Positions 1-64,000 of a DNA stretch of 64,000 bases are shown one piece after another (position 1 is the stretch's first letter; each line of letters begins with the position of its first letter). This DNA is from Trichoplax sp. H2. Taxonomy: Eukaryota. The stretch spans positions 1-64,000 of the forward strand of contig NOWV01000182.1 of the NCBI GenBank assembly GCA_003344405.1. Direction: 5' to 3'. A program made the translations under genes and the position numbers. Under the pieces are notes generated by a model. The model saw nothing but the letters and a program-made list of their open reading frames with translations, was not told where the DNA came from and searched no databases.

Positions 1-34
1 AAAATACAATTTCTTGATTCTTCTGCACTAACAG

Positions 35-1277
35 CCACCAGCCAAGCAACTACAAAATTACCCAACACAACTCCAACACAAACTCCGACTTCAGTCGCTA
101 CAACTCCAACTCCGACTTCAGTAGCTACAACTCAAACTCCGACTTTAGGAGCTACAACTCAAGCTACAACTCAAGCTACAACTCAAGCTACAACTTTAGG
201 AGCTACAACTCAAGCTACAACTCAAGCTACTACTCAAGCTACTACTCAAGCTACTACTCAAGCTACTACTCAAGCTACAACTCAAGCTACTACTCAAGCT
301 ACAACTCAAGCTACAACTCAAGCTACAACTCTAGCTACAACTCTAGCTACAAAACAAACTCCGACTTCAGGAGCTACAACTCAAACTACGACGTCAGGAG
401 CTTCTACTCAAACTTCGACTTCAGGAGCTACAACTCAAACTACGGCCTCAGAGGCTACAACTCAAACTACGACTTTAGGAGCTACAGCTCAAGCTACAAC
501 TCAAGCTTCGACTTCTGAAGCTGCAACTCAAACTCCACCTTCAGGAACTACAACTCAAACTACGACCTCAGGAGCTACAACTCAAACTCCGACTTCCGGA
601 GCTACAACCCAAACTTTGACTTCAGGAGCTACAACTCAAGCTCCAACTTTGGGAACTACAACTCAAACTACGACCTCAGGAGCTACAACTCAAACTCCGA
701 CTTCTGGAGCCACAACTCAAACTTCGACTCCAGGAGCTACAACTCAAACTCTGACTTCTGGAGCCACAACTCAAACTTCAACTCCAGGAGCTACAACTCC
801 AGCGCCTGCAACTTCGAACTCAGCAACTACGGGTAGGTCTAAGTAACTGTTTCTAGCTGTCTCGAGAATAGAACTAGAATGTTAGTCATAGTATTCTTTT
901 ATTGTAGTATTTTATCTTTAGGCAATTTTATACGAGTATATAAAACATTCGCGCAGCTTAGAGTAGGAGATTATATCCTTAATTGTATTGCTTGCATTTA
1001 ATTTTACAGTATTACTTGTATAACTTATGTAAATCAAATTTTTTCTACCAGTAACTGTATCTAATTGCTTTTTCTATATATCTTTTTTCACATTATCATA
1101 CTAGCATCAACAACTTCAGTCACATCTACTATGAATGGAACTACGAACAGTACTAATAGTCCAAATGCTACAGTATCTACAGGAACAGTAGATAATCAAA
1201 TTTCTGGCGCTTTAGGAAACAACTATAACATTCTATATATCTTGTTACTTGTAAAGATTGCTTTTTGGCATTCTTAA
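35..1277 (+). CDS. 3' end of a gene, probably an ADAM paralog ('ADAM-0'): Thr-rich mucin exon 35-832 plus terminal exon 1105-1277 with a GPI-type C-terminal signal
   Basis: Acceptor ctaacag|35, 798 nt open reading of ATTQ/TSGATTQTx repeats, donor G|GTAGGT at 832/833, acceptor ctag|1105, ending ...[28 protein letters not shown] at 1277. The last exon and 3'UTR are homologous to those of ADAM-A (10177-10530). The 5' exons lie outside the window, so ADAM identity is inferred. Confidence 0.8.
75..800 (+). repeat. Coding minisatellite: 27-nt unit (TSGATTQTx) with an internal expansion of a 12-nt unit GCTACAACTCAA (ATTQ)
   Basis: Directly visible tandem repeats. The 12-nt units dominate about 150-350; 27-nt units flank them on both sides. 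Confidence 0.95.
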
Positions 1278-3057
1278 ACGATTTCTCTAATACTAACTGT
1301 GTTCGATTTATCTATAACATACGATTTATTTGTCAAAAACATAGCAAATGTTTATTTTCGATTTTTAGGTAATTTATTGCAATTGCTTTACCGTGAGGGA
1401 TTATTATTACACTGTCATCATTTAATCATCGCTTAATTAGAAATTTATCCGTATTCGTGTTATACAGTAATCATTTTACTTCATCAAGGAAATTTTGTAA
1501 TATTCATTTCGTTTCATATCAATATGCTAACTACTAACCGCTGATTACATATCGTTAATTTCGTAAGAAAAAGCTTAAAAATACATATTTATTTGCATGC
1601 TTATCATTTAATAAAATGATTGTCGCTTGTCTTCTTCACTACGAGAAATATTTAGTAAATGCAGTATGTTATTCATTAAATATTTACCGCGGTTTAGTTC
1701 CAGAAACAATCAAATACGAGAAAACATAACATCTGCACATAAGAATATCGAATTTCACCTAGATAAAGGCGATAATATCCACCTACTACTGAAAGTAACA
1801 TCTAGTCGTCCCTGCAAATTCAGCCAAGAATTGAATGTCGTTTCGTTAAATTATTTAGCCTGAAATACAAACTATATCATTAATGAAAAACTATTAAGAT
1901 TAAATTTAAAGAAAGCTGTAAAATTCTGCTGCTGACCTATAAACTTAACTAATTTTCTATACTTCATTATTTTAATATACTGCATAGTGAAACGTAGAAG
2001 ATTAAGCTTAGAAAATGATAAGAAATTTATGATCACGTTAAATATTATAGAAATACGTCATTAGCCTTAAATTAAAACTTACAAGATCAGAGAATTGCAT
2101 TTGACAAAAATTTTAAAGCTCATCCAAGTTTACGCGTGTTAGAACTTCCCTCTCTTACCAACGATACTGCATATTCGTTGCGTTGCTGACGAATTAAGAC
2201 TCATAGCTTTATTTATTTAGCCTTATAAATATGTGAGGGTTTTAGCTATTATTAAGCTAGTTTCGTGAATTTCCCATTATTTACACAATTATATTCAGGC
2301 GAGAAGGTGGGAATATTATCAACTGCAGGTAAAATAGCAGTAACCGTGCTTGCAAAGTTGTTGCATCGCTCATACAGTAGCTATGTACTGTACTTTAACT
2401 GTCATAAAGCTAAAGCAATGTGACTACTGCTACTGAATGCAAGATGCTTCTGTACCATTTCTAGATCTTTTGAAGAATTGTAAAAATCTGTCTTGTACTA
2501 GACAGTGGACGCTTGCAGTAGTATAGAGTCTATATACAAGATAGATTGACGTACAACTTTTACCTTGAAAATAGGTTCCGTAGTAGAGGTAACATATCAA
2601 TATGAAACCATTCGGATCAATTTTATCTCGTCTGAGAATAAAAGAAATTGATACTAATTAAATTGATCTTAGAACTATCATTATGTGTGATTGATCATAT
2701 TCAAATTATAATTTACGCTACGTTTTTATCTAATATACCAGTTCCGCTGTGTATCTAGTAAAAGAGAATAGTTTGATACTGTAAACTATCATTATTTATT
2801 GGCTAATCAAAATACTGGTAAATGATCGCGAGCAGTTAATTTACACGAAATGGCTAACGAAATAATGTCTAGTCTTAAAAAGTTACTGTAAACTGATCCT
2901 CTTCATCTAGATATTTTTATTAAGCTGACTTAGAATTCAATTAATTGATGGATATTTAATCAAATTAGCGCGAAATACTTGAAGCAAAGGTCTGTCACTC
3001 TCAAAAGTAATTCGACACACCTACTGTTATTCCGTACTAATTAAATCTTTATTATAT

Positions 3058-3216
3058 TAACCCAAACATGTTTACATTCTACAGTACGATAGCATTCATT
3101 CTTATGCCTGCCATTCTCATAAATAATTAGATACATCCACTGTATCAACTCATGCTAATCAAATTTTTTTTAACCAAAAATATGTTTACATTTTACAGTA
3201 CGATAGCATTCATTCT
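3058..3216. repeat. Short direct duplication of about 45 bp (TGTTTACATTyTACAGTACGATAGCATTCATTCT)
   Basis: Copies at about 3058-3102 and 3171-3216. Confidence 0.8.
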
Positions 3217-4696
3217 GAAACTGACAGAGATTTTAGCTTGAGACACGCCGATCATAGCAGTTTGAACCGAAAATAAAGAGGCATACCTATGTTTCATCTT
3301 GACTGACATAGATGAAAGCTTGGAGGTGTATTATTCAAACAAGTTCTCGAATGTCTCAAGCAAGTTGAACGAGACTCGTATTGTAGCAAGGACAATTTTA
3401 AAATTAACGATTAATCAGAAGAATCCTTTAAAATTATACAAATGCTCAATAAGAAGATTCTTGTTGCATATAATGTTTTATCTCGAGTTGCTTACATTCA
3501 TAATACTACAATATTGCATGTCATTATTCCATCAACGTGATCAAAATATGGTACCAGGGACTACTAAATACTAATGGTACTCTATTATAAAGCTGGCTTG
3601 AAAAGTAAAACTCTTGCGTAAAATCTATTTATGAGTAAAGTTAAATAGAATCCTTTTCCAGAATCCTATTTTAGTTAAGCATCGCATACTGCAGAATTTT
3701 ATCGAAAGGATAACATCTTTATGGAAGCAGTCTAATCGTTGCACTTCTACAGGAATCAGTGATTTCAACAGTCTCATCGAAAACTTATCCGTATCATCCA
3801 GATCTTGAGCTGTTAGTCGAAATATCATAACAACAACATTGCTTAGACATTTTATTCAATTATAACAATAATATTTAACTAATAGCATATATATATAATA
3901 TACATAATATGTAAATCAGCAGCTTTAAAGGTTATTTCATCCAATGATTTGTTTTGGCGTACTTCCGTCGCTATAGTTCAATCACTTGATTTTCAGAATG
4001 GCAAATAAATAATATATACGCGCACTTTCGAGTGGTTTGCTCCTATCTTTTATGTTATCTTTCAATCTTTTATTTGATGCTTGAGTAAATAAGAAAGGTC
4101 GTAGATTCATACTAGGGGTGATTTCATACTACAAGTAATAATTGCCTTAAGCATCAATTCCTGTGATTGTACACTTATCGCACTATTTTCCGGTAGTGCT
4201 TTCAACACCTTGTATTACTATTTGATCATATGATTTTTCTGAGATAATTAAAAGCTACAATCGGTTTCTTAAACGATTACTTGCTTTGGTAAGATTCATC
4301 CGTTACACGTAGCATTACCGCGATCGCAACAGAAAACTAGGTACAAGCACATTCAATACACGATAGGTAAGATAAAATTATTCGGTAGATTATATCCTAT
4401 AATTTTAAAGCATGGATAAGGTTACAATCAATCTACTTGAATACAGATTCTCGTGTGTGTTTGTTCAAAATTTACTTCGACATAATCTTAGCAACGATAC
4501 AAGTGGCGGAGTTTTCAGTTGAGAAGTACACGAAGTCTAGAAATAGAATGTCCTCCGTACTTTTCCAATAAACTTAGATTCTAGAATCAGTTTCTATGTA
4601 GAATTAAATTATTCGGCATGAGTTGATCATTTAGCGGCATATGTATAGACAGCCTGAAACAATAAATATTTCTATATTAATATACTAGAATTAGCG

Positions 4697-7600
4697 ATGA
4701 TCACGCTGGGAAGTAGTAAAATAAAGAGCAAGTGCTATTCTCTCTGGCTAACTTTTATTTTGTCCCTGATATCACTGAATATCCTAACCGGTGCTAACTT
4801 AACCAAGGAACAAAAACAGCAACTACCTCATGGACTTCGTAGTTATCATTTATTTAAACCCAAAGTAACTATTAATGGAGGAAAATATCAGTGGCCAATT
4901 AAATCGCCAAATGCATCAGTCGATATAAATCTAAATGATGAAAAACTAACACTAGATTTACAACGTAATGATGGATTAGTCGACTACCATTTTCACCATA
5001 CCTATCAAGTTACAGGCCAAATGCGTCGCCAACGAGGCTTAACACAACCATTTTGCTACTATCATGGACAAATTCGCCAAACTGCAAAAACTAAGGTAAG
5101 GCCAATGACCTTGACTATGACCATAAAATCAGCACGCCATATAATTACTAATGTCTATAACTCAATTAAATATCCAGTTCATGGATTACCATTAAAGTGA
5201 TCATTTTATATAAGATTCGCAGCTACAGAACATATAAAATATTAAACTTTTATGATACTTCACATTCATATTACGGTTCGCCGATATAATTATTGTATCT
5301 CTCAAAGAAAATACTAAAAGTATGAATCGAAAATTTCTTAAAAGAAGAGAAAATATCTCAATCCACCTTCCCTTAAACCAAATCGTTCAAAATTAGCCGA
5401 CATATCTTGTCTTGATGCACTCATAATGTGAATAGGTTACTTGTAGTAAAATGATACCGTACATGATAGATCAATTTCATGAGGTTGCACAATACAGCAG
5501 ATAGAATGCGTGCTGTATTGCCATTTGCTGTAAGAGTATCAATAATATTTATCGGGAATTTCCTCAACTGTCAATGTTTTTGATAATATGACAGTGCTGT
5601 CTATACTGTCAAAATCATTGACAGTAGAGGAAATTCCTCAATATTTATTATTTTTACGGAGCTCTTAAGTCGGAGAGTGTATTTACTAAAGACGCTGTTG
5701 TAGACGCGGAAATCATTTTACTGTCAGCTGTTATGTATGTAAGAATACAGTAACCTGTTGTACTGCACCTAATGTGTTAGCATAAGATACGTTATTACGG
5801 CTATACTATTTAAATGCAGTAAATCCTAAATAAAAGAGACTTTTTAGTAAGCTTACTAGGAGGAGTGTATCAAAGTCCCTCGTGCTAACGTTAGCGACTA
5901 AGAGTGGAAATTCAACGTCAGCGATCACACCTCTTAGTGCTGACAAGTTATTGTCATGATAACTAGATCATGGTGCTACTCCATTTAATTAGGATATATT
6001 GTGTATTCGTGTGATAATTAATCTTATACATTCAATAGACTAATGGACTCATCTGTTTACTATCTTTCGACATTATCTTTTAATTAGGATTCACTGGATC
6101 ACGTTGCTGTCACCGCTTGTCGCGGTATTAAAGGAATATTTCACTATCATGGTCATGATTACGCCATAATACCTCTAGATGACCAATTACACGCTACCTA
6201 TCGTATCAAAGATCAAAAAGATCAAAGTAGTAATCATCTTAAGGAATTCCGCTGTGCTAGTAAGATTGCAAAATTAAATCCGGAAACTGAGAAATGGCTT
6301 GAAGATAGGAAAGCATTACATTTACGTCGTCGACGCGATGTTTTCACTGAAACTAAGTATGTAGAATTAGTATTAGTTAATGATAAGCGATCATTCGATT
6401 TCTTGAAAGGTAATTTAACCGTTGTGGAGACTCGTTCCATTCAGGTTAGTGCAGAAAATCAATATTTGATAGCTCACGAAATGAGATTTTCGTTAGTTAT
6501 GTCGAAACAATTTCTACATATAATGAGAATTAGTCCGTGCATGTATGTGCGTTTAAGTACTTTTAGCACATACTTCTGTACAGTATTATGCCAGTACGTA
6601 AGTAAAAAATTGTACAAGTAAAAGACTCGCGAGTATGACGAGAGTTGCTGGGGTCTTTAGTCTCGCAACAATTTACGTCTTACTTGAGTATGGTTATACT
6701 TTATTTCAATTACAGTTAACTATGATTGCTGACAACGTGCTCGACTGCGCTGTAAAATATTGTGTTGGTCTTTCATCACAAGTACAATAATACATACAAT
6801 CGCAATTACGGTTAGGGTTATAGGATGTACCTTTTTGTATGACAGTATCAAATTATGCTTTACCGAACTTTTTTACCTACTTTCCTGCACGTATGGACCA
6901 CCGTAGGTGTGCTAATACATTGAGCCTTTAAGATTCGATAGCTATGGCTATTTTTGTGAGCCCTTGACCTATGAACGTGTTTGTATGATTTTGACGGCTA
7001 TAGTAACTTGATCAATAGCAGTTACTACAAGTCACATATCAGCTTTCGTAGAATTGAACACATTTATTTTCATACTTGGAAAGAGTAATGATACATCCAC
7101 TATTTTATCCTATCATAAAATATAGAGTGTCTATAGTAATAGCAACTATGATCATTCTGAATATCTGTTGGCTTCATTAAAAATATACTGTAGAACTGTA
7201 ACAACTACTCGTATATTTTGCATAAATCTAGGTAGCTAATATCGTCGATTTAAGATATAAGTCAATCAACGTACGCGTTGCCCTGATGAGTTTAGTTACA
7301 TGGAGTGAAACTGATAAAATACTGGTTACATCAAATGCCTCTGCTACTTTAAGCAGGTTCGCCAATTACTCAAATGTTGTTTTGAAGAAATCCAATCCAT
7401 ATGATAACGCACAACTACTTACAGGTGTTAGTCTCACTAATAAAATTGGTAAGCCTTTTCAATGACACTAGTAATAACTGCAGCTGGAATAATCTTAATC
7501 GTAGCAAAATTTAGCTTTTAACGATAACAAGCTTATTACGGATCTCTGTATTTATTCAAGAAATTACTTTATTAATGAATATCTTCTATCTATTATATTC

Positions 7601-10331
7601 CAGGTATCGGCTATCTTTCAACTATGTGTTTACCTAATTCAGTAGGAATGGTCGAAAATACACTAAATGTGGAAGGTGTAGCTACAATCATGGCACACGA
7701 AATGGGCCATAATTTTGGCATGAATCATGATACGGGCAGAATATGTTCTTGCCCTAATATGCCAGTAGGAGTTACATCATGTATTATGGAAGCAGCATTG
7801 CATTCACCTTACCCGCAAGCATTCTCTAGCTGTAGCGTCGCAGACTTATTTAAAAGTTTATATGAAGGACTCGGATCATGTCTCTTTAATGTTCCTACAA
7901 AACTATACACAAATCCAGTTTGTGGAAATGGTTTTAGAGAATCGGGCGAGGAATGTGACTGCGGAAGCGTAAGAGAATGTAAGGATCGTTGCTGCAATGC
8001 AGCAACATGTAAACTGCAATCGTTTGCTGAATGCGCCTCCGGATCGTGCTGTGCAAATTGTAAATTCAAGGCTAGATCAACGTTATGTCGCAAAGCTACA
8101 AATGATTGTGATTTACCAGAATACTGTAGTGGAACATCAGCAGATTGTCCTGCAAATGTCGTCAAGCAATCATCGCTAACATGTGGTAATGGTGCCGGTT
8201 ATTGCTACAATGGAGCTTGCCTCACTACTAACGCACAATGTCAAACCTTATGGGGCCCCACTGGAAAGACAGCTCCTCAGATCTGTTGGGATAACCTCAA
8301 TAAAATGGGAAATGAAAGTGGCTTTTGTAAGAAAACCGATGCTGGACAGTTTATCGCTTGCACCGCTAGCAATGTTCAATGTGGTAAACTCCATTGTGAT
8401 TCGCAAGCCATTAGGCCCGTGATTGGTAATAGCTGGAATCTTTCAATAGCTGCTTTTGTTTCTAGGGTAAGATCGTCTTCTTAATGTTACTCGGCCAGTA
8501 TTACCTCTTATACGACTATCTTAAGCTAGGTGCCGTAAACTTGCGCATGATTGAATTAGTTTAACTTTAATGCTAACGTTATCTCTGCTAATACTAAATT
8601 TCTATTTGGATTGACTAATTATTATGCAGCCTGGAAAGTTAACTATATGCAAGAGCATTTCTGGGAACTTGGGATCAGACATCCCAGACCCAGGGATTGT
8701 TCTGGAAGGAACAAAATGTGGAGACAAAAAAATTTGTTTTGATAATGAATGTCGCAATATTAATTCCGTTATCAACATTAAGCAGTGCAACCCTATTGAT
8801 TGCTCCAATCATGGGGTAAGTAAAACAATCTGAATTAATCATATTATAAACAGATAATGTTTTAAAATTAAAAATAAACATTCACTTCACAGTGAGTCTA
8901 CTACTTTACGTTAGCACTTTTATTAATTAACTGACGGCTGATGTGGTAAGTCTTGAGGTTGGCCAGTGATAGTTTTCATAAAATGCAGCTCGCGCTTTGC
9001 TACTAGCTAATTGATTTTATTGAAGGTTGAACTGTACATGCATTAGGAGGGTAATTGAATGATCAAGTGAAGCAATGCCGAAGAGTTCTTTAGACTCTCC
9101 TTTTATAAGATTCTAGCTGGAATAGTAACGGATCGTTTTATATTATAGCAGCGTCGTACTATACAGATATTTAAGTTTACTATCTTGCTAGATACGATAT
9201 AGACAAGCATTTTGACTGCGTAACATGTTGATAATTTGTGATCTATGACTATTAAAACTTATAACTTATCTATTATTTTATAATTATCAGACATGAACAT
9301 TACGCTACGGTTCGGACCTAGTGTATTAGTGCAAAGATACACATATTTTAATGATTATTCGCGACAGCTAACATTATCAATGTGCTGATACGAGCGGCTA
9401 CTTAGCCATTTTCTTCACGACAGAAATGAAATTAGTTAAGGTATTGTATGAATTCTTCGTTATAGATTTGCAATAGTAACGGAAACTGTCACTGTGACAA
9501 TGGTTACGCTCCACCATCATGTAATCAACCTGGCAACGGGGGCAGTATTGATAGCCATGACCATAATACCTTACCGACCGCAACCTCAGGTAAGATCGTT
9601 CTTAAACAATATCAAGTTATATTGTACTTACGGTAGTAGCACTTAGCTGGTAGAGATCGATGGATATCTTTATTTTTTTTAATTTCTTATAGCTTAGTTG
9701 GTTTCATTGATAGTTTTAGTAGTAACAATCGAAATCCTTCTCATAATGCTAGCCAGGGTAGCCTTATGAACGTCTCCTAATCTATCCTTAACGTAGTATC
9801 ATGATCAATCGGTTACTTATTCTTGTCTTGTTTTAAGTCTTACTAGTGTTGATTTTCAGTAGACAAAGTTCTTATGATACCTTATAATCTGAATTGATGT
9901 CTGCTCTATACTAGAATAGAAGCTCTTCCAATTCAAGAATAACAATGTTACACGTAAAAGTGATCAAATTACAATTTCTTAATTCCTCTGCGCAACTAGA
10001 GACAAGTTTATAAATTACAGTAAACATTCGTATGGCCCAGAGTAGATCATATCTTTAATTGTAGTACTTGAATTGAATTTACGGTATTGCTTATGAACCT
10101 TATCCAAATCAAATCTTTACTTCCACTAACCGTTTCTAATTCTTATTTCTATCTATCTTTTACGCTGCCATGCTAGCACCAACATCTAGTACAACGCCAA
10201 CCTCTTCAGTGAACGGAAATAGTACAATATTGACAGTAACAAAAGATCATGAAATTTCTCGTGCTATGAGAAGCAGCTATAACATTCTATTCATCGTGTT
10301 ACTTGTAAAGATTGCATTTTGGCATTCTTAA
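4697..10331 (+). CDS. ADAM metalloprotease 'ADAM-A' (signal, pro, reprolysin, disintegrin, Cys-rich, EGF, short S/T stalk, GPI-type signal), about 766 aa, 7 exons
   Basis: Exons 4697-5095, 6088-6444, 7232-7448, 7604-8466, 8630-8815, 9466-9589, 10177-10331; all GT-AG, total 2301 nt in frame. Motifs: prodomain FCYYHG, furin site [16 protein letters not shown], zinc motif [12 protein letters not shown], Met-turn CIM, CGNG..E.GEECDCG, disintegrin [31 protein letters not shown]. Confidence 0.93.
5541..5652. repeat. Imperfect palindrome of about 110 bp (foldback/MITE-like) in ADAM-A intron 1
   Basis: Left arm GGAATTTCCTCAACTGTCAATGTTTTTGATAATAT pairs with right arm ATACTGTCAAAATCATTGACAGTAGAGGAAATTCC. 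The centre GACAG-TG-CTGTC is itself palindromic. Confidence 0.75.
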
Positions 10332-10699
10332 ATGGTTTCTCTAACATTAGTTATATTTAGTTTCTCTAAAATACATGATGTAAGTGTCAAAAAGATTGCA
10401 CATGTTTATTTTTAATTTTTAGACAATTTATTGCAATTACTTTACCAATCAGGGATCATTATTATCACACTATCATCATTTAGTTCGAAATTTATCCCTT
10501 TTCGCCTTCTGCAGTAATCGTTTTACTTCATGTAATAAATAAAGCACTACCCTTAGCCCTACTCTAAACTAGTCACCCAATAATATATAATTAGTTTTAC
10601 AATGTAGCGGTTAAAAGTAGTTTATTCTTCAAATCTTGCTGAATATTGCGGTAATAAAGCTCTAGACTACGCAAACTACACTTGGCTAGCTTTCAGGCA

Positions 10700-11400
10700 C
10701 AGTTTATCGACTGCATTGTCTTCTCATGATGACAGCCTTTTATACCCTTCTTCATAGCATGTTTGCCTAATCATTCTCCCTGATCAATTCGTCTGCAAAC
10801 CTATTGTAACTTAATGTAGTCTCTAGTTTCCCTTCATTACTGATATGGGTGCTGCAAGTGGGAGACTCTTTCGCGACTGTAGGTATGATTGTCCTGCCTC
10901 CCTTTTGAGCCAATCGTACACAAGTTACTGAGGTACGCTGATTCCGCCTGCCGAGGCAATCTCACGTAACTCCTGTACTGTACAGTTGTCGTCTCATTAC
11001 AAACAGCGTCCAGTAAATTGTTGTAGGCAGTTGTCTTTTTGCACTACACAGTGCCAAGGTCAAGGACTACTAAAATAGTTCCAATTGCTTGACTATGAAT
11101 GTTCCCTAAAATCAAGATTAATTTACAGTTGCAGCAATAATAGACAGCAGTCATTAATCCTTGATCATGTGAGAGTGTGGTGGGTCACTTTTCTCGTGCA
11201 GCAAATATATATTATCCAGTAGCACAACGCAATACAGTATTCTCTGAAGGTTTCTCTTCTACGATGCATTTACACTTAGTGCGACAAACTTCTCTAGTGC
11301 GGCGTGAATTGCGTATTCTGCGGCACATTTGCTCTCTGTGCGGCTACGAACTTCTCTTTGGTAGTCTTTGCCTGCTTGGTACAGGATGACGACCGTAACT
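10700..11400 (-). mobile_element. Decayed Crypton-like (DUF3504-type tyrosine recombinase) transposon relic
   Basis: GC-richer island. Minus-strand translation across frameshifts and stops gives colinear motifs EKFVAAQRANVPQNT (~11350-11311), LCYW..YIFAAREK (~11228-11190), YNNLLDAV (~11027-11002), RQLYSTGV (~10991-10968), PRQAES (~10956-10939) and IGSKGRQDNH (~10914-10885). These resemble my recollection of Crypton YR motifs (VPKNT, LxYWL..FxxExRK, LDAxMKxLxxxG, KQAEP, FGLRGxxEH). Boundaries are approximate. Confidence 0.5.
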
Positions 11401-12658
11401 ATAACAACGGTTGGTTGGCAACAAAGATCCCATGACGTACAGTATTTTTAGACCAGTATTTCATGGTGATTGGTTGAAAGCGACCATAGACGTCTGTTGG
11501 TTTATTTAGCTGTACTGTATAAGTGTATATTATTATTGCTACGCTTACCAGTAACTGATGGTTTGTATTGCAATTTTCAAAGAAAGAAAATAACTCAATA
11601 ATGCAGTAAAAATTGAAAAAAAACATCAAGTGCCAATTGCTTAGGGTTGTCATGATCTGTATTGGTGAAACTTGAGCCAAATTCAAAGTAAATGCCTTCA
11701 AAATTGAAAGACGTACATAAAGGCTACACTATGTCTGAAGATCAAGTGAATACTTTTCAACCAGTATAGTACAGTATAAGGCTCACCACGCCCATGACAT
11801 TTATGTTACGGCTAAAACCCGATGTTCGCCCAATACGCTATACGCGTATCTGGATGTACAGTTCTACACTAGCCAGCGATTGTTTGATGAAAATATCTAG
11901 TAATGAATCAAGTCGTCATTGTTCATCGTTAGATTATACAATGAACCTATTGTACTGTACTGTACTGTACAGTACAGTAGAGTCATCCAAATGGGATATC
12001 GCCGCCTGATTGACATTGAATAACAATAGCCTGTGAAGGACGTCACAAAAGGATTTTTCGTGTTCGATAGTTGGCGAAACTATTGTGACAGTCAATTCAA
12101 CGATTGAAAATAGTGAGTCGGTGGATTCACTTTTAGTAGCGTTGTCACAAGCGGTTCGATTGAATCGCCAATAATCCATTCAGTCTATCTCTCGGTCAAC
12201 CTTGGACGCTTCATCATTGCCTATCTTGACCTCCATCATTTCTACCATCCTATACTAAAACGAAATGGCCAAGGTGGACTGAAATTTTCCCTCTCTTGTG
12301 TCCTTTTTGCTTGGTTCTTCAGATTCAATAAATAATAATAATATTATTTTCCAGCCTTGTTTTGATTCATTTCTTGACTGCATTTTTGAATCGTGTATTC
12401 ATTGGAATAATCCATCAAGTTGAGCTATTTTTACCTGTTATGATGATCCATTTTACCTCTATGTATGCGAGCTGATCCTATCCCATCGCCATCATCCATT
12501 CTCAGTACTTTTCCTTGACTTTCTGTTTGATTCTTACAAGAGAGAATTGGAAAGAAATCAAAAAACAAACTCTTCATTTCCCCCATCTTGAAAAGAATCG
12601 ATCGATCTTAAAGTTGCTGTAGTCTTTTTGGTGACTAATAGACGATATAGTTTACACC

Positions 12659-15600
12659 ATGAAGGTTTTTCGTGCTATTGCCTTGACTCTATGGTGGGTC
12701 ATGCATTTGGCAACGATACCGAGTTATGCTGATCTGCTACAACAACAATCATTTCCTTCTTTGTCACATAGCAAAGACAAACATCATTCATTTATTCCTC
12801 GTCTTCAAGTCGATGGAGTGGAAACTCACTGGCCATTAACATCTCCTACAGTAACACTGTCGATTGATTTCTATGGGCAAGAGTTAATCATCGATTTAAG
12901 ACGAAATGATCGATTAATCCCTGAAAACTTCCATCATACTTATCAAGGGAACGATGAAACAGTTCGCCATCAAGGTTTATTTCAACCCTTTTGCCATTAC
13001 CATGGCAGGATTAGAGCTTCTACTAGCCACCAGGTAGTAGCCTTAATGAATCAACTTCAGGCATTCAATTTATTTAATCATTACTGCAATAAAGTAATTA
13101 TGCTCATAAAAACGAGATCTGAAGGAGAAATCGATTCGCTCTTCCAGTATACAGTATAGTGTGTAGCCAATCCAATAATCTCGATCAATTACCATATTTC
13201 GAACTTTATCCTTAAACATATATGTTAATAAACAAGTAAACAGTCTGTAACTTGTCAAGTTTTCGACATTGAAAAATGCCCATTTGTATTTCCGAACTTG
13301 AAATTACTATAACACGGCCATTAGCATATTTTCTCATCACAGCCGGCAGTTCGATCATTCATTTTTACTTTTTACCATGACTCCATGCTCGCAATGTTTC
13401 ACACATACACTACATCAAAGCTAATTTTCACCACAGTCTACTCGTACTATGTAAATACTGCACCAGTTCTTCTTTTTCTAGCTCGCTTTCAGTATATTTT
13501 ATATTATCATCCATGACAGGTTATCATCCGTGTTATTAACTCCTTTCTACTGCACTGTAAACAATTTCACAGTTATTTTTATACCTTGACTATTGATTTA
13601 TGACATTTGCAAATACTAGAATTTACAAAATAGACCGTCGTCAGTGGAAAGAAATAGACTAATATTAACTTCTAATGGTTGATTAGAATAATAGTTTACA
13701 ATTGGTAAATACAATTAGATTAGATACTATAATACAAATACGGGAAGAAGCAACGCGAAATTGAAACTACGTTAGAACAGATAGGCAAGTGCGAATGATT
13801 TCGACTATCAAGTTTGCAATAGAACTTTTCCAAACGGAAACTTGAAACCAATCAGTTATTAGGTGTTGGTTAAAAAGCGATCGCAAATATTGTATACGCC
13901 AACAATCATTATTAAAAGTGAGAATTTGCGTTGGGTAACAGTACTCTGAACTGCTATGTATGTACTCTAGAATACTAAGGCTAATTCTTAGCTGACATCT
14001 TAAATTTAATGTAAGAGGCGATATCATTTGCTTATGCTGCTCTTTACACCCTATTCAATCACACCTTTCTAGCAATAAAACTTGCTACCTAATATCCTAT
14101 TGAACAAATCGAAAATTTTCCGTTACAACAAATAATGAAGAAAATCTGAATATTTTTATCTTCCTTTACAATACTGAGTTGATCACGACAACACATCAAC
14201 TGTCGCTTTCACCAAAAACAATTTCGACCCCCTTTTTGACAAATGATATCCTCCAAGAGCCAAGATTCGGGTAGGCCCGTACCCTATGGAAGGAATCGGT
14301 ACTGGAAAGGATTTGTACTGTACGATGAAATCATCCTATCAAAATTAAAATATTTCACATACGTATTGACAAGGATAATGCCCTTAGTTACCTATAATTA
14401 AATTGTTGTCGATTGATCAATGACAGATTTTAACACAATATTCTCACAGGGTGTACATCCGCATAAGAAAAATGACTACTCGCAGTTTACAGTCGCTTTA
14501 TTAAATTAGTATAAGCAATAGTAAAGTAGCAACGAATTCGCTTTCAAGCACTTTCCAACTCCGTAGCAGCACTACCAATAATACAAAAGTTTAGAGACGT
14601 TATATGCAGGCATGCATTACTCTCTCGATATAATGTAATGTTATATAGTGTTCTAATGCTACATTGAAGTAAGCGTAGCAACCTCAAATGTGCCTTATTA
14701 GTGGATTACAGTAAATTAATTTTTTTATACTATGAGTATGCTATTCCTTGAATAATTTAATCATTCTATTGCTTTTTCCATTGGAAATAGTCACAAATAG
14801 ACAACGCGGCCATCAGTGCTTGCCAAGGTATTTCAGGCGTCTTTCAATACAAAAATCGAGATTACGGCATCAAACAACTCAACGATAAAATTCATAGCAT
14901 CTATCCTTTAAGTGATCTCTACAGCAAGCTCAACAATCCAGGTAAACCTTTGAAATTGATTGACAAGATCCACACCAGTAAGTACAATAAACTGCCGATT
15001 CAACAAGAGAACAATCACGCTCGTCAACGGCGGAATGTTTTAAGTCAAACCTTGTATGTAGAAATGGTTGTAGTCAATGATAAACGATCATACGGATTAT
15101 TTAATAATATCACCGCTGTAGAGAGCTACACTATCCAAGTAAGTATTCAAAGCTAACCGAATTGTTATTATTTTAATTTTCAGGGCAGAATAAATATTTG
15201 AACCATCCGTACTCTCATCTGTAAATTAAGCATAATGACTCAACACCTAAGTAAATACAATTATATGACAGCCACTTCATTCTTACCGTTGGTAGTAATA
15301 TATCACACGCTAATAGTAATTTTGAATAAGCTAGACAATGTCCAGCGTAGATATCCACAAGGCAAAAACGAGAAACTCTTACGTGGTGGTAGCTTGATTT
15401 TTACCCTTCGCTATAGCAATATTCATTCATACAACTAGTTAATCGCTGCAAAATCATTTAGACACACATAGCTGACGCTTTTGTTTTTGTTTCGTATCTA
15501 CTTTATCACTGTATTGCTTTTATAACCATCATCGACTGTTCATTTGGTTTCATGATTACCTTACTACGAATTTAATTCTAGGTAATTAACACGGTGGATT

Positions 15601-17987
15601 TACGCTATAAGGCTATTAACGTTCGCGTTCTACTCGTTGGCATTGTTACCTGGTCACAGCAAGACCAAATTAACGTGACTGATAGTGGAACTGCTACCCT
15701 AAGTCAATTTTCAGATTATGCTATTAAAACCTTACGATTAACAAATCCCTACGACAGTGCACAATTATTCACTGGTATCTTCCTTAAAAATGAAGCAGGT
15801 AAGAAAAATGACTGTATGACAGGTTACTCCATCGTATACCGTAAGTAGCAAGTCCTGACAAGCCAATATAAGCTTAAATGTTGATTAATTATCATGACCA
15901 TTCTCAATATAGGCTTAAATATTGATTATCATTACCATTCTCAGGTATTGCCTATCTGTCTAGCATGTGCTATGGTAATTCCGTAGGTGTTATTGAGAAT
16001 ACTCTCAATATTCCCGCTGACACTATCGTCTCAGCGCATGAATTGGGCCACAACTTTGGCATGGATCATGACAACAGCCGCCACTGCTCGTGCACATTCC
16101 AACCAGCCAATGCTACCAGTTGTATCATGGCTGCTATGGTCAGCCAGCCTTATGCGCAAACTTTTTCAAACTGCAGCGTCGCGGAAATGAAGAGTGGCCT
16201 TTCTCAAGGATTAGGATCATGTCTATGGAATATTCCAACTAAATTATTTACTAATCCAATATGCGGTAACGGTATACGAGAAACCGGAGAAGAATGCGAT
16301 TGTGGCTCACCAGCAGAATGTACAAGCAATTGCTGTAATGCCTCAACATGTAAATTGCATGCATCTGCTCAATGTGCAACTGGTCCTTGCTGTTCTAACT
16401 GTACATTTAAACAGAGATCGACACTTTGTCGTGCTGTAAGCAATGATTGCGATCTACCGGAATACTGTAGCGGAAATTCTGCTGAATGCCCAACTAATAT
16501 ATATAAGCAATCATCAACTAACTGTGGAAATAACACTGGATACTGCTATAAGGGGGCTTGCTTTACAGCCAACGCTCAATGTCGTCTGTTTTGGGGATCA
16601 ACTGGAAGAGAAGCGGATAATTTATGCTGGAATATACTCAATACTCGAGGAAAGCCTGAAGGTTACTGCCAAAGAATTGCCAGTGGTCAGTATATTCCAT
16701 GTGCCCCAGCTGATATTAAATGCGGAAAGCTGCAATGCGATTCTTCAACTAATTACCCACTTATTGCAATAATTGGCAACATAACTATAATATCATTTAC
16801 GCAGGTACAGTAATTTATAAAGTCATCCATAGTATTCGCCCAATAAATTTACTATGTACGAAAATCAATTCGCCAAACTAAATTCCATATATAGCCTAAT
16901 GTACGCTTCCAACTTTGAAATTAGGGAGCAGTAACATCATATTGTAAAAGCTTCACTGCCGATATAGGCGATAGCACTCAAGACCCTGGATCAGTTTTAG
17001 ATGGCACTAAATGCGGTAATCAAAAAATTTGCTTCAAGCAGCAATGCCGAAGCATCACGGCAGTATTAAACATTACACAATGTGATCCAGCTGACTGTTC
17101 CAATCATGGGGTAAGAATTATTTAACGATTCTAATTCATACTTTTATCAGCATAGCAAGTATTGGCAGGACTACACAAGAAATACTTCACCCCGCCATAT
17201 CCCTCTTTTGTATAGGGGATAAGGATAGTGCTGAAAAATTTCTTGAATGGTCCCTGGTGCCACTCAACATATTATACTGTATCATCCGCACTATCATTAC
17301 TCGGATATCACATCTGCTTCATTTCGCTGCTGCTGTATGTAGATATGCAATAATAAAGGACATTGCCACTGCGATTCTGGATATGCTCCTCCTAACTGCA
17401 GCAATCCTGGCAATGGAGGCAGTATAGATAGTCATGGAAATTCTACCGTTGCAACAGCTACAGGTAAAATTTGGAGAAGAACCAGCTTGTCCTTGTATCT
17501 TGAAGCTATTTTCTTTTAAGTAGTTCTCAGTTATATTTATACACTAATTCACACGTCATTGTTCTAATTATCGTATACCCTAAAATGTGATATTATTGCC
17601 TTATAACATATTTGTATTTTATTTACGCTTCATCGCTCTTTGCCTGCGATTTATTTAAATCGACTAATGAATGAATCTACGTAATCGGATTTCAAAATAT
17701 CATTGATTTGGTATGTTGTACTCACGAGCTGAAAGCATGCATTGGTTCCATTGAATTGGATTTAGCTACAGTAGCATCACAGATTCAACTATATGTTAAA
17801 TTTAATCCGCTTGTTTGTAGAATTATTTCTATTTTATTGATAAAAGTTTTTCTTCAAAATTTTCAATCTTATAGATCTCGTCGTTATATCTCCGTCAGCA
17901 ACTACACCAAATGGTACAATACGAAATCAAGGCATTCAAAGCATTTATCTAACACTGCTGTGGTTTGCACTATTTCTGTTGATTTAA
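12659..17987 (+). CDS. ADAM metalloprotease 'ADAM-B', about 739 aa, 7 exons, very short stalk, GPI-type signal
   Basis: Exons 12659-13033, 14791-15138, 15582-15798, 15945-16804, 16925-17110, 17343-17463, 17875-17987 (2220 nt in frame). Signal peptide MKVFRAIALTLWWVMHL, furin site RQRR|NVL, HELGHNFGMDHD, CIM, CDLPEYC, EGF, C-terminus ..TTPNGTIRNQGIQSIYLTLLWFALFLLI*. Confidence 0.92.
15865..15944 (+). repeat. Tandem duplication of about 40 bp at the 3' end of ADAM-B intron 3
   Basis: AATATAAGCTTAAATGTTGATTAATTATCATGACCATTCTC followed by AATATAGGCTTAAATATTGATTATCATTACCATTCTCAG. Confidence 0.8.
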
Positions 17988-18032
17988 TACTTCTAAATCT
18001 GAAATTGTATACTACAGCGATAACAACTAGTG

Positions 18033-19094
18033 CTTTTATCCTCATTCCGATGAATTTGGAATCGGGCTAAAGTAATCACTTAAATATGTGTAGTACTGTG
18101 TAACAGTTTTATCCTAGCTTTGGTATATATTCATATCAAGTATTGTAGAAGTGCTAGATACCCCATGGATGTACTAGAGTTTCAAATAAAACAGTAAATT
18201 TAATAACTTTACTCAGTAACGATCTAGCTACTACACAGTACACGGTATAAAGTTACTGAACCTCTGACAGGTCTACGACAAATGGTAATACTATCTGTTA
18301 AATGAGCACATTATCGTAAACCGTCAGCAAAGCGACGGGAGTTTGCACTAGTATATTTTCAAACTTGCTAGACCCAAGCATTACACAGTACACGGTATAA
18401 AGTTACTGAACCTCTGACAGGTCTACTGAGTACGACAAATGGTAATACTATCTGTTAAATGAGCACATTATCGTAAACCCTCAGCAAAGCGACGGGAGTT
18501 TGCACTAGTATTCATTATTTATACGCATCATTGAATAAGCCATTTTCTCTTGCACCTCAATCACTGCAACAATAAAATTAAAAGTGTTAATGTTACAAGA
18601 TGCAATACGGCTATTTCTTTCTTACTTTNNNNNNNNNNNNNNNNNNNNCTTTTATCCTCATTCCGATGAATTTGGAATCGGGCTAAAGTAATCACTTAAA
18701 TATGTGTAGTACTGTGTAACAGTTTTATCCTAGCTTTGGTATATATTCATATCAAGTATTGTAGAAGTGCTAGATACCCCATGGATGTACTAGAGTTTCA
18801 AATAAAACAGTAAATTTAATAACTTTACTCAGTAACGATCTAGCTACTACACAGTACACGGTATAAAGTTACTGAACCTCTGATAGGTCTACTGAGTACG
18901 ACAAATGGTAATACTATCTGTTAAATGAGCACATTATCGTAAACCGTCAGCAAAGCGACGGGAGTTTGCACTAGTATTCATTATTTATACGCATCATTGA
19001 ATAAGCCATTTTCTCTTGCACCTCAATCACTGCAACAATAAAATTAAAAGTGTTAATGTTACAAGATGCAATACGGCTATTTCTTTCTTACTTT
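18033..19094. repeat. Near-identical sequence on both sides of a 20-N gap (18629-18648); probable uncollapsed haplotype overlap
   Basis: 18033-18628 matches 18649-19094, except that the left copy carries an extra ~150-bp internal duplication (18232-18354 / 18383-18511). Confidence 0.85.
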
Positions 19095-19764
19095 GGATCG
19101 ATTGATCAATTACGCTATCATGATTGAGCTATGCTTTTAACGTAGCATGAAACGATAAAATTGAACATTAATGAACTCTAATTATGTTAGTGGCGTTGCG
19201 AATAAGATTCATATGACCACATTATGAGAAAATTGTGTTCATATTAATACATTTGATTTCTTGATCTTTGTCGAAAAGGCACCATATTAACGTACTTCTG
19301 TCAATGCATTTATTACCTTATTACTATCGTAGATGACCTATTTTTTATTTATGAGAGTACTCTATATAGACTAATAGCAGCGTGTAATGTAACTAGTATT
19401 GTGATTGTAGACTGTTAGCCATCTTTAGTATAATGTACGATAGATATTTATTCTAAGAGATATTTGGTAGCTATAACTATAGACTGTAGTGGTATAGACT
19501 CTATGCTAGAGTACAGATGGCTATATACAGTAAATTGTTGAGTTACTAATAAGACTATAGGTAAAAATAGAACTGTAAATCATATTTCAGGATATGGTTA
19601 ATTCATTGTACTTTGGCTGGTGTGAATAATGTCTGCGTAAGTACTGTAGTCGTATCCATATTGGATTAATGATGGTCCGCAGTAGAATAGTCTTACTAAG
19701 AATAATTTAACTATGTGTAATATAAGGTAAAAGGTTGCCATTCGGATTGTAGCTGCGAATGCTA

Positions 19765-19930
19765 CGAAAAGTATAAAAGCATGCAACTTTAGATTATTTC
19801 AGTTAGTTCGTTGTAGAAGTCATTAGTAGTAGTATTCGGCTATAGTAGAACTGTGTGCAGTTAATCTTTGTATGAGATTCATTAAAGCCCTTATTTTTCT
19901 AAAATTTGGAATCTCGTGATTGGTATATAT
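19765..19930. repeat. Dispersed repeat, copy 1 (copy 2 at 48876-49038)
   Basis: AAAGTATAAAAGCATGCAACTTTAGATTATT...AAAGCCCTTATTTTTCTAAAATTTGGAAT.TCGTGATTGGTATATAT is shared between the two loci in the same orientation. Confidence 0.85.
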
Positions 19931-22066
19931 ATACTCAGCGGTATTTCGATAACGATAACTTAAATTTTCAAACAATTCTTGATATATAACTAAAGTTTCC
20001 AAGCAGCATAAGATATACAACTAGTAACATAATCAATAACTACGGAAAAGGGATAAATTAATAACCTTGCCCCATAAGAATAATGTCAATATACTCTAAT
20101 CGTCCAATATAGGATGAAAGGAAAGGTTGTACTACTCATCATAAGCATAAATTATAATTATCAACACAACCCGCTGGTCTGGTAATACTTGTTGGTGCTT
20201 GAAACTTTTTAAAATATATAGAACCTTTGTTCTGCTAAGTAAAGGCACATTATATCTTTATTATCCAGCAATGTCTTATTCAGTTATAAATATCAGAAAT
20301 CGTATAATAAAATGAGTTAGAGATCTACAGGAAAATGATGAAAGCCACCTGCTACTCATGTACAATATTGGCCAAATTAAATATTTTGAAAGGAAGATAA
20401 TAATTGTTACGTCAGAATATCCCATCGAGCAAGAAAATAACAGTAAAATAAATGAAATCTCTGCAGCACCATTTAGGAAATAATAAATGATGATTGCTCT
20501 CCTTATTATTTTAGTAAAAGATTTGATAGATAGATAGTATATCCTTGTTGGTCTAATCATAGAAAATAGTCAATTACTCGATGATATCCCAGTGTGCTAA
20601 AAATAAATAGCTGTATCTCTATTATCGTCTACATCGAGCACGACTGAAAACAGTAGACGATGAATATTAAACAATACAGCCATCATCTGTATTTTCATGC
20701 TAACCAAAATGCTAAATGAGAGCCCTACCAACGTTCTGCATTTGTTTTAAATGCTTAACTGGGTTATATTATACTTTCTTTTAACGTATGCATGTAGTGA
20801 GCGAAAATGATTAAGAGGATATTACATATGAACCCTTAGGAAGTTACTATGAAATGACAGGATACCTCTGTTAGGTTGATCAAGAAAAGAAAACCCAGTA
20901 ACCCAGCGAGTTGCATCATCTTTCTATTCATTATTCATATTCAACATGATCTAAAATAGTAAACGCTTATTACTACGATACTAAATTATTGCCTTTAGTG
21001 AAATGATGTTCATAAGGGAAAAATTCTCTTTGTTATCCTAGATAATACAGAGCTTAGTTTGTCTTTCAAGATTATACCCTATCCCTCTATGATCAATTAA
21101 CACTCACAAAAATCTGTCTTGATGGAACATTATAATTCATCGACTCTGCGAATCTATCAATGTACCTAATCTTTAAACTTTAATGACAATCCATACTGAT
21201 GTAATTAATAGTTAATGCCTTTCACTACGGCAACATTGGGCATTGATTAATACTTATGTACACTCACAATTATTTATCTAGGACTTGATAATAAAATAAG
21301 GTTGAACAATGCTTCGGTGTTAACTTTTAGATAATATTTGTTATAAGCATCCGACATAAACTATTGCCGTATTCAACTCATCCTCCATCAAACGAGTCAT
21401 TAATAAATATATCGTCCAATTCTTTCATAAGATAAATCATTACTATTATCTCTGACTACAATAAAGTATCGAATTTACTATACTCCAAACTTCAGTCTAG
21501 AGGATAAAAATGGGCAAGACTAATTTTAAAAATTTTTTTCAATAACTTCAATAATTTACTTTTGAATGGAACGACCTCATGGTGTTTTTAGTTTATCCTG
21601 ATTTTCTTCTATACATTGGGTGTCGACGGACTCCAGCAGAGAGAAGAAGATGAAAAGGTCAATATCCGCCATGAAGAAAGAAAGAGTATCCGTACTGGAT
21701 CATGTTTCCAATCATCATGTTTTATGATGATCGAGTCAGTCGCTAAATATAGCCTACCTATATCCCATAATAGGTTTAATTAACTAACAACGAACTCTCG
21801 AATCTGATTTCCCACTTGGATATCTGTAGTGCGGTCGTATTTTGAAGCTAATCATTTATCAGTTGAATAATTTTTATGGTTCTTATCTGATTCCCCTAAC
21901 TACTGAACTATTTTACAACTAGCCTCTCATATTCCTCTACATCGCTTTAGTAAGATATTTGCTTATCATTATTTTTAATTTGTTTTAAATAGTACATTTG
22001 AACTAAAGTAACTAATAAATTTTCCTCTATTCCCTGCTATTTGTTCCGCTATCTTAGATCATAACG

Positions 22067-25000
22067 ATGCAGATTGCGTCAAGAAATGAAATTCTTGTCT
22101 ATGCGTATTTGATTGTGATCTTATCTAGCGCATTATGTACTTCAGCACAAACTTCTAGATTAACTAAAAAACAACAACATTATTTGCGATCTCAAGGTAT
22201 AGTCAATTATTACGTCTTCGAACCGTACCTGGAAGAGAAAAACCAACCCATTACATGGCCATTGACATCACCAAAATCGTCAATTACTCTTGATTTCTTT
22301 GGTTCTGAACTAACATTTGATCTGAAATTAAACGATGGTTTACTAAGCCGCCATTTTCACCACACGTATCAGCAAGGCCAAGATAAGAAGCGTGTAGAAG
22401 GTTTATCGCGTCCATTTTGTTACTATCATGGTCAAATTAGACAAGCAGAACATGTAAGTAAACCATTCACATTTATGCCATCTTGAATCATAATCTAAAA
22501 CGTGGCATACGTTAGCCATAATCACTAGTTCGTACATTGTTTCAGTCTTCAAATCGCACGATGAAAATACGAACATTTTGTAGGACCAAATCAGTGGAAT
22601 GACCAAATAAAATATAGCTACACTTACATACCTATATAAGGAATAATCGATCAACACGATATTAAATTGAACATGTTAACAATGAATACATTTCATCCCC
22701 ATCAGTTTAGCCTCAACTGAAAAAATAACTCATCAGAGCGATAAACAAGAATGGGATGTAAATAAATTCCTTGCATAACAACATCCATATTGAATAGTTA
22801 AATAACATGTTATCGTAGAAGTAATAAATTCATCACTGTATCCATGCTAGGCAATTAGGTACCGTACATACACTTTAGTCATTTTCCAATCGATTCACCA
22901 TCAAGTTTCTCCAGTATCATGATAAAAATAAATAATCCTATACTTATTGCTGAGTTATGCATCTGTATAATACTCGACATACAGTTGAGTAGCAATCCTA
23001 ACAAGATCGAGTCTTATCCACATGTATATGAGAATCTACTGTACTGTGTACTGTATACGTGCTGTATAGTCAAGAGTATTTAATGACTGGGACTGCAAAA
23101 AATATATTCACCACATACATACCATCCATAATTCATAATCGAACAACATAAACCTGCTTGTCAGAGGGACTAAGTCACAGTTAGTAAAAAATCAAATAAT
23201 GACCCATTTCTGGAACTAGAAATTGAATTCCAATCACATCCGTGTTGTATGTTGATAATCTTATCGCTACTGTAATTGATGGAAGCAATTTTCATTGGAT
23301 CCATTTCCAACGATAAAGTTAATTAATGAATCTTAAACAAAACTGTTTTTCCATACCCGTACTAGGCAGTGGGGTATTTACTTACAAAATTACCCAGAAT
23401 AACTACCGTACTATTCATGCATATCTTCATAAATTATAGTTAGACACGATTTTATTAGCGATAAGAATTGCAAAGGAACAGGACTTGTTCATATGCATTT
23501 CTATACTTTTGACTCAACTAATTTCTCATCACGGCTTGGATAAGCAAAAACAAGTTTTATTCATTGCATGTTTCCATACTGTAAGATCGAACGATAATTC
23601 ATAACTAAGACTATAAATTGTAGTTAAACCTAATCAATGCAATTTTATACACGTCCAATGTATATAATATGTTTAGTGTAACATATATGATGCATAATCT
23701 AATAATTTCTTTCGACCGGAACGAAATAAATCTATATCATATACGCTTATACAACCGATAAATAGCGAAATAATATCTTGTTTTCAGAACTGCTAGAGAA
23801 AGTTGGAAGTACATGCTGTATATTAACACTTCCAGTATTTAGAGGAAGTCTATGTATGTACAGTAATACAAATGAGCCTTCATCGTATACTGCAATAGAA
23901 GAAGCATCCTTACAGATATCATTAAATTTGTTTTATATTTCTAAATCTATTTCTGTTTATTCCTTATTTGTAAGACTCAAGATCATGTTGCTATAGCGGC
24001 ATGTCGGGGATTAGAGGGAACATTCGAATATCGTGGAAAGAACTATGCAATTCTACCTGTTGATAACCAAATTCATATCCTTTATCGCCAAGAGGACAGC
24101 CATGACAGTTTAAACGATTTTACTCGACAACATCGATGTGATTATGCTGTTGCAGAGGGGAATGATGATAGGCGTAAGATGATGCAAGAACAAAGGCAAG
24201 CCAGTCATCAACGCCGACGTCGTAATGCTCTTAACGAAACCAAATATTTGGAATTAGTTTTAGTCAACGATAAGCGATCTTACGATTTATTTAATGGTAA
24301 TTTGGCAACACTGGAAAGTCATACTATTCAAGTAAGTACGATGATTTAATAGCCTAATTATACAGTAAAACTAATTTCTCATACGTCTGGCTTACGCTTT
24401 TTGACCCGATTACATTGCCTCCATGAATTAGAAAATCTGATCAATTTTGAATAGATTAGAACATTAAGTATGATTAGGTTACATATGAAAAATTTTGAGA
24501 TTCTCCTCCCTTAATCATTTTTATTATCTTTCGAGCTTAAAAAATCAATTATAAACCCCTATCACTATGTACATTAGGAAAATCACGATATTAGATATTT
24601 CAGATAAGCACTCTTAACTGTAGTCAACTATATCATAATTAGTATTCGGCTTTTAATCAAACCCGCAGCTTAGTACTATTTCATTGTTGATATGATGCGA
24701 TAAATAATTTAATTACCTGAACTTCAAATAATTTTTTATTCGGATTTTAATATATACGCATAATCTAATAAAATAAAAGGCAATTACCCGAATAAACAGC
24801 CTGAAATAAGACCGATTTATTGACAGAAAAGATGTATTCCTGTAAAAACCAGTGTTGGAGCTGATTACTCATTAGCATAAGCCACAATATGTTTCAAGTT
24901 TTTAAATTCTTGTTACATGCCTCTCAACACCGTTGCTAGAAATAATACCATAAAAATGACTAAATTTACTCATTATAAGAAGTCTTTAAAGGTCAAATAG

Positions 25001-28000
25001 TCATTGACGCCGACTAAAAGCTAATTCGAGCGCTACTATTCTATGATAACGCAAACATCCTCATTTTAACAATTATCATCGCCAAAGGGTAGATAGACTA
25101 TTCTATCCCATTTGAATAGCTTTAAGTTAAGGCCTATTCAATAATGATGACTCAGATAACATTGAGACGATAGTTATTGAAAAGGCTATCTTAAATGACA
25201 GTATCACTTATTATACCGTGAGAATTAATAAGAAATAAAGTAATGCAAGGATAGACGGTTTGGCGTAAACAATGCAAATTATTATTATTTAAGCTCTTTC
25301 TTCTAGCATTTAAAGATTGATTTTCAGATTGATTTTCAATTTTCGGTAAAGCACTCCATGCTCATTATTAAGTCAAGTCCGAACGAAGTATAATTAGTGA
25401 ACGTTGTAAATCTTTCATTGATGACAATGTCCGATTAAGCATTTGTCCTCGACTCAATGGGCACCCAATTGTACGGAAAAGGATTTATTGATCTAATTAA
25501 TAGATAATATAGAAGTCTGATGCCTAAATAATGCAATGTTCAAAGACAGTTCTTTAAATAACATCAATTTATAATCTTAACTTGAAATGATTATGATTAA
25601 TCTTTATGTCTTTTATTTTTACTGATTTATTTTACTCGCTAATGTAGCTATTGTAATTAATGAATCGTTCTTCTAAACTTTTGGATAAGTTTAATTATAT
25701 ATAGTTACACTTTATTTATTGAACGTAGATATAGATTTGATCGTCTTATAGGACTACTAAGGATGATAGCACTATTAATTGCAACTCAATATTACTCTAG
25801 ATTGCTAATGGCGTTGATCTACGTTACAAAACCATTCAAATTCGTGTAGCATTAATTGGTATCGTTACATGGTCTGTGCAAGATCCAATTACAGTCACGG
25901 CAGACGCTTCGGCAACACTAACCAAGTTTGCTAATTATTCACGCCTAGTCTTAAAATCTATTCATGCTTATGATAGTGCTCAACTCTTGACTGGAATCAG
26001 TTTAACCGGAAAATCAGGTAAGTTTATTCTCGATACAATATTTGATAGTAGTAAACAACGGCAAAGAAATTTGATTTAATAGCCTTACCGAACCAGTTGA
26101 ATACCGTATTCATCTAGTAATAAGTGCCATACTACTCAAACGACCACTGGTTCAGATCTGCTAAGGAATAGAATTATTTTTTTTCTAGCTGCACCGAGCT
26201 TCCAAGTTGCCAATAATATTAATTAATTATAAGTGATCTCTCTTTCTACAGTCAACATTACTAGCAAATTCAGCATACACTTATAGTATAGTTTATGGTA
26301 GAAAGCAACTGTAAATCTCCTTTTTACAATAGTTCATGCTTTGATGTCTTCTCTGTTTTGCTGTATCGATCGATAACTTTTCAAACCACTGCCCAACGAA
26401 AAGGCAGACATATATTTTATGCAAGTGTACGCTTATACGTGCTCGAGTCATGAAAAATTTCCGGTATCTTAGATCATCTTATTATCAGTTGATATTTTAA
26501 CATCGGCGATATTTTGTTACTCTATTAAGTATTCAAGTCAATGTCAATTAAATTAAATATAAAATAGCAAGGAAAGTGCACGTTACAGGCTCTAGATAGC
26601 GAATCAATCGCCTATAGCTTTACTAAAATGCAAATTCTATCTTAACTAAAGCGCTTTTTATTTCATACATTTATATCTATTGCATCTTACTTACGTAGCC
26701 AAACTTCTTAAGAAATTTGTGCCATATCGGATTTCACTATCTATCTCCTCACTCCTTTAAATTATGATTTAATACCCAACCTATCTCCCCGCAATGCCTG
26801 TCACTTACATCAATATACTAATGAAATAAATGTATTCGGTTTCATGTATAATATAGTATTGATAGTTACATTAGAACTGATATAGCTAAATCAGCCATGA
26901 CTAATGTATAGGTGGAAATAAAAATTTGAATTGCCAAAAGTAGCCAAAATGAAACAGTATGCTATTTATTCTATCTAGGTCTAGCCTATGTCTCAACTAT
27001 GTGCCTATCCAATGCAGTGGGTATTTCCCATAACTCCAAAAATGTTGATCAAGTTGCCGCTATCCTTTCTCATGAAATTGGGCACGTTTTCGGTATGAAT
27101 CATGATACTGGACGAACTTGCACCTGTGTTTATAAACCTAGTAGTGCCAAGATATGCGTTATGTCTGGTGTACTCTCGCAGCCCTATCCGCAATCATTTT
27201 CAAGTTGTAGTGTTGCAGATTTAAATAAGAGCCTACAGGAAGGATTAGGCTCCTGCTTATTTAATCAACCTACAAAATTAGCAACAGCACCAAAATGTGG
27301 TAATGGATTCGTTGAAGTAGGAGAAGAATGCGATTGTGGCTCGGTAGCAGAATGTACTAATCAATGTTGTAACGCCACAACGTGTAAACTCCGTGCTTCA
27401 GCAAAGTGTGCTTCAGGTCCTTGCTGTCATAATTGCCAGTATAAAGCAAAATCAATACTCTGTCGTGGAGCGATCAATGACTGTGATCTGCCAGAATATT
27501 GTAGTGGTAAGTCAGAATTATGTCCAGCTAATATGGTAAAACAAAATGCGCTACAATGCTCCAGAAATACTGGTTATTGCTATAATGGGGCATGCTTAAC
27601 CATTGATGCACAATGTCGAACACTATGGGGACCACATAGTGCAGATGCAGCTAGTATTTGTTGGAATCGGCTTAATGTTATGGGAAATCAATATGGATAT
27701 TGTAAGAGATCTAGTAGTGGAGCTTATACTGGCTGTAGTGCAGCCAATGTTCGTTGTGGTAAACTACATTGCTGGACTAATGCTTCAGCGCCAGTAATAG
27801 GTGCTACTTGGAGATTGGCAACAGTTACATTTACTCAGGTAGTGGAGAAGAAGATGTATTAGAATTAAATTTTATGTAATAAATTTAGCTACCTTGACCA
27901 TTTCATATTAAAATTGAAAGTGATCAATTAAAACCATAACTAATCTATTTCTACTCTCAATTGTAATTTAGGGAAGCACTCAAATACCATGTAAGAGCAT

Positions 28001-30373
28001 TTCAATCGATTTAGGTAATGATATTCCTGATCCAGGTATTGTCATCGATGGAACCAAATGTGGTCAAGAAAAGATTTGCTTTAATAATGAGTGCCAAAAT
28101 ATAAAATCAGTCTTAAATATCAAAGAATGCAACCCAGCTAACTGCTCTAATCATGGAGTAAGGATTACATTTATAAGATATTGAAAACTCTCATTTCTAT
28201 CGGATAGTAGAATCTGATAATAAGAAGTCACGTTTAGTATTCTACACTTTCATTCATTGAAATGCACCATGTTTCTACTATGATGATAGAAATTTTTCAT
28301 ATATTTATTCTCCAAATTAGATTTGTAACAGTAATGGCAATTGCCATTGCAATGCTGGATATGCTCCTCCTGATTGTAGCCAATCAGGTAATGGCGGTAG
28401 TATTGACAGTCATGGAAATCAAACAACTGTAAATCCTAGTGTAGGTTAGTAAAATTTCCGTCCTTTGCTAGTAATCAGATATTTATGTAGAATCCTGTAT
28501 AATCGTAACCTTCTTGCACAATTGATTTCCTCCAGTGCCTAGCCAAGTCGTTTCCTCATCGACATCAACCGTCACAACATCACAGCAAGGTAGCTTTAAA
28601 ATATTTCATATGTATTAGTGAATGATGCGGATTGGTTAATATTCTAATTGAACTACTTCTTCATTAATACTTCATGTATAAATTTAAGTCTTTGTACCGT
28701 AATACCGTACTAAAGTAAGGTAGCTAAATACTATTTTAAAAAATTCTTTAATTTTATTTATTTGCGGTCTTTCAGTTTCTTCCAGCCAGGTCCTATCTTC
28801 ATCTATATCTACTACATTATCGTCGCAGCAAAGTAAGAAAGGGAATAAATATAACTAGATTACATCCTATAATGCGTAGCATTAAGAATGAATAGAGTAA
28901 CATTAGTTCATGGAAATGTTGTTGGATATTATCTCACGGAATAAGTTTTCTGTAGTTACTCTAGAATACGAGTTTACCAGAAGTTTCATAGTTAGCATCA
29001 ACATGAAAGATTAAATATTTAATCCAACGGCTTTGAGGCTTCTATTCCACTCTTTTTTATTTATCTGCATTTGCAGCACCATCGTTGCGAGTAGATTTGG
29101 ATGCCGTAAATCAAATGCCTACATTATGCGTATACTATGCATCATTCTCGCGATAAATCAGCTATGACCATTGGATACAGCATTAAATATTTATCTTGCT
29201 TACGTCAGATATCTCTGTAGTGTGATGCGGCGAGTTATGTGCAAATTTATTCTTAAACTTACCATCTTTACTCACAAATTATCTATCAAAAACACAATTT
29301 AAATATTGTAAATTATTTCAGCTATTGCTCAACTAATGGTTGATCTTTTTTGTTGAAGCCTCTAGTCAAACGACTACCAGTTCTTCCATTTCAGTAACAT
29401 CATCTCATCAAAGTAAGAAGCCAGGAATTTAATTGCGTTTCCTATTAGGATTGATATCTAAATTGCTATTTCTTGTTAAAATGAAAGTCAAATTTACATC
29501 ATTTTAAGTTATTGCTGAGAGCAATGCAGAAAATTTAAATATAACAGTCTTGAATATTTACAACAACCTTTGAAAATCAGTCAGCACTAATTAAAAGATA
29601 ATTTGAACTGTTTTAGCATCTTCTTCATCGGTTCATCAAACTACTACAACAAGCTCAGTCATAAGTACATACACTACAACTTTGCTTCTTTCACAATAAT
29701 TAGAGAAAAAATAATATATATATAGTTCATTAACTGGTTTAAAATCACTTCTATTTACTACAGCATCAACTCTATCCCCTACAACATCGCAAAGTACAGG
29801 TAGGCCACTAAATGTTAATTTCGTTGTCATTCTACTCTAAAATGATTGTCAACTCCTATTTTAGCCACAACAGGAATTAATCCTACTAAGGCTACGTCTA
29901 GTGAGCCAGCAACATTCACTAGCTCTACCTTTGGTAAGTACAAAAATTTAAAGATACATTACCTTACTATAAAACTGGTTGAGATGACTATGATCATTAC
30001 TGTACCGGTATAGTAAATTTACTTGGCAATTGCATCTATTTCTTATAGATTTATCACTAATCTTAACATCAGAAGCTATCACCAATCAATCGGGTAATTT
30101 ATTTGAGTGAAATTAGAATATATTCCTTATTAAAAATAATTGCTTAGTATTCTGGTGTTGGTTGTACTTAATACTCTTTTTATAATCTGCTGCTTTCGCA
30201 CATCTATAGAACCAAATGGTACTTTGGCCAATTCGGATGCGACACCTACGATACAGCCAAGTCCAAGTGGAACATTATCAACAGAAACCAGCGATGCAAT
30301 CAAACTACAGCATCAATCAATGTGGATCCCATTAATCATGACTTTGTTAACTCTATTGATATTTAAGCCATAA
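22067..30373 (+). CDS. ADAM metalloprotease 'ADAM-C', about 885 aa, 14 exons including seven Ser/Thr-rich stalk microexons, GPI-type signal
   Basis: Exons 22067-22453, 23975-24331, 25801-26017, 26979-27838, 27972-28157, 28321-28444; microexons 28536-28589, 28776-28832, 29359-29412, 29617-29664, 29764-29799, 29865-29933, 30049-30093; last exon 30210-30373 (2658 nt in frame). [33 protein letters not shown]-terminus ..[30 protein letters not shown]. The microexons are less certain than the core exons. Confidence 0.9.
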
Positions 30374-31993
30374 GTAAATTATTACTATCATTCCACCTAT
30401 GGCAATTATTATAATCGTCTAGATAGAATGTAGTAGATAAGCATAACTAACCTATATGAAGTATACCACAATAGTTTCGAAAATAAACCATTCAAATTAG
30501 TCTGGAATTTTTACATTGACTGTACGGTGGTAACATCATGAAATAATACTTTTATCATGATATAGATTTAAATAATAGTATCGCGACAAAAGCATTCTGA
30601 AACAAATACATTTTGATTACTCAAACAAGGCTAATGTTGAGAAAATCACTCTTCTATGCAATTTTATCATAGATACCGTAGAGTAAAAGTTGCTATTTTA
30701 TCAATTTTAAAAAGTTTGCATATTAAAATCAGATTCATCATTACTGTAGCTTTTATAAACTCTTTCCATTCTGATTTTAAAAAGCAGACACTTGTTCGTT
30801 ACTTAGTTGATGTAGCTATAGGATAATATTTTTGTCTGTTATTTCTAAATAAAAAGCATTAATTGCCTGATAGAATAATTACGGATAGCTCCTCTTTAAA
30901 GAGCTTTAATAAGATATTGTACAATGTTCGTTTTAATGCTTTGCATTAATTATAATATCAGAACCTTTCATAATTTATTTTTATCAGCAGTATCTAATAT
31001 ACCATCAAAGTCTTGCATATTATGAAGTAATCCTCCTACTATTCGATATATCTAATGCATTATTACGGTATAGCCAGTTAGTTGAGTATACAGTGAAACA
31101 TTTGACCCTACTTAAGAATATGAATTTATTGGAATTTGAACTATATTATTATACACGATTGTTATTACCGGCTGAATTTTACATAGTCAGTTATCCCTAC
31201 GCTTATTTTATTTGATTAGGGTATTGGAAATAAGAATTTTGCATGGCTAATTAAATTTACTTAGTAATTTAGAAAAGTGCTTATTGATTGCATTCACTTG
31301 GATGATCATCAAACTAGGCCATTTTTTGATAAATCTAAAAGTAAGAATTCTTTTCTATAAGAAACTTTTAGTACCAAATGTATGGCATTAGATACATAAA
31401 TGTGATGTAAAATGGATTTTAATGCATTCATAGCTGCTGAGGTAGTTGTTATTACTATTGCTATTACAACAAAAATAAGACTTGTTGCGTAATCAATGAG
31501 CTTTAACATAGCTGGATAATTCATTACATGCACAAATAGCCTTAAACTATCTTATAATATAGCAATCTGTTAACAGTAGCTAATACCACTGCTAGCATAA
31601 TAAATTCCACTTGTAAAATATGGCATCTAACACAGTACATTCCAAAACACCAGCAGCAATATACAACAGTACTGCAAGTAAGTTTATTTCTATTTCTCTT
31701 ATACATACAAGCTGAAAAAGATAAAGTCATCATGCAAGCTGACAATCTAAGTAAAGGCTTTTTGAACTCAATTAAGTTTAGTAACCGTAAGAAGATTACT
31801 CAGTTCTAACGAATTTAGGTTCATGTTCTGACTTTGATACTCTAGTAATAATGACTTGTATAGGAGTCTCGCCGATTAATTTACCGTAATTGCTAACAGC
31901 TTTCTAACAGTTAGACCATTCAATATAGTAAGATTAAATTTTCTGATGAAGTTCAGATCTAAATTAATTTCGCTCTATAGGTAATAAAAAATT

Positions 31994-34900
31994 TTATATT
32001 GCGGTCGGTACTGGTATTTTTTTCGATTTTCTACGGTTAGATTTTAATCTATTTGGTTGAACCACGGATTGAATATTTTGGTCATTTCGCTGCCAATCTT
32101 GATGAAAATCTTGACGAATGATTTGGAACCGGTTTATTAATGCTTTCTTAAATGTTAATTTCTAGTCATCGGCAAGAATAAATATCACATTATTGCAACA
32201 AACGCCGGTTACCGTAATTAATATAATTATTTTAAACTTTACTCATTTACAGCTACAATAAGTTATTGCATCTTCTTACCCTAGTACTGGGGTGGCGAGT
32301 ATCTTGTACAGCTGCTACAATCCATTCCATTAGAAGGATGACAATACTAAACCCAATCGTTATAAGCAAGATGTAGAAAATTCCTGCAAGGTTCTCCAGT
32401 TTAACTGGCTCAAGCCTTGAAGATGATTGTGCTGTATTGCAAGCTCCACCAAACCTGTCAATAGAAATAACGGTAGCATATTTAAATCAGCCCCAAATCA
32501 TGCCATATTAGCATTAGGGTGCGATTGTAGAAAGCTCTAACAGCTCACTCAGGATTTGTCATAGTATCGATTGATGGTATCTAGACTACATTAGCTATAT
32601 CCAATTTCCTTCTTACGAGATACATAACATTAATCTCTCTAATATAAGAGCATCCACTGAGCTTGAAAGGCGTAAAATAATTTCTAATAAATAAGCCAAT
32701 TTAGTCGTAGCTTGACTTCATTAGTATCGATTACAATCAGATTAAGCAGCAGCCTTAATAATAAATTGATCACAGAATTTAATTTATAGCTCTACTAAAT
32801 ATTATTCCAGTCATCATTAAAACTTATCCTATCGATACTGCTCCGGAGACCTATTTCCAATTGCTACTTAATTAAACCCCAATTTCATCTCGACTCTATC
32901 CTATATAATTAACTTACATATGTATTACACCTGCTGACGGTAAGCTCTTGACTTGATTTTAATTAATAAAAGGGTTAATTAAGATCTCTAAGCTGATGGT
33001 TTTCTTCAAGAGGCTACATCATTAAAGTACAAATACTATACCTATGACGAAGTTAGAGCTCTAATTTCAAAATTTAATGATAAAGCAAAATTACCATTAA
33101 CAGTTGTCTAAAACGCTCCATGTGTTTTAATATCAAGGATACTCAAAATTTTGATGTAGCTATCCTCGTGGACAGTTTATAACTATCAACTCAAGCATAA
33201 TTACCATTTAGCTCGAAGAATATCTAAATAGCCTTCTTCACGCAATTTAAGTACTTGTATGCTAATTTCTTTCCAATAAAGGGACTCCTTTTGAACAGCT
33301 AAAGCGAGGCTATCTTCTTTAAAACTGCCAATTGTAGTTAAATTGCAATTTTTACTTTTTGCATAATCTAACGTTGCCGTATCACTTATAAATGCATAAG
33401 GTTCAGTTGTGCCCGCTAAAACACGTTCTATTCCTTCCGTAGTATTGGCTACATTTTTCAAATGATACTTCATATCTTTATAGGGCGAGATACTGGTATG
33501 TAAAAAGAATGTTTCTGTACTTGTGTTTGCCATAACACCATAACTAATGCCTGAAGTCCTAGCCAAATCTTGTAACGACTCAATGGCTAAGTAAAATTTA
33601 TAAAAGATTTAAAAAATAAAACTAGTATAAATAAACGAAACATAATGAACTTTCTATCCGTCTAGTCTAATTAACTCCATAATGATAGAGCTTAGAGTAT
33701 TAGGCAACCTTACTTGCATGCAAACTATTCACTGTTAAGAATGCAGTTAAATTAGCCGTATAAGTAGCTATCATGATGACCGAAGCTAGCCACCACATAG
33801 CTGTAATTAGGCGTGCAGATATCGATCTTGAAGTTCTTTCAGCCCCTTGAGATAAAAAAGATTCCAAAGTATACCACAGATTATTGCTAAATGAAAATGC
33901 CTCTAATTCGTTTTCCTTTTCAGTCTTCCAAAACTTTCTATCTTCTTCTGCTTGATCAGAATAGGAGTTTGATCTCTGCAATAATTTAATCTGATCAGCA
34001 GCTCTACCGTAATAATCGTATGGGCTTAACCGATTGATGCATGTAGTAACTGCTGCTATAATAATTAATGTAATCACGATGCCAATCCAGACTTCAATCC
34101 TAAGCGGTAAGAAAGCTTGAAAAACCGAAACTGGTGGATTACTTTCTCGTAATGTTAAGACAGTTAGTCCTTGGTTAATGTACGGTATGGTAAAGTCTAA
34201 GACCTGCTGTCGTTCTGGTGTTATCGACAAAGCTGCTGCAGCAATATCAGCTTCCTGAGAGAAAAATTATTATAAAGATTCCGTAAAACTAATCGCATTC
34301 AATCCGACCGTTAGCTTTATCAAATTAAACGTTGGATAATTTAATCAGGCAATAGCGGATAATCTGAATTAATTACGTTCAGCTACCACAGACTCAAAAT
34401 TGTGCAGTAATTCATGGCAGTTCCTCCGCTATACGGAGGAAATTTAGCTGGTGCCAGGCAATGTATACTGTTGATTATATAGGATTGAATGCTATCCAAT
34501 ATTACTTAGTAAAAAGTAATACTTCATTATTGTATAATTGCGCCATAAATTAGAGAGCGACTTACTCCGATAACAACTTCTCTCACCATACCCGTCCAAA
34601 CGATAGCACCATATTCATTTCGATTTTGTACCCCATATTGACCATCCGCAACCAATCGAATGTCATACGTAAAATTCAAATTTTCACTTATACGATCTAT
34701 TAAATCGATAATGTAGCCATCATAGCGACTATTAGGCGTAGGACTATTTGAATTTTCGATAGTAAATGGAGGTTCCTGCATTTGTTATCAAATAAATATA
34801 AGAACTGCTTAAGTATGATTACAATGATTATTTTCTCACGTATTCAGTGATAAAGTTATTAACAACTTAAATACGAGTAAATCAGTAGTATGATTTCCAT

Positions 34901-37900
34901 TACTATATCATAAATAAAAATTTGCACGGATGTATGTAATCGTAAACTTTATCATCATTTCATCTCTCTATGTTCGTTAAATATCAATAACAAATCGTCC
35001 AAAATATTTTCGTGATATAGCTGACAGTATTAATAGATGCAAAATTTTCCATTCAAGAAAGAATTGTAGATGGATAAACTTTAATACAAATATTTTTAGA
35101 TAATCGTACTACAACCTGGATAGCTGAGAATGCAGCATTGAAAGCATAGCATTCATTATTGATCAATGTCTCCAGATTATACGATATAATGAAAAAGATA
35201 TTTTAAAAGTTAGAGAAGGGACTTACAATAATAGTCGTAACAATGAGGTTCTTGCCATTTAGAAACGAACCTGAATCAATGATATGATTCATTCCATCGA
35301 AGAAGTAAATTACATCATCATCAAGATTTAACTTGTGATCACTAGTCCAATCCCCAACCTGATAATTGAAGATAAGCTTAATGTAGGTTAGCTGTACAAT
35401 TCTCCTTCATAAGTTATTATTATTATCGATGTAAAATAAAATGAGGCAATGTTATTATAAGCAAATTAAGGATGTAATATACTCTTCAATATTTCTAATG
35501 ATGACTTATTTTGATCGTATAATACGGTAGAAAATGCGTTACTTTATTATAAAAATTAATTTTATTACTCTCATGTCTCAGATTTCATTGTCTACTGTAC
35601 GTTACAGCATAATTGCCGATTACCTACAGGTTAATTTATGGATAAAATATTAGTTTAATAATAATAAATCTGAGAAGCACATACTCCTATGTGGTATATA
35701 CTTAGGTAGTTTATTTAGAGAAGAAAAGATTGCATAAATATTAAGAAATGCAACAAATTTGCCGACTAATCCGGAGTTGCTTAAATTATCTTTTGCTGTT
35801 AATTTAATTGATTGTGGCTAGAAATTTAGCTCTATAATACTTTGGAACTTTCTGGTTTAATTTATAAGTTAACTACAAACTCCTGTTTCTCTTAGTCAAA
35901 GATTATGGCATTGTTTTCAGTGTCGCTATGGGAGAGCCGTCTAATCTTTTAAAATTACCTTAGCCCATGTCTGGCCATGCAAATTAACGATATCATAACC
36001 AACATTAGCTGGGCCGCCATCAGCATCAAAATCAATGGATAGGATAGTTGATGGACCGGATGACTATGAATTGTAAAAGAATTACAGGAACTAAAAATTT
36101 CGAAATTCTTATTCAAAATTCGCCTTGCAGTTATGAGTTGAATACTATATAGATTCATTGCTCAAATAATGCGATGTTTATAAAAAACCAAACTAAGACG
36201 CTTTGCATTACAACAGAACACATAGACTTAACTACTATTTTATAGGACTAGCATGCTCCTTAAGAAGATCAAAGCAGGAGAAATGTAACTTAACTGTTTC
36301 TATATAATGAAGATTATGCTGTCGTTTCCAAATTTGAGAACACATGATGTTATTGCACTATGAGTAATGGTATCTTGAATTATTAGTATCTCCTAATTTA
36401 TGTCTAGTGGGCAAAATAAAATTTGGTCTGTAATCTTTATGTAGATAGCCAAATAATATTAAAAATAATCCATGGCAAATCATCGCATTACACTTTTACG
36501 GTCATAACTTAAAATATTGACCTTATCGATATTCATATGCTAGTAAAGGCCTTTATCTGAAGATGCTTATATTTCAAACATTTGGTATAAATCTTGATTG
36601 TGTTCTATCATTCTAACCTCTTTAATTAATTGTAGCATTTCATATCCATCTTTCCAGGGAACAGGAACTGTTTTAGTGGTACAAGTTAGGTTAGCTGGAT
36701 TCAATGATAGACCAGCCTTTAGCATCTTTTGGATACCATACCCAGCTGCTAAAACTGCATCAAAATACTGCAAATACAAAGACTGCTCGGATAAAGAATG
36801 AAATAAAAAATAAATTATGATAAGTCTGTCGTTTTAAATTTTGTAGATCAATTTTGTTATTATAACTGGAATTAAATTGCTAGCGTAACACTTAGAAAAA
36901 TATGAAAAAATAACTGCGAATATACATTATTTTTGTGTATTGAATTGTACTAATTATCCTTAATATCTCGTAAAGCTAATAATTCTCTTCTCACTTAGGT
37001 AAGTAATTATCTTATGTTCAAGTCGTTAATTACCTCAATTGGTTGATTATATTGTCTAAAATATTTTGCTGTTACATTATGATAAAGCTGTCCGTGATTG
37101 CTATAATATCGTAATCCTAGTAAGCCATTTAAGTACGTGGGTAAGTTGGAGGTCTGCGAAACAGTAAAGAATATCTTTACTTTAAAATCTGCCAGAAAGT
37201 CATAAAAACATGGCAAAAGATTTGTTTAATGAGTTAGCACTATAGTTTTAATTTTATAAAGTAGTTAAAGTAGAATTGAAACTGCTATATTGACCTTTAT
37301 TTCTAGATATTAGCAGGTATAGATATAGAACTCTCTCTCTTACAATACTGTAGGAATTCAAGACAGATTACTAAAGAAATTAAATGTACAGCTGTATTGA
37401 TGGTTCTTTTATTTAGAAGGTAATGTAATAAATTCTATAGCAACATGCAAGTGAATCCACAGTATTCAAATTAGAGCATGTAGTGTTTATCATCCTATTG
37501 ATCAGTTAAATTACGACTATCTATTGTCATAGCAATGCGTGCTTACGTGAAAATTAATTTTGCTAATTATCAATCATCCGATCGGAAAAGTTTATTTGTA
37601 CTAATTCAGCGATCAATATTGTTGATGTATACTAAAAATAAACTTTCTTAAGACCTCAAACCTGAGCATAGTCCAACTAATTTACGATCAAACTACATTA
37701 TTCTACTGTTGGACAAGCATTAATGCCTATCTGTGTTGTCCAGTACATCGCTCTACCTGCGAAGCAATAGCATCGGCAGCTATCCAACACCATCCTCGAT
37801 CAAGCATACCATAAGAACGTGCTTTACTAAATATTTGCATTGCCTGGCTAGCTAAACAGCTAATAATAACAATTCTTGTACCTAATAATATTTGCATATA

Positions 37901-40900
37901 TAACGTAATCATGGACAATATCATTATCATGACTATATTATGACAGCAATAACATATTTCAAATTATAAGCAACGTAGTATTATTTTCCGTTATTAAACT
38001 TTTACAATCGAATAGTGATTTCAGCTAGTTACTGTAGTTGTGATTTTTAAAATATGATGATAAAATTGAAATATGTTACTATTGTATATGATGCAGAATA
38101 GACGGTTATGCTAAATAATGTAATTATCGATAATGGCCGATATTGGTCTTTATGATGAAATGGTGCAAAGATAATTTTAAAGTGGGTATAAATGTAGTGT
38201 AGAATATTAACTATTGTAAATTGCACAAATATCATTTTAAATTTTATCGAGGAATTATTTAGCGCACAATAGAATTTTTAATAAATTTACCTGAATTTTT
38301 AATACGACGTAAATGACTTTCAATGTCAACTAAATTTCCTGTGCGATCAATCCTAAATACTTCAAAAGCAAGAATCCTCCAGGATTTCTTCGATGCTATT
38401 TCACGAAATTTGGTCATTGAATTAACGCCTAAAAAATTTAAATTGTCTTATGTTATCGACTGTAGAATCTTAGCTATGGCTTCATGTTTCACTAATTCCA
38501 CTAATACGTTTAAAAAAAGCAATTTCGAAGGCGAATAAAAAGTTAATTCGCTCCCAGAAATATTTTTGAACATTACATTTATAGTCTATTTTATAGCAAT
38601 GCGATCATACAGATAATACCCATCTCTTGATATCTAACCACGATTTATTGTTTGAAAATAAGAGTAAATCTTACCAAAGTCCGTATTAGATGTTAGTATA
38701 GTCATTTTTGTCCATCCATAATGGCTGATGATGGATGCAATGGTAGTACTTTCTGTTGTAGCAACGGGTAGCATTCGTAATAAGTAATTATAATTGGGAT
38801 TACGGACTAAGCTTGGGTCTGAAGCTAATGGAGCAATCTGTGGCATATTTAAGGCTGAACAAGCAAATTGTGTCCCTTTTGTTGCACTAGACACTACTGG
38901 CCCTATAATCACCATAAGCTCTTCCTTCATAGCATTACAAGCTAGATTAAATGCAAGTTAAAAGAGAGCATAAATAGGAATATTCATAGCCAATGGAAGT
39001 TCAATCAATAAGTATAACATGTAGTAGTAGGATACTGAAAAGAAATTGATCAATTAATTTACCACTTTGAAAATTATCATAAGGACTGTACAGATCTGTA
39101 TGATAATACAAGGCAGACAACTTAGTTTGATTTAAATCAATTTGAGGAATTTCATTTCCATTAATCATATCGATTGCTAGTTGGACTGCCCGCTCTAGCT
39201 TTATATAATCCGGTGGCAGTAGAACCCCTAGAAGGATATTAAAGTCATCTGTTATGTTAAACTTAGATGAAATTGATTTTGAAGAATTAGAAATAATATA
39301 GCTTAAAAATTTGCTCAACTTCATCATTTTAGATTAATTAGGCAATCATAATTATTGCAGCTTCTTCAATACTTTGCTAAAGATATTTCAAATTCACTAG
39401 AATTCTATTTTCGATTCAAAATATCCATCAAGTAGAAACAATGATAAACAGATTGATGTAAGTAGTTGCTATAATGAATAATTTCATTGCGTTTAAATTC
39501 AGAATTTTTTTCAATAGTCATAGTACTCTATTAAGTACAAGGTATTCTAATATGTAATTGGTAAAAGATATTTTGGACAATCATTGATTAATATTAGACC
39601 TTTTTATACCGATCTAGACATTAATCGTAAGGTATTACAATGTTTTACTGACAAAATGGAGGCGCTAAAGTAGCTAATATAATTAGAATAAGATTTTTCT
39701 GAACTTTACAAAAAAAATACTTCATGAATATTCCTAATTTCATATTTGATAGTCATAAAACATGATTTTTGAGAATGATTTTCAAATCAAATAAATCCAA
39801 CCTCATTGTTAAAAAGCACCAAAATCTGCTCATAAACTTTTCCGGTGAATATAAGATTTTTGGCATACATAACATGGTTTTATTGAAATAAATAGGCATG
39901 TTATTGCCAAGAAAATCAGATATGAGTCAAATAATCCATGTGATTGATTTGTGATAGTCCATAACCTGTAATTGCCGGTACTGTAGCAGCTATCTACTAA
40001 TACTGTAATTTAATAGAGATTCATTTACAAAGACATAGCTAAAATAACTTTTATCTATCAATCTCAACTACATAAAAGTTATAAAGGAATTGTTAAAATT
40101 GCTTACAATTCTCAATCAATTTAATTAGTCTGTATCATAACATTTTACTTTCTGGTACGGACAAAGCCAATAGCTAACTAATTTCTAGCTAATCTGTAGG
40201 CTGAATTGAAACAGATCAGTAAAACCGTAGCTGCAATAATTTTGAAGGAAAAATGAAGCTTGACGATATGAGTAAGAATTGTTTAAAATTTTAACATGAC
40301 TGCATTAAATTAAATTTTTTACATCATTTGCTAATCAAATAGTCCATCTATGTGGATGAGTTATATTTCCTAGCTACACGTAATTACTACTGAGTAATCC
40401 CTACAAAAATGAAATTAATCGACAAAATGACAGCGAAATCAATTTTAACCAGATTAATCTCAAAAATATATGCCTGAATCATTAGAATGATTACCGGTAG
40501 ATGATTAAATCCAATACTTTCACCAGTTTGTAATTCAAATATTGAATCTATGTGATTAACTTTGTTTTCTCGATACGTATAATGCCGTTAGATAATTAAC
40601 TACTAACTCATCCCTACAATAACTGAAACTGATTAATTATCAAAACAATAAAAGAATTAATTTGGATGCAGTTAATTTTGATGGTATAGATAAGAATATT
40701 GTAAACATCGCTAAATCTTATTTAATACTTCTAACCAGGAAAGGCAATATATCAATTAATAGATCTATGTAATTAAATCTTGATAATATTGTAGTGTTTA
40801 CTTCTAAATACGGCTTAGTCCATTTAAAGTGAAACGCCAATTTCCACTAGACTGTAACATAACTCTAAATATGCTTAACTTATATTTAGCAAATTTACAC

Positions 40901-42698
40901 GGTGGAAATCTCTTAGACTCTAGCTAGATTATGCCGTAGTATTACCCTTACATAGAAGTAACATATTATTATGAATCATCCGTGTCTATAAGTAATTTCC
41001 TCCTGCTATGCTCTTAATGTAATAAAAGCTATCTTCTTTCGCCAATTTCATTAGTTAGTTCTGGTAGGTGCACGGTAAGCTTGCACGCTTTACCTATTCT
41101 ACACTACTATAGTTATTCGACTAGTCACATCGTTACCTGCACGATAATCTTACACGATTATTCTCTTTCACTAGCTCAATAAGGATTACTCTTCTATTAA
41201 CTATTCTATTGTAATTTATTGCGACTAATGTCGAACTCTCAACCTTCGGCAACATCACAGATATAATGTCTTTATCAGCTGATTGCTAATTAGCCGTACA
41301 GTGCTTAAGTTGAAAATTGATTGACAGGAAGATAGCATAATTAATTAATCTAATCCTAAAAAAACATAAAAAGATATTCATTATCAAGGCCAAGTTCAGT
41401 ACACTTAATATAAAGTGCTTATCTACTGAATAATAAACTAAAATATGACTAGTTTGACCTTAAATTAAATAGCGTTGTGATTGCTGTATAAATTGATAAA
41501 TGAAACTTCCTATATACATGCCAAATTATAATTAAAAACGTGTTTATCTTCATACTTTTACTCAAATGTAATAAATACTGTGGAACGTAGATATTACGAG
41601 ATATAAATTTATATACTACTAGTATTGCGGTTTTATTAAGAAAAGCGAATAAAACTTATAGGTATACGAAAAAATTTAAATTAAATTCGAATTTCAATTT
41701 CTCTTATGATAAGTATATCTCAAGTAACGCGAATGGCATCAGCAACTTTTACAGTCTTGGCAACTAAAAAATTGTATAAAGAAGCTAATATGCAAGGATA
41801 TCACTGCCATGTCTAAGAGACAATCCTTTTTACTAGAAAGCGAACTATATAAGTGAAACTTAAACGCCCCGCACGAGATCTATATATGGTACTCGTAAAT
41901 TTACTCATGAAACTGTAGAAATGGCTGATTTCATTCAGGATACTAGATAATATACGAGTATATCGTAAGCGCTTAAAAATGAGGACATTGAATCAATATC
42001 ATCCTATTCAGACGATTTATCTCATGCAAAATGATAAGCTACTCAAGCAGTGCTCGTTTTAATTAGCTAAACTAGAAAAATTTTTAAGGTAATCTCAGCC
42101 GTCTCTGCATCGTTATTTATAAATGAAAAATTTCCATTCGTGTTATTCCTGGACATGTCACTCTTTAATCTGTATTCTATGATTATTTTTCGCTATTACT
42201 AATGTAACTAATAGCTTGGATTTCAATTATTGACAGATGCAGGATAACAAGGCAAGATATTAAAAGTATATTATGAAAGAAATTTAAGTAATTTTAAATT
42301 ATTATAACTTGATGTGGCATTATTATCGAATCAACTGATAGCTCTAACTATAACATATTTAAATAATTGTTAAACGATTTTTCTCGCTCCTGAATACTGT
42401 TTTACAATAAAGTAAACAATTTAGTGTAAATCTTTAAAATTATTTCATATATTAACATAGCAAAAATTGCGCTAAAACATGAAAAGTGATAGGCTTTATA
42501 AGATTTATTACTTATGATAATATTAAAGGCTTGATCATCTACTTAGCAGATTAATAAATTAAAGCATGATCAATTTAACCAAGAATTCATCTGACCTATA
42601 TTATAAGTTGTTTCAGCTTTAGTGAGAACTTTAGAAAGAGGGCGATTTCCTTGATAAATCAGAAAAATTATTAACGTGTTCCAAATTGGTACGGACAT
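31994..42698 (-). CDS. Ionotropic glutamate receptor-family subunit 'iGluR-1' (ATD-S1-M1-M2-M3-S2-M4-CTD), about 931 aa, 14 exons
   Basis: Exons 42698-42596 (MSVPIWNTLIIFLIY...TTYNIG), 39227-39063, 38941-38675, 38428-38291, 37881-37757, 37153-37034, 36782-36618, 36063-35959, 35358-35227, 34775-34566, 34254-33714, 33586-33205, 32454-32280, 32161-31994 (2796 nt in frame). Motifs GYIIDL, DGQYG, LSITPER..LDFT.P, LWYTLESFLSQG, TYTANLTAFLT, LKLREEG.L..L..KW; ends PTAI*. Confidence 0.92.
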
Positions 42699-44856
42699 AA
42701 CTTTTCTGACTGTAGATATCCCAAATTCTACCGATGGTGAATGTAAACCAGACGCTTTGCAAGCGATGTCTTATAATAGAGATCTAATCAAGATTTATAT
42801 TTTAATAGCTTATCGAAACTTTCTCTTAATTTTATTTCGAATCCATACAATATCTCCTATTGGTATCAAAGAAAATGTTTAAATATTGAAATGTAAAAAA
42901 AGCAATAAATTAATAAAATCCTATTCATGGACATACAATCACCATGACCTTTCCTTTACCCAATCAAGCATGACTCAATATCATATATTTAAGATATTCT
43001 GTATAAGATTGAGTATCATATCATAGACAGTAATTAATCAAAGATATTTAATCCTTTACTTAGTTCACTAATCAAACCCTGCTATTGTCATTTTTTTCAA
43101 TTAATTTTTATTGAAGAAACAAGGATGGACATGAATAAAAGCCAATACTATGTATTTAGCAGACGCTTTCTTACGGCTTAAATAGCACTAGGAAGACAAT
43201 AGTTTAGATTGTATTTTATCTCACGGTCCATGACTAGACAGAATGGCTCAGCCATTCTTAAGGGAATAATTATGCAACTCCATAGTACTATTTTATACAT
43301 CAACGTAATGGTAAGAAAGTATTTTTGATTACCGCCAAAGTATATTTACTGTCAACTTCAAAGCTATAGAACAGATCTATATTTTACTATATGTCCTCTT
43401 ATCACATGAAGCGTCAACTACCTCCTATGTATATAGTATATCTCGAAGAATATTACATAGCAATATATCTTAAAGCAGTAATATATATGTTATATATATT
43501 TTGAAAGTGAAAAGAGATATCATAATCACTACTAAAATTTTAACTGTCAGATAAGGTTATAGACTATAAGACAAATATTTAGTCATTATTCGGCGACATA
43601 GAAGAATTAAAAATCAACGCAAACTAATAAACTTGATATGTACAGATGTTTTCAGAAATTTAGAGCTCTCAAATTAATTCATTTTTAATCCTTTCTAGAG
43701 TTATTTGACGTTGCATTAGACTTTATCATTATTGCCTACTGATACATTTGACTCTGTCATCTAGCTCCTAATGGTACTTAAATTAATGCTATAATATTTT
43801 AGTAAGGTGCTCTAAAATCGAAGTTTTTATTCAATTGAATGAGAAGTGATCAATTGAATGTTTTAGTAAGGCTAATTATTTAGATATGACTACTGTAGAT
43901 GCTTTTGAGGCACTCTTTTGGACTGCAATAAAGTGCCAGATTATTGAATTTTAACTCTAGCAATCAAAAGCTGCAACATTTTTCTAACACTACGTATCAG
44001 ATTCTTTAATCTATTGGATTATAGTATATCTGCTACCCTTTCTATTAAAATCTTGAAATAAGAATGGCGTGGAGAATTATAATTAAGCAGAAAATTTAAG
44101 CTAGAACGCTGTTAGTTAAATATCATGGGGTATTTTAAGTAACCAAATAGCTTACATTTATAACGGCTGTGTGAATAGTTGCAATCTGATATGCATAAAC
44201 GGAGAGATAGAGATGATAATGAATTTACCGCATTTATTTTTCCTTTCAAATCTTGTTTTCCTAATCTAAATTTTGATCACATTAAACTTCAATTATAATA
44301 CGTTCTATATCTATCAGTACATTTTTACTACAAGTATAATCAGTAATATTGCAATGGAAACTTCTATTTCGGATCCGAAAATTTGACTCAAGAGAATTAT
44401 ATACTACATGCATATGTTTTGCAATTTGATTTCTGATAATCTGTGCTTTGCAATGATACAGCATCCATAGGTAATTTTGCTTGTAACAGGCACAACTCAA
44501 TGCTTTTTTATGAGAGATTTGGTTATCGAGCTCTGATATGATATGAAAACCGAATTAAAATTCGAAATGAATTCTAACTTATTAAATCCTGATAAAGACA
44601 CAAGATTATGATGTGTTAAAATTACAATTATCGTATGCAATCTTTCATATATTCCCAAAAAAACCTTGATCTATTCACATGGAAATATCCCTTCCAGTTT
44701 ATAAAGATATTTAACTCTCATCAAAGACACTATATCGAACATATTTGAAGTACGCATTAGTACCTTTGACATTCTCGATTTTATTGTTACTTATTATCTA
44801 AACATTCGAATATGATCCGATATTTATCAGTGATGTATAGGTAAACTCAACTGTAC

Positions 44857-47800
44857 TTAAATCATAGTTGAGCCCTTTCTGCTACCTATCTGGTAAAGAT
44901 CTTTGGAATTTAATTCATCTACTTTAGTCCTGTAAGATAGATCTGACAATAAGTCATCCAAAACATATCGAAGCCGCTGTTTCATGGCCCTCTCAAATGA
45001 CATCACCTAATGGTATAAGCAAAGGGAAGATTACTAGAAGCACTGCATCAAAAAGATTACATCCAAGTTTTATTCTAGGCCGTAATACGAGTACTGACTT
45101 AAGGTCACTAAATGGGTTAGTAATCAGATAATACTCTCTTACTCTCGTGCTAGGACTTCGTGTATCTTTAATTGCAGCCACAATCCATTCTACAAATAGT
45201 ATAGCAAAGCTGAATCCAATTGCAGCTAGCAGCATGTAAAATACCCCTGCAAGATTCTCAAATTTTATAGGATCATGGCTAGAAGCTTGCGCATTATTCT
45301 TACATTTTCCATCAATCCTGCAGTAGAAGAACAGATTAGAAATGTATCTCGGTGCTAAATATTATTTGCATACTATTGCATTTATTTGGACTTGAAACTT
45401 AAAAATCTATCAGCAGCCTAAATACCATTTTGCTTTCAGCTTATCTAGATATCCTAACTCGTTTAGTTTCAATATCTGCATATTAATTTCTTCCCAATAA
45501 AGTGATCCTTTTGGCACTGCTAGACTTAATCTGTCTATTTTAAATTTTCCAATGGTAGTCAAGTTACAGTACTTACTTTGGGCATAGCTAAGCATTGTAG
45601 CACCTCCAATGAAAGCATACTGCTCATTTTTACTGGTCAGTACACGTTGAATGCCATCCTCAGTAGTAATCACATTTTTTAGATTTTTTCTCATTTCTTG
45701 ATAGGGCGATATCGCAGTTTTTGAGAAGAAAGATTCATGGCTGCTACTAGCTACAACACCGTAATTCATGTCTGGATTTCTAGCTAGATCCTGTAAGGAA
45801 CTGAAAGCTATATTTATTCAACAGAAAAGTAAAAATAAGAATGATAGCGTAATTCATCAATTAGACAGGATAATAGCGATGTCATTATTAGTCATCATAA
45901 ATTATTTTTAGCAGGATAGTAATTGTTACTTAAGCTTACTAGTATGTAAACTATTAATTGTTAAGAATGCCGTTAAATTTGCAGTATAAGTTGCTGTAAT
46001 GATGACGGAAGCAAACCACCAAATTGCAGTAATTAAACGCGCAGATATCGATCTTGGGGTCCTATCAGGTCCTTGTAATAAAATTGAAGCCAATGCATAC
46101 CATAAATTATTACTAAATGAAAATACTTCTGATTCTGATTCTTTCTCTATTTGCCAATATTTATAACTGTTCTGTAATCCATTTTCCATGTGTTTACTTT
46201 TGTTCGAAGCTCTCAATCTGTATATAGCTCTACCATAATAATCAAAAGGACTCCAGCGATTCATACAGGTAGTCACTGCTGCGACGATAATCATTGATAT
46301 CAAAATACCGATCCAAACTTCAGTTTTAAGAGGAGAGAATGCCTGAAATAAAGAAGCTGGTTGAGTTGCTTTGGTTGCTGTTAAAATGGTTAAAGCTTCA
46401 TCAAGGAAGGGCATAGTAAAATCTATAATTTGCTGACGTTCAGGAGTAATAGACAATGGTGCAGCACCAATATCGGTTTGCTATTAGAAGGAATCCCATA
46501 AGTAAGATTTAAAAATTTTGTCAAAATACACTATTGTATTACACTTATAGCAATCTACTAAAGAAGAGTTGCATAATAGCTAATAGCTCCTTTTGCATCT
46601 CAAATAGCCTAAAGCAACACAGAATTATCCTATAAAATATTAAATGTGTATATTATTAGCTGAAAAGTCATAAATCAACATTTATGTTAATTAGCTGTGA
46701 TGAAAAATGATATGCAACTTTTGCAACGATTGCTTAGAAATCTTCACGGGCTACTATGCTACTTCGAGGCTTTTATTATTATCAACATCAACAGCTACTA
46801 ATCTTCTCGACTACTGTTTCATGATTAATAACGAGTACTTTAAGGTACTATAATTGACACACGAAGCCAGATAAGAATTAACACATACTCGCACATTATC
46901 AAATATCATGTAAATGTTAACATAAACTCTGATATTCACCCCATTAAGTATTTCGCCAATAATTCCTGACCATGTGAAGGTACCATTAACACTGATTTCA
47001 GTACCATAAAAACCGTCCGCAACTACTCTCACGTTATACGAAAAATTTAAATTTCTACTAATTTCATCCATTAAATCGATGATATATCCTTTATACTTTT
47101 TACCAGTAATAGCATAATCATTATCTATCATTATGAATGGAGCGCTCTAAAATAAAATAACAACAAAATTACAGCAAAAGATATTGAATAGCTTATTAAC
47201 GAGTTTATAAAGGAATGCCAATATCGGGGATAATACATAATAAAAATAATAGCAGCTACTCCATATCGACTGCTCTATCTTTCTGCCATCTCCTTCACAA
47301 TAATTACTACTAAGAATTAGTAACAGAACAGGTAAATATTTTACGAGACCACGTAATGGATTGTTTTGGAGATCAGTTAGCTGCTATATGTAAGTACTGC
47401 GTAGCCATGAAAGAGGAACCAATATTTTTAGACTACGAAAATCTCTACAATTGAATATCCTTACTAGCAAAGCTATTTCATCAAACATTCAGTATCTTTT
47501 AATGATTCTTATGCATTTATGTCTATATACTGTAGTACTATTGCTTTTCATTTTCAATAGCAATTTCCAATTATCATTACAAGAAATAATCTGATCTGCA
47601 TCTACTACATATTATAATTTTATACTTAAAGCTAGTAGCCCTACCAAAATGATTGTTGCAGTGAGACTTTTGCCACTGATGAAGGAGCCAGAGTCACTTA
47701 TACGGTTAACTCCCTCGAGAAAATAGGTTCGATCGTGATCTAGACTTAAGCTATGATGGTTGCTCCAATTTCCAACCTAATTCATAGAAAAAAGAGTAAT

Positions 47801-50800
47801 AACCAACTCTCGGTTATGTAGCTTAGATTTAATGCGATTTATATTAATTTTATGATCGTGCTAATTATTACCTGAGCCCAAGTTTCACCATGTAAATTCA
47901 CAATATTATAGTTAATATAAGCCGGACCACCATCAGAAGTAAAATTAATAGATAGCATCGTGGATGGACCAGAAGCCTAGAATAGGGAAATACTCATGGA
48001 TAAGAAATGCTCGCTCATTTATTGCGATATATTGTATCAAAGATTTCAACAATTATTATTAGACTAGATATTTTTTAAGAGGCATAATTTAATCACCAAT
48101 TAGAAATGCGAGAAATAGCATGCAATTTCAAAATCTATACCTTTTTAATAGATTTAAATACTTGGTTACCGTCTACCCATGGGATCGGATTCGTTCTAGT
48201 ACATACTAATTTTTTAGTCTTTATTTGCTTTTTTTCTTTTAGCATGGTTTGAATTCCATAGCCAACGGCCAAAACAGAATCAAAATATTGAAGGTAGAGT
48301 GACTAAACAGTACACCGATAAAAATTCTATCATGGATGTGCATCATAAGATAAAATCACATTATCATCGGATCAATGATTTTACTAATACATGGATCTGA
48401 GCATTATCAAGAAGACAATCTAAAATGAATTCACTCTTATCAGGTAATAGATTTTCGAAATGCTGCAGGTATATAGGTAATGATACGTTGATAAATATAA
48501 TATCAAACAGGAACAAATTCAGAATGAAATCTCGTCCTTATCAGATTGATGACAGTAGCTAAACAGGAATATAAGTAATACCGAGAAGACACAGTATTAA
48601 ATGAATCATATCCTGATCAGACTTTCTGTTATTTTTTCTAAATATTAAAGCTGTGATAATGATCAAAGAATGCATCGATAAAAATATTATCAAGAAATTT
48701 ACTAAGATATGGACTGTATACTAAAATAAGCTGCATAAATATAGAGAGCAGAATAATAATTTTTCGTGAATTAGTAATCACGATTATATTTATTGGAAGT
48801 AAGTTGCTATGTGGAGCGGAAATAAATCTGAATCTATTTTAAATCATTACTTAATNNNNNNNNNNNNNNNNNNNNCGGAAAGTATAAAAGCATGCAACTT
48901 TAGATTATTCTGTTAGTTCGTTCTAGAAGTCTTTAGTAGTAGTATTCGGCTAGAGTAGAGCTGTGTAGTTAATCTATGTATAAGATTCAATAAAGCCCTT
49001 ATTTTTCTAAAATTTGGAATTTCGTGATTGGTATATATCACAACACAGTATTAAATAAAATCATATCCTGATCAGACTTTCTGTTATTTTTTCTAAATAT
49101 TAAAGCTGTGATAATGATCAAAGAATGCATCGATAAATATATTATCAAGAAATTTACTAAGATATGGACTGTATACTAAAATAAGCTGCATAAATATAGA
49201 GAGCAGAATAATAATTTTTCGTGAATTAGTAATCACGATTATATTTATTGGAAGTAAGTTGCTATGTGGAGCGGAAATAAATCTGAATCTATTTTAAATC
49301 ATTACTTAATGTTTTAAATACCGGTACCTCAATACTTTCATTGTATCGATGATAATATTTAGTGAATACGCTTTGATATAATTGTCCTTGTCTGCTATGA
49401 TATTTCAAGCCAATTAAACCATTCAGATTGGAAGGTAAACTATGCACCTAACAGCAGCATAAGTACGCCTAATAGTTACATCATTAATTTTATTAATCTT
49501 GATTACTAATAATGAATACACTTTTATTCACAGATTGCCGTACTCAAGTTCTGCTCTAATATTAGGCGTAAGACCGCATGATTAAGCAGCTAGCACTACT
49601 ATTATTGCCCATAATGTTAATCAATTCCAATGGCAATGGCAAATAAATGATGTGCATTAATGAAATTGTCTACAATAAATGTTAAATTGATGACAATCAC
49701 TAGTTCTACGTAATAAGAGAATTTCTTAGCTTCCCGATACAATCCTAAAATTAAACCCGGACTGCACCTCTGAGGTTATCGCATCAACCATAATCCAACA
49801 CCATCCCCTTCCCATCATTTCCATCCTATGTGCATATTTAAAAATTTCCAATGCTTGAGACGTTAGACACTTTACGATCACAATTCTAGAGCCTAAGAAG
49901 AATGAAAGTATCAAAAAATCTAATTACAATTTCTACTTAGCTCAAAAATCAAATATATCGTGTCATTTTGAGCATTCTTTGCTTTACAATAAGTGTACAC
50001 TAAGGTATATATTTGGGACGCATATCGTCGAAGAAAATAATGTAGTGAGTAATTCTATATTTTCAATTAGTTATCATATTATGTGTGATATTGACATATT
50101 CGAGCACAAGAGATGTATATATAAAAATTTTGAACTCGTTAGCTAATTTAATCCTATACCGATATTGACAATATGAGACGTTGCGAAATTACTATCGATT
50201 TACACCATTTGTTCAATTACTTTACTCTATGTTAAACTCTATTAATACTAAAATTCATATCACTAGTATACTACATCGATACCAAACAATATTTCCTTGT
50301 AGCAGCATTAACACCTAAAAGGCCGTTCACGGTTTTATGTCTTTAATCAATCTTTTACATAATCTAAATAAGAATTACCTGACATTTTAATATTTTGCAG
50401 ATTAGCTTTAATTTCCAGTGCATTGCCGACCTTATCTACTTTAAAACGTTCGAAGGCTAGAATCTTCCATGATTTACCAGATGCAATTTCTCGAAACTTT
50501 GATAGAACATCGATACCTATTTCAGAATATGTCATGTAGACAGGGAAAAATATTTCAATACGAAAAACTGCATAGTTGTTGATAGGTAAAGTTAATCAAT
50601 CTTAATAAATAAAAATGGTTTAGCTATTTAGCATCACCATTTATAATGTAAGATAATTAGTATACAGAATATATATTATGGTTATATTATCAAAATCAGA
50701 AAATTTTTAATTGTGAACTAGATTGTGCTATTCTTTCAACTTATGAGTAGATATTCATCGTACCAGAGTCCGCATAAGATGCTAATAGAGCCATTTTAGT

Positions 50801-53301
50801 CCAACCATAATACTCAATAAAAGAAGCAAGGGCCTTACTTTTGGCAGTAGATACTGGAAACATTCGAAGTAGGAAATTATAATTTGGACTGTTAACTAGA
50901 TTTGCATCTACTGTATTAGGTGCAATGTGTGGCATATGCAACTTTGAGCAAGCAATTTGAGTTCCGACAGCTGCACTTGGAAGTATTGGTCCGATGATAG
51001 CTACAACTCCTTCATTCATGGCGTCACATGCTAATTTCAGATCGAAATTAAGATCAGCCAAAATACGTCTATCTTTAAATAATCATAGTGTCTGTTTTAT
51101 TACAATCTACTTTCACTCACCTTTATGGAAATTATCGTATGGGCTATATAAGTCTGCGATATGAAATGATGCGGATATCTTGCTGTGATTCAACTTAATA
51201 TCATCAATCTCATTACTATTAATCATATCTAGAGCTAATTGAACAGCTCGTTCTATTTTATTATATCTCTCAGGTAGTAGAATCCCTACATGATGAGCGA
51301 AATAAGAGACTTATTTACGAATGCAAGCTTATACAGGCATACTAATATGCAGTATAGCAGTGAAATATAACGCTAATAATACTCGAAAGGATGACTGAAT
51401 TAAATTCTCTTTTAATGCTATTATGTGGCCTCTAAATCCATTGCAAAACTAACGATTTGTCAATAACATGAAAAATTTATTGATCAATACTGTAGATAAT
51501 TGTATCTCCTGAATAAAATCAGAATTTCTGTTTCGTAGAAATCTTGTCTAACTTTCCGGTACTAAAATTATGAGATAACGAAAACAAAGCAAGAAATAAT
51601 TTAAAGTCTTTAGTTACAGTGCTCATCTAGAAAACTAAATATGCTTATAAGTTATTAAAATTAATAACCTAATATATATGATGCCAATCCGGTCTAAATT
51701 ATAGGAAATCACTAAATTACAGCAAATAGCCTGCAACTAAAAGCCAGAACAGATCTGGTACTAGTAATAAGTTATTATCGAGTTAGCCTATTTACAGTAT
51801 TATACGCTAATGCTAGATCAAATTAAGTAATTCAGTCATTCATTAATTCAAACATTACGTAAACAGATAGAATACTGTTTAGACGCATGCAATTATTAGC
51901 ATTGCAGGTAAGTTTATTATCTACTTTATTAAATGATAATAAAATTCACATAAAAGCAAACGGATCTAAAGTATTCGACAACTTAAATGCATTAGTACCA
52001 ATAGCTGGCAAAATACGGTAATGTACATAAGATTTTGTTGTTAACCGATTATTATTAACTGATAATTTTTTTATTTTTTACGATATTAAAACTTTACTAT
52101 TAAAATGCTTTAAGTAATAGGTACAATAAAATACCAAAAAATCTATGAAGGATATAATAATTAATTTAGAAATTAATTTGCGAAAACATTCTTCAACACT
52201 TTTCAAACCACAAATATAACGTCAGAATAATTAAAACTCTGTAATATCATACAAAACATATATCTAAAAATCACAGGTACATAATATACGGCAAGTTTCA
52301 TTAACGATTATGATCTTATTTATTAGCCATTGAAAAAATACCTCTTTTCTCATATACCGTAGTCAAATAACAAGCTCATCGGCTGACAATCTCTTAAATT
52401 CGACTTATGGAGTAATAAGGCACCATTTAGAGCAATCTTTAACTCTATTTTAACTCTATTTTAATGTTAGAGCTTGAATACAAGTAATTAAATCCCTGTT
52501 TAGATTAAGTCCCTAGGAATCCTTGACTATTTACGCGTACTATTCGTATTAAACTAATATAAATTAATTCTGCTATGAAAAGTCATCTTTAACTCCATTT
52601 AATGTTAGAGCTTGAATACAATTAATTAAAACCCTGTTTAGGCTAAGTTCATAGGAATCCTTGACTATTTACGAGTACTGCACGTATTAAATGAATATAA
52701 ATTAATTTCGTTATGAAAAACCTAGCAAAAACACATAATTTTATGAGATATGTATGGAAGATCAGATGACAAAATATCATATTTAAATGCAGACAAACAT
52801 TCGATACTTATGATGTATCTGCTGTATATGTGGAATGATTCGGCAGTCTTTTAGTACACTAAAATCTAAGCTATCTCCATCAAAATCTACGTGATTAAAA
52901 TAAATCAGTTTCGTTTTATATAAAATTTAATTATTTTTATGAGCAACATTAAAGGAAAATCAGATTTCGTATGTGTCTATGGCTAACTATAGACAGTCTT
53001 TAATACTTTTAGTATATCTATAATGCATACTTTACCAAATATCGAATAATGCATCATCTTTTAATGCATCAAGTTTAATTTTTACCTATCGAAGTCTATA
53101 AACTAACATTAAATCTGATGCTTACAGTATTGTGCCTATTAAATGTAGTTCGTCACCTATCAGTAATATAATTTCAGATCATATAAGAGTTTTACATTAC
53201 TCACCAAGGCGATATGTTGCTTTTGTCCTAACGTTAACCCCGGCAACTAAACCTACTGATCCACAAAATAATGGGAAATAAATGAAAAATGATGCTAACA
53301 T
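44857..53301 (-). CDS. Ionotropic glutamate receptor-family subunit 'iGluR-2', about 921 aa, 14 exons, divergent ligand pocket and pore
   Basis: Exons 53301-53205 (MLASFFIYFPLFCGSVGLVAG..ATYRLG), 51285-51121, 51030-50764, 50516-50379, 49892-49768, 49447-49328, 48302-48141, 47976-47872, 47776-47645, 47146-46940, 46480-45940, 45807-45426, 45317-45143, 45006-44857 (2766 nt in frame). Exon sizes match the paralogs. An assembly gap lies in intron 6. Ends STMI*. Confidence 0.92.
48589..49310. repeat. Duplicated sequence around a 20-N gap (48856-48875); the right contig begins with a dispersed-repeat fragment
   Basis: 48589-48855 matches 49043-49310, and 48876-49038 matches 19765-19930. Confidence 0.85.
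52435..52720. repeat. Diverged tandem duplication (unit about 140 bp) in iGluR-2 intron 1
   Basis: TTTAATGTTAGAGCTTGAATACAA...TAGGAATCCTTGACTATTTACG...TATGAAAA occurs at about 52435-52582 and 52586-52720. Confidence 0.85.
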
Positions 53302-56300
53302 TTCGTATTTTCTAATTACTTGGTGTCGGAGCAAATTCTCGATCTTTATCTAAATGACAGAAATAAGCACAACGTTGATTAAATAACGTATTCTTTAATA
53401 GCGCAACCTTTAAAATTGACGCATTCAATATTTTATGGATACGTACAAATCATTAAAAGTTAATTGTCAAAACCTTGGATAATAGCTTGCCATGTAACAG
53501 TTAAATTTTTAACTTACTTAGATTCTCCAATGAGATTTATCATAGCTAGGACTTGGAAGTCTGATCAAAAATAGGGATCTGTAGTAAATAGCCCTTATTA
53601 TTCAATTAGACTCTTTTGCAACATCTACCTTTAGAAGTCCATCCCACAACAAAGTAATCTTACCAATTGAATTATTCGAAATAATTTATAAATAAGTATG
53701 ACATTCTCTACTCCAATTAGTTTCAAATCATATGATTAAACTTGTTATGATTTATGTACAATTAATTACTGCAATATTGTAATACTAGAATTTAATTTTT
53801 TCAGTCTCGTCACTACTTTCCTCAAGTAAGCACCAAAGAAACATAATACAAAATTATAATACTAAAGATATTATATGCGTAAAACTATGATCGATCTGAG
53901 ACTTGGTTGGATCAATGCGTACATTATCAGACAACTTTAGAATTATAATTTAATACAGACTCATTAATGATGTTAGAAAATCGATCGTTCTCGCCAATAA
54001 ATAGAGTTTACTGTATAGAAAACAACATATTGTTATAAATTTTGATGTAAAATCTCTAATTATGGGGGACAAAGTAATGCATTATTGACAGTAGAAAAGT
54101 TTAACGGCGTGTATTGCATCAGCATAAATGACAACCTTCCGATTTTAATTCATAATTTTCCTCTTAATTCTATTCCTTTTGTAACAATCTTCAGGCTCGA
54201 ATTATTTACCAGAAAAATTATCATTTGGAGTTTAATACACATCCGCCGAAAAGATGAGAATAAATAGATGCATATAATATGATTCCGTTATAAATTATTG
54301 AATGCAGTCAGTATCTCGTTTTTGAAATAAATATGGACCTAACTAATAATGCTTTATGTAGATTTTCAAGTATAGTAGCTACAGTAGAGGACAGAATGAA
54401 AACATTTTTATAGTCCTGTAGTATGTATTCGTAGCATGTATACGCTGCTGCTAAAATTCAATGACTTGTATTGCAAAACATTACGATTAGAAAATTTTAT
54501 TGGTTATACGATTGGGAAACATTAGTCAGTCATTTATAGATACTAAATTATTCGTATATTGTTAATAATGCATAGTAAAAATAAATAGGTAACTTCTAGA
54601 CATGATATTGCAGAGCAAACAAGAAATCGTTTCTGTGGTAGCAAACAGTGTATTTTAGATACTTTAGACATGTGTTGTTTCAGTGTTAGAAATGCATCCT
54701 TACACAAGTCCAAAGATCATCGTACTGATATTAAAGAAATCTTGGTCAAAACCACAAATTTGTGTTGACTTATCTTTATTTTACAAGTAAAAATTTAATC
54801 AACTTTTAGTGAAAACAATAGGTAAACTATGATTTTACTAATTTATAATAACTTCCTAACAAGAATTTTCTGAATTGAATAACATACAAATCGTTCAAAT
54901 AAATACGTTAAGAAAAGTTTCATTTCTATATATTAATTATAGGCATCATTAGTGTCGCCGTTTTCAAATGGCATTGCTGGTGAAATCATCTTAAAGACAC
55001 AAAAATTGGAAACTGCTAACTATTGAATAATCATGCAAAATACTATATTTATACTAATAATCCATTGCAAACTCATTCTGCAATCCTCAAACACCATAAC
55101 AGCTAATGAGGAGTTCAAATTCTGTTTAAATTTTAATCTTTATTTTCGATAAAGATGGATTATTACTGTACTTAGTGCTATGGAATCTTCTAGTATTGAA
55201 GTCGGTTAATCACTCATTATCGTTAAAACTATCTTGGAAGTGCAAGTGTACACTCTAGAAATATTAGTTATATTGATGAGGTCAAAGCAATAATAATTAT
55301 AGTAAACTACGGTTTGAGACCTAACTAAGGTATTCGCTGATTGCTCGAGGTACTCTGACTAAAGTTCAAAAGATACACTTACGATGGGATTAAGCTTCAT
55401 TATTCAGCGGTAGTAACCAACTGCTATAAGAGATCTCTTATAATTGCAACTAGGACATCCGTAAGTGTATTCAATCTCCGCTATTTGGTACTCCTCTAAT
55501 TTATAAACATGTGTACTTTTATGTGCGATTAAATTAAGTTTGGTACAGTTTCAAATTAAAATACCGTAACAAACCGATATCGACATAACTCATGCAGTAT
55601 TAAGTTGGGTGATTAGCCTCAAGCTACACCGTATCGAAATCTCGATGAAGCGCTAACAAGCAGCTTCATTTTAAACTAATACTACAGAATCGTAGCAATG
55701 TTATAGTCTATTCTTAGAACAAATTGCCTTCGAGGATGGAAGCATATTTCACTATTTGATTTACCGTATCTATAAAAATTCACCCTGTAGTACAACGTTT
55801 ATACTCAGTGGTGATAAAGTGCCTACATAATAATAAAACAAGAACTACCTTACAATTTCTTGTAAATAGTACTTTATTGCATAAATTAGATTTGTCTAAT
55901 AAGTCTAACAACTACCAAGGACTAGCTAATTACGATCCGACTACCGCATCTCAATATTATTACAGCAAATCCAACATTTACATGCAATCAGTTACGGAAA
56001 GATTCTTTTAGCAATACAATCACATCCTGCTAATTACATCGTAAGATTAGTTTTAATTTTCTATCGTGATCTAGCTATCTACGTTTAATTTATCTATTTT
56101 CGTACAATTGCATATTAATTTTTAATCTTATGATGTTTAGGGCTGCTCTATATCAAGTCTAAGACTGAAGTAATTTATTCTGATCACTTTTTTTTGATAT
56201 AAACACTCTCCTATCATACTTCCGTTATTCTAAAAGCAATTTTTATAATTACTTGGACGCACAAATCGTTCAATACGCCGAACATGTATATACTATATGA

Positions 56301-56588
56301 ACAAGTTGTTACAACGATTTATCATGTTCACACTAGAATAATGATTAAACGTATGACTAGTACTTATGAAAAAAGGACTTCTTGTATTACTTTAGTACCG
56401 TATAGAAATAGTCTTGTATTATTAGCTAAGCTAGGTAATATAAAATAACTGCAAGTAGGCAAGATGCTATAGGCACAGAATACTGATGCATTTGTAGCAA
56501 TAAATTTCTTTCCATTAATGTATTCATTTGCCTTATAAAAAGCACTTTATAAGTACGATATCCGTATCATCTCTTGCAAGGCGGTAGT

Positions 56589-59500
56589 TTATATTAATGT
56601 TGACGTCCTTTTAGTCTTAGTCACGCTTAACTCTCCTGTATTGCATCTGTCTGTTTTATCCTTACAAAATGTCGCTGAAAATGAATCATTTATGATATAT
56701 AGAAATCGTTTCTTTACGGCGCCTGCAAAGGATATCTAATTAAGGAATAAATTAGACGTATCAGAAAATTTCCTAAATAACTTGTACTAACTCATGTATT
56801 GATTTAATGTATCTTTTGCCAGAAATTCAATCTTAAATAAATTTGATTACCTTCATATAATGCCTTCGAGTATCCTTGATAGCAGCCACAATCCATTCGG
56901 TAATCAGTATGGCAAAGCTAAATCCTACCGTTGCCAACAGTATATAAAATACCCCGATTAAACTTTCAAATTTAACAGGATCATGACTTGTTGATTCAGA
57001 AACGGCTTTGCACTTCCCTTCGAACCTTTTCCCAATCAAATTAATTATGATTATAAATCGTCACCAACAATATTATCACTGTCATATGTAGCAGCTAAAA
57101 TACTCGTAGCGCTATAATATTGCAGATGATTATTAATTTTTATGTAATTTGGTGTAGTACGGTACCTCGCATAATGATAAGTAGAAATATGCGATATTAT
57201 GTGTTAACATCCGTACGGTATGAACTGTATATAGGTTAGCAGGTAAATAAGGTCGAGCTTATAAAATAAAAGATATCTTCTCTGCAGCGATCTACGCGTT
57301 AGATTGCGTTACTATGGTGATGAAATATTTAATATTCACTTTACTTAAGAATTAAAGAATAATAATTATTTCTTACTAAATACCATTTTGTCTGTAAAGT
57401 TTCCAGAAACCCTTCCTCACGAAATCTTAATATTTGAATGCTGACTTCTTTCCAGTAAAGCGATTCTTTTGGTAGCGCCAAGCCAAAGCTGTCTTCTTTA
57501 AAACTTCCAACTGTAGTCAAATTACAATACTGACTTTTGGCATATTTAAGTACTGCAGCATCTCCAATATACGCATAATGCTCAGTTGTACTAGAAAGTA
57601 CGCGCTGAACACCTTCCATATTGCTACGAACATTCTTTAAATTATGCTTCATTTCCTGATAAGGTGAGACAGCAGTGTTCAAGAAGAAATATTCAATGCT
57701 GCTATTCGCTAAAACTCCATATCCCATGCCTGAACTTTTTGCCAAATCATGTAAGGAATTAAATGCTAATGAAATTTTTTAGTATTTCCAATCATATAAA
57801 TAAAAATAAATGCAAATATTCTGTCAGAACGAAATCAATACAATCAAATCAGGCTAGCCTTAGCAATAGCTAATAGATGTAAAAAGTTCAATAATGCTAC
57901 TAATTTAGTTTACTGATGGCATGCTACATACTAGTTTGTAAACTGCTGACAGTCAAAAAGGCAGTTAAATTAGCAGTGTAGGTAGCAATAATAATAACAG
58001 AAGATAACCACCAAATTGCTGTAATTAAGCGTGCTGATATCGATCTTGGTGTTCTATCAGCCCCTTGGGACAGAAAGGATCCCAATGTATACCACAAAGT
58101 ATTCCCAAACGAAAAGGCTTCCAATGCTTCTTCCTTCTCCATTTGCCAATAGTCATAATTATGCTGTAGTTTGCTTTCACTTTGATAGCGATCTTCCAAC
58201 ATTTGTAGCTTTTCTGCAGCTTTACCATAATAATCGAAAGGACTCCATCGATTCATACATGTAGTCGCTATTGCTACCACTATCAGTGATATTAAAATTC
58301 CAATCCAAACTTCAATTTTAAGGGGTAAAAATGCTTGAAATAAAGAATTGGCCTCATTTTTTTTCGTTAACGTTAAGACAGTTAAACCTTGATTCATGAA
58401 TGGCATAGTAAAATCTAGTGCTTGTTGTCGTTCTGGGGTTATGGAGAGTGGTGCAGCGGCCATATCGGCTATCTATTAAACAACCAGAAAGAGCGTTGAG
58501 GGAAGAATAGCCATCTACACTGTAATAATCTGTCACTAGTAAGTGAGCAAAATTTTCGACAATATTAACTAAGCAGACCACCGTAGTCATTTAGTAAGGT
58601 AATCATAGCTTGTCTACTTAGCGTTAATACGTGTATTGTATACGAAAAGTGAGTATAAGATCTAAAATAAATCATATATTTAGCCATATAGTAATACTTG
58701 TAATGGTTATGTCATGATTTACATTGATTCAGATATCATGACTGATTACAACCAAATCATTTATAATGTAATTAACATGAATTCCAAGTGAGTCTTTACA
58801 TTAGACCTCACGAGACAATGCAATAGATAGATTTAAATTGATTTATGATTTAGTTAGTAAAATTTTCATTATCTCGTATCGGTGTTGTCTTATAGTAATT
58901 CTTTCAGTACTGTAACTGTAACAAATTTGGATTGATTAAATTATTTAAGATCTATTAAAAAAATGGGATCTATGTACGTTGTATTGAATATTTATATTTA
59001 GCAGATTGAATCTATATCTGATGTCTTTACTGTAGCCCTTATGAAAGAATATGCCTTTATTGGATTTAGATATCACAACTGATATTTATAATATATCAAT
59101 ATTATCCGTATATTTTCTCTTTACTGTAATCTTTGTAAAGTTAACCGATCTGTTCGCGTTTGTATTCGCGGTGATCCTTGTAAAAACGTTACAGTTTAAA
59201 TTAATTTAGATATGATACCCGGTACCTGATTAATAACTTATAATTGGATGGATAAGACTTGGATACGCAGTATTGTTTATTTGTTATATATTGCTAGTAT
59301 TGTTCAACGATTAGATATGTAAGAAGTGATGTAAAATCGAGGTTGTAAGATTAAATCAGTATCGTAAAACGGATTAATTTATCTGCAGCAGGAATTATAG
59401 TAGCCTGATTCTTGTTCAAGATACCAACTGTTAAATATTTAAAACATCAATATTATCTATCGTAGAAATATTTACTACTTCGTAACCTTGTATGAGACCA

Positions 59501-62500
59501 ATAGCATAATATTTTATGCATCTATCGGCTAACATCTGTATCATTATTGACAAAACGTAATTACGATCCTATTTATAATAGTGGGTAAAGTTACATAATA
59601 GTATGGTACTTACCCCATCTATCACTTCGCCTATTACGCCGGTCCATTTTAACGCTCCATTTTTGTCGGTGTATTGTGAACCATACTGACCATCGGCAAC
59701 TATTCTTATTTTATAAGTAAAATTTAAATTCTTACTCATTTCATCGAGTAAATCAATAATATAGCCTCTGTATTTTCTGCCAGTTATAGCATAATCTCGA
59801 TCTGCCATTGTGAATGGCGCATCCTAAGAAATAGAACATAAAATTTAGCCAATTTAGGTTATACGATTGCACCGCAAATATGTGCTGTAGATCTAATCAA
59901 TTCCTTGCTCATTTGAATTTATCCTGTGCCATAATACGATTATCTTAATACATGCAAAGTAGATAGCAGCTTTCGATTACTAAAAAATAATGTATGCGTA
60001 TTATCTTTTACGTACAATTAGGAGCAAAACAACTATGTTAATAACTATATGTGCAATTAGGATGGCTCTTTACGACATCTTGCAAATATTTTAAACGCCT
60101 GCGATTCCACCTAATACACGATTAAATAAATTCATTAACAAAACTATAGAACAAACTTACCAAAATTGTGGTCACAGTCAAAGTTTTACCACCAATAAAT
60201 GAACCAGAATCTAAAATATGATTGACTCCGTTAAGAAAATAGATTCGATTGCGATCTAGAATTAAGTTGCGATGGTTAGTCCAACTTCCAACCTAAATAA
60301 GCACATGCAATCTGATAAGAAATTACTGACCAAAAATCTTCCAGTAGACTACTAAAATATAGGCATAGAGGTAATATTAGCTATTACAAGTTTCGTGACT
60401 ACCTTAGCCCATGATTGACCATGTAAATTGATAATATCGTAGCCGACATTGCTAGGACCACCATTTGCATTGAAATTGATTGATGAGGTTGTCGATGGCC
60501 CTGAAGCCTGAGGAAGGAAAATCCAAGTAAATTTCAATATTTTCTGATGTTCATATTCTAAATTTGTATTGAAATAGGTTTGCACACGATAACTACTCGT
60601 AAACTGATCTTATTAAGTAAGAAAGATAGTGATAAAACAGACCTTTTTAATGAAATGAAACATTTGATGACCTTGCTTCCAGGGCTTTGGATTAGATTTA
60701 TCACAAATTACCTTAGCTGCCTTTGGCAGCTTCCCCTCGCGCACCATGGCTTGAATGCCATAGGCAACAGCCAAAACAGAATCAAAATAATGGAGATATA
60801 GGGGCTAGGTTGTAGGAAAAGATCGGAGAATAATTTAACTTGGAAACGCAGATCAATGCGTAAAAAAATAATCAAACTACAGTAATAAAAATTATTTTAC
60901 TCGGGTTTTACACCAAACTTTAAATGATCTATTGATACCAAAGTTTTAACTCAGATTAGATATTAATCATAAACTACTACGCCATTTTATACTATATAAC
61001 ATTCTAGCAATTTCTATAATAATTTTGGAGATCGTTTATAATACCTCTATAGTTTCATTGTAGCGAAGGTAATACCTGGCTGATACGTTCTGATATAGCT
61101 TTCCCCGATTATTATGATATGCTAATCCAATTAAACCATTCAAATTAGGAGGTAGCTGAGAAGTCTAAAAAGATTGAAAAGAGAGGTCACTGTATAAGAC
61201 ATAAGTTTCCCACATTTAATAATCATCTCTTATTTTTTGACTTTTGTGGTTTTAGATTTCAGTTACGTTCATCTCTATGGTAATCTCAATCTAATTTTGT
61301 CGCATACAACATTAATATTTACTTCTGTTGCCATCCTACATTTATTGAGGATCTGTTGGGCTGCTATCTAGTGAAACTCTGAAAGAATTGCAGCAGCTTC
61401 TACTGAGTTATCAGTACTAATTTTAAATACCGTAGTTGCTGTGCAATTTTTGTAGGCCACCAGTAAAACATTTCATTGAGCAAAATATAATTCAAGCAAC
61501 TACGTTGGATGATTGGCGCGATCTGTATACTGTACGTATCCTAACTAGCATACTTTTGAACTGCGTATACCTCTGCAGCTATAGCATCTACTGCTATCCA
61601 ACACCATCCGCTATCCATCATTCCCATCTCTCGTGCACGTTCAAAAATTTTTAATGCTTCAGACGTTAAACAATTAATAATGACTATCCTTGCGCCTTAA
61701 AAAAGAAATGGACATGTGGTTATTTATATGACAGAACTGTCGAAAATAGAATAGTCTACAAACACCTGTACTTTATTTTAAGACATCTAGACTGTACACT
61801 AAGCTGCAGAAAAGCGCTTCTAACTACAAACTTTACAGCCTTATATATATACTACGGCAGGCCAACAGTGTTGTGTATTAGTGAAAATTGTAAGACTAAT
61901 ACTTAAAGCTCGGACCATACGCTAATGTAATTACCTCACTAAAGACTACCTGAAATTTGCTGTAAAACGTACAACTTGTGGTACTGTGGTGTAATAAAAT
62001 ATTAGAAAATGCTTCGGAAGAATCTAAGTGGGATAAAACTCGGATGTTGCACAGCATCTAGAATGTTGAATCTGTCATCCTCAAAATATAATTTCTTATC
62101 AAATTACCTGATTTTTTAATGCTCAGCAAGTTGGTTTCGATATCCAATAAATTTCCAGCTTGATCTATCTTAAATAGCTCAAATGCTAATATTCTCCAAG
62201 ATTTTCTCGATGCAATTTCCCGAAATTTCGATAAAACGCTAACACCTAGTACAGATACAAGGGAAAATGAAGCAATCAAGCATCTATAACTTGATAATGT
62301 TTATAAAAGTTAATTTACCCGGGAAAAGTAGACTTATCCCTAGTTAATCATATACAGTCTTCCATAAATAAAACTAGATTTGTATCAAACTTCTATCTCT
62401 TCTTGATTTCATTAAATTACAATTTGCCTATTCATTCATTTATCATAGAAACATTTTACGATACCAAAATCCGTATTAGATGCTAATATAGCCACTTTAG

Positions 62501-62972
62501 TCCATCCATAATACTCAATAAAAGAGGCTATAGCTAAGCTTTCAATAGTGGATACTGGCAACATTCGAAGAAGATAAGTATAACTTGGATTATTCGCCAG
62601 GTTAGCGTCGGTAGCAAAAGGTGCAATATGGGGCATATTTAATGTTGAGCAAGCAAATTGTGCTCCTATGGTAGCACCGGATACTAATGGTCCAATGATA
62701 GCCACAATTTCTTCTTTCATAGCATTACAAGCTAGTTTTATAATTAAGAATTGGTCAACCTAAACTCTTTAGCAATAAATCTAGTGTAGTTTCAAATCGA
62801 TCTCTACCTTTGTGAAAATTATCATAAGGGCTATACAAGTCCGCTGTATGAAATGTCGTGGAAAGTCTGCTGTGATTTAACTTAATATCAGCGATTTCAT
62901 TTCCATTAATCATATCAATAGCCAGCTGAATGGCGCGTTCAATTTTAGTATATCCTCTAGGTAATAAAATTC
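56589..62972 (-). CDS. Ionotropic glutamate receptor-family subunit 'iGluR-3', 5'-partial (signal-peptide exon not found in window), glycine-type pocket
   Basis: Exons 62972-62808, 62731-62465, 62245-62108, 61695-61571, 61164-61045, 60804-60643, 60507-60403, 60292-60161, 59823-59614, 58472-57932, 57765-57384, 57025-56851, 56735-56589. Same exon sizes as the paralogs. APLSITPER, LWYTLGSFLSQGAD, TYTANLTAF; ends STLI*. Confidence 0.92.
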
Positions 62973-64000
62973 CTGAGAATAGAGAAATATGTAAAACGTG
63001 AGGTGTTGCAATGACAATTAAGATTTAATTTTTGATGATAATTTTTATAGCAAGAATTGCGACTTTCAGTAATTTACAGTTTAATGCAAGAATGCGTCAG
63101 TAATTTGTTTTACAATGAGTAACAGAAATTGAAAGTCTCACTACTATGTAACTGTAGGTAAGATTCTTTCAAAAATACGCACTCAACCCAGTATTTCCTT
63201 CAATGTACAGAATTTAAATACAGTACTGTAGATCAACGATTAATTAAAACAGCTTGATGAGATTATATCTTATGTAATCATAGAGCTAGACGAAAATGTA
63301 ATATAAAATTGAGATGCTGATGGCGCACTATACCGGTAGATAGTCAAACACCATTACCTCTTACATTATTAAGCTCCAAAAGAATGAAGTAACGTTGAAT
63401 ACGGATAAAAGGCAAGAGACAAAACGATACAAATGCATAAGACATTTAACTGTCAGGTCAAATTTAACTAGCATTGTCAAGAAATAGAACTTGTTGAGTA
63501 TATCACCGAACTAGGCTCTAGATGCTTATATTGACATATAATGGCTTACAACGCAGCAGTATAATCGCTTAAGCAGTCGAATGAGATCAAATCTTAAATC
63601 ATCATAAAAACCATAGATATAATGCAAAACATATCCGCTGGATATTTACATTGGAGTAGAAATATGATGTTGCAAAACCCTTTCGATAATTTAACAAACA
63701 GTTGTAGCTTTGTCTTTTTATTAATTTAAAAGAAATGGAATATAAATACTCATACATTTGGTATAACGTGGATTGTTGATTCTGAATAAAGTTTATAACG
63801 TAGACGGTTTAATTTTAATTCTTTGGTTATAATTATTTCTAAATGGAACACAGTAAACCTCGCCAATGGGATAATTTTTAAACGACAGTACCAGCAATGC
63901 TACCCGAATTTATTCTTAAGTTATACTCATACTTTACGTAAAATGGCTAAAAAATAAATCAGTAATAATTTCTTTCTAATAACTAAAATCAGTTGCTCCA

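Follow-up and report, generated by a model that had tools for sequence, protein, structure and literature searches.

ADAMs are by definition type I membrane proteins and are studied as such: a transmembrane (TM) helix and a cytoplasmic tail steer their trafficking, activation and substrate choice. The stretch of Trichoplax sp. H2 DNA analysed here (64,000 nucleotides, hereafter the window) carries ADAM genes that stop at a short hydrophobic segment, which raises the question of how their products could be anchored. The answer that we favour, with a probability of roughly 0.6 judged from sequence, is that the four proteins A to D carry a predicted GPI anchor in place of the TM helix and tail.

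A tandem family of meltrin-type ADAM genes

The window includes the 3' end of ADAM gene A and the complete genes B, C and D, in tandem on the plus strand; this family has four members in the window and five in the H1 reference.

35-832, plus strand: gene A (ortholog of TRIADDRAFT_32380), exon of 266 codons for the mucin-like stalk, phase 1-1; the rest of the gene precedes the window
1105-1277, plus strand: gene A, last exon, S/T-rich stalk followed by a GPI-type signal (encoded at about 1203-1274)
4697-10331, plus strand: gene B, TRIADDRAFT_64349 / RDD38337.1; exons 4697-5095, 6088-6444, 7232-7448, 7604-8466, 8630-8815, 9466-9589 and 10177-10331, all GT-AG, zero internal stops; annotated extra exon 6716-6781 (788 aa with it, 766 aa without)
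12659-17987, plus strand: gene C, TRIADDRAFT_61393, 739 aa; 7 exons, all GT-AG (12659-13033, 14791-15138, 15582-15798, 15945-16804, 16925-17110, 17343-17463, 17875-17987)
22067-30373, plus strand: gene D, TRIADDRAFT_32445 (truncated H1 model) and second half of the fused H2 model RDD38338.1, 851 aa; 12 exons, all GT-AG, zero internal stops (22067-22453, 23975-24331, 25801-26017, 26979-27838, 27972-28157, 28321-28444; five S/T-rich phase 1-1 mini-exons at 28536-28589, 28776-28832, 29764-29799, 29865-29933 and 30049-30093; last exon 30210-30373)

Best matches of the window genes are Trichoplax ADAM models and ADAM12 from many animals, and over the catalytic-to-cysteine-rich exon the identity with ADAM12 of fish and mammals is 47-50%. 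The genes form a tandem family of the ADAM12/9/19 (meltrin-like) type. An iGluR gene follows gene D at about 31.3 kb and is encoded on the opposite strand.

The earlier note had called these ADAMs catalytically intact, and their domains and catalytic motifs support this. Pep_M12B_propep, Reprolysin, Disintegrin, ADAM_CR and EGF_2 were found by Pfam in B, C, D and an A-like protein, with E values of 1.7e-45 to 7.6e-92 for reprolysin (PF01421), matches to the prodomain (PF01562), PF00200 and PF08516 above their cut-offs, and EGF_2 at 21.4-26 bits, around its cut-off of 22.1. The zinc motif HExGHxxGxxHD is present in B, C (HELGHNFGMDHD) and D as well as in the A-like models P0002 and P0285, and a furin-type RxxR site precedes the catalytic domain (RRRR in B and D, RQRR in C). 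The N-termini of B, C and D show a basic n-region and a hydrophobic stretch of 12-15 aa, a signal peptide as judged by eye; the A-like P0285 also has an N-terminal signal peptide, while the N-terminus of gene A itself lies outside the window. The Trichoplax proteins thus share with the canonical ADAM12/9/19/33 (meltrin) group the order of domains, which starts with the signal peptide and runs to the EGF-like domain, as well as the intact zinc motif and the furin site. Unlike canonical meltrins, the Trichoplax proteins end in an S/T-rich stalk and 14-17 hydrophobic residues at the stop; the single TM helix and cytoplasmic tail are the one ADAM feature absent from A to D, and their membership by homology stands despite this absence.

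The stalk, presumably O-glycosylated, ranges in length from about 15 aa in C to at least about 280 aa in A. In gene A it is largely encoded by the mucin exon, which opens with an AG acceptor at position 35 within an open frame at 1-846, contains 27/54-nt tandem repeats at 74-799 and has an S+T content of 53%. The sole strong donor of this exon (832, score 11.5, phase 1) is compatible with the acceptor of the last exon at 1105, and the phase of this junction equals that in gene B. The five mini-exons of gene D, which are likewise S/T-rich, are symmetric, 36-69 nt long and bounded by GT-AG in all five cases.

C-terminal tails with a GPI-type layout

The four C-termini quoted in the earlier note are present exactly as given at the four stops, within stop-to-stop frames at 1065-1277 (A), 10140-10331 (B), 17844-17987 (C, ending in NGTIRNQGIQSIYLTLLWFALFLLI and then the stop) and 30140-30373 (D). 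Each tail consists, in order, of an S/T-rich stalk, small residues, a polar spacer of 6-8 aa, 14-17 hydrophobic residues, 0-3 trailing residues and the stop. The signal of gene A starts with S-G-A, followed by spacer and hydrophobic end, and those of the other genes are as follows.

10257-10331, plus strand: gene B GPI-type signal, S-R-A, spacer, hydrophobic end, stop TAA
17910-17987, plus strand: gene C GPI-type signal, N-G-T, spacer IRNQGIQS, IYLTLLWFALFLLI, stop TAA
30290-30373, plus strand: gene D GPI-type signal, S-D-A, spacer, hydrophobic end, stop TAA

In A, B and D, both omega and omega+2 are small residues (S-x-A). The last exons of A and B can be aligned with an in-frame gap of 18 nt in the stalk, and over the 55 aligned columns that precede the stop there are 4 mismatches, against a mean identity of 84%; omega and omega+2 are kept, and the hydrophobic part differs by Y/F and L/V substitutions. 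The signals also have weak points, which are a Lys within the hydrophobic stretch of A and B, and in C only 14 hydrophobic residues and a Thr at omega+2, a less favoured residue at this position. According to PMC9997660, a GPI-attachment signal comprises a hydrophilic spacer of 5-10 aa and 15-20 hydrophobic residues. All four tails have this layout in spacer and hydrophobic lengths, as the earlier note had proposed, with caveats on length and Thr in C and on Lys in A and B, and the A to D signals sit at the weak end of GPI signals.

A crude, home-made GPI rule is weak alone because it passes 59 of the 886 six-frame ORFs of at least 30 aa (6.7%) in the AT-rich window. Together with an S/T/P-rich stalk it passes 5 of the 886, three of which are the A, B and D tails and the other two a read-through of the gene C EGF exon and a minus-strand ORF; the gene C tail satisfies the basic rule only, not the stalk criterion.

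It might be argued that the hydrophobic C-terminus is real without being a GPI signal, so that it acts as a short tail-less anchor or as a poorly processed end whose product is secreted, retained in the ER or degraded. The Lys in A and B and the 14 residues of C speak for this explanation, as do hydrophobic lengths in A to D that lie at or below the 15-20 given in PMC9997660. However, with one measure applied to all, the segments span 15-18 aa in A to D, with 0-3 trailing residues, against a median of 26 in 111 tailed ADAM representatives. A stable type I anchor would normally be longer than this. Moreover, each hydrophobic end follows small omega residues and a polar spacer, and the layout is seen again in three tails without common sequence, so that we consider a non-GPI end unlikely.

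Where the genes end

The observation of the earlier note that no TM or cytoplasmic exon lies downstream was upheld, as far as the sequence goes, by continuation, splice-chain and similarity searches, and no conserved or well-spliced TM-plus-tail exon was found downstream of A to D. Single-exon TM-plus-tail continuations in phase numbered zero for B, C and D, and splice chains holding a TM segment plus at least 10 aa numbered 0/3126 for A, 0/105 for C and 0/30 for D. In gene B, 26 of 1737 chains reach a TM-like stretch, in an ORF at 11298-11435; these 26 chains skip the annotated exon without exception and have low mean site scores (about 5). Further downstream, no shared ORFs were found in the 6 pairs of A-D downstream regions, nor any shared sequence apart from the roughly 200 nt of 3' flank that follow the stops of A and B, a similarity that ends beside the AATAAA of B. 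This hexamer occurs 110-330 nt past each stop (at 10534 for B and 30482 for D).

In addition, two public annotations (H1 and H2), built without the GPI hypothesis, share the same stops. The H1 model P0003 equals the 7-exon model of gene C, which is the sole exon combination giving exactly P0003; the H2 model P0282 has as an exact suffix the gene B translation with the extra exon; residues 31-851 of gene D are identical to part of the H2 model P0287; and the tail of the H2 model P0285, from an A-like gene on another contig, differs from that of gene A by one residue. The H2 annotation is described in PMC6057997 as evidence-based, using MAKER with Trinity and Cufflinks transcripts. Two of its models contain errors: P0287 fuses C and D, following gene C for 731 aa into the last exon and leaving from inside the tail, and P0285 resembles a chimera of two paralogs. 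A protein-collection search with the gene B tail gave only a genome-model cluster (1 match among 275 candidates), so no transcript-derived protein matched. Last exons and introns are not separable by GC content.

These data also bear on the proposal that the 3' ends are mis-modelled and that the main transcripts run on to unrecognised exons for a TM helix and cytoplasmic tail. In its favour, the last-exon acceptors are weak (2.9, -2.5, 2.9 and 0.8 for A, B, C and D against 4.2-11.4 for the training acceptors, on a small PWM of 15 such acceptors), the H2 model of gene C exits the last exon within the tail, and the TM-like ORF lies downstream of gene B. Nevertheless, the two annotations concur on the stops, the downstream regions are dissimilar although the paralog ectodomains are 60-80% identical, TM chains are absent in A, C and D, less than 1 kb separates gene D from the convergent gene, and an AATAAA follows every stop, which makes mis-modelled ends very unlikely.

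Vertebrate ADAM12 and ADAM9 make L and S forms by alternative terminal exons, and the Trichoplax genes might similarly produce both GPI-type and soluble forms, of which the soluble one may be the main. In silico, alternative terminal exons would yield secreted forms, for instance in D at 30566-30600 and in A from 922, and these in-phase exons have acceptors that outscore the annotated ones (6.6 for A at 922). They are, however, AT-rich (28.6% GC in D against 39% for the annotated exon), not S/T-rich and missing from public models. Such dual output, which we likewise hold to be very unlikely, is compatible with a GPI anchor rather than opposed to it.

A GPI anchor is the best reading of the A to D ends because they combine ADAM domains and the tail layout with no TM-plus-tail exon found downstream; GPI attachment, surface location and release are what we infer from it. 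Each gene encodes a secretory-pathway zymogen with signal peptide, RxxR prodomain, reprolysin, disintegrin, cysteine-rich and EGF-like domains and stalk. In the ER, the GPI transamidase would cut each protein at its omega residue, which is small in all four (S, S, N and S in A to D), and move the ADAM ectodomain onto a GPI lipid. The active protease would then stand on the outer leaflet of the plasma membrane atop a mucin-like stalk, would lack a cytoplasmic tail through which SH3 proteins or kinases could exert control, and could be released by phospholipase or shedding.

Known relatives and similar ends in other animals

MT4-MMP/MMP17 and MT6-MMP/MMP25 are metzincins with a GPI anchor where their relatives have a TM helix and tail. 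The Trichoplax ADAMs would work like these enzymes, which belong to family M10, not M12B, lack disintegrin and cysteine-rich domains, and have a GPI anchor that is biochemically shown, whereas that of the Trichoplax ADAMs is predicted only. ADAM ectodomains without TM helix and tail also occur in ADAM12-S, ADAM9-S, ADAM28s, ADAMDEC1 and the snake-venom P-III metalloproteinases. These soluble forms are secreted and end in hydrophilic sequence, unlike the Trichoplax ADAMs with their hydrophobic end after small residues. GPI-anchored MMPs are mentioned in PMC5187769. The earlier note knew of no GPI-anchored ADAM, and our literature search, too, found no natural one.

If the prediction is right, natural GPI-anchored, intact ADAMs would show that the ectodomain can function without a TM segment or tail, and would parallel the MT-MMP family, in which both anchor types coexist. 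The anchor would place the ADAM in another membrane setting, namely the outer leaflet, probably on the apical side, from which lipases could release it. Trichoplax digests its food outside the body through one epithelium, and an expanded set of surface proteases on mucin stalks would be a plausible part of the digestive interface, a role that is speculation. Of the functions suggested in the earlier note, mucus remodelling and defence would be further candidates beside external digestion. What is new is the reading of the ADAM C-terminal ends and not the genes, because the proteins are already public as 'uncharacterized' or 'ADAM 12/9'.

The earlier note had further called the family lineage-specific, which is wrong as stated because sponge ADAMs share this kind of end. 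GPI-type ends were found in ADAMs of Vazella pourtalesii (P0208/P0269), Oopsacas minuta (P0212) and Corticium candelabrum (P0006), and in ADAMs of two further records; none of the source names of the sponge proteins mentions GPI anchoring. Like those of Trichoplax, the sponge ADAMs have the full Pfam ADAM architecture and pass the GPI rule, and by a window-based measure their hydrophobic stretch reaches the C-terminus with zero residues after it; unlike them, they have unrelated tail sequences and a mucin stalk that is short or absent. On the ADAM tree, the 10 rows with the GPI-like label require 7 changes, and the sponge rows are separate from the Trichoplax array. The Trichoplax ADAMs sit in a starred clade of 37 rows, of which 21 have a TM segment as well as a tail, in several cases a Pro-rich one. 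The GPI-type end is thus not placozoan-specific and is scattered on the tree.

Tentatively, and at slightly less than even odds, GPI anchoring may be an old, recurrent alternative mount for meltrin-type ADAMs in non-bilaterians, with a tandem family in placozoans and single genes in two or more sponge classes. Releasable ADAMs that stand on mucin stalks, with a lipid anchor and no tail, would in that case have been part of the early animal surface-protease toolkit, and the bilaterian form with a TM helix and SH3-binding tail would be one of two anchoring solutions. One of the GPI-type ADAMs of Vazella pourtalesii is a Trinity transcript, and one non-Trichoplax ADAM with a GPI-type end has a sub-threshold Ly-6/uPAR-like match just before its tail.

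The ADAM array and its domain content

Four ADAM genes, A to D, are arranged head to tail on the plus strand of the window, which is AT-rich (GC 0.29-0.37) and intron-bearing:

35-832, plus strand: mucin-like exon of gene A, 266 codons, S+T 53%, with 27/54-nt tandem repeats; the 5' rest of the gene is cut by the window start
1105-1277, plus strand: last exon of gene A, the only other A exon inside the window
4697-10331, plus strand: gene B, introns all GT-AG, no internal stops
12659-17987, plus strand: gene C, introns all GT-AG, no internal stops
22067-30373, plus strand: gene D, 12 exons, introns all GT-AG, no internal stops

The large exon of B matches TRIADDRAFT_64349 of Trichoplax adhaerens at 100% over the exon, and its further matches in the protein search (1895 proteins at E <= 0.001 among 2168 candidates) include other Trichoplax ADAM models as well as ADAM12 of fishes, sharks and mammals at 47-50% identity. 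The spliced translation of B is exactly the C-terminal 788 residues of RDD38337.1 from Trichoplax sp. H2; compared with the H1 protein, 8 of these 788 residues are changed. Five members make up the H1 reference array (TRIADDRAFT_32362, 32380, 64349, 61393 and 32445). A sixth Trichoplax ADAM, P0288 (RDD36268.1, ortholog of TRIADDRAFT_1282), lies outside the array on another scaffold, and its model, partial at the C-terminus, carries a stalk of about 160 S/T-rich residues after the EGF-like domain.

Between genes A and B, identity is about 80% across exons and introns. A full ADAM ectodomain, consisting of M12B propeptide, Reprolysin, Disintegrin, ADAM_CR and a borderline EGF_2 match, was found by Pfam in B, C, D and an A-like protein. 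The catalytic zinc motif HExGHxxGxxHD is intact in B, C and D, as is a furin-type site (RRRR or RQRR). A-D are bona fide ADAMs by homology, yet without the "TM plus cytoplasmic tail" of textbook ADAMs. Three sequencing runs recorded as RNA contain 0.39-0.49 of the words sampled from 7600-17560, a region in which 34.5% of the sequence codes for B and C. Such a share is consistent with both genes being transcribed, but it is uninformative on the last exons and was therefore not counted as support. Scanning the window for Rfam families and tRNAs gave no match.

Gene B possesses an extra exon of 66 nt (22 codons, 6716-6781) within the start of the catalytic domain, which is included in the H1 and H2 models, is flanked by AG/GT sites of moderate score, and has no counterpart in the examined models of A, C and D. 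With this exon, the Pfam Reprolysin match of B begins only at profile position 30. The exon may represent a genuine insertion, or else an error common to both predictions. As well, a second prodomain cysteine is found in B (..FRCASK..), D (..HRCDYA..) and the A-like protein (..YHCASE..) at what we take, by eye, to be the expected place of the cysteine switch. It is absent there in C (C exon 2, 14791-15138, compared with B 6088-6444 and D 23975-24331), which might be activated differently from the others.

Reality of the C-terminal ends

The four C-terminal strings on which the claim of a GPI-type signal was built were found letter for letter in the window. AT-rich DNA yields random frames full of I, L, F and Y, among which anyone with a hypothesis in mind is able to choose, so the chance of such ends was measured with a home-made rule, which asks for small residues at omega (the putative attachment residue) and omega+2, a non-hydrophobic spacer of 5-10 aa, 10-20 hydrophobic residues that include no more than one charge, and up to three trailing residues. 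This rule was passed by 59 of the 886 six-frame ORFs of at least 30 aa in the window (6.7%), and downstream of B alone a positive end occurs at three different stops; the rule by itself therefore proves little and was rejected as proof. Each tail is preceded, within the same exon, by S/T/P-rich stalk sequence, and when rule and stalk are combined only 5 of 886 ORFs are left, three of which are the tails of A, B and D.

Gene models provide further support for the ends. Only a single combination of exons yields the JGI model of C (P0003), which terminates at 17987, and the H2 models of B and D stop at the same positions as the ends quoted earlier. According to PMC6057997, the H2 annotation was evidence-based, using MAKER with Trinity and Cufflinks transcripts. 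The five symmetric S/T-rich mini-exons of D (36-69 nt) are not the usual output of an ab initio gene finder. For A, the frame of the mucin exon is beyond doubt, and its single strong donor, at 832, leaves one base, which is the phase required by the last exon; B is arranged likewise. The stalks of A and B differ by an in-frame 18-nt gap, while in their tails omega and omega+2 are kept and the hydrophobic part shows conservative changes only. The tail of A, with one residue changed, also ends the A-like gene on another contig. The proposed 3' ends of A-D are thus supported by gene models and by reasoning from the sequence. Searched against the protein collection, the 50-aa tail of B retrieved only the P0001 cluster of genome models (1 hit among 275 candidates), hence no transcript-derived protein and none from another placozoan. 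GC content did not discriminate the last exons as coding.

An alternative is that the true transcripts splice onward to an exon with a TM helix and tail. The earlier note saw no such exon, and this holds for in-phase single exons after B, C and D, where 0/36, 0/33 and 0/29 candidate downstream peptides of at least 25 aa, respectively, encode a TM-like stretch plus tail. Multi-exon splice chains with a TM-like stretch were likewise absent in A (0/3126), C (0/105) and D (0/30). In B, 26 of 1737 chains contain one, every one via the ORF at 11298-11435, with poor splice sites and with the annotated last exon skipped. The similarity between A and B ends about 200 nt past the stop codon, adjoining the AATAAA of B, no ORF-level similarity was detected among the four downstream regions (6 pairs tested), and less than 1 kb separates D from a convergent glutamate-receptor gene. 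The home-made splice PWM, built from 15-18 sites, gives the annotated last-exon acceptors low ranks, and its top chains omit two of the annotated mini-exons of D, so it was trusted only for donors.

GPI anchoring as the preferred reading

According to PMC9997660, a GPI-attachment signal consists of a hydrophilic spacer of 5-10 aa followed by 15-20 hydrophobic residues, and the ends of A-D match this description. The hydrophobic segments measure 15-18 aa, compared with a median of 26 in 111 ADAM representatives with a tail after the segment (one measure for all). The tails come after an O-glycosylation-type stalk, a usual place for a GPI signal. Taken together, A-D are best read as putative GPI-anchored, catalytically competent ADAMs, with a probability of a little under 0.6 as judged from sequence. 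Weak points are the Lys within the hydrophobic part of A and B, the 14 hydrophobic residues only and the Thr at omega+2 in C, the poor scores of the last-exon acceptors on the small PWM, and the annotation errors at the same locus, where C has been fused with D and an A-like model is chimeric.

As a working analogy, the MT-MMP family comes closest, having GPI-anchored members alongside TM members. No natural GPI-anchored ADAM was found in the open literature searched. The only hits for the wording "GPI-anchored ADAM" were a loosely phrased sentence of the review PMC5187769 and a preprint that reportedly concerns engineered red blood cells for ADAMTS13 deficiency. None of the locus tags TRIADDRAFT_64349, 61393 and 32380 turned up in the literature searched, and ADAM, metalloprotease and GPI are absent from the main text of two placozoan cell-type papers, whose supplements may list these genes. 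GPI anchoring of A-D is a prediction on proteins already deposited; as an idea it is neat and open to testing, and it would come as a modest surprise to those who study proteases.

In a sample of 153 ADAMs (the best 150 of 5140 relatives plus P0001, P0003 and the Corticium protein P0006), a hydrophobic segment with 12 or more residues after it is present in 109; another 32 lack such a segment in the second half, and in 12 it lies at most 12 residues from the end. Similar ends occur in sponge and other ADAMs, with partial or unconvincing cases set aside. Thus, of the earlier interpretation as a lineage-specific family of lipid-anchored ADAMs, the signal layout stands and the lineage specificity falls.

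ADAMs with a GPI-type end beyond Trichoplax A-D
Glass sponge Vazella pourtalesii: ADAM, also present as Trinity transcript P0269
Glass sponge Oopsacas minuta: ADAM
Homoscleromorph Corticium candelabrum: ADAM
P0154: 797 aa, long mucin stalk
909-aa ADAM: tail preceded by a sub-threshold Ly-6/uPAR-like match (22.2 bits, cut-off 27.3)

Among 116 further matches of the large exon of B, mostly vertebrate ADAM12, the rule was passed by the Corticium protein only. Seven positives of the C-terminal filter, P0242 (Drosophila "adm-2-like, partial"), P0204, P0225, P0233, P0246, P0253 and P0266, were set aside, the reasons being incomplete models, read-through into introns, a TM followed by a 9-aa tail, or ends that did not convince. 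A FastTree tree of 151 rows needs 7 changes for 10 GPI-like rows, a label that takes in a questionable partial protein of Drosophila and two Vazella rows that are nearly identical, and a starred clade of 37 rows holds 9 of the 10 together with 21 rows with TM plus tail. Built quickly, unrooted and lacking taxon names, the tree reads as scatter, not direction. In a Logan record, P0260, an ADAM ectodomain precedes cysteine-rich repeats, a weak Quiver/Ly-6/uPAR-like match and a hydrophobic end; this protein would represent the fusion of an ADAM with a typically GPI-linked module.

Annotation and neighbourhood of the array

In the deposited H2 annotation, C and D are fused into one protein of 1562 aa (RDD38338.1, 12659-30373), which exits C within the hydrophobic tail and joins D within the signal peptide. 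In the H2 A-like model on another contig, P0285, a stretch of about 230 residues is repeated, and the model resembles a chimera made from two tandem paralogs. A run of N between C and D (18629-18648) is flanked by repeats of 250-330 nt with 97-99% identity (18033-19094), and a 166-nt element (19765-19930) recurs at 92% (48876-49038) directly after the second N run (48856-48875); both runs are probably repeat-associated assembly gaps. Finally, the minus strand of 31300-63100 carries three ionotropic glutamate receptor genes in tandem, which converge on D and have exons matching ANF_receptor, Lig_chan-Glu_bd and Lig_chan.
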